Source: an uncultured Clostridium sp. (GTDB lineage: Bacteria; Bacillota; Clostridia; TANB77; CAG-508). Taken from it: a DNA stretch of 64,000 nucleotides. The first letter of the stretch is position 1; each line of letters begins with the position of its first letter. The notes beneath the pieces are model-generated. The model saw only the letters and a list, made by a program, of their open reading frames with translations, did not search any database and was not told the origin of the DNA. The stretch is taken from assembly GCA_948441945.1 (NCBI GenBank), contig CAOJQV010000001.1, positions 46,977-110,976 of the forward strand, in the 5' to 3' direction. Shown piece by piece: positions 1-64,000 of the stretch. Made by a program: the position numbers and the translations under genes.

Positions 1-9751: not shown

Positions 9752-10444
9752 ATGAATATACAATTGCCTGATAAATTTCAGCTTTGCGACAAAGGTACAT
9801 TAATTGCATGGATTGATGAAGAAGGAGGAAATAAGGTTTTAAAGATTCGGCCACAATATGATTCTAAAGGTAATCAATTTATAGATTTTCGTTCTATAAT
9901 GACCGAATTAACCTATGAATTAAAAGGTGGAAATATTTGTGGTTACTGTGGGAAAAAATTTGATCATGCTAATATTACAGTAGATCATCTATATCCATTT
10001 TCACTAGGAGGTCCTACAATTCCAGAAAATCTAATACCTTCGTGCAAAAAGTGTAATCAAGAAAAAGCCAATTTGACAGCTGAAGAGTTTTTTAGACTCA
10101 AAATGTTTCCGATTAATGAACGGGAAAATTTAAAAAAACAAATGAAAAAAGAACATGAAGAAATATTAAGAAAAGGATTGTCTATTACACCTAAAAACTT
10201 TTTTACAGAAGAAAATATTGGACATATTATTGTTCCTTTGAACATAGGTCATCCCTTTCATGCTGCAAATTTTAAATCTATAGTTAATCATTACAAGGAG
10301 TATAAACAATATAAATACCCTATTGTATTAGACAGAAAAAATTATTTACTTGATGGTTTTTATATTGTTATCCTAGCAAAAAAGAATAATGATACTCATC
10401 TTCTAACTACTAAATTAGAAAATGTTGATGTTATTCTAGATTAA
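9752..10444 (+). CDS. HNH endonuclease fused to a ParB/Srx-like C-terminal domain
   Basis: HNH core CGYCGKKF...ITVDHLYPFSLGG...NLIPSCKKCNQEK. C-terminal YPIVLDRKNYLLDGFYIVILAKK resembles a ParB-like nuclease box with HR replaced by FY. Local GC is higher than the flanks. Confidence 0.75.
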   Translation: MNIQLPDKFQLCDKGTLIAWIDEEGGNKVLKIRPQYDSKGNQFIDFRSIMTELTYELKGGNICGYCGKKFDHANITVDHLYPFSLGGPTIPENLIPSCKKCNQEKANLTAEEFFRLKMFPINERENLKKQMKKEHEEILRKGLSITPKNFFTEENIGHIIVPLNIGHPFHAANFKSIVNHYKEYKQYKYPIVLDRKNYLLDGFYIVILAKKNNDTHLLTTKLENVDVILD

Positions 10445-10465
10445 TTATTAATATTTAATATTGCA

Positions 10466-10508
10466 CCAAAAAGCCAGTCTTTACTTTAAGACTGACTTTT
10501 TGGTTTTT
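10466..10508. terminator. bidirectional rho-independent terminator between convergent genes
   Basis: Hairpin ccaaaaagccagtcttt-actt-taagactgactttttgg followed by a T run. Confidence 0.6.
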
Positions 10509-10534
10509 AGATTATGATTTGATTTTGCAAAATT

Positions 10535-11437
10535 TCAATCATCTGTTTCCTTTTCTTCTTCTTTTATAAGATTTACTGCTTCTTCAAACCGTAATCCTTT
10601 TCTAAAATTCTCGTCATTTTCCACTTTCCAAATGCGAAACTCTTGCTTGTCTAACTTAATATTAGAAGCAAAGTATGCTTGAATAACTATTGTTATTTGC
10701 CACATAGGCCAAGCATTTAATTTAATGCCCAATTTAGAATTTTTGAGCCAAACTTCTCCTTTTTTCTTATGTCTTTTAATTCTGCATTTTGCAGATAATA
10801 ATGGTGTTAGCTGTATTTCACTATCAGGGGTAGAACTTATTATTTCTTTTAAGGTTATAGAGAAATTTGATCCTACCGTTTCCAGAAATAATTTAAACTT
10901 CTTTTCGTTCTGATTATTTTCATTATCGAAGAAATTATCCTTAAGTATGAAGATTTCATTTTTGCCTTGATTAATTATACCTTCATCAAATTTTCTATGA
11001 AATTCATATTTAAGGCCATCTCCAATTTCAATAGTATATTTTACATCCCCTGTAACATAATTAATACAAACTAGTATACCATTCTTATCTCGCAATAACT
11101 CTCGATAAAAAGATGCCTGCTCTTTAACTGCTAATGTTTTCCCATAAATATCTTTTAAAATATATTCATGGAAAATGGCTTTCATATGGTCTGCTCTGTA
11201 GAAAATTTCATTTTCTTTTGTAAAATTTTCAGGACATCGTAAAACAGGATAATGTGCTTGAAAGCTTCTATCGCAATCAGCATTATCTCCTCTTTTAGGT
11301 ACCTCTTTCTCTTGTAAGTCATACATAGTATGTATGATATTTTGGTTTAGAGAAGATATTAAATCTTCTTCCTTCTGGCTTAATTCTTCTTTTTTCTTTA
11401 AGAACTCTTCTACCTGATTAAATAAACTATTTGTCAT
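10535..11437 (-). CDS. hypothetical protein (300 aa, no recognisable motif)
   Basis: Long ORF with good coding character, between the HNH and MBL genes; transcribed divergently from the MBL gene. Confidence 0.5.
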   Translation of the reverse strand: MTNSLFNQVEEFLKKKEELSQKEEDLISSLNQNIIHTMYDLQEKEVPKRGDNADCDRSFQAHYPVLRCPENFTKENEIFYRADHMKAIFHEYILKDIYGKTLAVKEQASFYRELLRDKNGILVCINYVTGDVKYTIEIGDGLKYEFHRKFDEGIINQGKNEIFILKDNFFDNENNQNEKKFKLFLETVGSNFSITLKEIISSTPDSEIQLTPLLSAKCRIKRHKKKGEVWLKNSKLGIKLNAWPMWQITIVIQAYFASNIKLDKQEFRIWKVENDENFRKGLRFEEAVNLIKEEEKETDD

Positions 11438-11579
11438 ATTGCATCCTCCCTTAATGAATTTGAAATTTACTTACTTGGTATATTGTTGAATAAAAGCCTA
11501 TACACTTCTAATGTAATTATTTTATCATATAGTAACATAATTAGCAATATTTTGACAAATTTAATTTTTATTATTTATA

Positions 11580-11608
11580 TTGATTTATGTCTATTTTTAG
11601 TATATAAT
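11580..11608 (+). promoter_or_regulatory. promoter TTGATT-17-TATAAT for the MBL gene
   Basis: Sequence ttgatttatgtctatttttagtatataat. Confidence 0.45.
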
Positions 11609-11628
11609 GTCATTGCAGACAATAATTA

Positions 11629-11650
11629 ACTTGTATGTAATTATACAAGT
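11629..11650. promoter_or_regulatory. operator-like perfect palindrome ACTTGTAT-GTAATT-ATACAAGT between the -10 and RBS of the MBL gene
   Basis: 8-bp perfect inverted repeat with a 6-bp spacer, ~20 bp downstream of the -10 box. Confidence 0.5.
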
Positions 11651-11675
11651 ATCACAAATTTGAAGGAGTGATTCT

Positions 11676-13127
11676 ATGAAGATTGGAAATGCAGATGACT
11701 TTTATGTCACTCGGTATTGTAGGCACAATAAAGTAACAGGATCAATGTATCTTTATTCTGTCCATTTTCCAAATGGTCAAAATACTCGTTTCTTTTTTGA
11801 GGCTGGTAGTAAACAAGGAGAGGATGATGCTAGTTCTTTTAATGGGTTTGTTCCTTTTAATACTCAGAAGATGAAGTTCGGAATTGTAACTCATAATCAT
11901 CTTGATCATGTAGGTCTTCTTCCTGTAGTTGTACGCCAAGGGTTTAGAGGATGTATATACACCAGTGATGTTACAGCATCTTTGTTGGATATTACTTTGT
12001 ATGACTCAGCTTCAATAGAAGACCCTCTCTTGGGTACTACTATTTGCAACATTGACGAGGTTACACGAACATTGAAACAGGTTGCTGGATGTAAACTAGA
12101 AAAAGTGATACATCCAGCAAAAGATATTACAATTGTGTTTTTTTCTAATGGGCATATTGTAGGTGCTGTACTAACATTAATTGTAATCAACTATGATGGG
12201 AGGGAACCAATAACTATTCTTCATACTGGAGACTATAAACCACAAAATATTTTCTTTAAAGTGGAAATACCTCCAAAAAAAGTAAGAGAAATGGGAATTT
12301 CCAATATTGTATGTGAGTCCACTTATGGAGACGTTGACTCTACCGATTCAAAGTTCAATAAGTGTTTGGCTCAAAATACAGCGGAAGCACTTAAAAATGG
12401 GATGACTGTTTTATATCCTACTTTTGCACAGGACCGGCACCAAAGTACACTTTTTGATATTAAAACATGGAAGGAGACTGGTATAATTCCTGAAAATACA
12501 CCTATTATTGTTGATGGTAAAAGTTCTCAGGAATATAATGCACGGTATAAATACCAAGATTTAGGTATTTATAAAGAAATGCGAAACTTTATGCCTAAGG
12601 GAGTATCTTGTGTTCTCAGATCAAAAAGCAGGACTAGTTTTAGAAACAAAATCATTAGTAATACAGAACCTCAAATAATATTAGCCCCTAGCGGTATGGG
12701 AGATTATGGACCTATAAGTAGTTACTTAAAAGAATATATATTAAGAGATGATGCTTTAATACATGCTTTAGGTTATTGTTCTCCAAAGTCTATAATGTAT
12801 AGACTCTTAAATACTCCTAGAGGTGAAAAAGTTAACTACAAAGGTGAGGAGATTACTGTTCGTTGTAAAGTTGCGACAACATCTGAGAAAACTTCCCATG
12901 CACGAAGAGACGAGTTATTAAAATTAATACGGAGTTTTCCTAACACAAAATCCATTTCTATCAATCATGGCGAGAGGTTTGTACAGTCAAAATTCAGAAC
13001 ATATCTTTTAGAAAATCTGGATTTACCTGAAAATCAAATTTTGACAGCAAATTCAGAAACTGGTGTCAGAATTGAATCAAATGGAATTACTGAATTATTT
13101 CAAACAAGTTTTGAACCTATCTTTTAA
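11676..13127 (+). CDS. metallo-beta-lactamase-fold nuclease (beta-CASP / RNase J / CPSF-like)
   Basis: HNHLDHVG (HxHxDH) motif near the N-terminus; size and downstream His/Asp positions fit an MBL + beta-CASP architecture. Higher GC than the surroundings. Confidence 0.7.
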   Translation: MKIGNADDFYVTRYCRHNKVTGSMYLYSVHFPNGQNTRFFFEAGSKQGEDDASSFNGFVPFNTQKMKFGIVTHNHLDHVGLLPVVVRQGFRGCIYTSDVTASLLDITLYDSASIEDPLLGTTICNIDEVTRTLKQVAGCKLEKVIHPAKDITIVFFSNGHIVGAVLTLIVINYDGREPITILHTGDYKPQNIFFKVEIPPKKVREMGISNIVCESTYGDVDSTDSKFNKCLAQNTAEALKNGMTVLYPTFAQDRHQSTLFDIKTWKETGIIPENTPIIVDGKSSQEYNARYKYQDLGIYKEMRNFMPKGVSCVLRSKSRTSFRNKIISNTEPQIILAPSGMGDYGPISSYLKEYILRDDALIHALGYCSPKSIMYRLLNTPRGEKVNYKGEEITVRCKVATTSEKTSHARRDELLKLIRSFPNTKSISINHGERFVQSKFRTYLLENLDLPENQILTANSETGVRIESNGITELFQTSFEPIF

Positions 13128-13142
13128 ATCACTTCTAAAGGC

Positions 13143-13170
13143 GGGATTAGATTATCCCACCTTTCTCTAT
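13143..13170 (+). terminator. terminator hairpin after the MBL gene
   Basis: Sequence ggcgggattagattatcccacc. Confidence 0.4.
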
Positions 13171-13180
13171 ATAATAATAT

Positions 13181-14143
13181 TTATTTAGTCACTATCTCAT
13201 GAAAATCCTTCAAAATCTCATCATTTACTTCATTTTTAAGACTAATAGAAATCTTAGACTCAGAAACATTAAACTCTAGAAGCTCCAGCTTTTCGCCTTC
13301 AATTATATCAAGAACATTTCTTATAAAATCAAAATTTCTAATAATACCATTACCAACAATAGAAATTCTAGAAATATCCTTTTTAATAATACTCTTAATA
13401 GTATTTTCCTCAATAATATCAGTAATAATAGTTCCAGCCTTATTATTAAAAGTAGATTTTGTAATAATAGGAATTTTAAACTTATCCCCTATCTCAGCAC
13501 ATCTATTATGAAGAACCTTTGCTCCCTCACTTGAAATCTCCATCATCTCATTATAAGAAACAGCAGTTAATTTTTTTGCACCTTCAATTTTATTAGGGTC
13601 TGCTGTATAAACACCATCAACATCTGAAAATATATAGCACTCTTTTGCTTTTAAAGCTGAAGCAATTGCAACAGCTGATGTATCTGAGCCTCCTCTTCCT
13701 AATGTTGTTATATCCAAGTTTTCATTAAATCCTTGAAATCCAGCTATAATAACAATTTTTCTATCTTCAAGTTCTTTTAAAATTCTAGTAGTATCAATAT
13801 TTTCAATGATTGCATTTTGATTTGTATTATTCGTAAGTATGCCTGCTTGCCATCCAGTTAAAGATATAGCATTATATCCCATCTCATTTAATAATATACT
13901 TAATTTTGCAATTGATATTTGCTCGCCACAGCTAAGTAACATATCCATTTCTCTATCTTTTGTGTTTTTTGAAAGTTCTAGTGCTTCTTCAATTAGTTTA
14001 TCTGTTGTTTTTCCTTGTGCTGAAAGTATTACTACTATATTATTATTTTTATTATATAAATCTATAATTTTATTTGCTACTAATTTTAATCTATCATTAT
14101 CAGCAACTGAACTTCCTCCAAATTTCATTACAATTGTATCCAT
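13181..14143 (-). CDS. lysC: aspartate kinase
   Basis: MDTIVMKFGGSSV...GRGGSDTSAVAIA, with C-terminal ACT domains; start reset to the ATG with an AAAGAGG RBS. Confidence 0.9.
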   Translation of the reverse strand: MDTIVMKFGGSSVADNDRLKLVANKIIDLYNKNNNIVVILSAQGKTTDKLIEEALELSKNTKDREMDMLLSCGEQISIAKLSILLNEMGYNAISLTGWQAGILTNNTNQNAIIENIDTTRILKELEDRKIVIIAGFQGFNENLDITTLGRGGSDTSAVAIASALKAKECYIFSDVDGVYTADPNKIEGAKKLTAVSYNEMMEISSEGAKVLHNRCAEIGDKFKIPIITKSTFNNKAGTIITDIIEENTIKSIIKKDISRISIVGNGIIRNFDFIRNVLDIIEGEKLELLEFNVSESKISISLKNEVNDEILKDFHEIVTK

Positions 14144-14223
14144 AAATTTACCTCTTTTAAATAGTATAAGAGAGCCTAGCAATATGTGGCTCTCTTATAT
14201 TATATTAATCAAATAATTTTATG

Positions 14224-15331
14224 TTAATTTATATTTTCATTTTCAAATAACTTTCCATAAATCCATCTATATCTCCATCCATTACGCCGTGCTACATTTC
14301 CAACTTCAAAATTTGTTCTATGGTCTTTTACCATTGTATATGGACAAAATACATAAGAACGTATTTGACTTCCCCATGCTATTTCTCTTTGTTCTCCTTT
14401 TAAATCTTCAATTTTGTCTTTATGTTCTTGTTCTTTTAAATCAAATAATTTTGATTTTAACATTTTCATTGCAGTCTCCCTATTTTGAATTTGTGAACGT
14501 TCTGATTGGCATGCTACAACTATATTTGTTGGTATATGTGTAATTCTAACTGCTGAAGAAGTTTTGTTAATATGTTGTCCTCCTGCACCAGAGGCTCTAT
14601 ATGTGTCTATTCTTAAATCATCTGTATTTATATTTATTTCAATATCTTCTGTTATTTCTGGTAACACCTCTACTGATGCAAATGATGTATGTCTTCTTCC
14701 TCCACTATCAAAAGGAGATATTCTAACTAAACGATGTACACCTTTCTCACTTTTCATATATCCATAAGCGTTTTGTCCTACAATTTCAAAAGTTACACTT
14801 TTTAAACCTGCTTCTTCTCCTTCAAGATAATCTAGTTCTTTGACTTCATATTCATTTTTTGTAGCCCATCTTGTATACATTCTATATAGCATTTCTGCCC
14901 AATCTTGTGACTCTGTGCCTCCTGCTCCTGGGTGTATTGTAACAATTGCATTATTTGAATCGTATTTTCCAGACAATAATGTTTCTAGTTCGAGTTTTTC
15001 GAAATCTTTTAGTTGTTTTTTGCTATTTTTTATGATGTCTCCTGCTATTTCTTCGTCATATTCTTCCTTTGTTAGTTCTGCTAATTCTAATAAGTTTTTA
15101 ATTTCATTTGCTAATTCTTTATATTTATTATATTTTCTTTTTATTTCTTTTATTTCAGATAATACTTTTGTTGTGCCTTCTGGATTATCCCAGAATTCAC
15201 TTTTGCTTGTTTCTTTTTCTAATTCTTCTAGTCTTTTTTCTAATTGTGGTATGTCAAAGAGACTCACCTAAATTCTTTAGTTTTTCTTCTAGTTCTTGTA
15301 ATTGTTTTATTGCTTCTTCTAGTTCTAACAT
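14224..15331 (-). CDS. prfB: peptide chain release factor 2, with programmed +1 frameshift
   Basis: Leader ORF MLELEEAIKQLQELEEKLKNLGESL ends at CTT TGA C, the canonical RF2 shift site. The downstream frame carries SPFDSGGRRHTSFASV and GGQHINKT. True start codon at 15329-15331. Confidence 0.9.
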
Positions 15332-15398
15332 GTTTATCACTCTCCTATATTTAGAATAGGGAGGAATAAATCCTCCCAAATCTGCCCATTTTTTTTTA

Positions 15399-15755
15399 TT
15401 AATACATAATTTTTAAATTTATTGCCCGGAACTGGCAAATTTTAATATAGATTTCCTGCACTGTTTCGCTGAAGTAGAATTCGTCGATTCCAGTTCTTTC
15501 TTGTTTTATAACTACTTTACTTCTGTTTTTGCCCTCTTCATGTAAGAGCGCAAAAATTGCAAAGCATAACACCTCTGCAGGAAGCACATCGTAATTTGGT
15601 ACATAATACACATGATGCTTTGATTTGATGATAGGTTTGAAAAACAGTACTGTGTAAGAAAAATCTTTAGAAATGTAAGCATATCCTTTTTGATATTCTC
15701 CTAATTCTTTTAGTTGCTTTTTATCAAGTTCTAATAATACACCTTCTTTTTTCAT
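15399..15755 (-). CDS. hypothetical protein
   Basis: Start at MKKEGVLLEL with an AAGGAGG RBS. Confidence 0.45.
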   Translation of the reverse strand: MKKEGVLLELDKKQLKELGEYQKGYAYISKDFSYTVLFFKPIIKSKHHVYYVPNYDVLPAEVLCFAIFALLHEEGKNRSKVVIKQERTGIDEFYFSETVQEIYIKICQFRAINLKIMY

Positions 15756-15860
15756 ATTATGAACCTCCTTGTTGTTTTTGGGCAGATATATTAATACATT
15801 TATTTTAACATATTTATCGTTTAAAAGCAATAAAAAAACAGCAGTTTAGACTGCCATTTT

Positions 15861-16757
15861 TTATTTTTCATAAAAATCCAAAACATCATCATAAACTTTT
15901 TGGTTATCTTTTTCTGCTAATATTTCATGTCTCATATTAGGGTAATCAATGTTTTCAATTTTATCAAAACCTGCATCTATTAATACTTTATATGAGTCCT
16001 CTGCTCCTTTATTTCCACCAACACAAGGGTCATCTAATCCTCTTAGCAATAATAATTTTATTTCTTTATTTATGTTCTTATATAATTGTGGTTTATGCAT
16101 CATTATATTAAGATGGAATAAATCATTAAATGCTGAACATGTAAATCCAATTCCACAATATGGGTCTTCTATATATGCTTTTATTGTTTCTTCATTATGG
16201 CAAATCCAATCACATTTTGTTTTTGGATTTTCAATACCTTTATTAAATTGTCCTATACTTAATGAAGATACTAATTTAGACTTATATTTTGGGCCACGGA
16301 ACATTTTAATAATATTTGTAATAAATATTCCAAAATGTGCACCGCTTTGATAGTTTGGATATCCAGATAGTACAATTTTTTGATATTCTTGGGAATTTTC
16401 TTGAAGTAGTACACGAGTTATAATAGTTCCCATAGAATGTGCAAATATATAAATTGGAGTGTTTTTGAAATGTTCTTTTATATATTTTGTGATTATTTTT
16501 TGGTCTTCAATTAGTTCCATATATCCATTTTTTTCTTTAAAATATCCTAAATCTTTTGCATTACTTCCATGTCCTCTCATATTTGAGCTAACTACTGAAA
16601 ATCCTTTTGCATTTAAGAATTGTATAAATTTTTCATATCGTTCTTGGTGTTCTTCCATTCCATGTATAACTTGTATAACTGCTTTTTCATTTTCTACTTT
16701 AAATATATGAATATCTAATTTATATCCATCTCTTGCGTTAATAAATACTTGTTCCAA
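15861..16757 (-). CDS. alpha/beta hydrolase (lysophospholipase/monoacylglycerol lipase-like)
   Basis: HG oxyanion motif (VIHGMEEH), nucleophile elbow AHSMG, C-terminal Asp/His. Confidence 0.8.
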   Translation of the reverse strand: MEQVFINARDGYKLDIHIFKVENEKAVIQVIHGMEEHQERYEKFIQFLNAKGFSVVSSNMRGHGSNAKDLGYFKEKNGYMELIEDQKIITKYIKEHFKNTPIYIFAHSMGTIITRVLLQENSQEYQKIVLSGYPNYQSGAHFGIFITNIIKMFRGPKYKSKLVSSLSIGQFNKGIENPKTKCDWICHNEETIKAYIEDPYCGIGFTCSAFNDLFHLNIMMHKPQLYKNINKEIKLLLLRGLDDPCVGGNKGAEDSYKVLIDAGFDKIENIDYPNMRHEILAEKDNQKVYDDVLDFYEK

Positions 16758-16933
16758 CTTCTTCCTCCTTGTACTAAATTAAGTTTAAATCTTCTAACAT
16801 TTGTTTATGGTCATAAGATAAAGTCATTTCTTTAACTTCTTCTCCACATTCTATTGCACCTGCTATTAAACCCAAATATCCATTATTTGTTACCATATAA
16901 ATTCTTCCTTTTTTACTTAACAAATAATATTAC

Positions 16934-17569
16934 TCATTTTATAAAATTTGTAAAATTGATTTTTTCTTGCTCTGGAAGTTTAATTCCTTTTTCTTTTCCA
17001 GCTTCGATACATTTTAAATAATAAGCCATATTTCTTCCTAATATTCTCATTATTTGCATACCTTCTTCATCTTTCCTTACATCTTCTGGCGTTGCTCCAT
17101 GCACCATATTCCAGTATCTTGATGAAATTATTGGCATTTGTGTAATTCCAAAATATTTATTTAATTGATCATAAGTTGCTGTTGTTCCAGCTCTTCTTGC
17201 TGAAATTACAGTTGCTGCAGGTTTGAATAAGAAAATATCTCCTTTTCCTGATTGAAATGGTGCATAAAATGCTCTATCCATAAATCCTGTTATATTTCCT
17301 GTTGCTCCTGCATAATGTACTGGACTTCCAAATATAAATCCATCTGCATTTTCTGCTTTTTCTAAAAATTCATTTACAACGTCATTGAAAACACATCTGC
17401 CAAGTTCTTCACATTTTTTGCATGCAATACATCCACCTACTGGTTTAAGTCCAAGCCAAAAGATTTCTGTTTGAATTCCTTCTTCATTTAAAGTTTTTGC
17501 TACCTCTGTTAAAGCTGTATAAGTACAACCTTCTTTATGAGGTCCTCCATTTACTAATAATACTTTCAT
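16934..17569 (-). CDS. iron-sulfur flavoprotein (NADPH-dependent FMN reductase fold, Isf-like)
   Basis: Flavodoxin-like N-terminus LLVNGGPHKEG plus Cys cluster GGCIACKKCEELGRC. Confidence 0.7.
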   Translation of the reverse strand: MKVLLVNGGPHKEGCTYTALTEVAKTLNEEGIQTEIFWLGLKPVGGCIACKKCEELGRCVFNDVVNEFLEKAENADGFIFGSPVHYAGATGNITGFMDRAFYAPFQSGKGDIFLFKPAATVISARRAGTTATYDQLNKYFGITQMPIISSRYWNMVHGATPEDVRKDEEGMQIMRILGRNMAYYLKCIEAGKEKGIKLPEQEKINFTNFIK

Positions 17570-17929
17570 AATTTTCTCCTTGTCAAAATTTTTATATTGT
17601 ATAAGTTACCTCCTTAAATTCATTTTATGCTGTATTTTCTTTTTCTTTCCCTCATATTAAAGTTTGTTATATTTTTCATCTGTAATTTTCCAGTATTACT
17701 TTCTAAAATTTAATCTATGTTATTATAAGTTATTCTAGCAAATTTTTTTTACTTTGTAAATAGCATTTTTAATCCCTTACTAATAACTCTTATGAAGTAC
17801 TATTATATTTTTATTGAATTTTATGTGAAATTGTAATATACTTAAGAATATAATAATTATTTTAACTTCTATTATGTAATATATTTGAAGTTAATGCACA
17901 TTGAAAATCAAATAACAAGGAGGTAAAAA

Positions 17930-18478
17930 ATGGCTAGAAGAAGAATTGAAGGGTACTGGACATGTAGTTATTGTGGTACAAAAGGTATTGGAGGTCTTAC
18001 AAAAACATGTCCTAATTGTGGGCATCCACAATCAAAAGGACTAAAGTTTGAGTTAGACAGTGGTTCAAAAAAATATTTAGAACCAGAAATTGCTGAAAAC
18101 TATGGCAAAGGAGCCGATTGGGTGTGTTCTTATTGCGGAAGCTATAACAGATACAATGATGAAAGTTGTAAAAACTGTGGAGCTGAAAAAGTTGAAGCAG
18201 AAGGTGATTATTTTGGAAATTCCATAACTGAACAGTCATCATCTCCTTGTAACAAGGAAGAATCCGGTGATGATTTTTATCAGCATAATAATGATATAGT
18301 GCAAAATACTAACTATAACAATTATGATGTTGATAAAAGCTCCTCTAATACCAAACTTAGCTTTATGAGAAATATCAGTTTAAAAGCTGTATTGGGTATA
18401 TTGGGAGGAACTACTGCTATTATTGCAATAATAATGCTCTTAATCTCTATTTTTACACCAAAGATGTATGACGCGTAG
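17930..18478 (+). pseudogene. double zinc-ribbon membrane protein, apparently frameshifted (continues in another frame to 19062)
   Basis: N-terminus has two CxxC...CxxC ribbons; TM helix sits at the C-terminal end. A start-less open frame (frame 1) runs from 18472 to the TAA at 19060-19062 with clear coding character. Confidence 0.5.
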
Positions 18479-19062
18479 AACTCAGTAATAAATCGTGGGA
18501 TAGAATTATCACTATTCAAGAATTAAGAACATTTGATGAAAATGACTGGGATGTTCCAGCTGGCGGATGGGTTTATGATGAAAGGCAGGAAATCAGAGAC
18601 TATGACCATGTAATTGATCATTATGATATTGAAGAACATCAAGTTCCTAGGAAAGAGATAGATCATTATGATTATAAATACTATGATAATGGTGATGGTA
18701 CTTTTGATGAAGAAGAAATTCCAGTTTACACTACTGTATATGATATTGAATATGAAGAAGTGCCAGTATATGTTGATGTTCCTATTTATGATACCAAATA
18801 TTATTATAAAATCGATAAATGGTGTTATAATAGGACTGAAAGCTCTTCTGGAGAGACTGATGATCCATATTGGCCAGAATTTAATTTAAGCGCTAAAGAA
18901 AGAGAATCTGGCAGAAATGAAACATATACAATTTATTTTGAAACTAAGGAAAAAAAGACATATTCTAAAAATGTTTCTTATGATGAGTGGAAAGAGTTCA
19001 ATTTAGGAGAAAAGTATCATATAACTGTTGTAGCTGGAATTGTCACAGAGATTGAACCTTAA
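18472..19062 (+). pseudogene. extracellular domain segment of the zinc-ribbon protein (other reading frame, no start codon)
   Basis: 196 codons with no stop (...WDRIITIQELRTFDENDWDVPAGGWVYDERQEIRDYDHVIDHYD...ITVVAGIVTEIEP*). The only in-frame start is a GTG at 18760. Confidence 0.45.
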
Positions 19063-19165
19063 TATTATTAATTACCAATGTGAAAATGGCTTTTGAGATT
19101 ATTCTCAAGAGCCATTTCTATTTTATATATTTTTACTTATCTAATTTTTATAAGTATTGCTATTA

Positions 19166-21916
19166 TTAATTTTTTCCACAACAATTTTTATATTTCTTCC
19201 CACTTCCACATGGGCAAGGATCATTTCTTCCAACCTTTGGCCCTTCATTAACAACTGTTTGACTATATTCTGGAGTACTAATCTTCTTACCACCATCAAC
19301 ACTATTAATAGCTTCTAATGCAGCACCAGTAATTTTAGCAGCCTCTTGTCTTCTAACATCTCCATTTTGTTGTCTAATGTTCATCAAAATTTTAACAACA
19401 TCAACCTTAATGTTTGCTATCATTTCTTCGAACATATCCATACCTTCCATTCTGTATTTAACAACAGGATCTTGTTGTCCATAAGCTCTTAGTCCAATAC
19501 CATTTTTAAGTTCATCCATACTGTCAATATGATCCATCCATTTTTCGTCAACAACTTTAAGCATTACAACTCTTTCAAGCTCTCTCATTTTTTCTTCTGT
19601 TATTTCTGTTTCTTTTTCTTGATATTTTTTAGTTGCTAAGTCTTTAAGTTCATTACTTATTGCTTCTACATCATCTTTATGTTCTTTGATATATTCTCCC
19701 ATATCAAGACCAAAAATATTTGATATTTCTTGACTTAAAGATTCAATATTAACAATATTTTGTTCTTCTCCTTCAACATACATATTAACATTTTCTTCTG
19801 CTATTGTATTTATCATGTTTATTATAGTTTCTTTTAAGTTTTCACCATCTAAAACTTGTCTTCTTTGTTTGTATATAATTTCTCTTTGAACATTCATAAC
19901 ATCATCATATTTTAGGACGTTTTTACGAATGCCAAAGTTTCTTCCTTCTACTTTCTTTTGAGCATTTTCTACAGATTTTGAAATCATACCTAATGATATT
20001 GGCATATTTTCATCTGCACCTAAAGTATTATATACTTTTGTTATTCTGTCTCCACCAAATATTTTCATTAAGTCATCATCTAGTCCAATAAAGAATTGTG
20101 ACTCTCCAATATCTCCTTGACGTCCAGAACGACCTCTTAACTGATTGTCAATTCTTCTTGATTCATGTCTTTCTGTTCCTATAATTTTTAATCCACCTGC
20201 ATCTATTACCTTTTGTTTTTCATCTTTAATTTGTTCTTCATATTTATTAACTAATTTTTTAAATTCTTCTCTAGCTCTTAGAATATCTTGATTGTCTGTT
20301 TCATAATAAGTATTTGCTTCTTCAATTAAGTTTGCAGGAACTCTATTCTTTCTCATTTCTTCTTTTGCTAGATATTCACTATTTCCTCCAAGCATAATGT
20401 CAGTTCCACGACCTGCCATGTTTGTTGCTATTGTTACACTTCCAAGTTTACCAGCTTGTGCAACAATCATAGCTTCTTTTTCATGTGATTTAGCGTTTAA
20501 TACTTCATGTGGAATTCTTTCAGCATTTAATAATTTACTTAATTTTTCAGATTTATCAATAGAAACTGTACCAACTAAGACTGGTTGTCCTTTTTCATGA
20601 CTTTCTTTTATGCTTTCTACTACTGCTCTAAATTTAGCATTTTCATTTTTATATATAACATCGTTTTTATCATCTCTAATCATTGGTTTATTTGTTGGTA
20701 TTTCTACAACATCTAAGTTATAAATTTCTTCGAATTCAGCTTCTTCTGTCATAGCAGTACCTGTCATTCCTGATAATTTATCATACATTCTAAAGTAGTT
20801 TTGGAATGTTATTGTTGCTAAAGTTTTAGATTCATCTGCTATTTTTACCTTTTCTTTTGCTTCAATTGCTTGATGTAATCCATTGTTGTATCTTCTTCCA
20901 TACATAATACGTCCTGTAAATTCATCTACAATTAAAACTTCTCCATCTTTTACGATATAGTCTATATCCTTTTTCATAACACCATGAGCTCTTAATGCTT
21001 GATTTACATGGTGTACAAGTGTAGAGTTTTCTAAGTCATTAAAGTTTTCTAATCCAAAGAATTCTTCTGCCTTTTTTATACCTTTTTGTGTTAATGATGC
21101 AGATTTTGCTTTTAAGTCTACTATATAATCGTATTTTTCATTATCTTCAGCTTGTTCAAAATCTTTTACATCTTCTTCTACAATTTCCTTTACTTCTAAT
21201 TTTCTAACAAATTCGTTTGCTTTTTTATATAAATCTGATGATTCATTTGCTCTACCTGAAATTATAAGTGGTGTTCTTGCTTCATCAACTAAAATACTGT
21301 CTATTTCATCGACAATTGCATAATGTAGTTCTCTTTGAACTAATTGATTTTTGTAAATTACCATATTATCTCTTAAATAGTCAAATCCAAATTCATTATT
21401 TGTTCCATAAGTGATGTCAGCACCATAAGCGTTTTGTTTTGCTTGTGGGTCCATACCAGCTATTACTAATCCTACTGAAAGTCCTAAAAATTTATATAAT
21501 TTTCCCATCCATTCACTATCTCTTTTTGCCAAGTAATCATTTACTGTGATAACGTGTACGCCTTTTCCTTCTAATGCGTTTAGATATACTGGTAGTGTAG
21601 CAACAAGTGTTTTTCCTTCACCTGTTTTCATTTCAGCAATTCTTCCTTGATGTAATATAATTCCACCTATTAATTGAACATCAAAATGTCTTAATCCTAA
21701 TGTTCTTTTAGATGCTTCTCTTACAACTGCAAATGCTTCTGGTAGTATGTCATCTAATGTTTTTCCATTTTCTAATTCTTTTTTGAAATAATCTGTTTTT
21801 CCTCTTAGTTCTGAATCAGTTAATTTTGATATACTTTCTTCTAATTCATTAATTTGATTTACAATTGGCATTACCCTTTTAACTTCTTTTTCACTGTATG
21901 TTTTAAATAGTTTCAT
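19166..21916 (-). CDS. secA: preprotein translocase subunit SecA
   Basis: 916 aa; DEAD motor, preprotein cross-linking domain, C-terminal zinc finger [14 protein letters not shown]. Confidence 0.97.
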
Positions 21917-22008
21917 AATGGTATATTCCTCCTAAGTTTATATTTTTACTTTGTTACTATATCATTAAAATTTCTTTTTAGCAAGGTTTTTTGGCAATTT
22001 TTTCCGTT

Positions 22009-22345
22009 AATTTTTTCCTATCAATTCTTTATCATATAAATCCTTAAAAATCAACTTATCTACAGGAGATATTTTATCTAAATTACTATAATTTAACCAT
22101 TTTATTTCTTGAATTTCAGAATCAGGTTTTATTTCTCCTGTAAATTCTGCTGTATAGCAAGTCATTTTTACTAATATTCCCTAGCTTTTACATTCAATTC
22201 TTTTAATATTTTATAGTGTATTTCTGGATTTGGCTTTAATTCTTTGACTGCTTCTTTTGAATATACTAATGTAAATATATCATCAATTGGAGCTTTATTT
22301 ATTATGTTTTGATTATTTTTTCTATATGTTTCTATTATTGGTCAT
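22009..22345 (-). pseudogene. NUDIX hydrolase remnant (several stops/frameshifts)
   Basis: Minus-strand fragments MTCYTAEFTGEIKPDSEIQEIKWLNYSNLDKISPVDKLIFKDLYDKELIG and KAPIDDIFTLVYSKEAVKELKPNPEIHYKILKEL, separated by stops. Confidence 0.35.
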
Positions 22346-22476
22346 TATCTATTAAATGAATCGTTCTTATTGTATTATAATTATTTAAAAATAGCAATAT
22401 ATTTAAATAGCAAAATGTAATATTGGCTATTTATTTTACATATATTTTAGTAATTAGTTAGAAAAGAGGATTATAT

Positions 22477-23025
22477 ATGTTTATTTTTAATTTTAAAGTA
22501 AATGGTGGTAAAATATTTAAGTACTTTTTTATATGTGTAATTATTTTATTAGTTATTATTTTTGGTATTGTCTCTTGTAAGGTTTTTAAAGGAGCAAATG
22601 ATGCATCAAAATCGCAAACTTGTATCCCTAAAAATGGAATTTCACAAATACAAGCTAAAAATTATACTAATATTTTAAAATCTGTTCATGAAAATATTGA
22701 CTCTTATGTTGGTAAAAAGATTTGTTTTACAGGTTATGTTTATAGAGTTTTAGATTTACAAGAAAATCAATTTATTTTAGCTAGAAATATGATTGTAAAT
22801 TCAAATTCTCAAACAGTAGTTGTTGGTTTTCTTTGTGAACAAGATAATAGTAAAGATTTTAATAATGATACTTGGGTGGAAGTAACTGGCGAAATTACTA
22901 AAGGTGATTATCATGGTGATATGCCTATTATAAAAGTAACAGAAATGCATGTAGTTAATGCTCCTTCTGAAGAATATGTTTATCCTCCTGATGATAGCTA
23001 TATTCCAACTTCAGGATTATTATAA
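22477..23025 (+). CDS. hypothetical membrane-anchored protein
   Basis: N-terminal TM helix, 182 aa, own terminator. Confidence 0.4.
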   Translation: MFIFNFKVNGGKIFKYFFICVIILLVIIFGIVSCKVFKGANDASKSQTCIPKNGISQIQAKNYTNILKSVHENIDSYVGKKICFTGYVYRVLDLQENQFILARNMIVNSNSQTVVVGFLCEQDNSKDFNNDTWVEVTGEITKGDYHGDMPIIKVTEMHVVNAPSEEYVYPPDDSYIPTSGLL

Positions 23026-23026
23026 A

Positions 23027-23059
23027 AAAAGCAACTAAATTTAATTAGTTGCTTTTTTT
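23027..23059. terminator. bidirectional terminator
   Basis: aagcaactaa-attta-attagttgctt flanked by A and T runs. Confidence 0.6.
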
Positions 23060-24596
23060 ATTCCCATTCAATTGTTGCTGGTGGTTTAGATGTTATATCA
23101 TAAACTACTCTATTTACATGGTCTACTTCATTTACAATTCTACTTGAAACTTTTTCCAAAACATCATAAGGAATTTTAGACCATACACCTGTCATAAAAT
23201 CTACTGTTTCTACTGCTCTAAGTGCTATTGTATAGTCATATGTTCTTTCATCTCCCATAACCCCTACTGATTTTAGATTTGTCAATACTGCAAAATATTG
23301 ATTAATTGATTTATGTAGTCCTGCTTTTGCAATTTCTTCTCTAAAAATTGCGTCTGCTTCTTTTAGTATATCTAGTTTATCATCTGTGATGTCTCCAATA
23401 ATTCTGATTGCTAATCCAGGTCCTGGAAATGGTTGTCTGAATACTAGATTTTCTGGAATTCCTAGTTCTAGCCCTGTTTTTCTAACTTCATCTTTAAATA
23501 GGTCTCTTAATGGTTCAATAATTTCTTCAAAGTCTACATAGTCAGGAAGTCCACCTACATTATGATGACTTTTTATTACTGAGCTTTTTCCAAGTCCACT
23601 TTCAATAACATCTGGATAAATAGTTCCTTGTACTAAATAATCTACTTTGCCTATTTTGTGAGCTTCTTCTTCAAATACTCTTATAAACTCTTCTCCAATA
23701 ATTTTTCTTTTCTTCTCTGGGTCTGTTACTCCTGAAAGTTTTGATAAAAATCTATCTTTTGAGTTGACTCTAATTAAGTTTATATCAAATTGTTCTTTAA
23801 AGATTTTTTCAACCTCATCTCCCTCATTTTTTCTAAGAAGTCCATGGTCAACAAAAATACAAGTTAGATTTTTTCCAATTGCTTTGCTAAGCAATACTGC
23901 TGCAACAGAAGAATCCACTCCTCCTGATAAAGCACATAGCGCTTTTTTATCTCCTACTTTTTCTTTTATGGATTTTATTGAATCTTCTACAAATGATGAA
24001 ATTACCCAGTCTCCTGAACATTTGCAAATATTAAATAGAAAATTATGTATTACTTTTATTCCATTTTCTGAGTTATTAACTTCTGGATGGAATTGAATTC
24101 CATATCTCATTTTTTCTTCGTTTTCTATCCCTGCATTTGGGCAAGATTCTGTTTTGGCTATATTTTTAAATCCTTCTGGTAAACTTTCTACATAGTCTGT
24201 ATGGCTCATTAAGAAATTATTTGTATCTTCAAATCCTTCAAATAATTTTGATTGATTGTTTATTTTTACAGGTATTACACCATATTCTCTTTTATCTGCT
24301 CTTGCAACTTTTCCTTTAAGAATATGTGTCATAAGTTGCATTCCATAACAAATTCCCAGTATTGGAATTTCTAGGTCAAATATTCTTTCATCACATTTTG
24401 GTGCGTCTTCACCATAAACACTGGCAGGTCCTCCTGTAAATATAATTCCTTTTGGATTTTTTTCTTTTATTTTTTCTATTGAAATATTATAAGGCACTAC
24501 TTCTGAATAAACATTACATTCTCTTACTCTTCTGGCAATTAGTTGGTTATATTGTCCACCAAAGTCTAAAATAAGTATTAGTTCATTTTTTTTCAT
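23058..24596 (-). CDS. guaA: GMP synthase (glutamine-hydrolysing)
   Basis: GATase-1 domain (GICYGMQ), ATP-PPase SGGVDSS, C-terminal dimerisation domain ending TIEWE. Confidence 0.95.
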
Positions 24597-24613
24597 ATCT
24601 AATCTCCTATATT

Positions 24614-26116
24614 TTATTTTTTATCAACCTCTTTAAGCATAACATCATGAGCGCTACCTTCTGCAATACTTACATTTGAAACTATAGTTAATCTAGCTTT
24701 TTCATGTAATTCTTTAATTGATGTAGCTCCACAGTTACACATTGTAGATTTTACTTTACTAACTGTTACTTCTAAATTATCTTTTAAAGACCCAGCATAA
24801 GGAATGTAAGAGTCAACACCTTCTTCAAATGATAATTTCTTTTTGTCTCCTCCTAAGTCATATCTTTGCCAGTTTCTAGCACGATTTGAACCTTCTCCCC
24901 AATATTCTTTTACATAAGTATTTCCTATTTTTAATACTCTTGTGGGGCTTTCATCAAATCTTGCAAAATATCTTCCCATCATAACGAAATCTGCTCCTAA
25001 TGCTAATGCAATTGTAATGTGATGGTCATGAACAATTCCACCATCAGAACAAACTGGTATGTAAATTCCTGTTTTTGCAAAATATTCATCACGAGCTTCT
25101 ATAACATCTATTAAAGCGCTTGCTTGTCCACGGCCAATTCCTTTTGTCTCACGTGTAATACAGATAGAGCCTCCTCCTACACCAACTTTAATAAAGTCTG
25201 CTCCTGCTTCTGCTAAATAATTAAATCCTTCTTTGTCTACGACATTTCCTGCTCCAATTTTTACACTATCTCCATATTTTTCTCTTACAAAATCAATAGT
25301 TTTCTTTTGCCATACAGAATATCCATCTGATGAATCCATACATAGCAAATCAACTCCCGCTTCTACTAATGCTGGAATTCTTTCTGTATAATCTCTTGTA
25401 TTAATTCCTGCTCCTACAATATATCTTTTATTTTCATCTAGTAATGAGTTTGGATTATTTTTTCTTTCTTCATAATCTCTTCTAAATACAAGATATTTTA
25501 GGTTTCCTTCTTTTGTTAAGATAGGTAAACAGTTTATTTTCTTTTCCCATATAATATCATTTGCTTCTGATAGTGTTATTCCTTCTTCTGCACAGATTAT
25601 GTTTTCAGCTTTTGTCATATAGTTATCAATTGGAGCATCTTGATTATCACGTGTTAAACGATAATCTTTATCTGTTACTAATCCTAGGAATCTTCCATTT
25701 GATGTTCCATCTTCTGTTATTGTAACTGTTGAGTGTCCTGTTTCTTCTACTAGTGCTAGAACTTCTCTTAATGTTGTTCCGCTTTTTACATTTGAATCAC
25801 TTATTACAAATCCTGCTTTGTGTTTTTTTACTCTATATACCATTTGTGCTTGTGATTCTATTGATTGTGCTCCATATATAAATGCTACTCCTCCTTCTCT
25901 TGCAAGTGCAATTCCCATTTCTTCTCCTGATACTGATTGCATTATTGCTGAGACCATTGGTACATTTGCTGAGTATTTTGGTTCTTCTCCTTTTTTGAAT
26001 TTTACTAGTGGTGTTTTTAGACTTACATTGTCTGGTATGCATTCCTCTGTTGTTAAGTTTGGTAATAATAAAAATTCGTTAAATGTTCTTGAAATATCTT
26101 CTAAGATTTTTGCCAT
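24614..26116 (-). CDS. guaB: IMP dehydrogenase
   Basis: CBS pair inside a TIM barrel; catalytic loop [12 protein letters not shown]. Confidence 0.95.
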
Positions 26117-26189
26117 GTTTATTTCCTCCTAATTTTTAATTCATATATTTAGTATAACATATAATTATATAAATTCCAAGAAAATCCAA

Positions 26190-27287
26190 CTAATTTCTAT
26201 CAAATATTGTTTTTACTACTCCCTCGTCAATTAAAGTAGCAAAAACATTTTTTATTATAATTAATATGATAGGTCCAAGTAACATTCCAATTACTCCTAT
26301 AAACTTAAAACCAGTGTACATAGCAATTAAAGTAAAAATTGGATGTGTTCCAATATGTTTGCTTACTAATTTTGGTTCTATAAATTGTCTTACTATGGAC
26401 ATAATTGCAAATAAAACTAAAATTGCAATCCCTAATTTTAAATCACCATTTAACCCTGAAATAATAGCCCAAGGAATCATAACTGTACCAGAACCTAAAA
26501 TTGGTAATGCATCAACAAAACCAATAAATATTGCCATTAGTAATGGAAATTCAATGTTAAATTTTGCAAATTTTAAAATATAAAGACCTATTAAAGAAAT
26601 CATAAAAGATACAAAAATTAGAGTTACTTGCGCTTTTAAATATGCTCCTAATGTTTTTGTTATTTCTCTTAAATGTGTTCCTAATTTATATACCCATTTT
26701 TCTGGCAAATGATGTTCTAATTGGTCTAATATATATACTTTATCAACACAAATAAAGTACAATGACATTATTGTTACAGCAAAATAAATAGCTATTTTAG
26801 GAATTGATGTTATTACATTTAACAATCCATTTAGTGCATTACGTAGCCATTCTGATAATGTATTTAAAAGTCCTCCTGTTGAATTTTGTAGTATTGAACT
26901 TATTTCATTTGGAAGATGATATTTTTCAAAGTCGAAGTTTTGTACAAAATTTTGAGATAATCTATAAATTTTTTCTACATATCCATTTAGTCCTTGTAAT
27001 AAGTTTGATGCTTCTGAAAAAAGAGAAATCATACCCCAAATAATTACTCCTAAAATAATAGCAGATACAACTATAAAAATTATTATTGAACTTGTTTTTC
27101 TTGTAAGTTTCATTTTTCTCATTAAAAGTCTGATTATTGGTTCAATAATAAGTGATATAATAAATGCAATTAAAAATGGCATATAAAAAGCTGATAGCTT
27201 AAATGCCAATATTAACCCAATTAAAATTAAAACTACATATAAAATTTTTCTACATACTCTTGTCCAATATGACATGTCAATAATCAT
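26190..27287 (-). CDS. ytvI: AI-2E family transporter / sporulation integral membrane protein YtvI-like
   Basis: 365-aa polytopic membrane protein with AI-2E topology. Confidence 0.65.
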   Translation of the reverse strand: MIIDMSYWTRVCRKILYVVLILIGLILAFKLSAFYMPFLIAFIISLIIEPIIRLLMRKMKLTRKTSSIIIFIVVSAIILGVIIWGMISLFSEASNLLQGLNGYVEKIYRLSQNFVQNFDFEKYHLPNEISSILQNSTGGLLNTLSEWLRNALNGLLNVITSIPKIAIYFAVTIMSLYFICVDKVYILDQLEHHLPEKWVYKLGTHLREITKTLGAYLKAQVTLIFVSFMISLIGLYILKFAKFNIEFPLLMAIFIGFVDALPILGSGTVMIPWAIISGLNGDLKLGIAILVLFAIMSIVRQFIEPKLVSKHIGTHPIFTLIAMYTGFKFIGVIGMLLGPIILIIIKNVFATLIDEGVVKTIFDRN

Positions 27288-27345
27288 GTTAATTTCTCCT
27301 TGATTTATTATATGTATTTTTATTTTTTATATTCTATAATTGCTA

Positions 27346-27385
27346 AAAAAGGGAAAAAGTCTAGCCCTTTTTCCCTACTTTTTAT
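27346..27385. terminator. bidirectional terminator
   Basis: aagggaaaaag-tctagcc-ctttttccct. Confidence 0.55.
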
Positions 27386-27393
27386 TTCACTTT

Positions 27394-27840
27394 TTATCCA
27401 TTATTTTTTCCTGTATTACAATTACATATATCACTTATTGTTGTACATACATGGTCTTGTCCTAGTTCCATTTCACTATGTGCTAAGTCCCCTATTGTTA
27501 ATATTCCTATAACATGGTTGTTTTGGTCACATACTGGTAGTCTTCTTATTTGATTACTTGCCATTTTACTTTCTGCATTTGTCATTTCATCGTCTTCTTT
27601 ACAAGTGCATACATTTGTTGACATTATTTCGCTTGCTGTTGTATTACAACAATCTTTGTCACATGCTACTGTACGAAGTAAGATGTCTCTATCTGTTAAA
27701 ATCCCACATATACAGTTATTGTTATCACATACTGGTATACATCCAATGTGTTTTTCATTCATTAATTTTGCTACTTCACTTATTTTTGTTTCTGGTTTTA
27801 CACAGCATACATTTTCACACATACAATCTTTTACTTTCAT
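27394..27840 (-). CDS. CBS-pair domain protein, unusually cysteine-rich
   Basis: Two CBS motifs (HIGCIPVCD..ILTDRDIL; IRRLPVCDQNNHVIGILTIGDL) and ~20 Cys in ~148 aa; start at MKVKD with an AAGGTGG RBS. Confidence 0.6.
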   Translation of the reverse strand: MKVKDCMCENVCCVKPETKISEVAKLMNEKHIGCIPVCDNNNCICGILTDRDILLRTVACDKDCCNTTASEIMSTNVCTCKEDDEMTNAESKMASNQIRRLPVCDQNNHVIGILTIGDLAHSEMELGQDHVCTTISDICNCNTGKNNG

Positions 27841-27968
27841 TTTTATTCCACCTTTCAAAATTTCTCATTTTTATTATTTGTGGAATTTTTAAAAATATTC
27901 AAATTTATTTTTTCATTTTTTGAAATTTTTGGTAAAAAAATAGAGGGGGATATGACTCCCCCATTTGT

Positions 27969-28184
27969 TCAAAGATTATAATAGAAACCAAGAATTTCTT
28001 CTAATACTTCAAGATCTTCTTCAGTGATCCTATTATATTCACTGTCATCTTTTCGCATATCTGCAAGAAGTCTTTCTACAGTTTCTTTAATGCTTTTTAA
28101 TTCCCGTAATCTAATTCTATTGGGAATTTTGTGATCTTGGAATCTCTTCCATTCAGAAATTAAATTTTTTAAGCCCTCATACAT
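27969..28184 (-). CDS. small protein, paralog A (MYEGLKNLISEW...)
   Basis: 71 aa; own G5/C5 hairpin terminator downstream (27933-27966). Confidence 0.45.
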   Translation of the reverse strand: MYEGLKNLISEWKRFQDHKIPNRIRLRELKSIKETVERLLADMRKDDSEYNRITEEDLEVLEEILGFYYNL

Positions 28185-28322
28185 ACTTTGAACCTCCTAG
28201 AAATTTATTTATTCAGATGTTTACATTATAACATTTTTCTTTCTTTATGTCAATAACAATATGTCAATTCTTAAAGTTATGTAGTGATTTCCCATACAAT
28301 AAAAAGGAGGGGAATTACTCTC

Positions 28323-28580
28323 CTACCTTCTTTTCGAAGCCTCTATAATCAAGTAAGTAAAAATATTATCAAGGATTAATTCATCTTCTTCCTTGATTTT
28401 TTCAAACTCTTCTTTTCTGCTTCGTACTTCTGCAAGCATTACTTGGATGCTTTTTGCAATGTACCTAAGATGCTTATTTATTGTGTTAATCATTTCACTG
28501 TCATTTGCTTTTACTGCTTCCTGTTTTTTTTCATTGTAAAATGTCCATTCATCCAATAATACTTTTAATCCTTCATACAT
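28323..28580 (-). CDS. small protein, paralog B (MYEGLKVLLDEW...)
   Basis: Shares the N-terminal MYEGLKxLxxEW motif with paralog A; AGGAGGA RBS. Confidence 0.45.
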   Translation of the reverse strand: MYEGLKVLLDEWTFYNEKKQEAVKANDSEMINTINKHLRYIAKSIQVMLAEVRSRKEEFEKIKEEDELILDNIFTYLIIEASKRR

Positions 28581-28654
28581 AATTTTTTCCTCCTGCATAA
28601 TGCTTCTACTTTTACTATTAGTTATGTTAATTATAGCATTTTTAAAGGACTAAG

Positions 28655-29257
28655 TCAATTTTCAAAAATATCAAAACTACTATTAGGCTCAAATTCTCTC
28701 ATAAATGGAGGTCTGCCTGGTCCAGGACCAAATGGTGGTCTAACTGAAGGACGAGCTCCAGGTCCAGGTGGTGGAAATGGTGGTCTTGGTCCAACAGGTG
28801 GTCTTCCAGGTCTATTTAGCAATTCTCTAATCAATAAAATTTTTATTAAATCACGCAAACCTCTATTAAATTGTCTAGTTTCTCTTTTCTCATTTGTAGT
28901 TTCTTTTATTTTAGTATCAGCTCTTTTATCAGATTGCTTTGTATAAGTATTAGTATTACTTCTAACGTTATTTGTTAAATTAATATTAATTTGAGTTTCA
29001 TTTTGATTTTCTAAAGCAAAATAAATTTCATCTGTCATTCTTTCTAATTCTTCGTCTGTTATATTTGATGAACTATTACTACATCTTTTACTTACCATAG
29101 GATATACTATTTTATATATTTCTGGATAGCATTTTTCCAATTCGCTATTTTCTAAATTCACATTATTAGAATATTGATTATGATTATTTTGATAGTTATC
29201 TACTGCTGGGTAACCTAAAATACTTCTTATGTACTCATCATAAGTTTCATTATACAT
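28655..29257 (-). CDS. hypothetical protein with Pro/Gly-rich low-complexity C-terminus (spore-coat-like)
   Basis: C-terminal RPGRPPVGPRPPFPPPGPGARPSVRPPFGPGPGRPPF. Confidence 0.45.
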   Translation of the reverse strand: MYNETYDEYIRSILGYPAVDNYQNNHNQYSNNVNLENSELEKCYPEIYKIVYPMVSKRCSNSSSNITDEELERMTDEIYFALENQNETQININLTNNVRSNTNTYTKQSDKRADTKIKETTNEKRETRQFNRGLRDLIKILLIRELLNRPGRPPVGPRPPFPPPGPGARPSVRPPFGPGPGRPPFMREFEPNSSFDIFEN

Positions 29258-29310
29258 AATAAACCTCCCTCATTTTTCTTTTATATAATATGAGAGAGGT
29301 TGTATTTTGG

Positions 29311-30711
29311 TTATATGTTATTTACTAAATTTTTGAATTTATGACCACGGTCAGCGAAATCTTTAAACATATCAAAACTTGCACTGGCAGGAGAAAATAA
29401 AACTACATCTCCTTTTTTCGCTACTTTTTTTGCAATTTCTATAGTTTGTTCTAATGTATCACATATATTTACAGGAATTTTCTTGTTTTGGCTTTCACTT
29501 TCAACTTTTACTACATCATAGATTTTCCCTGCTGTTTGACCAATTAAAATCAAATTTGATACTTTATTTAAAATTGGTTTTCCAAGTGGTTCATAGTCTA
29601 AGTTTTTGTCATATCCCCCAGCTATTAGTATAATATTTTCATCAAAACTGTTAATTCCTGATAGTGTTCTTGTTGGAGAAGAACTTGCAGAGTCATTATA
29701 CCATTTAACTCCATTTATTTCTCTAATAAATTCTATTCTATGTTCAACTGGTTTAAATTCTTTTATTGCTTCTATTGCCACATCAATATCTACTAATGTT
29801 TTTGTTGTTGCAATTGCTGCCACTATATTTTGATAATTATGCTTTCCTCTTAGTATAACTTCTTTTGTATCTAAAATGTGTTTTCTAACTTTATCATTAC
29901 ATTCTTTAATAATATTTTCATCTACAATAAAACCATTTTCCAATTTTGTTTGGCTACTAAAATATATTACTTTTCCATTTGCCTCTTTGGCAGATTCTTT
30001 TGTAATAGGATTATCATAATTTAAAATTAATATTCCATTTTCATCTTGATATTTGTAAATATTTTTTTTAGCATCAATATATTCTTGATAGTCTTTATGT
30101 ATATTTAAGTGATTTGGTGTAATATTAGTTATAACAGCAATATCTGGACTTGTTTTCATATTCATCAATTGGAAACTGCTTAATTCTAAAACTACAATAT
30201 CATCTGGTGTCATTTCTGGTAACCTTGTGAAAAGTGGCGTTCCTATGTTTCCACCTAAAAATGTGTTGTAGTTTGCCTTCCTTAAAATGCTATTTATCAT
30301 ACTTGTTGTTGTAGTTTTTCCATCACTTCCAGTTACACCTATAATTTTTGCTGGACACATTTCCATTAGCATTTCTACTTCTGTTGTTATTATTGCTCCT
30401 TCATTTGCTGCTTTTTCTAGTTCTATTCTTGTTGGTAAGCAACTTGGAGAGCGGAAAATTATATTAAATCCTATTAATTTTTCAAGACAATTTTTTCCAA
30501 ATTCAAATTTAAATTCATACATTGTTATTTTTTCCATAATGTTTTGTGGAATTTCATCTAGATTTCTTTCATCAAATACTGTTACTTGTGCTTTTTTTTC
30601 ATATAAATAATCTAGTAGTGGTAAATTGCTTACTCCTAATCCTATTACAGCAATTTTACGGTATCTTATATATTCATTAAATTCTTTTAGTTTACTATTT
30701 TCATAACTCAT
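29311..30711 (-). CDS. murD: UDP-N-acetylmuramoylalanine--D-glutamate ligase
   Basis: Mur ligase fold; P-loop GVTGSDGKTTTTSM. Confidence 0.9.
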   Translation of the reverse strand: MSYENSKLKEFNEYIRYRKIAVIGLGVSNLPLLDYLYEKKAQVTVFDERNLDEIPQNIMEKITMYEFKFEFGKNCLEKLIGFNIIFRSPSCLPTRIELEKAANEGAIITTEVEMLMEMCPAKIIGVTGSDGKTTTTSMINSILRKANYNTFLGGNIGTPLFTRLPEMTPDDIVVLELSSFQLMNMKTSPDIAVITNITPNHLNIHKDYQEYIDAKKNIYKYQDENGILILNYDNPITKESAKEANGKVIYFSSQTKLENGFIVDENIIKECNDKVRKHILDTKEVILRGKHNYQNIVAAIATTKTLVDIDVAIEAIKEFKPVEHRIEFIREINGVKWYNDSASSSPTRTLSGINSFDENIILIAGGYDKNLDYEPLGKPILNKVSNLILIGQTAGKIYDVVKVESESQNKKIPVNICDTLEQTIEIAKKVAKKGDVVLFSPASASFDMFKDFADRGHKFKNLVNNI

Positions 30712-30890
30712 TAGCTTTTTCCTCTCTTAATTTTAACAATTAAAATATTAGTATTTTTATACATTATATCTTATTTTTTTATTTTTCGTTACTATTATAA
30801 CACTTTTTTATAAAAAAACAAATTTTACTAGAATATTTTTATTATTTTTGTACACAATATTTTTAGAAGTTGAATGGAGGTGCTTTTCAA

Positions 30891-30980
30891 TGTCAAATAA
30901 GAATAATCAAAAAAATAACAACAAAAACAATAATAACAATCAAAATCAAAACAATGAAAAACAAAACAATAACAATAAAT
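30891..30980 (+). CDS. small Asn/Gln/Lys-rich peptide (29 aa)
   Basis: MSNKNNQKNNNKNNNNNQNQNNEKQNNNNK; GGAGGTG RBS 7 nt upstream; hairpin tagctctt-ttttaa-gagcta plus T run downstream. Confidence 0.3.
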
Positions 30981-31132
30981 AAGAACTGTATATAGTTAAT
31001 ATTTTATTTTGTAGCTCTTTTTTAAGAGCTATTTTTTATTTTTCTATTGAATATTATGTAAAATATGCTATAATATTAAACAAGTTAACTATTGTTGAAT
31101 TAATATCATTTAATTTAAAGGAGGACAAAATT

Positions 31133-31852
31133 ATGCGGAAATCAAAAATCTTTTTAATTCTTTCAGTTTTATGTTTGGCAGTTTTTTCATATATTTGTTT
31201 TATTGCCAAATTACCAAGTAACCTGCCATGGAACACAGTACGCATTATTCTTATTGTGCTAACTATTATTTTTTGTATTATTTCTATTTGGTTAAATAAC
31301 CTAGAATATAATACTGAATATGTAAAAAAAGGCGATGAGAAAATTGCAGAGTTAAGGGAAAAAAGTAATAACATAGCTTTGGTAGTTGCTGCTTATTCAA
31401 AGTACATTTATGAAAATCTTCCTTCAGATTTAAAAGAAGAATATTCTATTATAATTAATAAAGATGATGAATATCTTCTTGATATGAATGAGAATTGTAA
31501 TTTAATGCATTCAGAAATAATGAAGGATAAAAGTGAACAACAATTCCTTACAGTTGCTTGCCTTGTAGACGCTTTAGTTTCTGGGTGGAAAATTAGCAGT
31601 ACCATTCCTAAAGAATTCGCTTTTTTGGATGAGTTGGTTTATACTAATTGTGGACTTGCTTGTTATGTTGCGTTTAACCTAATTGATTTACCCTATTGCG
31701 ATTTAAACACAAATTATTATGTTAGTAAGTTCAATGACGTACTTGCTGGGAGTTACTATGATAAGGTATGTGGCAAGGCTTCTACAATTATGTATGAAGC
31801 ATTAATACTTGAATTGTTATACAATGATTTTTGCGAAAAGTCCGAAGAATAA
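31133..31852 (+). CDS. hypothetical membrane protein
   Basis: 239 aa, two N-terminal TM helices, own terminator. Confidence 0.45.
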   Translation: MRKSKIFLILSVLCLAVFSYICFIAKLPSNLPWNTVRIILIVLTIIFCIISIWLNNLEYNTEYVKKGDEKIAELREKSNNIALVVAAYSKYIYENLPSDLKEEYSIIINKDDEYLLDMNENCNLMHSEIMKDKSEQQFLTVACLVDALVSGWKISSTIPKEFAFLDELVYTNCGLACYVAFNLIDLPYCDLNTNYYVSKFNDVLAGSYYDKVCGKASTIMYEALILELLYNDFCEKSEE

Positions 31853-31917
31853 TTTTTCTTTAATGTTAATGAAAAAGGCGGAGAGTTTTATACTTTCCGC
31901 TTTTACCTTTAAATTTA

Positions 31918-33654
31918 TTATTTATTATTATAAGTAGTATGTAATAATTTTTCTGCTCTATAACTACCTGGTGTTTCCAAATATTCCTCATATACCTTTT
32001 TAATTACAGGATTTTGATGTGACTTTCTAATACTGAATTTTTCATCTATTTTATATAAGCTATCTGCCCTTAGTCTTCTTACATCTACATTTGCACGAAT
32101 TTCCGAACTTTTTATAGGTTGACCTCCACCCATTACACATCCTCCTGGGCATGCCATAATTTCTACAAATTGATAATCCGCTTCTCCAGATTTTATTTTT
32201 TCCATAATTTTTTGAGCATTTCCTAATCCACTTGCAACAGCTACTTTAATATCAATTCCATTAATATTTACTATTGCTTCTTTTATACCTTTTTCTCCTC
32301 TTACATCTTTGAAATCAATTTTATCCAAATCTTTACCTGATAAAGTGTCTTGTGCAGTTCTTAAAGCTGCTTCCATAACACCACCTGTTGTACCAAAAAT
32401 ACTAGCAGCTCCTGTTGATTCTCCTAATGGATTATCAAATTCACTATCTTCTAAATTATCAAATTTAATATTTGCATATTTAATCATTCTAGCAAGTTCT
32501 CTTGTTGTTATTACACAATCAACATCTAAAAGTCCATTATTTGATAATTCCTTTCTTTGACTTTCATATTTTTTTGCAATACATGGCATTACTGAAACTA
32601 CATAAATTTTTTCAGGGTCAATATTTTCTTTTTTTGCATAATATGATTTTATTAAGCTTCCTAACATTTCATGTGGTGATTTACAACTAGATAGATGTGG
32701 TAATAATTCAGGATAATTTATTTCTATATATTTAATCCAACCAGGACAACACGATGTTATCATTGGCAAATTATCATTTTCTTTAAATCTTTCAATAAAT
32801 TCATTAGCTTCTTCCATTATAGTAAAATCTGCACCTGTATTTGTGTCAAAAACTTTATCAAATCCTAATCTTCTTAAAGCTGTAACCATTTTACCAGTAA
32901 CATTTGTACCAATTGGCATGTCAAACTCTTCGCCTAATGCTACTCTTACAGCTGGAGCAGGTTGAATAACTACATAACTATCTGAATCTTTTAACTTAGC
33001 CCATACATCATCAATATTTTCTTTTTCATGTAAAGCTGCTGTTGGGCAAGCTTGTATACATTGACCACAATTTACACAATTTGTATCATTTAAACTTTTT
33101 CCATAAGATGTTGAAATATTTGACTCAAATCCTCTATTTGCACAATCAATGGCACCTATTTTTTGAACATTTTTACAAACAGCAACACATCTTCTACACA
33201 ATATACATTTATTAGGGTCTCTTACAATGGCAGGAGATAAGTTATCAATTTCGTTTTCTTCTCTTTCTCCTTTAAACTCTATTGACTGAATATTAAACTT
33301 TCTAGCTAGTTGTTGTAACTCACAATTTCCCATTCTTGAACAAGTTAAACAGTCTTTATCATGATTAGATATAATCAAATCTAAAATAACATGTCTTGCT
33401 TCCATAATCTCAGGAGTATTAGTTTTTATTACCATACCTTCTTCAACTTTTTGGATGCAAGAAGTTGCAAAACCTCTTCTGCCTTCAACTTTAACTATAC
33501 ACATCCTACAATCGCCAATCTCGTTTATGTCTTTTAAAAAGCATAATGTAGGAATATCAATTCCTGCTTTTTTTGCAGCTTGTAATATTGTAGTTCCTTT
33601 AGGTACTGATATATTTTGATTATCTATAGTTATATTTACTAATTCTTCTTTCAT
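31918..33654 (-). CDS. hydA: [FeFe] hydrogenase catalytic subunit HydA (bifurcating type)
   Basis: N-terminal 2Fe-2S and 4Fe-4S Cys motifs; H-cluster motifs TSCCPGW, MPCIAKK, ACPGGCVMGGGQP. True start at MKEELVNI with a GGAGGA RBS; the longer ORF N-terminus (MCQKGTSPLAQ) is translated repeat sequence. Confidence 0.9.
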   Translation of the reverse strand: MKEELVNITIDNQNISVPKGTTILQAAKKAGIDIPTLCFLKDINEIGDCRMCIVKVEGRRGFATSCIQKVEEGMVIKTNTPEIMEARHVILDLIISNHDKDCLTCSRMGNCELQQLARKFNIQSIEFKGEREENEIDNLSPAIVRDPNKCILCRRCVAVCKNVQKIGAIDCANRGFESNISTSYGKSLNDTNCVNCGQCIQACPTAALHEKENIDDVWAKLKDSDSYVVIQPAPAVRVALGEEFDMPIGTNVTGKMVTALRRLGFDKVFDTNTGADFTIMEEANEFIERFKENDNLPMITSCCPGWIKYIEINYPELLPHLSSCKSPHEMLGSLIKSYYAKKENIDPEKIYVVSVMPCIAKKYESQRKELSNNGLLDVDCVITTRELARMIKYANIKFDNLEDSEFDNPLGESTGAASIFGTTGGVMEAALRTAQDTLSGKDLDKIDFKDVRGEKGIKEAIVNINGIDIKVAVASGLGNAQKIMEKIKSGEADYQFVEIMACPGGCVMGGGQPIKSSEIRANVDVRRLRADSLYKIDEKFSIRKSHQNPVIKKVYEEYLETPGSYRAEKLLHTTYNNK

Positions 33655-33667
33655 TTTTCCTCCAACT

Positions 33668-33698
33668 TGTGCCAAAGGGGACGTCCCTTTTTGGCACA
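33668..33698. repeat. composite palindromic repeat, family B (TGTGCCAAAGGGGACGTCCCTTTTTGGCACA)
   Basis: 9-bp outer inverted repeats around a central GGGACGTCCC palindrome; same unit twice at 52007-52080. Confidence 0.8.
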
Positions 33699-33826
33699 TT
33701 TTATTTTTCTTTTATATGATACAATCTCCTGTTGTCGATTGCATAAGTAATCTGTAACTCTACGCAGCATACTATATACGTAATTCACTTCGTTCAAACG
33801 TCTATAGCAACTTTCGTTCGAACAGA

Positions 33827-35683
33827 TTACTTAATTGCCTTAAATGGACACTTTGTTAGACATGTACCACATTTGATGCATTTTTCTTGATTTATTTTTC
33901 TAACTTCTCTTGCTTCTCCTTCTATTGCATTTACTGGACAATTTTTTTGACATAGCCCACATCCTTTACATTTGTCTGCTTCTATTTCTATTTGTGTTAG
34001 ATTTTTACATTCTTTGCTTCTGCATTGTTTATATGTAACATGTTCTTTATATTCTTCTCTAAAATATTTTAATGTGCTTAATACTGGATTTGGTGCACTT
34101 TGCCCTAGTCCACATACACTTGATTCTCTAACATTTAATGCTAATTTTTCTAGTTTATATATATCTGCTTCTGTTCCTTCTCCATTACATATTCTTTCTA
34201 ATATTTCGTGCATTCTTTTTGTTCCAATTCTACATGGTGTACATTTTCCACAACTTTCTGATACTGTGAAGTCTAAGTAAAATTTTGCTATACTTACCAT
34301 ACATTTTGTATCATCCATAACTATAAGTCCACCTGAACCCATCATTGAACCTATTTCTTTTAGCGATTCATAATCTATTGGTGTATCTAAATGTTCTTTT
34401 GGTATACATCCTCCTGACGGTCCACCTGTTTGTGCTGCTTTAAATTCTCTATTATTTGGAATTCCTCCACCTATGTCATAAACTATTTCTCTTAGAGTTG
34501 TTCCCATTGGTACTTCTACTAATCCTATATTATTTACATTTCCTCCTAATGCAAATACTTTTGTTCCTTTTGATTTTTCTGTTCCTATGTTGTTATACCA
34601 ATCTGCTCCATTTATAATTATTTTTGTTATATTTGCATAAGTTTCTACATTGTTTATAAGTGTTGGCTTACCCCATAATCCTGATACTGCTGGATATGGT
34701 GGTTTTACTCTTGGATGTCCTCTTCTTCCTTCAATTGATTCTAATAGTGCTGTTTCCTCTCCACATACAAATGCTCCTGCTCCTAGTCTAATTTCTATAT
34801 CAAATTCAAATTTTGTTTCAAAAATGTTTTTACCTAATATTCCATATTCTTTTGCTTGGTCTATTGCTATTTGGAATCTTTTAACTGCTATTGGATATTC
34901 TGCTCTAACATATATGTATCCTTTATTTGCTCCTATTGCATATCCTGCTATAATCATAGCTTCTATAACACAATGTGGGTCTCCTTCTAATATACTTCTG
35001 TCCATAAATGCTCCAGGGTCTCCCTCATCTGCGTTACATACTACATATTTTTGGTCTGATTCAACATTTTTAGTTGATTCCCACTTTAGACCTGTTGGGA
35101 ATCCTGCTCCTCCACGTCCTCTTAGTCCTGATTTTTTAATTTCTTCTATTACTTCATCTTGTGTCATAGTTTTTAACACTTTTTCTAGAGCTACGTATCC
35201 ATCAAAGGCTATATATTCATCAATATCTTCTGGATTTATTACTCCGCAGTTTTTTAATGCTATTCTTTTTTGTTTTTTATAGAAGTTAAGTTCATCTAAA
35301 CTGTTTACTTTAGTTCCATCAATATCTTTGCAAAGTAGTCTTTCTACTTTTTTTCCTTCTATAATATGTGTTTGTATTATTTCTTCACAATCTTCTGGCT
35401 TAACCATAGCATAAAATGTGTCTTCTGGTCTTATTATTACTATTGGCCCTTTTGCGCATAATCCAAAGCATCCTGTTTTTATTACTCTTACATTTTCTAT
35501 GTTTTTTTCTTTAATTATTTTTTTGAAATTTTCTAATATTTCTACTGATTTTGATGATGTACATCCTGTTCCATGACATACTAGTATGTGTTTTTCTCTT
35601 GTGTCTAATTTTGTATTTACTCTTAATTCTAGTTCTTTTCTTTTTTGCTCTCTTATATCATTTATTTCTTTTAATGTTTTCAT
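33827..35683 (-). CDS. hydB: NADH-binding subunit of bifurcating hydrogenase (NuoF-like, HydB/HndC)
   Basis: NuoF core (GRGGAGFPTGLKW, FMN/NADH sites) and C-terminal ferredoxin Cys motifs. Confidence 0.9.
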   Translation of the reverse strand: MKTLKEINDIREQKRKELELRVNTKLDTREKHILVCHGTGCTSSKSVEILENFKKIIKEKNIENVRVIKTGCFGLCAKGPIVIIRPEDTFYAMVKPEDCEEIIQTHIIEGKKVERLLCKDIDGTKVNSLDELNFYKKQKRIALKNCGVINPEDIDEYIAFDGYVALEKVLKTMTQDEVIEEIKKSGLRGRGGAGFPTGLKWESTKNVESDQKYVVCNADEGDPGAFMDRSILEGDPHCVIEAMIIAGYAIGANKGYIYVRAEYPIAVKRFQIAIDQAKEYGILGKNIFETKFEFDIEIRLGAGAFVCGEETALLESIEGRRGHPRVKPPYPAVSGLWGKPTLINNVETYANITKIIINGADWYNNIGTEKSKGTKVFALGGNVNNIGLVEVPMGTTLREIVYDIGGGIPNNREFKAAQTGGPSGGCIPKEHLDTPIDYESLKEIGSMMGSGGLIVMDDTKCMVSIAKFYLDFTVSESCGKCTPCRIGTKRMHEILERICNGEGTEADIYKLEKLALNVRESSVCGLGQSAPNPVLSTLKYFREEYKEHVTYKQCRSKECKNLTQIEIEADKCKGCGLCQKNCPVNAIEGEAREVRKINQEKCIKCGTCLTKCPFKAIK

Positions 35684-35711
35684 AAATTATTCTCCCTTCA
35701 AAGATAATCTC

Positions 35712-36197
35712 CTATTTTAGCAATTCATCTAAAACTTCATCCAATTTTTTTACAGTTGCTTTTCCATAAACTTCGTCATTGACTGTAAACACAGGTGCTA
35801 GTCCACAAGCTCCTACACATCTAGTTTGGTCAATTGAAAACATTCCATCTTCTGTTGTTTGACCTGGTTCTATTTTTAGTCTTTCTTTTAATCTATCTAA
35901 TATTTTTTGTGAACCTTTTACATAGCATGCTGTTCCTAAGCAAACTGATATTGTGTATTTTCCTTTTGGTTCTAATGTAAATCTTGAGTAAAATGTTATT
36001 ACTCCATATATTTCTGCCATTGGTATTTTAAGAAATTCTGATATTTTTGTTTGAGATTCTTTTGGAATATATCCAAAATGTTCTTGAACTTCATTTAAAA
36101 TTTGAATTAAATTATCTTTTACTGGTAAATATTCTTGAAACAATCCGTCCATAAATTGGTCTATTTGTTTGTTATTACAATCTTTTTCTTTATTCAT
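35712..36197 (-). CDS. hydC: NuoE-like 2Fe-2S subunit (HydC/HndA)
   Basis: Thioredoxin-like 2Fe-2S ferredoxin: CLGTACYVKG...CVGACGLAP. Confidence 0.85.
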   Translation of the reverse strand: MNKEKDCNNKQIDQFMDGLFQEYLPVKDNLIQILNEVQEHFGYIPKESQTKISEFLKIPMAEIYGVITFYSRFTLEPKGKYTISVCLGTACYVKGSQKILDRLKERLKIEPGQTTEDGMFSIDQTRCVGACGLAPVFTVNDEVYGKATVKKLDEVLDELLK

Positions 36198-36379
36198 TTG
36201 TTACCTCCTTGTTACATTATATTTTTGTAACTATAGAGATTATATCAAAACTAAAATTTTTATACAATATTTTTTTGTTTTTATTTGGCATTTTTTGTCA
36301 TAAGAGGATGGTTCGTTTTAAGATAGCCGTTTGAGTTTAACAAATTATTGATATTTTATGCATTGTGCTGAAACGTTTT

Positions 36380-36409
36380 TTGACTTTATGTAACGTTTTA
36401 TGTTATAAT
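36380..36409 (+). promoter_or_regulatory. strong sigma-A promoter TTGACT-18-TATAAT
   Basis: Sequence ttgactttatgtaacgttttatgttataat, upstream of the 36446 ORF. Confidence 0.5.
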
Positions 36410-36445
36410 ATAAGTATCTAAAAAATTTTAGGAGGTACAGTAAGA

Positions 36446-36709
36446 ATGGAAACAACAACACGGAACAACACAACGAACACAGAGGAACTCAAAATGAAGA
36501 CTTCTTTGATTAAAGATCAGATCAGGTTTGGTCAGCTAAAACATCAGAAAGTTGTCACTGTAGCTTTTCCTAATTCGGATAGAGTTAGCGATGAAGCTAT
36601 TGAGCAAGAGTTTCAAAAGTATTTGAAGTACAAACCTAATTTTACTTCAAAGCAGTCTATCGCAACAGTAGGTTCCAACAGTGTTTCGTTGTGGACCATC
36701 GAAATCTAA
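36446..36709 (+). CDS. small hypothetical protein (87 aa) in a GC-richer patch
   Basis: AGGAGGT RBS and strong promoter. GC clearly above flanks. G6/C5 hairpin terminator at 36717-36752. Confidence 0.45.
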   Translation: METTTRNNTTNTEELKMKTSLIKDQIRFGQLKHQKVVTVAFPNSDRVSDEAIEQEFQKYLKYKPNFTSKQSIATVGSNSVSLWTIEI

Positions 36710-36850
36710 CACCATTCGGCGGGGGGAGAGATACATATCCCCCTGTTTTTTTAATTCTTTTTTATAAAAATTAAAAATTTACTAGACTATGCATTTTTTT
36801 TGTGATATTATATAACATATAAATCAAAAGAAAAACTTTGGAGGTCAATA

Positions 36851-37210
36851 ATGAATAAAATTACAAAAATAATATTAATAATAATTACATTTTTTATATT
36901 AATTTTTACAAATATAAACTATATAAATGGTGTTGACTTAAATTTAACAGAAAATTCTTCAAACAGTAACTCTTATAATACAAACACTGATTATGACGAA
37001 GACGAAGATGATTATGAAAACCAATATAATACTTCAAACTCTACAACAAATACAACATCAAGCAGTTCAACTAACACTCCTTCTGCTAGAGTTACATCTA
37101 CTACAAATTCTGATTTAGAATTATCAAATATTTTAAATATTTTTTTAATAGTTGTAGGTGTTATATTAATATTACTAGCTGTAGCAATTTTACTAAAATT
37201 AAATAGATAA
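36851..37210 (+). CDS. small secreted/membrane-anchored S/T/N-rich protein
   Basis: Signal peptide, low-complexity acidic/STN-rich middle, C-terminal TM anchor. Confidence 0.45.
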   Translation: MNKITKIILIIITFFILIFTNINYINGVDLNLTENSSNSNSYNTNTDYDEDEDDYENQYNTSNSTTNTTSSSSTNTPSARVTSTTNSDLELSNILNIFLIVVGVILILLAVAILLKLNR

Positions 37211-37354
37211 TTTTAAAGCTAAAATTTCATTTTTTGAAAGTTTTTAGCTTTTTTTTGATATTTTAGTCATTTTTTGTATGTATATTTTGTCCATATTTTA
37301 AAATAATAATAATAGATTTTTATAAATCTATTATTTTTTAAGGAGGACAATTTC

Positions 37355-37804
37355 ATGAACAAAAAATTTTTTGTTTTTTTCGGTATTATTGTATCTATTA
37401 TCTTTTCTTTTACATTTTGTTTTGCTACAAATAATGATGGTATGGGAAAAGCTGTAAATGATGTTAGAAATTTTGTAGGTGGTGTTGAAGGTACTGTTGA
37501 AAATGCTGCAAAAGATGTTTCTAATGTTTCTAAAGATGCTACTGGTTCAGTAGAAAACGGATTAGATAACGACCAAAATAATAGAAATGATACTGCTGGT
37601 TTTACTACAAGTGGAAACGATGGTCAATATACAGCAACTAGAACATCAACTGATGATACAACATTAATGGGTATGACTTCTACTGCTTGGACTTGGCTTA
37701 TTTTAGGAATTGCTGCTATAGCTATTATTGCAGTTGTTTGGTATTATTCTATGCAATTTACAAAAACATCTAATCATAATGATGACAATAATAGATTAGA
37801 TTAA
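37355..37804 (+). CDS. small secreted protein with C-terminal TM anchor
   Basis: Same architecture as the upstream gene: signal peptide, then TM helix WTWLILGIAAIAIIAVVWYY. Confidence 0.45.
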   Translation: MNKKFFVFFGIIVSIIFSFTFCFATNNDGMGKAVNDVRNFVGGVEGTVENAAKDVSNVSKDATGSVENGLDNDQNNRNDTAGFTTSGNDGQYTATRTSTDDTTLMGMTSTAWTWLILGIAAIAIIAVVWYYSMQFTKTSNHNDDNNRLD

Positions 37805-37866
37805 TTATTGCAGGTTTGGATTTTTCGTGATATACTATTGCTACATTAAAAATAAGAGGTAAATTT

Positions 37867-38322
37867 ATGGAAACAAAATTAATTGCGAAAAATCCTACTG
37901 CTTTTCATAATTATACTATTGAAGATAAATTAGAAGTAGGTATTGTTCTTTCAGGTACAGAAATAAAATCTATTAGAAATGGTAAAGCAAATATGAAAGA
38001 CAGTTATGCTATAATTAAAAATGCTGAAGTATACATAGTTGGAATGCATATTAGTCCTTATGAACAAGGAAACATCTTTAATAAAGATCCTTTAAGAGAT
38101 AGAAAATTACTTTTAAATAGACGTGAAATCAATAAGTTAATTGGTCTTACTAAACAAAAAGGTTATAGCTTAGTTCCTATTAGTATGTATTTTAAAGGTA
38201 GTTTAGTAAAAATAGAACTTGGGTGTGGTAAAGGTAAAAAACTATATGATAAACGTGAAGACATTGCTAAAAAAGATGCTGAAAGAAGAATTAAACAACA
38301 AATGTCTATAAGAAATAAGTAA
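37867..38322 (+). CDS. smpB: SsrA-binding protein
   Basis: [45 protein letters not shown] is canonical SmpB. Confidence 0.9.
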
Positions 38323-38376
38323 GATGGAAAAAAAGGGATTTTTGTCCTTTCCCTTTTTCCTTCTTTTCTTTTTATT

Positions 38377-39309
38377 TTATGCTTTATTTTCTGAACCAAA
38401 AACATTTACAATTTTATGTTTTACAGTTTCTTTAATTAATTCTCTTGCTTCTCCTAAATATTTTCTTGGGTCAAAAGCATTTGGATTTTCAGCAAATACT
38501 TTTCTAATTCCTGCTGTCATAGCAAGTCTAAGGTCTGTATCTACATTAATTTTTGATACTCCTGAAATGCTGGCTTCATGTAATATTTCATCTGGAACTC
38601 CTTTTGCTCCTGGAATGTCTCCTCCAAATTCATTACACATATTAACTAATTCTGGTATAACAGTTGATGCTCCATGTAGTACAATTGGAGTGTTTGGTAT
38701 CCTTTCTTTAATTTCCTTTAATATGTCAAATCTTAATTTTGCTTCACCTTTAAATTTATATGCTCCATGACTTGTACCAATAGCAATTGCTAATGAATCA
38801 CATCCTGTTCTTTTTACAAATTCCTCTGCTTGTGCTGGGTCTGTATACATTGCATCTGATGCTTCTACATTTACATCATCTTCAATTCCTGCTAATTTAC
38901 CAAGCTCTGCCTCTACTGTTACACCATGCTTATGTGCATAATCTACTACTTTTTTTGTTAATGCTATATTTTCTTCAAAATCATATTTTGAACCATCTAT
39001 CATAACTGATGTAAATCCATTATCTATACACATTTTTGCTGTTTCAAAATCTGGTCCATGGTCTAAATGAATTGCTATTGGTATATTTGGATTTTCTTCT
39101 ACTGCTGCTTGTACCATTTTCATTAGATAATTTATTCTTGCATATTTTATTGCACTTGATGATACTTGTAAAATTACTGGTGAGTTTGTTTCTGATGCTG
39201 CATCTACTATTCCTTGTATTATTTCCATATTATTTACATTAAATGCTCCTATTGCAAATCCTTCTTTCATTGATTTTTCAAACATTTCTTTTGTTGTTAC
39301 TAAAGCCAT
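38377..39309 (-). CDS. fba: fructose-bisphosphate aldolase, class II
   Basis: HLDHG, Zn ligands, FDILKE...LHGASTV motifs. Confidence 0.9.
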   Translation of the reverse strand: MALVTTKEMFEKSMKEGFAIGAFNVNNMEIIQGIVDAASETNSPVILQVSSSAIKYARINYLMKMVQAAVEENPNIPIAIHLDHGPDFETAKMCIDNGFTSVMIDGSKYDFEENIALTKKVVDYAHKHGVTVEAELGKLAGIEDDVNVEASDAMYTDPAQAEEFVKRTGCDSLAIAIGTSHGAYKFKGEAKLRFDILKEIKERIPNTPIVLHGASTVIPELVNMCNEFGGDIPGAKGVPDEILHEASISGVSKINVDTDLRLAMTAGIRKVFAENPNAFDPRKYLGEARELIKETVKHKIVNVFGSENKA

Positions 39310-39476
39310 TTTTATTTCCTCCTTATATTTTTAATTATATTGCTATTTTATTTCTAAAATACGAATATGTCAATATTTTTTTAATATTATGTGTTTTTTA
39401 GGAAGTTTTAAACATTTGTTAACATTTTTTTATTTTTTCTAATATTATACACAAAAGTGAAAGGAGTTTATTTTTT

Positions 39477-40184
39477 ATGGATTATGAATTAATGATGAAT
39501 GGAAATGTAAAGATTGGTCAAAAAGCTCCAGATTTTGAAGCTACTACAAGTTGTGGTCCTGTCAGCTTAAATGATTATAAAGGAAAATGGTTGGTTTTAT
39601 TTTCACACCCAGGTGATTTTACCCCAGTTTGTACTACTGAGATGATTGCTTTTACAAGAGCTTCTACATACTTTAAGCAACTAAATACTGAACTTTTGGG
39701 ATTAAGTATTGATAGCAATTCTTCACACTTAGCTTGGATATACAACATTTATTGCAAAACAGGAATTCAAGTTAATTTTCCTATTATAGCAGATAGAAGC
39801 GGTCAAATTGCAAGAAAGTATGGAATGATATCATCTGATGTAAGTACTACAGAGACTGTTCGTAATGTATTTATTATTGATGATAAAGGCATAGTAAGAG
39901 CTATTTTTGTTTATCCATTAAACGTAGGAAGATTTATCCCCGAAATTATAAGAACTATTCAAGCACTTCAAATGGCTGACTGTTCTGAAGGTTCTACTGC
40001 TGCAAACTGGATGCCTGGTCAACCTGTAATTGTTCCACCTCCTCAAACTTATTGCCAATTAGAAGAAAGAGTTAAATCTATAGAAGAAAATCAAAACGGA
40101 ATTAGTTGGTATTTAAGTTTTAAAGAGCCACCTAAAATCTGTGAAAAAAATGATTCTAATAAGAATAATGATGAATGTAATTAA
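39477..40184 (+). CDS. peroxiredoxin (1-Cys/Prx6-like, AhpC/TSA family)
   Basis: KGKWLVLFSHPGDFTPVCTTE peroxidatic Cys motif; C-terminal extension. Confidence 0.85.
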   Translation: MDYELMMNGNVKIGQKAPDFEATTSCGPVSLNDYKGKWLVLFSHPGDFTPVCTTEMIAFTRASTYFKQLNTELLGLSIDSNSSHLAWIYNIYCKTGIQVNFPIIADRSGQIARKYGMISSDVSTTETVRNVFIIDDKGIVRAIFVYPLNVGRFIPEIIRTIQALQMADCSEGSTAANWMPGQPVIVPPPQTYCQLEERVKSIEENQNGISWYLSFKEPPKICEKNDSNKNNDECN

Positions 40185-40212
40185 TTGTAACACATTGCTT
40201 ATTACAAATAAT

Positions 40213-40252
40213 GTACTAAACTCAAAATTAGATATTTTTTTGAGTTTAGTAC
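40213..40252 (+). terminator. terminator hairpin with 15-bp perfect stem
   Basis: gtactaaactcaaaa-ttagatatttt-tttgagtttagtac. Confidence 0.55.
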
Positions 40253-40632
40253 ATTATAGCTTTTTTAATACAAGTTATAGAAGCATTATTAACATTAATA
40301 TCTCCTGTACCCCCATTTTTAATAGTACCACCAGAAACAACTATATTTTGTAATTTTATATTAGTAGATGTATTATTAAAATTAGATTTAACTCTTAATT
40401 TAATAGAAAATATATTTTCAAATACATTTTTATCATAAATTAATTAAGCTGTATTGCCTCCACTTGCTAGTGAAACTGTAGATATTTTTAATAGTATTAT
40501 AATAAAAATTTTAGAAATTTTTTCCATTAACATAAACATATACATAATACATATTTTAGGAGATTTTTCAAGTACTTTTTTAATTTAATGTAATTAATTT
40601 TTGATAATGTCATAGTAAAATTAACATTTGAT

Positions 40633-40674
40633 TATGTCATAGTGAACTGCTTGATTACAGTTCACTATGACATA
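40633..40674. repeat. orphan 17-bp perfect inverted repeat (TATGTCATAGTGAACTG-8-CAGTTCACTATGACATA) with an upstream half-site copy
   Basis: Perfect 17-bp stem with no T tail, in a ~550-bp gene-free region between convergent genes; partial copy aatgtcatagtaaaa at 40606-40620. Confidence 0.6.
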
Positions 40675-40796
40675 ATTAAAAGTTAATTTTAATATTTTTT
40701 TATGACATTTTCAAAAGTTATTGACATTGATATTTTTTCCAGTTTTTATACAAACAAAAAACCTAACACAACTCAGCGTTAGGTTTTTTGTTATTG

Positions 40797-41264
40797 CTAA
40801 AAAAATTTCCACTTTAATAGTATACAACATTTTTCATTTCTTCTAATGAATCCTCCCATATGGTATATTCCTGAAAGTTCAAATTTAACTTTAGACAGTT
40901 TGTTTAAATCTCCTATTAATTCCTCTACATATTGATTCAAAATATTTATTTTTACTTCATCTCCAAAACCTTTTACATTTAGATCAGATTGTGAAAAATA
41001 AATACTAATAGGATTTTTAGACTTAATACAACTACTAGCGAGCTGTACATCGTCTTTTTTGACTTTATTTAGTTGTTTTGCAACTTCAAGGGCATTCCGT
41101 TTTTTGACTTCAAAAAACTCATCATTAGTCCAGCCTTTTTGACTGAGAAATGTTCTTGGAAATTTCCATCGATATTGGATAAGTATAGTCTTTTCCAATT
41201 CTTTAGCAATTGAGGTCATTTTTTCTAACTTTGTCGTTAATTCTAATTCTGTCATTTCTTTCAT
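40797..41264 (-). CDS. hypothetical protein
   Basis: 155-aa ORF with bidirectional terminator aacctaac...gttaggtt downstream. Confidence 0.45.
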   Translation of the reverse strand: MKEMTELELTTKLEKMTSIAKELEKTILIQYRWKFPRTFLSQKGWTNDEFFEVKKRNALEVAKQLNKVKKDDVQLASSCIKSKNPISIYFSQSDLNVKGFGDEVKINILNQYVEELIGDLNKLSKVKFELSGIYHMGGFIRRNEKCCILLKWKFF

Positions 41265-41349
41265 TTTCCTCCTTATACTGTTCTAAGCCTCTAATTCAAC
41301 ATTTAATCATTTTAATTATACTATATTTTTTTATAAATTTCAACTCTTT

Positions 41350-42552
41350 TTAGCATTTACCAATGTTTACCAATTTTAATGTTTCTTTAGCAATCATTAA
41401 TTCTTCATTAGTAGGAATTACATAAACTTTAATTTTAGAATCTAGTTTAGAAATAACTTTTTCTTCACCTCTCATATTATTGCTATCTAAATCTAAGTCA
41501 ACTCCCATAAAAGCTATATTTTCACAAATTCCTTTACGAATATTAATTTGATTTTCTCCAATTCCACCAGTAAATACTATATAATCAATTCCATTCATTG
41601 CTACAGCATATTTAGCTATATAACTTGCAATTGTATAATTAAAAGCTTCTACAGCAAGTTTTGCATCTTCTTCTCCATTATTTGAAGCAAGTTCAATTTC
41701 TCTAAAATCTGGCACTAATCCTGACATACCTGAAAGCCCAGATTGTTTATTTAAAACATCTTCCATTTGTGCAGGTGTCAAGTTTTCTTTTTTCATTATA
41801 TAAGTAACTACTGATGGGTCTAAATCTCCACTTCTTGTAACCATCGGAAGACCTCCAAGTGGTGTAAGTCCCATACTTGTATCAACTGATTTTCCACCCT
41901 TTATAGCACATACGCTTGCTCCTTGTCCTAAATGGCAAGTAACTATTTTCATATCTTCAATAGGTTTATTTTCAATTTCTGCAAGTCTCTGAGATACAAA
42001 CATATAAGATGTTCCATGAAATCCATATTTTCTAACACTGTACTTTTTATAATATTCATAAGGAATAGGATAAATAAATTTATCTTTTTCCATTGTTTGA
42101 TGGAATGCTGTATCAAATACACCAACCATTGGTTTTCCAGGCATAACCTCTCTGCAAGCATCTATTCCTAAAATACAAGCTGGGTTATGCAATGGTGCTA
42201 AATCAGTATATTCTTTTAAAACATTAACTACATTATCATCAATAATAACAGATTCTGCAATTTTTTCTCCACCATGTACTAATCTATGTCCAATAGCAGT
42301 AATTTCATCTAAACTATCTATTACTTTATATTCAGGATGTATTAATTGTTTTAAAGTAAAATCAATAGCTTCAGAATGATTATAAGCAGGATTTTTTATT
42401 TCTATTTTTTGACCATTTACTTTATGTGTAATAAAAGCTTCATCTTCTCCTATTCTTTCATATTTTCCAGAAGCCATAACTTCTTCTGTATCCATATTAA
42501 TTAATTGATATTTTAGTGATGAACTACCACAATTTAATACTAATATTTTCAT
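41350..42552 (-). CDS. ackA: acetate kinase (copy 1)
   Basis: MKILVLNCGSSSLKYQ, HRLVHGG, FDTAFHQT, GFHGTS, VTCHLGQGASVCA. Confidence 0.9.
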   Translation of the reverse strand: MKILVLNCGSSSLKYQLINMDTEEVMASGKYERIGEDEAFITHKVNGQKIEIKNPAYNHSEAIDFTLKQLIHPEYKVIDSLDEITAIGHRLVHGGEKIAESVIIDDNVVNVLKEYTDLAPLHNPACILGIDACREVMPGKPMVGVFDTAFHQTMEKDKFIYPIPYEYYKKYSVRKYGFHGTSYMFVSQRLAEIENKPIEDMKIVTCHLGQGASVCAIKGGKSVDTSMGLTPLGGLPMVTRSGDLDPSVVTYIMKKENLTPAQMEDVLNKQSGLSGMSGLVPDFREIELASNNGEEDAKLAVEAFNYTIASYIAKYAVAMNGIDYIVFTGGIGENQINIRKGICENIAFMGVDLDLDSNNMRGEEKVISKLDSKIKVYVIPTNEELMIAKETLKLVNIGKC

Positions 42553-42617
42553 TATACTTTTCCTTTCTTTTTATACTAAAATAGACCGTTCTGTTTAAAA
42601 CATTTTTATTTAAATAA

Positions 42618-42648
42618 TGTCCCACAAGTAAACGTCCCTTTTGGGACA
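42618..42648. repeat. composite palindromic repeat, family A (TGTCCCACAAGTAAACGTCCCTTTTGGGACA)
   Basis: 7-bp outer IR TGTCCCA/TGGGACA with inner GTCCC-TTTT-GGGAC hairpin; between the two ack genes. Confidence 0.8.
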
Positions 42649-43842
42649 TTATTTTACTTGGTTTAATGTTTCTCTTGCTATCATTAACTCTTCATCTGTT
42701 GGAACAACATAGACTTTTACTTTTGAGTCTGCTGATGATATTTCTACTTCTTCTCCTCTGATTTTATTTTTTTCTTCATCTATTTTTACTCCAAAAAATT
42801 CTAGATAGTCACATATTGCTTTTCTTGAAAGAGGGCCTTTTTCTCCAACTCCTGCTGTAAATGTAATTACATCTATTCCTCCCATTGCAACTGCACATTT
42901 TGCTACATAAGATGCTACATCATAATGATATATATCTAGTGCTAATTGTGCATGTGTTCCTCCTGCTAATGCATCATTTTCCACATCTCTAAAGTCTACT
43001 GATAATCCTCTTGATGCTCCATATATTCCAGATTTTTTATTTAAAACGTCTTCCATTTCTTGTGGTGTCAAATTTTCTTTTTTCATTATGTAAGTAACTA
43101 CTGAAGGGTCTAAATCTCCACTTCTTGTTCCCATTGGAACTCCTCCTAAAGGTGTTAATCCCATACTTGTTTCTACTGATTTGCCATTTTGTATTGCACA
43201 TACACTTGCACCTTGTCCTAAGTGGCAATTAATAATTTTTAAGTCATTTATATCTTTTCCCATTATTTCTGCAACTCTATTTGATACATATTGATGTGAA
43301 GTACCATGTGCTCCATATTTTCTTACTCCATAATTTTTGTAATATTCATAAGGTATAGGATATATATATCTTTCTTTTGGAATTGTTTGATGAAATGCTG
43401 TGTCAAATACTGCTACCATTGGTATTTTAGATGCAACTTTTTGACATGCTTCTATTCCTAATATTGCTGCTGGGTTATGTAATGGTGCTAATTCACTACA
43501 TTTTTTAATTTCTTCAATTACTTCATTGCCAATTAATACTGGCTGTGAATATTTTTCTCCACCTTGAACTACTCTATGTCCAATTCCACCCAATTCTTCT
43601 AAACTCTTAATTACTCCATAGTGGTCGTTTGTTAGTCTTGAAAATACAAATTCTAAAGCTTGTTCATGGTTTTCTACATGTTTTTCAAATTTGTGTTTTT
43701 CTCCATTAACTTTGTGTGTTAAAAAAGAATTCTGTTGACCTATTCTTTCAAAATAACCTTTTGCTAATACTTTTTCTGTATCCATATCAATTACTTGATA
43801 TTTTAATGATGAACTTCCTGAGTTTAATACTAAAATTTTCAT
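42649..43842 (-). CDS. ackA: acetate kinase (copy 2, tandem paralog)
   Basis: Same motif set as copy 1. Start at MKILVLNSG with a GAGGAGG RBS; the longer ORF N-terminus is repeat-derived. Confidence 0.9.
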   Translation of the reverse strand: MKILVLNSGSSSLKYQVIDMDTEKVLAKGYFERIGQQNSFLTHKVNGEKHKFEKHVENHEQALEFVFSRLTNDHYGVIKSLEELGGIGHRVVQGGEKYSQPVLIGNEVIEEIKKCSELAPLHNPAAILGIEACQKVASKIPMVAVFDTAFHQTIPKERYIYPIPYEYYKNYGVRKYGAHGTSHQYVSNRVAEIMGKDINDLKIINCHLGQGASVCAIQNGKSVETSMGLTPLGGVPMGTRSGDLDPSVVTYIMKKENLTPQEMEDVLNKKSGIYGASRGLSVDFRDVENDALAGGTHAQLALDIYHYDVASYVAKCAVAMGGIDVITFTAGVGEKGPLSRKAICDYLEFFGVKIDEEKNKIRGEEVEISSADSKVKVYVVPTDEELMIARETLNQVK

Positions 43843-43857
43843 TTTAAATCCTCCTCT

Positions 43858-43984
43858 TGAGACAATTGGGACAGTCCAAATTTGTCTTATTTTTTTGCCG
43901 TTTTTTGTCGTTATTAAATACTTTGTATCTTCGACATTTTTTGACATATTTATGAGACAAATTTGGACTGTCCCAACTGTCTCA
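43858..43984. repeat. inverted pair of family C composite palindromes (TGAGACAAATTTGGACTGTCCCAACTGTCTCA), 63-bp spacer
   Basis: Copies at 43858-43889 and 43953-43984 in opposite orientation. Outer IR TGAGACA/TGTCTCA, inner GGACTGTCC. The spacer contains the TTCGACATTTTT motif also found at 55382. Confidence 0.8.
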
Positions 43985-43985
43985 T

Positions 43986-44987
43986 TTACATTTGTGCTTG
44001 CACAGCTGTAATAGCAATAACTCCTGCAATATCTTTATAACTACAACCTCTTGAAAGGTCGTTTACAGGCTTAGATATTCCTTGGCATAAAGGTCCATAA
44101 GCTTCTGCTTTTGCTAATCTTTGAACTAGTTTATATCCTATATTACCAGCATCTAAATCTGGAAATATTAATACATTAGCTTCTCCTGCCACATTGCTTT
44201 CAGGAGCCTTTGATTTTGCAACTTCTGGTATAATTGCACTATCTACTTGTAATTCTCCATCTGCTTTTAAATTTGGTTCTTTTTCTTTTAATATTTTTGT
44301 TGCTTCTATAACCTTTTCTGTTAGTGATGAATTAGCACTTCCATAAGTTGAATATGAAAGCATTGCTACTTTTGGTTCTTTTCCTACTAATTGTGTAAAA
44401 CTTTTGCTTGATGATATTGCTATTTCTGATAATTCTTCCGCAGTAGGATTTGAGTTTAGTCCACAATCTCCAAATATAAATGTGCCATTTTCACCATAAT
44501 TACATTCTGGTACTACCATTACAAAAAATGCTGAAACTAATTTTGTGTCTGGAGCAGTTTTCAATATTTGTAATGCTGGTCTTAATGTGTCTGCTGTTGA
44601 GTGTATTGCTCCTGAGACTAATCCATCTACTTTTGTTTCTTCATCTTTTACCATAAGCATTCCAAAATATACAGGGTCTAGTGCAATCTCTTTTGCTTTT
44701 TCTATTGTTATTCCTTTATTTTTCCTTAGTTCATATAGCAGATTAGCATATTTTTCATAGTTTTCAGAAGTTTTAGGTTCTATTATTTTTGCTCCTTTTA
44801 TGTCTATATTATTGTTACTTGCATTTTCTAGTATTTGTTGTTCATTTCCTATTAATATGATATTGGCATATTTCTCTTTTAATGTTACTTCTGTTGCTTT
44901 TAATGTTCTTATGTCTTCTGCTTCTGGAAGTACAATTGTCTTTATGTCTTTTTTTGCTCTTTCTTTTATGCTTTCTATAAAATCCAT
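43986..44987 (-). CDS. pta: phosphate acetyltransferase
   Basis: Pta family (…LPEAEDIRTLKA…GDCGLNSNPT…SKPVNDLSRG); start at MDFIES with an AAGGAGG RBS. Confidence 0.9.
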   Translation of the reverse strand: MDFIESIKERAKKDIKTIVLPEAEDIRTLKATEVTLKEKYANIILIGNEQQILENASNNNIDIKGAKIIEPKTSENYEKYANLLYELRKNKGITIEKAKEIALDPVYFGMLMVKDEETKVDGLVSGAIHSTADTLRPALQILKTAPDTKLVSAFFVMVVPECNYGENGTFIFGDCGLNSNPTAEELSEIAISSSKSFTQLVGKEPKVAMLSYSTYGSANSSLTEKVIEATKILKEKEPNLKADGELQVDSAIIPEVAKSKAPESNVAGEANVLIFPDLDAGNIGYKLVQRLAKAEAYGPLCQGISKPVNDLSRGCSYKDIAGVIAITAVQAQM

Positions 44988-45100
44988 TTTTGTCATCCTC
45001 CTTTTGATATGTCTTATTATATATTTAAAAAAACAAAAGTACAAGACTTTTTAAAAAAGTTGTTCTTTTGTCTTCTTTTTTATAGGTAATTTAATATGTT

Positions 45101-45754
45101 CTATTTACTAGAAATATGTATATTTTCTATTTGTGCATTCATTTCTCTAGATATAATATTTTGTATTTGAGCTACTTTTTCTGTAGTTAACTCTTTATCA
45201 TCTACAATAATGCTAACACTGTTACCATTTACAAAAATAATACAATTATTAAATCCTTTAACTAAAATTAAATTTTCACAAATCATAATACTATTTTTGG
45301 TATTGTTGATTTTCTTAATTTCCTCAGTAGCAGATTGCCTTTGAGTTTCTAAAGAATTACCACTATTCAAAACATTTTCATAAGTCTCAAGCATTTGAGA
45401 GTACATTTTATCTCTTTCTAACTTAGATTTTGAAAAATATTCGTCATCATCTTTAGATACTTCACTACTTGTATATATTGTATTTTCTTCAACAATATTA
45501 CTACTAATAGTATTATCTTCTTGCTCTTTGCTTTCTTCTTTATGCTCTTCCTCAACTTTTTCTTCAACTACAACATTACTACTAACTAATTGAGCATCTC
45601 CAATGTTAGCCATCTTAGCTAGCTCTTCTTCTGTACTGCTAGTTTGTACTGCAGTATTTAGATTATCACTAGCAGTAAAATTAAGATATCCTGCAACTAC
45701 CAACATTAAAGCGATTACATAAATTACAACTTGGTTTTTCTTAAATAATTTCAT
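45101..45754 (-). CDS. spoIIIAH: stage III sporulation protein AH
   Basis: N-terminal TM, acidic linker, C-terminal YscJ/FliF-like domain; last gene of the spoIIIA operon. Confidence 0.75.
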   Translation of the reverse strand: MKLFKKNQVVIYVIALMLVVAGYLNFTASDNLNTAVQTSSTEEELAKMANIGDAQLVSSNVVVEEKVEEEHKEESKEQEDNTISSNIVEENTIYTSSEVSKDDDEYFSKSKLERDKMYSQMLETYENVLNSGNSLETQRQSATEEIKKINNTKNSIMICENLILVKGFNNCIIFVNGNSVSIIVDDKELTTEKVAQIQNIISREMNAQIENIHISSK

Positions 45755-45807
45755 AAACTTACTTCCTTTCTTTTAAATTTAACTTGTATCGAAACACTCC
45801 TTAAAAA

Positions 45808-45838
45808 TGTCCCACAAGTAAACGTCCCTATTGGGACA
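45808..45838. repeat. composite palindromic repeat, family A
   Basis: tgtcccacaagtaaacgtccctattgggaca between spoIIIAG and spoIIIAH. Confidence 0.8.
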
Positions 45839-46463
45839 TTTCAAACACTTGAATTTTGTGTGTTGCCAGTCCTGTTGCTGCTTCTACAGCTTGAATTATA
45901 TTTGTTTTTACATTTGTGTTAGATGCTCCTTTTGCAGTTACTATTGCTCCTTCTATTTTTGGTTCTACTGTTTTTTGTACTATTGGTGTTTTGTTACTTC
46001 CATCTTCTTGATATACTATTTCTTTTTGTGAGTCTGTTTCTTCTACTTTTCTTATTCCTCCAGATGTGTCTGTTTCTTCTGTTACACTTGTTTTTGAATT
46101 TTCATTGTACATTGCTACTGTTTCACTTGATTCTGAATAGTTTATAAATACTTTTACATTTCCTACTCCATTTATATTACTAAGAATTGATTCTAACCTT
46201 TGTTCTAATCCACTTTCTGAATTGTTTGTTTTATTATTTGTGTTACTTTCTGTACTACTTTTACTTTCTGTTGTTGCTAACTTTTTTCCTGCTGTGTTTG
46301 TAACTGTTTTATTTGAACTTTTATCTCCATTCCAAATATAATTAATTATTACTATTGTAATTATTAATAGAATCACTAAAAATACTAAATTTTCTATCTT
46401 CTTTTTATTATTTCCTCCACCTTCATTTTTGCTTATTATTGCTTTTAACTTATCTTTAAACAT
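45828..46463 (-). CDS. spoIIIAG: stage III sporulation protein AG
   Basis: TM anchor plus C-terminal ring-forming domain (…VTAKGASNTNVKTNIIQAVEAATGLATHKIQVFEM). Confidence 0.7.
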   Translation of the reverse strand: MFKDKLKAIISKNEGGGNNKKKIENLVFLVILLIITIVIINYIWNGDKSSNKTVTNTAGKKLATTESKSSTESNTNNKTNNSESGLEQRLESILSNINGVGNVKVFINYSESSETVAMYNENSKTSVTEETDTSGGIRKVEETDSQKEIVYQEDGSNKTPIVQKTVEPKIEGAIVTAKGASNTNVKTNIIQAVEAATGLATHKIQVFEMSQ

Positions 46464-47068
46464 TCTTCCTTCACCCCATATTCTTGTTTCAAGAAGTCTT
46501 TTATTATTTTAATATCAGTTTTTGTTATTTTACTTTCTTCTTCTGATGATTCTTCTTTATTATCTGATACATTGACTTCTACTTTTTGAATTTTTTGGAT
46601 TTCTGTTATAATCTTGTCTTCTAAAGTATTTTGTTCTTCATTTTCTTCAGAAATCTTTCCTGAAATTTTAAGTACTATTTTCTCAATCCCACTATCTTCT
46701 TGTGATATATGTGCTTCTACTGTGCAAGTTTCTACTTCATATCCTTTATCTTCTATTTTTCTTTTAATATCTTTTTCTAGCTCTGTTTCATATATCTCAT
46801 TTAGCCTTCTATCCATCGAAGATTGGTCGACTTTTGAGTCTGTTTGCATTACATCTTCTGAAGTATCTATATATGAATTAAATTCATTTAAATTAAATTT
46901 GTCTTTATTATCAATAAATGGTGATATTATGCTAAATAATATATATAACCCCATTATCATTTTTACATATTTTTTAGTTTTATTATTTGGTAATAGCATT
47001 TCTAATATAGAAACTATTATAAGTGCTAAACTTAAGTTTTTAACCCATGTACTCATAAAATTTATCAT
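46445..47068 (-). CDS. spoIIIAF: stage III sporulation protein AF
   Basis: Two N-terminal TM helices, acidic C-terminus; position in operon. Confidence 0.7.
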   Translation of the reverse strand: MINFMSTWVKNLSLALIIVSILEMLLPNNKTKKYVKMIMGLYILFSIISPFIDNKDKFNLNEFNSYIDTSEDVMQTDSKVDQSSMDRRLNEIYETELEKDIKRKIEDKGYEVETCTVEAHISQEDSGIEKIVLKISGKISEENEEQNTLEDKIITEIQKIQKVEVNVSDNKEESSEEESKITKTDIKIIKDFLKQEYGVKEECLKIS

Positions 47069-48231
47069 CTAAACATCATCCCCGAATTAGACATTTTAAC
47101 AAGTAGAGTTGTCCCTATCATAACCATAAATGAAACAGATACTAATATTGCTAGTAATATTTTAAAAATGTCTGCTATTTGTTCTAATAAACTTACTATT
47201 TTAGAATCTGCTACTACTTCACTTATACTTGCTACTAATTTATATGAAATTGTGAGAATTGATAGCTTTAAAATTGGTAAAATGCAAATTCCTATAATAA
47301 CAATAACTCCTAAAAATCCAACTGCATTTTTTAATATTACTCCACATCCTAGAACACTATCAACAACATCTCCTAAAATTTTTCCTACCACTGGAATTGC
47401 CGAACTGACAATTGTTTTTGCTGTTTTTGCTGTTATTCCATCAACAGAACTTGCTAAAGTTCCCTCTAAAGAAACAACTCCTACAAAAATAGTTAGTGCT
47501 AAACCTAAAAACCATGTTGTACTCGATTTCAAAAATTTTGCTATCTTTTCAACTTGAACTTTATCAGATATTTTAGAAATAATGCTAATAGATGTAATTA
47601 GTAAAATAACTGGTATTAATATGTTTTGAATCATATTTCCTATAAAATTTATTAAGAACAAGATAATTGGTTCTAATATACTGCTTGTAGTAATACTTCC
47701 TGTATAAATCATTAAAGATACTAAAACAGGTATTAAAGTATTAATAAATCCCACTAAATTTTCTGTAGTAGTTTTTACCATTTGTATAACATCAGAAAAA
47801 TTTGTCATAACAACTGTTACAATAGCAATATATTGCACATAATAAATCAATTTACATATTCCATCATTTTCTAAACTTTCACTAATCGATTTTAAAATAC
47901 TATGTATAATAATTATTACTAAAATACTAACTAAGCTTTTAATTCCAACTTCTACTTCTGTTCCTAATACATGAAGAATTCTTTTATATATAGTTGAATT
48001 ATCAATTTCTCCCTTTATTGCCGAATTTAAAATATCACCAATATCAATGTCATTAAAAAATTCGCCTGTATACTCTTTAGAATTTTCAATAAAAGACTGT
48101 ATACCAAATGTCTGCTGTTGCTCTCCAATTGTTTGTTCATCTAAATCTGCTGAATAACTTAAATTAATACTAAAAAATATTAGTAGAATTATTAGTAGTA
48201 GAATTTTATGTATTTTCTTTTGTATTTTCAC
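47065..48231 (-). CDS. spoIIIAE: stage III sporulation protein AE
   Basis: Signal/TM, then polytopic membrane protein. GTG start with an AAGGAGGG RBS; the longer ORF N-terminus is repeat-derived. Confidence 0.8.
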   Translation of the reverse strand: MKIQKKIHKILLLIILLIFFSINLSYSADLDEQTIGEQQQTFGIQSFIENSKEYTGEFFNDIDIGDILNSAIKGEIDNSTIYKRILHVLGTEVEVGIKSLVSILVIIIIHSILKSISESLENDGICKLIYYVQYIAIVTVVMTNFSDVIQMVKTTTENLVGFINTLIPVLVSLMIYTGSITTSSILEPIILFLINFIGNMIQNILIPVILLITSISIISKISDKVQVEKIAKFLKSSTTWFLGLALTIFVGVVSLEGTLASSVDGITAKTAKTIVSSAIPVVGKILGDVVDSVLGCGVILKNAVGFLGVIVIIGICILPILKLSILTISYKLVASISEVVADSKIVSLLEQIADIFKILLAILVSVSFMVMIGTTLLVKMSNSGMMFR

Positions 48232-48248
48232 ATTTTTATACCCTCCTT

Positions 48249-48334
48249 TGTCCCAAAAGGGACGTTTACCTTTGGGACATTTTTCATTTAATCTTTGAGA
48301 CAATGTCCCAAAGGTAAACGTCCCTTTTGGGACA
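48249..48334. repeat. inverted pair of family A composite palindromes, 24-bp spacer
   Basis: 48249-48279 TGTCCCAAAAGGGACGTTTACCTTTGGGACA, and its exact reverse complement at 48304-48334. Confidence 0.85.
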
Positions 48335-48721
48335 TCATGGTAAAATTCTCAGAATTACTTCTAATAAACTAGATATAATAGGAATTGACATAGAAATTAT
48401 AATAATCTTGCTTCCTAATTCTATTTTACTAGCAATTGCTGCTTCTCCTGAGTCTTTACATATACTTACTGCAAATTCTGATAAAAATGCTATTCCTGTA
48501 ATCTTGATTAGTAAACTTATGAATTGCATGTTTATAGAAAACTTGTCCTCTATATTTTGAATTAATTGAATTATTCCTGTTAGCTTGTCCATAACTAGGA
48601 ATAGTATTAATATTCCTGTTAATATGCTAATAAAAATCGCATATTCTGGTCTATATTGTTTTAACATTATTATAATAATAAGAGCAATTAAAGCAATTCC
48701 AATTATTTTAATAATTTCCAT
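48335..48721 (-). CDS. spoIIIAD: stage III sporulation protein AD
   Basis: 128-aa four-TM protein, in operon position. Confidence 0.8.
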   Translation of the reverse strand: MEIIKIIGIALIALIIIIMLKQYRPEYAIFISILTGILILFLVMDKLTGIIQLIQNIEDKFSINMQFISLLIKITGIAFLSEFAVSICKDSGEAAIASKIELGSKIIIISMSIPIISSLLEVILRILP

Positions 48722-48739
48722 TACTTACTATTCACTCCT

Positions 48740-48934
48740 TTATAAATTAAATAATGTTCTAACAGTGTCAAATAATCCACTTATTTCTTTTATTACCATA
48801 GTTAAAACAATTACTAATCCCGCAAGTGTTGTCATCATTGCTTGGTCTTCTCTTCCTGCTCTTACTAGAACTTGATACAGAACAGCAACTAAAATTCCTA
48901 TTGCTGCAATTTTAAATAATAAATCAATACTCAT
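48740..48934 (-). CDS. spoIIIAC: stage III sporulation protein AC
   Basis: 64 aa with two TM helices. Confidence 0.8.
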   Translation of the reverse strand: MSIDLLFKIAAIGILVAVLYQVLVRAGREDQAMMTTLAGLVIVLTMVIKEISGLFDTVRTLFNL

Positions 48935-48943
48935 AAAATCCCC

Positions 48944-49457
48944 TCTTTATATTAATATAATTACAAGTGCTAATCCTATTGTACTTCCTAATTTTTTATA
49001 TAGTTTTTCGTTTTTTTCTTTCTCTTCTCTTGCTTCTTTTATTTGTTTGTTTAGTAATTCTTCTGTTACTTCAATTTGTCCAATTTGCCCTTCTACATCT
49101 GTGATTCCGCAATAATTTTGATAATGTTTTTAATGTTTGCTTGTCCTCTTTTTTTAGATTTCCTTCTATTTCATCTACTGATTTTTCATAAGCTACTGAT
49201 GCATTTTCTCTTTCCATTTTTTCTTTTGCATTTTTAAATAGTTTAGATATTGTTTGATAAGTATTTTTAGATATTTCGTCAAATATTTCTGGTATTGGTT
49301 CGTAAGTAAATTTTATTTTGCTTTTAAATATATTTAGTGCGTTTTTCATTTCTTCTAATTCTTCTAATCTAAATTTATATTTTTGTGATATGTATTTTCC
49401 TATTAGTGTTGAAGAAAGAAACACACAAAAAAGCATACAATATTTAATAAACTGCAT
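48944..49457 (-). pseudogene. spoIIIAB: stage III sporulation protein AB, interrupted by a 1-nt frameshift near 49105-49118
   Basis: The N-terminal 128-codon frame ends ...LSKLLRNHRCRRANWTN*. The adjacent frame encodes the expected C-terminus ITDVEGQIGQIEVTEELLNKQIKEAREEKEKNEKLYKKLGSTIGLALVIILI*. Removing one base from ttgCgg restores KLLGITD. Confidence 0.65.
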
Positions 49458-49526
49458 AATTTTTATACTCCTTGCATTTTATTTTTAATATTATATGCTT
49501 GATATTTTATTTTAGAACTTATATTT

Positions 49527-50837
49527 TTATTTTTGTATCCAATCAAATGAATTTATTAATTTATCTGATTGTTTTACTAACTCTTTCTCATCTTTTAAAG
49601 TAAAACTATATGATGTAATACATGCTAAACTATCTCCATTTAAAATATAGTAATAATATAATATTTCTTCTGGGTCTGATGAGTATGTCATTCTAACTTT
49701 TACTAAATCATATCCTTTTTCTGTTTTTAATGTATCTATATTAAATTCATCTGGTTTATCATCAGTTGAATTAAATGTGTTTTGTAAATTTGTTTTTATA
49801 TCTTCTACATTACTTACAATTGAAGTATCTACTGTGTTATAGAATATGTTTATAACTGCTGGATAAGATGAATAATCTCCTTCTTGTATTGTATTTGTGT
49901 CTGATACTGGAATAGTACTTATATAACGATAAAAATTCCATTCTGTTTCATATTGTGAATCTGATTTTTCCCAGTTGTCTGATATTTTAAACTCTACTGT
50001 TCCATCAGTTATTGTATTGTCTGATACAATATTTTTTGTAATTATTGACATAGCTACAGCTCCAACTGCTATAACTACTAATATAATTCCCATTATTATG
50101 AAAGCTGTCATTTGTTTAGTTCTCATTTGTTTTGCTTCATTTTCTTCTGAATAATAATATTTTCCTTTATATTTTTTGATAATTCCTAATTGTTTTAAGT
50201 ACATAAATTGTTGTTTTGCCATAGCATCTTCTGTTTCTGCAAAAACCTCTTCTTTCATCATAGCTTTTTCTTGATTTACTGCATCATATTTTGTAAATAT
50301 TGGTTTAATTAATTCAATTGCTGCATTTTTTCTTTCTTTGATTTCTTCACTATTGTTAAGGTCTAATTTAATTTCTTTTCCATCACTATTTGCTATTTGT
50401 TTTTTTAAGTTAGCTGTAATAACACTTGCTCCTAAAATTGTAAATACAATTGAAATTGCAAAGTCATGCATAATTGCTGATGAGAATTCAGAATTTTGAT
50501 ATAGTTTTGAAATATTATCTACACTTACATGCATTCCTTCTTTTTGAATTAGTAATCCTGGTATAATAACTAATGTTGCAACTGTAACAATAATTATTGC
50601 GATTACCATTAAAATTGCTGGTACTCCTTTGCTCATTTTTCCTTTTAATAACTTATAACCATAAAATTCTCCTGCCGCAATTAAAACTGCAAGTATTGAT
50701 AACATCATATTTCCATAAACATATACTAATACCCATGGAATTGTTGTTATTACTCCTCCTATAATTGCTCCTATAATACCTGTTATGTAATTACCATCTT
50801 GCATTTTGTTTGGCTTTTCTTTGATTTCTTCTTCCAC
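49527..50837 (-). CDS. hypothetical polytopic membrane protein with large C-terminal extracytoplasmic domain (not spoIIIAA)
   Basis: No Walker motifs. GTG start with an AAGGAGGA RBS; sits where spoIIIAA would be expected. Confidence 0.5.
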   Translation of the reverse strand: MEEEIKEKPNKMQDGNYITGIIGAIIGGVITTIPWVLVYVYGNMMLSILAVLIAAGEFYGYKLLKGKMSKGVPAILMVIAIIIVTVATLVIIPGLLIQKEGMHVSVDNISKLYQNSEFSSAIMHDFAISIVFTILGASVITANLKKQIANSDGKEIKLDLNNSEEIKERKNAAIELIKPIFTKYDAVNQEKAMMKEEVFAETEDAMAKQQFMYLKQLGIIKKYKGKYYYSEENEAKQMRTKQMTAFIIMGIILVVIAVGAVAMSIITKNIVSDNTITDGTVEFKISDNWEKSDSQYETEWNFYRYISTIPVSDTNTIQEGDYSSYPAVINIFYNTVDTSIVSNVEDIKTNLQNTFNSTDDKPDEFNIDTLKTEKGYDLVKVRMTYSSDPEEILYYYYILNGDSLACITSYSFTLKDEKELVKQSDKLINSFDWIQK

Positions 50838-50927
50838 TTTTTTGTATCCTCCTTTATAAAATATTGTTAGAACTAATTTATCATAAATTTTTATATTATG
50901 CAATAAAAATATCTTATTTTATAACAA

Positions 50928-51986
50928 TTAAACTCTTAATATTTTCCCACCACCAACAACAATATCATCAATATAAAAAACTGCTGACTGTCCTGGAGTT
51001 ATTGCTCTTTGTGGCTCATCAAATATAACATTAATTTTATCATCATTTTGTATGATTTTTGCTTTTGCTGATTTTGCTGAATATCTGGTTTTAACTTCAA
51101 CTTCTAGCCAATCTTTTATTTCATCTAATAATAATAGATTTATATCTGTAACTATAATCTCCTTTTTATATAATTCACTTTCTTCTCCCACAATTACTTG
51201 ATTTTTCACTGGATTAAAATCTAGAACAAATAATGGAGCTTTATAAGAAACGCCAAGTCCTTTGCGTTGCCCTATTGTATAGTTATATAATCCTGTATGT
51301 TTTCCTAATATTTCTCCTTTTGAATTTACTATATCTCCTTGCTTTGGTTTTATATTAGAATTATTTTCTAAAAATTTTTTATAATTACCATCAGGTATAA
51401 AGCATATATCTTCACTATCTGGCTTGTTTGCTACTTTTAAATTATTTTTTCTTGCTATTTCTCTTATTTGTTCTTTTTCTTCAAAATTAGATAATGGAAA
51501 TAATATATGTTCTATCAAATCTTTTGGTATATTCCATAAAACATAACTTTGGTCTTTTTTACCCGCCTTTGATTTTTTTAAAACCCATCTTCCATATTCT
51601 TCATTATATTCCGTTTTTGCATAATGTCCTGTTGCAATATAATTGCATCCTAATTCTTTTGCTTTTTCCCACATAAAACCAAATTTCATATATTTATTAC
51701 ATTCAATACATGGATTTGGTGTTTTGCAATTTGAATAACAGTCTATAAAATCTTCTATAACATATTTTTTAAATTCATTTTTATAATCATAAGTAAAATG
51801 TGGTATGCCAATTGAGTTACATACTTTTTTGGCATCTAGATATGTATTTACATTACAACAACTACTTCCTACAAATAGTTCTAAAGTAGCTCCAATTGGC
51901 TCATATCCTTGTTGTTTTAATAGTAGTGCTGATACTGAACTGTCAACTCCTCCACTCATTCCAAGTAATACTTTATTATTTTCCAT
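50928..51986 (-). CDS. mnmA: tRNA 2-thiouridine(34) synthase MnmA
   Basis: PP-loop LLGMSGGVDSS and catalytic Cys motifs; the longer ORF N-terminus is repeat-derived. Confidence 0.85.
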   Translation of the reverse strand: MENNKVLLGMSGGVDSSVSALLLKQQGYEPIGATLELFVGSSCCNVNTYLDAKKVCNSIGIPHFTYDYKNEFKKYVIEDFIDCYSNCKTPNPCIECNKYMKFGFMWEKAKELGCNYIATGHYAKTEYNEEYGRWVLKKSKAGKKDQSYVLWNIPKDLIEHILFPLSNFEEKEQIREIARKNNLKVANKPDSEDICFIPDGNYKKFLENNSNIKPKQGDIVNSKGEILGKHTGLYNYTIGQRKGLGVSYKAPLFVLDFNPVKNQVIVGEESELYKKEIIVTDINLLLLDEIKDWLEVEVKTRYSAKSAKAKIIQNDDKINVIFDEPQRAITPGQSAVFYIDDIVVGGGKILRV

Positions 51987-52006
51987 TTCTTTCTTCTTTC
52001 TTAACT

Positions 52007-52080
52007 GTGCCAAAGGGGACGTCCCTTTTTGGCACATTTTTTATTTTTTTGTGCCAAAAAGGGACGTCCCCTTTGGCACA
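52007..52080. repeat. inverted pair of family B composite palindromes, 12-bp AT spacer
   Basis: 52007-52037, and its reverse complement at 52050-52080. Confidence 0.85.
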
Positions 52081-52081
52081 T

Positions 52082-52513
52082 TTATTTTTTGTTTAATATT
52101 CCTTCGATTGTATGCCACGCTAAAAGAGCACATTTTACTCTTGCTGGCATATTTGATACATTTCTAAATGCAATTGCGTCTTCTAATTTTTTTAGTTGTT
52201 CTTCATCAGTAGTTTCTCTTTTTATCATATTAATAAATGTTTTTACAATTTCTTTTGCTTCTTCTATTGTTTTTCCTTTTAATGTGTCTATCATTATAGA
52301 TGTAGAACTTTGTGAGATTGCACATCCATGTCCATTAAATGCCATATCTTCTATTATATTTCCATTTAATTTTATTTCTAATGTTATTTCATCTCCACAA
52401 TTGGGATTATGTCCCATTTCTGAATAGTCAGCTTTTTCTAATTTTTTCTTGTTGTATGAGTTCATACTGTGTTCCATTATAAGTTCGTTGTAAACACTGT
52501 TTAAATCTTCCAT
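52082..52513 (-). CDS. iscU: Fe-S cluster assembly scaffold (NifU/IscU N-terminal domain family)
   Basis: Conserved Cys motifs NPNCGDEI, GHGCAIS. Confidence 0.8.
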   Translation of the reverse strand: MEDLNSVYNELIMEHSMNSYNKKKLEKADYSEMGHNPNCGDEITLEIKLNGNIIEDMAFNGHGCAISQSSTSIMIDTLKGKTIEEAKEIVKTFINMIKRETTDEEQLKKLEDAIAFRNVSNMPARVKCALLAWHTIEGILNKK

Positions 52514-52519
52514 TAAAAT

Positions 52520-53161
52520 CTAACCTTTCTTTATATTTAAGTTTTGCAAACTTTCCATCATAATATCAAATACTTCTTCAATACTCTTATTTGTTGTATC
52601 TATTTCTATTGCATTTTCTGGTTTTACAAAATTACCACCGTTTATATCAATATAATCTATTACTTCTAAATTGTGCCTTATTTCTTCAATATCAATTTTC
52701 TCATTTTTCTTCCATGCTCTTTCTACTCTTGTTTCAAAATCCGAATATAAATAAAATTTAATTTCTGCATTTGGAGCAATTCTTGTTGCTATATCTCTTC
52801 CTTCTATTACAGTATCATATTTTTCTAAAAAATCTAATTGTATTTTTTTAACCAATTGTTTAATTTCTTTAAGTGTTGCCCAATTATTTGCCTTTATTGA
52901 TACTTCTTCTGTTCGAATTTCATCTCTTACATCTTTTCCATTTAATAGTACTTTATCAGAATCAAAATTTATGTCTATTTTTTTTAATTTATTTAAAGTA
53001 TTTTCCATATTACTAATATCCAAATTTTTATTTATTATTTCTAGTGCTATACATCTATATATAGCACCTGTATTAAAATTTTTAAAATTTAATTTCTTTG
53101 AAATCATTTTTGCTAAGGTTGACTTTCCATTAGTACTTAATCCATCAATTGCTATTATCAT
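52520..53161 (-). CDS. cmk: cytidylate kinase-like P-loop kinase
   Basis: IIAIDGLSTNGKSTLAK P-loop plus cytidylate-kinase-like core; unusual position inside an Fe-S cluster operon. Confidence 0.6.
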   Translation of the reverse strand: MIIAIDGLSTNGKSTLAKMISKKLNFKNFNTGAIYRCIALEIINKNLDISNMENTLNKLKKIDINFDSDKVLLNGKDVRDEIRTEEVSIKANNWATLKEIKQLVKKIQLDFLEKYDTVIEGRDIATRIAPNAEIKFYLYSDFETRVERAWKKNEKIDIEEIRHNLEVIDYIDINGGNFVKPENAIEIDTTNKSIEEVFDIMMESLQNLNIKKG

Positions 53162-53169
53162 TTTTTCTC

Positions 53170-54388
53170 CTATATTTTTATATATTTTTTAAACATATCA
53201 TAAGCTTTATTCAAAGCCATAATTAACTTATCAACATCTTCTTTTGTATTATAGAAATAAAAACTTGCCCTACATGTTGAGTCTATTCCAAGAAATCTCA
53301 TAAGAGGTTGTGCACAATGATTTCCAGAACGTACACAAACACCTTCAGAGTCTAAAATGCTTGCAACATCATGTGGATGTACACCATTTATATTAAATGA
53401 AATTACTCCTGAATGATTTTCTTCGTTTGGTGTCAAATACAATGTTATAAAATCTAGCTTTGATAGTTCTTTTTTTGCATATTCTATAACTTTTCTTTCT
53501 AATTCTTGTATTTTATTATATCCTAAATTTTCAATATAATCAATTGCTGCTCCTAAACCTATTACACCTTCAACATTTTGTGTACCTGCCTCAAATTTAT
53601 TTGGAAGTGATGCATAAGTTGTTTCTTGTTCATATACATATTCAATCATATCTCCACCCATTAAAAATGGATTCATTTTATTTAATAATTCTCTTTTTCC
53701 ATATAGGACACCTATTCCTAATGGTGCTAACATTTTATGTCCTGAAAATACAAGGAAATCTGCATCTAGTTCTTGTACATCTATTTTTATATGAGGAATG
53801 CTTTGAGAGGCATCTACAATTACAATTGCTCCTTTTTTATGTGCATATTTTATGATTTTTTTAATATTATTTATTGTTCCGAGTTACATTCGAAACATGT
53901 GCAATACCAACTATTTTTGTCTTATCTGTTATTTTACTTTCTATTTCTTGATCAGATAATTCAAATTCTTTATTTATATACATATAATTTAATTTTGCAT
54001 CTGTCACTTTGGCTACCTTTTGCCATGGTACTAAATTTGAATGATGCTCCATTATTGATATAACTATTTCATCATCTTTTTTTACATTATCAATCCCATA
54101 AGAATATGCAATTAGATTTAAGCTTTCTGTTGCATTTTTTGAGAATATTATTTCTTCTCTATGTTTTGCATTTATGAATTCTGCGATTTTACTTCTTGTA
54201 TTTTCATAAACCTCCGTTGCTTCCATACTTAGAGTATAAGCTCCTCTATGTGGATTTGCATTATATTTTTTATAGAAGTTTTCTACTGATTTTATTACTT
54301 GTATTGGTTTTTGTGTTGTTGCTCCACTATCTAAGTATGTTATTTGGTTATTTGCTAAAAGTGGAAAGTCTTTTTTTATTTCTTTCAT
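53170..54388 (-). pseudogene. sufS: cysteine desulfurase (SufS/NifS class), interrupted by a 1-nt insertion near 53877-53884
   Basis: N-terminal ORF ends ...GIAHVSNVTRNNK*. The adjacent frame continues LGTINNIKKIIKYAHKKGAIVIVDASQSIPHIKIDVQELDADFLVFSGHKMLAPLGIG..., including the PLP-Lys region SGHKM and active-site Cys RSGNHCAQP. Removing one A from gtaActc restores HVSNVLGTINN. Confidence 0.7.
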
Positions 54389-54509
54389 TTATATATTTTC
54401 CTTTCTTCTTTACTTTATGTTGATTATATGGTATAATATTTTAAACTTAAATTTTAAAGTATAGCTTTTTTAATACTTTATCACATCACAACATAAGGAG
54501 GATTTTATC

Positions 54510-54746
54510 ATGATGATGCCAGACAGACTTTACTATTCAATACGTTCAACAGTAAGAGAATTCACTGACTTTGTTCCTAACATTTATTGCCGGGAAAACT
54601 CTTCAATTATTAGAGTTGCTTTTGTAGGGGATATTCCAGATAAAAAAACTCTAAAAAACATTAAGAGTAGTCTAAGAGAATTCGGCCTCCCTTTATGTCG
54701 TAAGCATAAGGGCTATACAGAATTTTCAATCTTCTTTGCCTCCTAA
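54510..54746 (+). CDS. small hypothetical protein (78 aa), GC-richer
   Basis: AAGGAGG RBS 8 nt upstream; terminator hairpin ttgcctcc-taat-ggaggcaa. Confidence 0.4.
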   Translation: MMMPDRLYYSIRSTVREFTDFVPNIYCRENSSIIRVAFVGDIPDKKTLKNIKSSLREFGLPLCRKHKGYTEFSIFFAS

Positions 54747-54761
54747 TGGAGGCAAAACCTT

Positions 54762-55361
54762 TTATTTTAGTATTTCCTTTTCTATTTTTTCATAAATTTC
54801 ATCCCAGTCTTTAACTCTTTCAATACTTCCAGCATCTATATTTTCATTCATTTTAGTAGTCATTAAAAATGTTTTTATACCGTTTTCTTCTAATTGTTCA
54901 CAAGTTTCATAACTATCCTCTATAAATATTTGTATACCATTGTCTATGCAAAATTGCAGTTTCTCTTTGGCATTAACTATTAATTTATCATATGGAATAT
55001 TATTGTCTTGTAATGTCTTTATTGTGATGCTTTCTGTATCACAGTTTTTTATATTTAAAAGTCTTGCAGTTATAAATAATATTTCATTACCTTCTTCTTT
55101 TAATTTTCTAATTACTTCAGGTGCATTTAACATTACTTCACATTCTTCTAATACATTTTTATAATAAGTATCAAAAAAATCAAATTTTGTTTTTTCATCC
55201 CAACCATATAATACTTTTATATAATATCTATTTTGTATTAAGCCTAAATTTCCATTTGTTCCTTTTCCTCCTAATATTTGTGTATCATATAAATCTGCAT
55301 ATTTAATCATTGATTTTACAGTTATTACAGTTGTATCATCTATATCTATTCCTATTTTCAT
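54762..55361 (-). CDS. 5'(3')-deoxyribonucleotidase (HAD superfamily)
   Basis: N-terminal DxDxT motif (IGIDIDDTT) and HAD core. Confidence 0.65.
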   Translation of the reverse strand: MKIGIDIDDTTVITVKSMIKYADLYDTQILGGKGTNGNLGLIQNRYYIKVLYGWDEKTKFDFFDTYYKNVLEECEVMLNAPEVIRKLKEEGNEILFITARLLNIKNCDTESITIKTLQDNNIPYDKLIVNAKEKLQFCIDNGIQIFIEDSYETCEQLEENGIKTFLMTTKMNENIDAGSIERVKDWDEIYEKIEKEILK

Positions 55362-55403
55362 AACTACTCCTTTTTATTATTTCGACATTTTTCTACAATC
55401 TAG

Positions 55404-55435
55404 TGAGACAAATGAAGACTGTCCCACTTGTCTCA
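55404..55435. repeat. composite palindromic repeat, family C
   Basis: tgagacaaatgaagactgtcccacttgtctca, preceded by the ttcgacattttt motif shared with 43931. Confidence 0.8.
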
Positions 55436-56494
55436 ATCTAATCTACTATCAATCTCATTTAAAATTTCTTCTCTTAAATCCTCATTTTTAATATTCTCTA
55501 AAATCTTATTAAATCTAGCTCTAACCATTAATTTCATAGCTTCTTTAAGTTCAAAACCTCTACTCATAATATAAAACAACTCTTTTTCATTAATTTTACC
55601 TGCTGAACTACTATGATTTCCTTCAACATCTTCCTCTGAACATAAGAGCATTGGTAAAGCAAGTGACTTAGCAGTTTCTGATAATAACATACAAGCTTCA
55701 TTTTCATTTCCCTTAGCTTTTTTACAACCTTTTTTAAAATCAATTGTTCCTTTAAAATGTTTCTTCGCTTTATCTTTTAAAGCTCCTTGAACTTCTATAT
55801 CTATATTTGTTTTTTCGCCTCTAAGTTCTGCAATATAATTTAAGTCAAATAATTGGTCTTCTTTTCCTAAATAAATTGTATTAATAGTATTATTTGTTTT
55901 TTCGCCTATTAAGTTTGAGTAATAATTTGTAATACTATTTTTTCCTCCAAAATCTATAACAGTATATTTTACATTTGAATCATTCTCAAGTTCATTTTGA
56001 ATAGCAAGAAAATTATTTGATTGCGAATTCATCAAGTTAACAATTATTATACTTATATTTGAACTTTTTTTTGCTGATACTCTTATAATCCCATTATGAT
56101 AAGCTTGTACGTTTTCATTACTCAAATATTTTATTATAATTGTCGATTTAGTATTTTCGTTTGCAATTATCTCAATGTTTTCTACTAAATTTGCATTTTC
56201 ATTATCAAATTTCAATTCTATTTGAGTTTCTTCGTTTTCTTTACTGTCTATTGATAATTTTAATTTTTGATTTGATTGATTTTTTACTTGTTCTGTTAAA
56301 ATTTCTCCTAAACCATAAGCTAAATTTATATTACTATTATTATTATTGTCAATTTTAACATTTTCTCCTGTTATAGTAAGATTACTAAATTCATTTATTT
56401 CATTTGGCATATCAATATTTTCTAATTTAATATTATTTATATTAAAGTTTCTTGACGTTCTAACAGGTGTTTCATTTAATTTCAAATTATTCAT
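55433..56494 (-). CDS. sufD: Fe-S cluster assembly protein SufD
   Basis: SufBD beta-helix fold; C-terminus ...MSRGFELKEAMKLMVRARF. Confidence 0.8.
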   Translation of the reverse strand: MNNLKLNETPVRTSRNFNINNIKLENIDMPNEINEFSNLTITGENVKIDNNNNSNINLAYGLGEILTEQVKNQSNQKLKLSIDSKENEETQIELKFDNENANLVENIEIIANENTKSTIIIKYLSNENVQAYHNGIIRVSAKKSSNISIIIVNLMNSQSNNFLAIQNELENDSNVKYTVIDFGGKNSITNYYSNLIGEKTNNTINTIYLGKEDQLFDLNYIAELRGEKTNIDIEVQGALKDKAKKHFKGTIDFKKGCKKAKGNENEACMLLSETAKSLALPMLLCSEEDVEGNHSSSAGKINEKELFYIMSRGFELKEAMKLMVRARFNKILENIKNEDLREEILNEIDSRLD

Positions 56495-56506
56495 TATAGT
56501 CCCTTT

Positions 56507-56535
56507 CTTGCCATTTTATGTATAATATGATATAA
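56507..56535 (+). promoter_or_regulatory. sigma-A promoter TTGCCA-17-TATAAT on the plus strand
   Basis: Sequence ttgccattttatgtataatatgatataat, ~35 bp upstream of the small peptide ORF. Confidence 0.5.
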
Positions 56536-56569
56536 TAATTATACAATATGTTTAACGGAGGTAATTTCT

Positions 56570-56644
56570 ATGAAGAAGACGATTAAATTTTTCTTTTGGG
56601 TCATTGTAGCTGTAGTCGTATTATTTTTAATCTGTCCATGGTAA
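56570..56644 (+). CDS. 24-aa hydrophobic peptide (MKKTIKFFFWVIVAVVVLFLICPW), antisense to the suf operon intercistronic region
   Basis: GGAGGT RBS 8 nt upstream; own promoter; plus-strand terminator cctagcata-gaattt-atgctagg + T7 at 56660-56697. Confidence 0.4.
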   Translation: MKKTIKFFFWVIVAVVVLFLICPW

Positions 56645-56708
56645 TTTTAGCCTCATCTTATCGCCTAGCATAGAATTTATGCTAGGCATCTTTTTTTCAG
56701 TTAAAAAG

Positions 56709-58097
56709 TTATTGTAATTCTAAATTAATCAAATTATTCATCTCAACAGCATATTCTACTGGTAATTCTTTAGCAATAGGATTTGCAAAACCTCTAACTA
56801 TCATAGCCTTAGCATCTTCTTCTGATAGTCCTCTACTCATTAAGTAAAATATTTCCTTATCGCTGATTTTTCCTATTTTAGCTTCATGCGAGAATTCAAC
56901 TTCATCTGTTCTAATATCATTTGTTGGTATTGTGTCTGAAATTGAAATATCATCTAACATAAGTGAATCACAAGATACAGATGATTTTGAATTTCTTGCA
57001 TTTTCATTTATTCTTACTAATGACCTATAAGTACATTTTCCACCATTCTTTGATATTGATTTTGCATTAACAACACTTGATGTATTTTTTGCATTATGTA
57101 CAACTTTAAATCCATTATCTAAATTTTGACCTTGTCCTGCAAATGAAATTCCAGTATATTCTGTTTTTGCCCCTTCTCCATTTAATATACTCATTGGATA
57201 TAGCATTGAAATTTTAGAGCCAAATGAACCTGATACCCATTCCATTTTTGCATTTTTTCCTACGATTGCTTTTTTAGTGTTTAGATTTAACATATTCTTT
57301 GACCAGTTTTCTATTGTTGAATATCTTAAATAGCTATTTTCTTTTACATATAATTCAACACATCCAGCGTGAAGATTTACTTTATTATATTTTGGCGCTG
57401 AACATCCTTCTATAAAGTGCAAACTTGCTCCTTCGTCTACAATAATTAATGTATGTTCAAATTGCCCTGATTCTGGAGAGTTTAATCTAAAATATGATTG
57501 TAAAGGTATATCTACTTTAACTCCTTTTGGTACATATACAAATGAGCCTCCTGACCAAACTGCTCCATGTAATGCTACAAATTTATGGTCATTTACTGGA
57601 ACACATTTCATAAAGTGTTCTTTTACCGTCTCTGGATATTTTCTTACTGCTGTTTCCATATCTGTATAAATTACGCCTTGTTTTATCAAATCTTCTTTCA
57701 TACTATGATAAACAACTTCTGAATCATATTGTGCCCCAACTCCTGCTAGTGATTTTTTTTCTGCTTCTGGTATCCCTAATTTGTCAAATGTGTTTTTTAT
57801 ATCTTCTGGTACATCTTCCCATGAATTTGAAATTCCTGTTTTAGGTCTTACATAAGTTGCTACATCATTCATATTCAATTCTGATAAGTCTGGTCCCCAT
57901 GTTGGAAGTTCTAATTTGTTATACACTTCTAATGCTTTTAGTCTGAATTCTCTCATCCAGTCTGGGTCATTTTTTTGTTTTGATATTTCTTCAATTATTT
58001 CTGGCGTTAACCCTTTTTTTATTTTAAAGCCATATTCATCTTTATTTTTTATGTCATATATGTTTCTATTTATTTCATCTATATTTGTTTTGCTCAT
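56709..58097 (-). CDS. sufB: Fe-S cluster assembly protein SufB
   Basis: 462-aa SufB family member (…HFIEGCSAP…GKISDKEIFYLMSRG…). Confidence 0.9.
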   Translation of the reverse strand: MSKTNIDEINRNIYDIKNKDEYGFKIKKGLTPEIIEEISKQKNDPDWMREFRLKALEVYNKLELPTWGPDLSELNMNDVATYVRPKTGISNSWEDVPEDIKNTFDKLGIPEAEKKSLAGVGAQYDSEVVYHSMKEDLIKQGVIYTDMETAVRKYPETVKEHFMKCVPVNDHKFVALHGAVWSGGSFVYVPKGVKVDIPLQSYFRLNSPESGQFEHTLIIVDEGASLHFIEGCSAPKYNKVNLHAGCVELYVKENSYLRYSTIENWSKNMLNLNTKKAIVGKNAKMEWVSGSFGSKISMLYPMSILNGEGAKTEYTGISFAGQGQNLDNGFKVVHNAKNTSSVVNAKSISKNGGKCTYRSLVRINENARNSKSSVSCDSLMLDDISISDTIPTNDIRTDEVEFSHEAKIGKISDKEIFYLMSRGLSEEDAKAMIVRGFANPIAKELPVEYAVEMNNLINLELQ

Positions 58098-58129
58098 TTA
58101 TTTATTTTTTCCTTTCAAGAAATTGTTTT

Positions 58130-58864
58130 CTATTTATATATACTATATCCATTTTCTTCAATTTCTTTAGCAAGTTCTTGTGTTCCAGTTTTAACAATTT
58201 TTCCATCAACTAAAACATGTACATAATCAACATTTAAGTTTTGTAAAATTTTAGTATTATGAGTGATAATAAGAACTGCATTATTATCATTTTTAAACAT
58301 TTTTATACCTTTGGAAACTGTTTTTATACTATCTACATCAAGTCCTGAATCTGTTTCATCTAATATTGCAAGTTTGGGATTTAGTATAAGCATTTGTAAA
58401 ATCTCATTCTTCTTTTTTTCTCCACCTGAAAATCCAACATTTAAGTCTCTATCAATTAACTTTGGATTCATATTTAATTCTTCAACATACTTTTTTACTT
58501 GGTCTTTAAATTCAAAAAATTTAACAGGTTTATCATCTATTTTGTTTTTAGCATATCTAAGGAAATTCATTGTTGATATTCCAGGGATTTCTTCTGGTGA
58601 TTGAAATGACATAAAAATTCCTTTTCTTGCTATTTTATCTGTACTTAAATTATTTATATTTTCTCCTTCAAATTGTACTATTCCATTTGTTTTAGTATAT
58701 TCTGGGCTATTAAAAATAACATTTGCTGTTGTTGATTTTCCTGCTCCATTTGGTCCCATTATTACATGTATTTCTCCAGGATTTATAGTTAAATTTAATC
58801 CTTTTAAAATTTCTTTTTCTCCTGCTTTTACATATAAATCTTTTATTTCTAATAATTTATTCAT
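58130..58864 (-). CDS. sufC: Fe-S cluster assembly ATPase SufC
   Basis: Walker A GPNGAGKST, ABC signature FSGGEKKK, Walker B LAILDE. Confidence 0.9.
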   Translation of the reverse strand: MNKLLEIKDLYVKAGEKEILKGLNLTINPGEIHVIMGPNGAGKSTTANVIFNSPEYTKTNGIVQFEGENINNLSTDKIARKGIFMSFQSPEEIPGISTMNFLRYAKNKIDDKPVKFFEFKDQVKKYVEELNMNPKLIDRDLNVGFSGGEKKKNEILQMLILNPKLAILDETDSGLDVDSIKTVSKGIKMFKNDNNAVLIITHNTKILQNLNVDYVHVLVDGKIVKTGTQELAKEIEENGYSIYK

Positions 58865-58937
58865 GTTTATTTTCTCCTTATAATCATACTAAATTAGTAG
58901 GAATTATAGCATATATTTCCTACTAAGTCAATAGGAT

Positions 58938-59336
58938 TTATTTTCCTACTAAATCCGCTAACGTCTTACTATCTATATACTCGTTAATTACTTCATCTAA
59001 CCCTTGCCAAAATCCAAAAGTAGTGCAATTTTCCTTTTTTGTACATTCTTCCCCATTAATACAAGCAATAGGTGCTAAGTCACCCTCTGTTGCCCTTAAA
59101 ATGTCTCCTACTGTATATTCTTCTGGTTTTTTTGCTAATTTATATCCACCATTATTTCCTCTTGCAGTTTCTAAATATCCAGCCTTATTTAACATAGCAA
59201 CAATTTGCTCTAGGTATTTCATAGAACTATCTTGTCTTATTGCTATATCTTTTAATGATATAAAATCTCCATTATTATGTGTTGCTAAATCTATCATTAC
59301 TCTTAATGCATATCTTCCTTTTGATGATATTTTCAT
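58938..59336 (-). CDS. Rrf2-family transcriptional regulator (IscR/CymR-like)
   Basis: MKISSKGRYALRVMIDLA wHTH plus three Cys (CINGEECTKKENC). Confidence 0.85.
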   Translation of the reverse strand: MKISSKGRYALRVMIDLATHNNGDFISLKDIAIRQDSSMKYLEQIVAMLNKAGYLETARGNNGGYKLAKKPEEYTVGDILRATEGDLAPIACINGEECTKKENCTTFGFWQGLDEVINEYIDSKTLADLVGK

Positions 59337-59396
59337 TTTTATTCCTCCTATTATTTATAAAACAAAAAAGGATTTCTGTTTTGAAACCCTTTTAGA

Positions 59397-59966
59397 TTAT
59401 GTATTTGTTGCATCATTAGTTCCATCAAATGGAATAAATTTATTTACTATACTTTGTTGTTCTTCACCTTCAGCTCTAAAAGTCATAAATGATGTATTTA
59501 TTTTATTATCAATTTGTTCTTCTATTTCATCTTGGTTAGCATGCTCTGCTAAAACTAATTCACTAACTAGAATTTGTTTTGCATTATTAAGCATTTTCTT
59601 TTCGCCTGTAGATAATCCTTTTTCTTTTTGTTTGAAGCTTAAATTTCTAACTACATCTGCAACTTCATATATGTCTCCACTTTTCATTTTATCCATGTTA
59701 TCTCTATATCTTTTATTCCAGTTTTTCTCCATTTCTGTTTCATCTTCGCTAAGTATCTTAAATACTTTTTCTGTTGATTGCTTATCTATAATATTTCTTA
59801 CACCTACCTCTTCTGCCTTTGCTATTGGTATCATTACTTTTACATTACTTGGCATTTTTAAGATGTAATATGCTTGCTTTTCACCTAGTATATCTTTTTC
59901 TTCTATTGAATCTATTGTTCCCGCCCCATGCATTGGGTATACAATCTTGTCTCCTACATTAAACAT
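59397..59966 (-). CDS. CarD-family transcriptional regulator (CdnL)
   Basis: N-terminal CarD_TRCF domain FNVGDKIVYPMHGAGTI...; start at the ATG with an AAAGGAG RBS. Confidence 0.8.
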   Translation of the reverse strand: MFNVGDKIVYPMHGAGTIDSIEEKDILGEKQAYYILKMPSNVKVMIPIAKAEEVGVRNIIDKQSTEKVFKILSEDETEMEKNWNKRYRDNMDKMKSGDIYEVADVVRNLSFKQKEKGLSTGEKKMLNNAKQILVSELVLAEHANQDEIEEQIDNKINTSFMTFRAEGEEQQSIVNKFIPFDGTNDATNT

Positions 59967-60170
59967 GTAAGTCACTCCTTTCTGATTTTCAGCAAAAAAA
60001 TATTATAAAGTTAAGTCAATAGAACATAACTTTATTGGATTTTTTAACCATATTTATTATACAACAAAAAAAAGAAAAAGTCAAAGCTTTTATTTTGACT
60101 TTTTATGTTATTTAGGCTGAAAAGCCCTATATTTCAGCAAAAATTTTTTTACCATTTTTTTCTTTATTTT

Positions 60171-60632
60171 TTATTTGTTAGTAGAACCAAATCCACCTGT
60201 TCTTTCTCCTGTTGCTATATCATCATCTGATATATAGTATTTTTGAAAAATTGCTTGTCCTATTGCTTCTCCTTTTTTTATTGTGATATCTTCATCTTTT
60301 ATATTATAAAATGCAAACATGATATGTCCATCATTGTCTGGATTTCCATAATAGTCTTTGTCTACAACTCCTACACTATTGGCTAATATTAATCCTTTCT
60401 TTTTTGGGTTAGAACTTCTATTATATAACATTAATACTTCGTCATCTTGCATATATGCCTTTATTCCTGTTTTAATTAATGTTGGCGCATTTCCTTTTTT
60501 GAAACTTGGTATTACTACATCTTCTGCTGCTTCTACATCATATCCTGCTGAATATTTAGTTTTTCTTATTGGTAGATTGATTCCTTTGTCTTCAAATCCT
60601 TTTGCTATTTCAAATCCTCTTACTTTTTCCAT
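60171..60632 (-). CDS. dut: dUTP diphosphatase
   Basis: Trimeric dUTPase motifs (SAGYDV, GLILANSVGVVDKDY, GERTGGFGSTN). Confidence 0.8.
   Translation of the reverse strand: MEKVRGFEIAKGFEDKGINLPIRKTKYSAGYDVEAAEDVVIPSFKKGNAPTLIKTGIKAYMQDDEVLMLYNRSSNPKKKGLILANSVGVVDKDYYGNPDNDGHIMFAFYNIKDEDITIKKGEAIGQAIFQKYYISDDDIATGERTGGFGSTNK

Positions 60633-64000: not shown

Follow-up and report, generated by a model that had tools for sequence, protein, structure and literature searches.

The window, that is, the whole 64,000-nucleotide stretch of DNA from an uncultured Clostridium sp. analyzed here (contig CAOJQV010000001.1), carries ten copies of short palindromic repeats. All of them lie between 33.6 and 55.4 kb, with a chance expectation of 0; this 22-kb segment holds all ten copies and the remaining 42 kb has none. 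Each copy is intergenic (10/10), and the hosting spacers are hydB/hydA, ack/ack, pta/ack, spoIIIAG/AH, spoIIIAD/AE, sufU/mnmA, and sufD/NT5C-like HAD gene. The copies are arranged in the following units, listed with one further match that was not counted as a member.

33668-33698, no strand assigned: family B solo copy, fully palindromic ("double-foot"), TGTGCCAAAGGGGACGTCCCTTTTTGGCACA; its end lies 4 nt before the hydA Shine-Dalgarno site
42618-42648, minus strand: family A solo copy, R orientation on the sense strand; directly follows the stop (TAA) of the ack gene upstream of it
43858-43984, no strand assigned: family C doublet, 32-nt arms 43858-43889 and 43953-43984, spacer of 63 nt
45808-45838, minus strand: family A solo copy, R orientation on the sense strand; includes the spoIIIAG stop codon (TAG)
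48249-48334, no strand assigned: family A doublet, arms 48249-48279 and 48304-48334, spacer of 24 nt
52006-52080, no strand assigned: family B doublet, arms 52006-52036 and 52050-52080, 13-nt A/T spacer
55381-55435, minus strand: family C solo unit, 32-nt copy 55404-55435 plus subterminal TTCGACA 55381-55387, R orientation on the sense strand
5492-5522, no strand assigned: outer-stem-only match, B-type TGTGCCA..(1 mismatch)..GGCACA lacking the CGTCC core; possibly a decayed relative or a chance match, found by the A/B pattern only

The pattern TGTSCCA-N17-TGGSACA, with at most one mismatch tolerated, matched the window at 33668, 42618, 45808, 48249, 48304, 52006, and 52050 and gave 0 matches in shuffled sequence. 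TGAGACA-N18-TGTCTCA matched at 43858, 43953, and 55404 (0.2 expected). The ten copies in three sub-families described in the original prediction, which was made from the letters alone, were thus all recovered, far above chance, with minor shifts in position: 52007 became 52006, and TTCGACA, whose only two occurrences in the window are each separated from a C copy by 16 nt, starts at 43930 and 55381, not at 43931 and 55382. Terminal inverted repeats proved to be common to all families as proposed, but the central GGAC..GTCC palindrome thought to accompany them is missing in family A, which has the core GGGACGTTTAC. Three head-to-head pairs had been reported, and their inverted arms were confirmed at 48249/48334 (33 nt, 100% complementarity), 52002/52084 (35 nt, 97%), and 43858/43984. 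Co-directional minus-strand genes border all ten copies, as had been stated; the gene called iscU encodes SufU, and the one beside sufD is an NT5C-like HAD gene. The suspicion that the repeats create spurious ORF extensions was justified as well, with MCQKG...-type peptides appearing in ORF calls and in database proteins.

The B copy at 33668 forms a DNA hairpin of -10.8 kcal/mol (z = -4.8), and its 31-mer also flanks the RAYT gene in loci L109-L112. As RNA, the A copy at 42618 folds at -19.3 kcal/mol (z = -5.5). The C doublet, with its subterminal TTCGACA module inside the spacer (43930-43936), fills the pta/ack spacer from 1 nt past the pta stop to 2 nt short of the ack Shine-Dalgarno site and forms a ~30-bp RNA stem (-60.9 kcal/mol, z = -11.4). 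The A doublet extends from the spoIIIAD stop (TGA, 0 nt) up to the spoIIIAE Shine-Dalgarno site, leaving 1 nt between them, and its RNA hairpin has a 33-bp stem (-63 kcal/mol, z = -10.8). The B doublet lies between sufU, the stop of which is 1 nt off, and mnmA (RNA hairpin of -62.2 kcal/mol, z = -15.9). At the C solo unit, the sufD stop TGA makes up the first three bases of the copy, and the 16-nt module spacing is the mode of the family.

Beyond the window, the A/B pattern was found in more than 102 stretches from about 28 uncultured gut Clostridia species, compared with about 4 expected by chance, and the C pattern in 63 human-gut metagenome stretches. Among the A/B matches listed, nearly all came from low-GC uncultured Clostridia metagenome-assembled genomes (MAGs) of animal and human guts. 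Counted as lower bounds, MAG CALXJX holds at least 38 B copies, and MAG CAOKJC at least 16 A, 16 B, and 2 C copies. The repeats are therefore not restricted to the window, which favors the finding, and an intergenic bias is evident, with 259 of 264 copies being extragenic. Comparison of relatives revealed presence/absence polymorphism: strains differ in the copies they carry, a strain contig (L001) lacks one arm and the spacer of the A doublet at 48249-48334 (55-nt indel), and orthologous spacers in other species contain another repeat family or no copy. The site after spoIIIAG is occupied by an A copy directly 3' of the stop in a second species as well (L099); the DNA of the two species there is only ~69% identical. 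Neither the ten window copies nor the flank profile revealed any target-site duplication.

The three families are co-resident (A, TGTCCCA..; B, TGTGCCA..; C, TGAGACA..). Their basic unit of 31 to 32 nt has a 7-bp terminal stem around a conserved ACGTCCC(C)/GGGACGT motif and, in most copies, a family-specific subterminal module on one side. In family C this module is TTCGACA, which 62 of 93 copies carry on their inner side and none on the outer side; it also flanks the C-type transposase gene. The C unit is accordingly longer than 32 bp, as had been surmised, and the heptamer is part of the element; its reading as a locus-specific Spo0A box is not supported. Close pairs were always arranged R..F (n = 35) and never F..R (n = 0), and some doublet spacers are related to each other, in both orientations (L092/L096; L020/L053). 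In CALXJX, 16 of 17 doublets had perfectly complementary arms despite six sequence variants, and permuting the partners gave a mismatch count as low as that observed in 0 of 10,000 trials. Stem positions 4 and 28, at which the search pattern permitted mismatches, covary, pairing as C:G in A and as G:C in B; 158 of 159 copies conform. Doublets whose arms are exactly complementary within one genome, variant positions included, are the signature of REPINs.

Placement relative to genes was precise and polar. In 72 of the 264 copies, the start falls between -3 and +2 nt relative to a stop codon (sense-strand forms R63/F3/P6). A Shine-Dalgarno site with its start codon follows the end of 60 copies at a distance of at most 30 nt, mostly 0 to 5 nt (F45/R7/P8). 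The R form hence abuts stop codons and the F form Shine-Dalgarno sites, and solo copies display a strand/orientation bias.

Loci fetched by the repeat pattern alone (~1.4 Mb) were screened for transposase genes by tblastn with RAYT queries and with an HMM of RAYT homologs. The repeat-flanked genes scored 43 to 64 bits with Pfam Y1_Tnp (cut-off 23), and their best NCBIfam model was "REP-associated tyrosine transposase" at 69 to 76 bits, just under the curated cut-off of 80. Each gene is preceded by an R copy and followed by an F copy, and each family has its gene at a conserved chromosomal site: the A-type gene upstream of radA in at least three species (in a fourth, L035, the contig stops before radA), the B-type gene between queA and tgt, and the C-type gene between recD2 and a comF-like gene. 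The A- and C-type genes were found solely in related species or metagenomes, not in the species of the window. The B-type gene of one locus (L112) is flanked by the B 31-mers of the window, two identical and one 3'-end-overlapping copy 1 nt different. This locus comes from sample ERZ14231455 at a coverage of 5.17, and a contig from the same sample with a coverage of 5.18 (L004) encodes an Ack protein identical to that of the window. On separate contigs, the common sample, equal coverage, and matching flanking 31-mers suggest that the B-type gene belongs to the window's species. The transposase, of about 250 amino acids, contains HUH and YxxxNP motifs and, at its C terminus, a helix-turn-helix. 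A PDB profile search with the protein family matched solely 4ER8 (E. coli TnpA-REP), which was also the best structural match of the AlphaFold model (pLDDT 86.9), ahead of the IS608, ISDra2, and IS200 TnpA proteins.

The repeats are thus very probably three families of REP/REPIN-like non-autonomous elements, each with a cognate RAYT/TIRYT-type Y1/HUH transposase. This agrees with the REP/BIME-like and miniature mobile element options of the original prediction, given the dispersal over many species, the REPIN-like doublets, and the cognate RAYT-like genes. Family structure, distribution, doublet covariation, the link to transposase genes, and the protein fold are established directly, and enzymatic mobilization and any RNA-level effect of the repeats are inferred. 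The replicating form would most likely be the inverted doublet R..spacer..F, folded as one long hairpin, and the cognate transposase gene sits within a giant doublet of its own repeats. The transposase may recognize the hairpin in single-stranded DNA, cut, and rejoin it, and new copies would be seeded at the few permissive sites that separate a stop codon from the following Shine-Dalgarno site. Solo copies would represent decayed or collapsed doublets, and the window copies would be co-transcribed passengers in the hyd, pta-ack, spoIIIA, and suf-mnmA operons. Since copies abut stop codons or Shine-Dalgarno sites, RNA-level effects are plausible, and the hairpins and their 30- to 33-bp duplexes may, as a secondary consequence, influence how translation ends or starts or how the mRNA is processed.

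It is conceivable, though unlikely, that such effects are the primary role, with hairpins between cistrons being selected as operon "punctuation" and the transposase only maintaining or spreading them; they could serve as RNase III/RNase Y processing sites, as 3' or 5' stabilizers, or as modulators of translation termination and re-initiation. The strict polar placement, the perfect doublet stems (-61 to -63 kcal/mol, z = -11 to -16), and the copy after the spoIIIAG stop in two distant species speak for this reading, and the precise placement could reflect selection for host function rather than tolerance. Liang, Rudd and Deutscher reportedly observed in 2015 that E. coli REPs at most about 15 nt from a stop codon lowered translation of the upstream gene. 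REPs in general have been implicated in translation regulation (PMC6006769). However, the operons concerned are functionally unrelated, copy content varies among strains, orthologous spacers of related species hold a different family or no copy, and tight stop-to-Shine-Dalgarno junctions are also the sole harmless insertion sites. It is improbable that the repeats are ordinary MITEs, in which case they would derive by deletion from a DDE-type insertion sequence and the 31-mers would be terminal inverted repeats. The doublets do resemble 100- to 170-bp elements with 31-bp terminal inverted repeats, and the related spacers in both orientations would fit, but no target-site duplications are visible at the window copies and in the flank profile, the repeats bracket Y1/HUH genes (in a screen made with RAYT and no DDE queries), and the individual arms are hairpins with a conserved motif in the loop, like REPs and IS200/IS605 ends.

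A regulatory reading had been offered as well, with the repeats as operators of a dimeric transcription factor. Their palindromic nature and the redox (hyd), Fe-S (suf), and sporulation (spoIIIA) operons among the neighbors might point to a regulator of one of these processes, or to Spo0A acting via TTCGACA, the reverse complement of TGTCGAA, which is the consensus of the Spo0A box. We consider this very improbable: copies follow stops or sit at Shine-Dalgarno sites within operons, not in promoter regions, their half-sites are of three different kinds, dozens occur per genome beside unrelated genes, strains and species differ in them, and TTCGACA moves together with family C, whose transposase gene it also flanks. 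That the repeats act between genes as attenuators or intrinsic terminators, the latter rightly dismissed in the original prediction, is scarcely credible. The hairpins are GC-rich against a genome of 27 to 30% GC, and a terminator consensus scan flagged three repeats (52006, 48249, 42634), but all on the plus strand, antisense to the genes; no hairpin followed by a U-run was detected on the sense strand, and the copies lie within operons, directly before Shine-Dalgarno sites.

As REP/REPIN-like elements, the repeats extend to Firmicutes a RAYT-like system known mainly from Proteobacteria. With the REPIN-RAYT systems of Pseudomonas and Enterobacteria (Group 2/3 RAYTs; Bertels and Rainey, PMC3116915, PMC5581495) they share short extragenic palindromes in dozens or more copies per genome, inverted doublets with variable spacers, covarying arms and solo remnants, several families in one genome, and for each family its own repeat-flanked Y1/HUH gene at a conserved chromosomal site. 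Apart from the clostridial host, they differ in having no GTAG tag but a conserved ACGTCCC(C) in a 17-nt loop or inner stem, in a transposase that is ~100 amino acids longer with a C-terminal helix-turn-helix and replacements of the GTAG-reading residues of E. coli TnpA-REP (E100, H101), and in the strict polarity with which copies abut stops and Shine-Dalgarno sites.

By gene and repeat features, not by phylogeny, the clostridial system resembles the little-studied TIRtrons/TIRYTs (Di Nocera et al. 2013, PMC3733652), which probably equal TnpA-Y1 subclass 2.1 (Quentin et al. 2018, PMC6006769) and the Group 1 RAYTs, reported in Clostridia (Bertels 2017). Common to both are a RAYT-like gene between long inverted repeats other than GTAG REPs, a long protein with a C-terminal helix-turn-helix, moderately abundant repeat families organized as dimers, and a G-rich GGGGAC.. 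motif; the published consensus GGGGWSAS fits the clostridial repeats only in part (31-mers, GGGGACGT; short inner hairpin of L084, GGGGACAC). Subclass 2.1 genes were described as having no REP-like sequences nearby (Quentin et al. 2018), and the 16-mers flanking Group 1 RAYTs as having only ~12 occurrences (Bertels 2017), whereas the flanking repeats described here are hairpins forming sizeable REPIN-like populations. IS200/IS605 elements and their miniature derivatives (PATEs) are similar in the Y1/HUH fold, subterminal recognition hairpins, strand/orientation bias of solo copies, and lack of target-site duplications. Their two ends differ, in contrast to the mutual inverted repeats found here; the clostridial gene, moreover, keeps its chromosomal position across species instead of occurring as scattered identical copies, and its best structural and profile match is TnpA-REP, not IS608-type TnpA. 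E. coli BIMEs likewise consist of inverted REP pairs between co-transcribed or convergent genes, are transcribed within operon mRNAs, and have proposed roles in mRNA stability and translation, but their sequences are unrelated, and the arms of the clostridial pairs are of identical sequence, unlike the Y/Z heterodimer.

The ten copies of the ~31-bp repeat in the window are best explained as belonging to three REP/REPIN-like families (A, B, and C), each of which very probably has a cognate Y1/HUH transposase. The enzymes would mobilize the repeats, and the repeats may in turn act at the RNA level. The window has a G+C content of 27-30%, and most of its genes are encoded on the minus strand. The A/B pattern TGTSCCA-N17-TGGSACA matched at seven positions, with no match in 100 shuffles, and the C pattern TGAGACA-N18-TGTCTCA matched at three, against 0.2 expected in the window.

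Repeat copies in the window (start position, family, length)
33668, family B, 31 nt
42618, family A, 31 nt
43858, family C, 32 nt
43953, family C, 32 nt
45808, family A, 31 nt
48249, family A, 31 nt
48304, family A, 31 nt
52006, family B, 31 nt
52050, family B, 31 nt
55404, family C, 32 nt

Three pairs of copies are mutually inverted, and in two of these three the arms span 33-35 nt, with 97-100% complementarity. According to NCBIfam and Pfam matches, the neighboring genes are hydC/B/A, two ack genes, pta, spoIIIAB-AH, mnmA, sufU, cmk, sufS, an NT5C-like HAD gene, and sufD. Each copy lies 0-1 nt past a stop codon or overlaps it, or else precedes a Shine-Dalgarno sequence or start codon by 1-19 nt; where two copies share one spacer, one is found at either end. 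Stem and core word counts over the whole window yielded no further copies outside 33.6-55.4 kb, position 5492 being a match that lacks the core. The ten copies are confined to 22 kb, with none in the remaining 42 kb despite similar-looking gene orientation and density. Neither tblastn nor a transposase HMM detected a transposase gene inside the window. The original prediction described the repeats correctly apart from small details: one copy starts at 52006 instead of 52007, the central palindrome ascribed to family A is absent, and the gene named as that of IscU encodes SufU. The spacer of the family A doublet (48280-48303) holds TTGAGACAA / TTGTCTCAA, the stem word of family C, perhaps left over from nested or neighboring insertions.

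In its F orientation (R denotes the reverse complement), the 31-mer reads TGTSCCA-N8-ACGTCCC-NNN-TGGSACA. The bases at stem positions 4 and 28 can pair in 158 of 159 copies, as C:G in family A and as G:C in family B, and position 7, facing T25, is A in 157 of 159. Because the search pattern left these positions free, the pairing at 4/28 and 7/25 represents genuine covariation. The commonest form across species has a 7-bp stem and a 17-nt loop bearing the invariant core; in the window copies the inner part pairs too, with DNA hairpin energies of -8 to -11 kcal/mol. The B copies of the window (GGGGACGTCCC) resemble a fusion between the outer half of an R copy and that of an F copy, and might correspond to the "double-foot" form, described as a collapsed dimer by Quentin et al. 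(PMC6006769).

Close pairs are arranged exclusively as R..spacer..F doublets (35 cases, versus none for F..R). In CALXJX, a MAG of a related uncultured clostridium, the arms are perfectly complementary in 16 of 17 doublets, with six variants present; shuffling of the partners gave a mean of 14.9 mismatches versus 1 observed, and none of 10,000 shuffles was as good. For family C, partner matching in pooled metagenome data showed no excess. Doublet spacers are AT-rich and 8-106 nt long, and some are mutually related and occur in both orientations. Invertible segments were rejected, since the spacers have the same orientation in every strain.

Families A and C each possess a second module. In family A this is a 16-nt hairpin, TGTCCCA-N1-4-TGGGACA, adjoining 50 of 88 copies on the inner side; in family C it is TTCGACA, found on the inner side of 62 of 93 copies at a distance of 6 or 16-17 nt. 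The outer side is free of both modules in all of these 88 A and 93 C copies. TTCGACA occurs just twice in the window, both times at 16 nt from a C copy, which bears out the suggestion of a ~55-bp unit for this family. The same heptamer had been likened to a Spo0A box; as a module of the C element, it does not represent a locus-specific box of this kind.

The repeats are widespread beyond the window. When one genome per species was scanned with the pattern TGTSCCANNNGGGACGTNNNNNNNNGGSACA, the A/B unit was found in more than 102 stretches from ~28 species among the matches listed, compared with a chance estimate of ~4. Almost all of these stretches belong to low-GC MAGs of uncultured Clostridia, sampled from the guts of chickens, rabbits, goats, deer, mice, and humans, and a single MAG carries at least 38 copies among the matches listed. 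The C pattern was found in 63 stretches in a scan of metagenome contigs, mostly with a human-gut label. Six metagenome contigs encoding an Ack protein identical to that of the window have the same copies, with strain differences. One of them, L001, lacks 55 nt of the spoIIIAD/AE doublet, namely one arm and the spacer, and in another, L004, a B copy directly 3' of hydC opens a ~500-bp insertion. This strain-specific insertion (L004 11072-11604) separates hydC from hydB and contains two short ORFs (35 and 83 aa).

Orthologous spacers differ between related MAGs as well. CAOKJC, the most similar MAG, is 87-90% identical to the window across the hyd genes, and has a degenerate A-type composite in the hydB/hydA spacer, where the window has a B copy. 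The pta/ack/ack spacers of CALXJX contain no copies, whereas one A copy and a C doublet are present there in the window. In CAWVJG, an A copy immediately follows the spoIIIAG stop codon, as in the window, and none precedes spoIIIAE. Together with the strain differences, these spacer differences fit a mobile, decaying population better than conserved operators. Movement of the repeats, by a transposase that would bind and cleave them as single-stranded DNA, has indirect support from the strain polymorphisms and from family turnover at orthologous spacers.

Candidate enzymes were found in two R..F pairs ~0.8-1 kb apart, each of which encloses an ORF of ~260 aa. The two ORFs scored 43 and 64 bits with the Pfam model Y1_Tnp (cut-off, 23), and their top NCBIfam model was "REP-associated tyrosine transposase" (REP_Tyr_transpos), with 76 and 69 bits (cut-off, 80). 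Six genes of this type reside in loci fetched solely via the A/B repeat pattern; two more were found in C loci and four by a look-up with P0005, a B-type transposase. Every gene is bracketed by its own family, the upstream copy being R and the downstream copy F.

Transposase genes bracketed by repeat copies (flanking family, genomic position, stretches)
A-flanked gene, upstream of radA: L033, L048, L038, and L035, in which the contig stops before radA
B-flanked gene, between queA and tgt: L051, L109-L112, and L113
C-flanked gene (inner side of the copies bearing TGTCGAA/TTCGACA), between recD2 and a comF-like gene: L120, L142, and L177-L180

The neighbors radA, queA/tgt, and recD2/comF-like recur across species, as read from sequence fragments. 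Identity among the three transposase lineages is 27-33%. In sample ERZ14231455, L112 has a coverage of 5.17 and L004, with the Ack protein identical to that of the window, a coverage of 5.18; three B copies flank the transposase gene in L112, two of them identical to B 31-mers of the window and one differing by 1 nt. From the common sample, the matching coverage, and the matching 31-mers, we infer that the species of the window carries the B-type gene, the one type for which a repeat-flanked gene can be assigned to this species. A look-up with the C-type protein P0114 returned samples other than that of the window, and among 1096 listed homologues of the A-type protein the one of this species was not distinguishable.

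At the B-type locus of the contigs assigned to the species of the window, a 261-aa ORF with a weak NUDIX match (E = 0.006) lies between the transposase gene and tgt, inside the repeat bracket (L109 6790-7575, also L110-L112); it is missing at the same site in L051. In an actinobacterial MAG, that of a Collinsella sp. with 66% G+C (L102 2300-3500), a RAYT-like gene is flanked by CGTGCCGTTAGGGTACGTCCCTTTTGGCACG, which has the family B layout GTGCC..ACGTCCC..GGCAC despite the very different base composition. This suggests that the core motif is tied to this transposase clade across phyla.

The transposases are proteins of 246-262 aa. H-x-H, Y121, N125, and P126 are invariant in the alignment, and the last three form Y---NP, the class 2 TnpA-Y1 signature (PMC6006769). 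A C-terminal helix-turn-helix-like motif, IS..QL.R..GI.RK.I.R, is conserved in the alignment; the isolated C-terminal parts produced weak Pfam matches, HTH_26 being the best (E = 0.003). The AlphaFold model of P0005 (pLDDT 86.9) has helices from residue 184 to 247, and a Foldseek search with this model returned 4ER8 as the best match, followed by the IS608, ISDra2, and IS200 transposases. Likewise, the sole PDB match of the family profile was 4ER8, the E. coli TnpA-REP (E = 2e-6), and a single-sequence PDB search gave a spurious match only. E100 and H101 of TnpA-REP, which contact GTAG, are replaced by S and K in the family-profile consensus, which fits the absence of GTAG from the repeats.

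Outside long ORFs lie 259 of 264 copies, and 5 are deep inside. Three of the intragenic copies (L140 1288-1319, L144 8090-8121, and L079 329-359) are located in ORFs of 439-734 aa and keep the frame open, e.g., ..RQSNETNSDCPNCLKIL.., and may be in-frame insertions like the rickettsial RPEs. Among the 264 copies, 72 begin at -3 to +2 nt relative to a stop codon that ends an ORF of 80 aa or longer; read on the sense strand of that gene, 63 of these are R, 3 are F, and 6 are palindromic. A Shine-Dalgarno sequence plus start codon follows within 30 nt of 60 copies (45 F, 7 R, and 8 palindromic), the commonest gap being 0-5 nt. These orientation counts imply that the outer ends of the element abut gene boundaries. 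Such placement could arise because the stretch from a stop codon to the next Shine-Dalgarno sequence offers the sole harmless sites in tight operons, or it could reflect target preference or selection. For the orientation bias of solo copies, replication and transcription are both candidate causes, with one locus discordant between them.

As sense RNA, the three doublets of the window fold into stems of 30-33 bp with -61 to -63 kcal/mol (z = -11 to -16). Intrinsic terminators were rejected, since matches occurred on the antisense strand only and the flanks on the sense strand are either rich in A or continue into a Shine-Dalgarno sequence. Known RNA families were rejected too: Rfam 15 gave no matches at gathering thresholds over the whole window, and sub-threshold miRNA-hairpin look-alikes alone on the doublets. 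It is tempting to speculate about a co-option of the elements as operon-internal punctuation, in which an R copy is locked onto a stop codon and an F copy onto the Shine-Dalgarno sequence of the next gene, and the resulting 30-33-bp RNA duplex, by being cut (e.g., by RNase III) or by stalling ribosomes, would set the relative expression of adjacent cistrons in core operons, hyd, pta-ack, spoIIIA, and suf among them, with a domesticated, HTH-bearing transposase keeping the population uniform. We regard this scenario as improbable.

The system behaves like a REPIN-RAYT system (PMC3116915, PMC5581495). It comprises short extragenic palindromes of 31-32 nt in many copies per genome, inverted doublets with complementary and covarying arms, and a cognate Y1/HUH gene flanked by its own repeats, even if the NCBIfam scores of the latter fall below the cut-off of 80. 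Unlike classic REPs, which have GT[AG]G at the 5' foot of the hairpin, the units start with TGTSCCA or TGAGACA, and GTAG was present neither in the position profile nor in the flanks. In CGTC-tagged REPs, CGTC is unpaired and sits at one end of a stem of 8-9 bp, with a loop of 4-5 nt and a CCA tail (PMC3733652); here, in contrast, CGTC is internal, at positions 16-19 of 31, and the common variants have a 7-bp stem and a 17-nt loop. A DDE-type MITE is unlikely, because the flanks are not duplicated and the screens, made with RAYT queries, returned repeats that bracket Y1/HUH genes.

The closest description is that of the TIRtrons/TIRYTs. These are RAYT-like genes with long inverted repeats sharing GGGGWSAS and with moderately abundant repeat families (PMC3733652). 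The clostridial system resembles them in its RAYT-like gene between long terminal inverted repeats, the lack of GTAG REPs, and a long protein extended C-terminally by a helix-turn-helix. GGGGACGT of the 31-mers fits GGGGWSAS at 6 of 8 positions, and GGGGACAC of the inner 16-nt hairpin in L084 fits it fully. Quentin et al. equated TIRtron/TIRYT with TnpA-Y1 subclass 2.1 (long, with a C-terminal helix-turn-helix) and with Group 1 RAYTs, and reported no REP-like sequences near subclass 2.1 genes (PMC6006769). According to Bertels et al., Group 1 is present in Clostridia, and its flanking 16-mers occur only ~12 times (PMC5581495). The system carries features of a poorly characterized subclass.

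REPIN-RAYT systems have been discussed as long-lived, vertically inherited replicators, mainly in Gammaproteobacteria, and the long helix-turn-helix RAYTs (Group 1/subclass 2.1/TIRYT) have been described as being without REP-like partners (PMC5581495, PMC6006769). In the literature that we searched, REPINs were linked to Group 2 and 3 RAYTs only, and this literature contained no description of REPINs or RAYT-linked repeats in Firmicutes, which does not prove their absence. Three repeat families coexisting in uncultured gut Clostridia, with a cognate transposase gene for each in the clade, offer a Gram-positive model for testing what these transposases do. The repeats also account for spurious extensions of ORFs and for some errors of gene calling in these MAGs. 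Moreover, they mark intergenic sites at which strong RNA hairpins may alter the expression of central metabolic and sporulation operons.

Several further features of the window deserve mention. The suf cluster (52520-55361) is unusual in having cmk, encoding cytidylate kinase, between sufS and sufU, and the gene of the NT5C-like HAD phosphatase between sufD and sufS; mnmA follows sufU. sufS itself (53733-53900 region) is split into ORF 53867-54388, its N-terminal part, and 53170-53733, its C-terminal part, by a frameshift near 53880, where ..HVSNVT goes out of frame and the next frame reads GTINNIKKIIKYAHKKGAIVIVDASQS; the split reflects either a pseudogene or a misassembly. A 38-nt inverted repeat at 40592-40695, 92% complementary with an 8-nt gap and a second overlapping arm, lies within a 600-nt gap between divergent genes (40185-40796) and is unrelated to families A, B, and C. 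Finally, a giant imperfect palindrome occupies ~420 nt of intergenic sequence at 60709-61127, with nested inverted repeats of 77 (84%), 39, 31, 19, and 26 nt (92%) and no Rfam match. Parts of it (60759-61077) match the outermost ends of four contigs from the MAG JAAWDR (L015, L021, L046, and L095) at 79-85% identity, and judging from these contig-end matches the palindrome probably represents a further dispersed hairpin element at which assemblies break.
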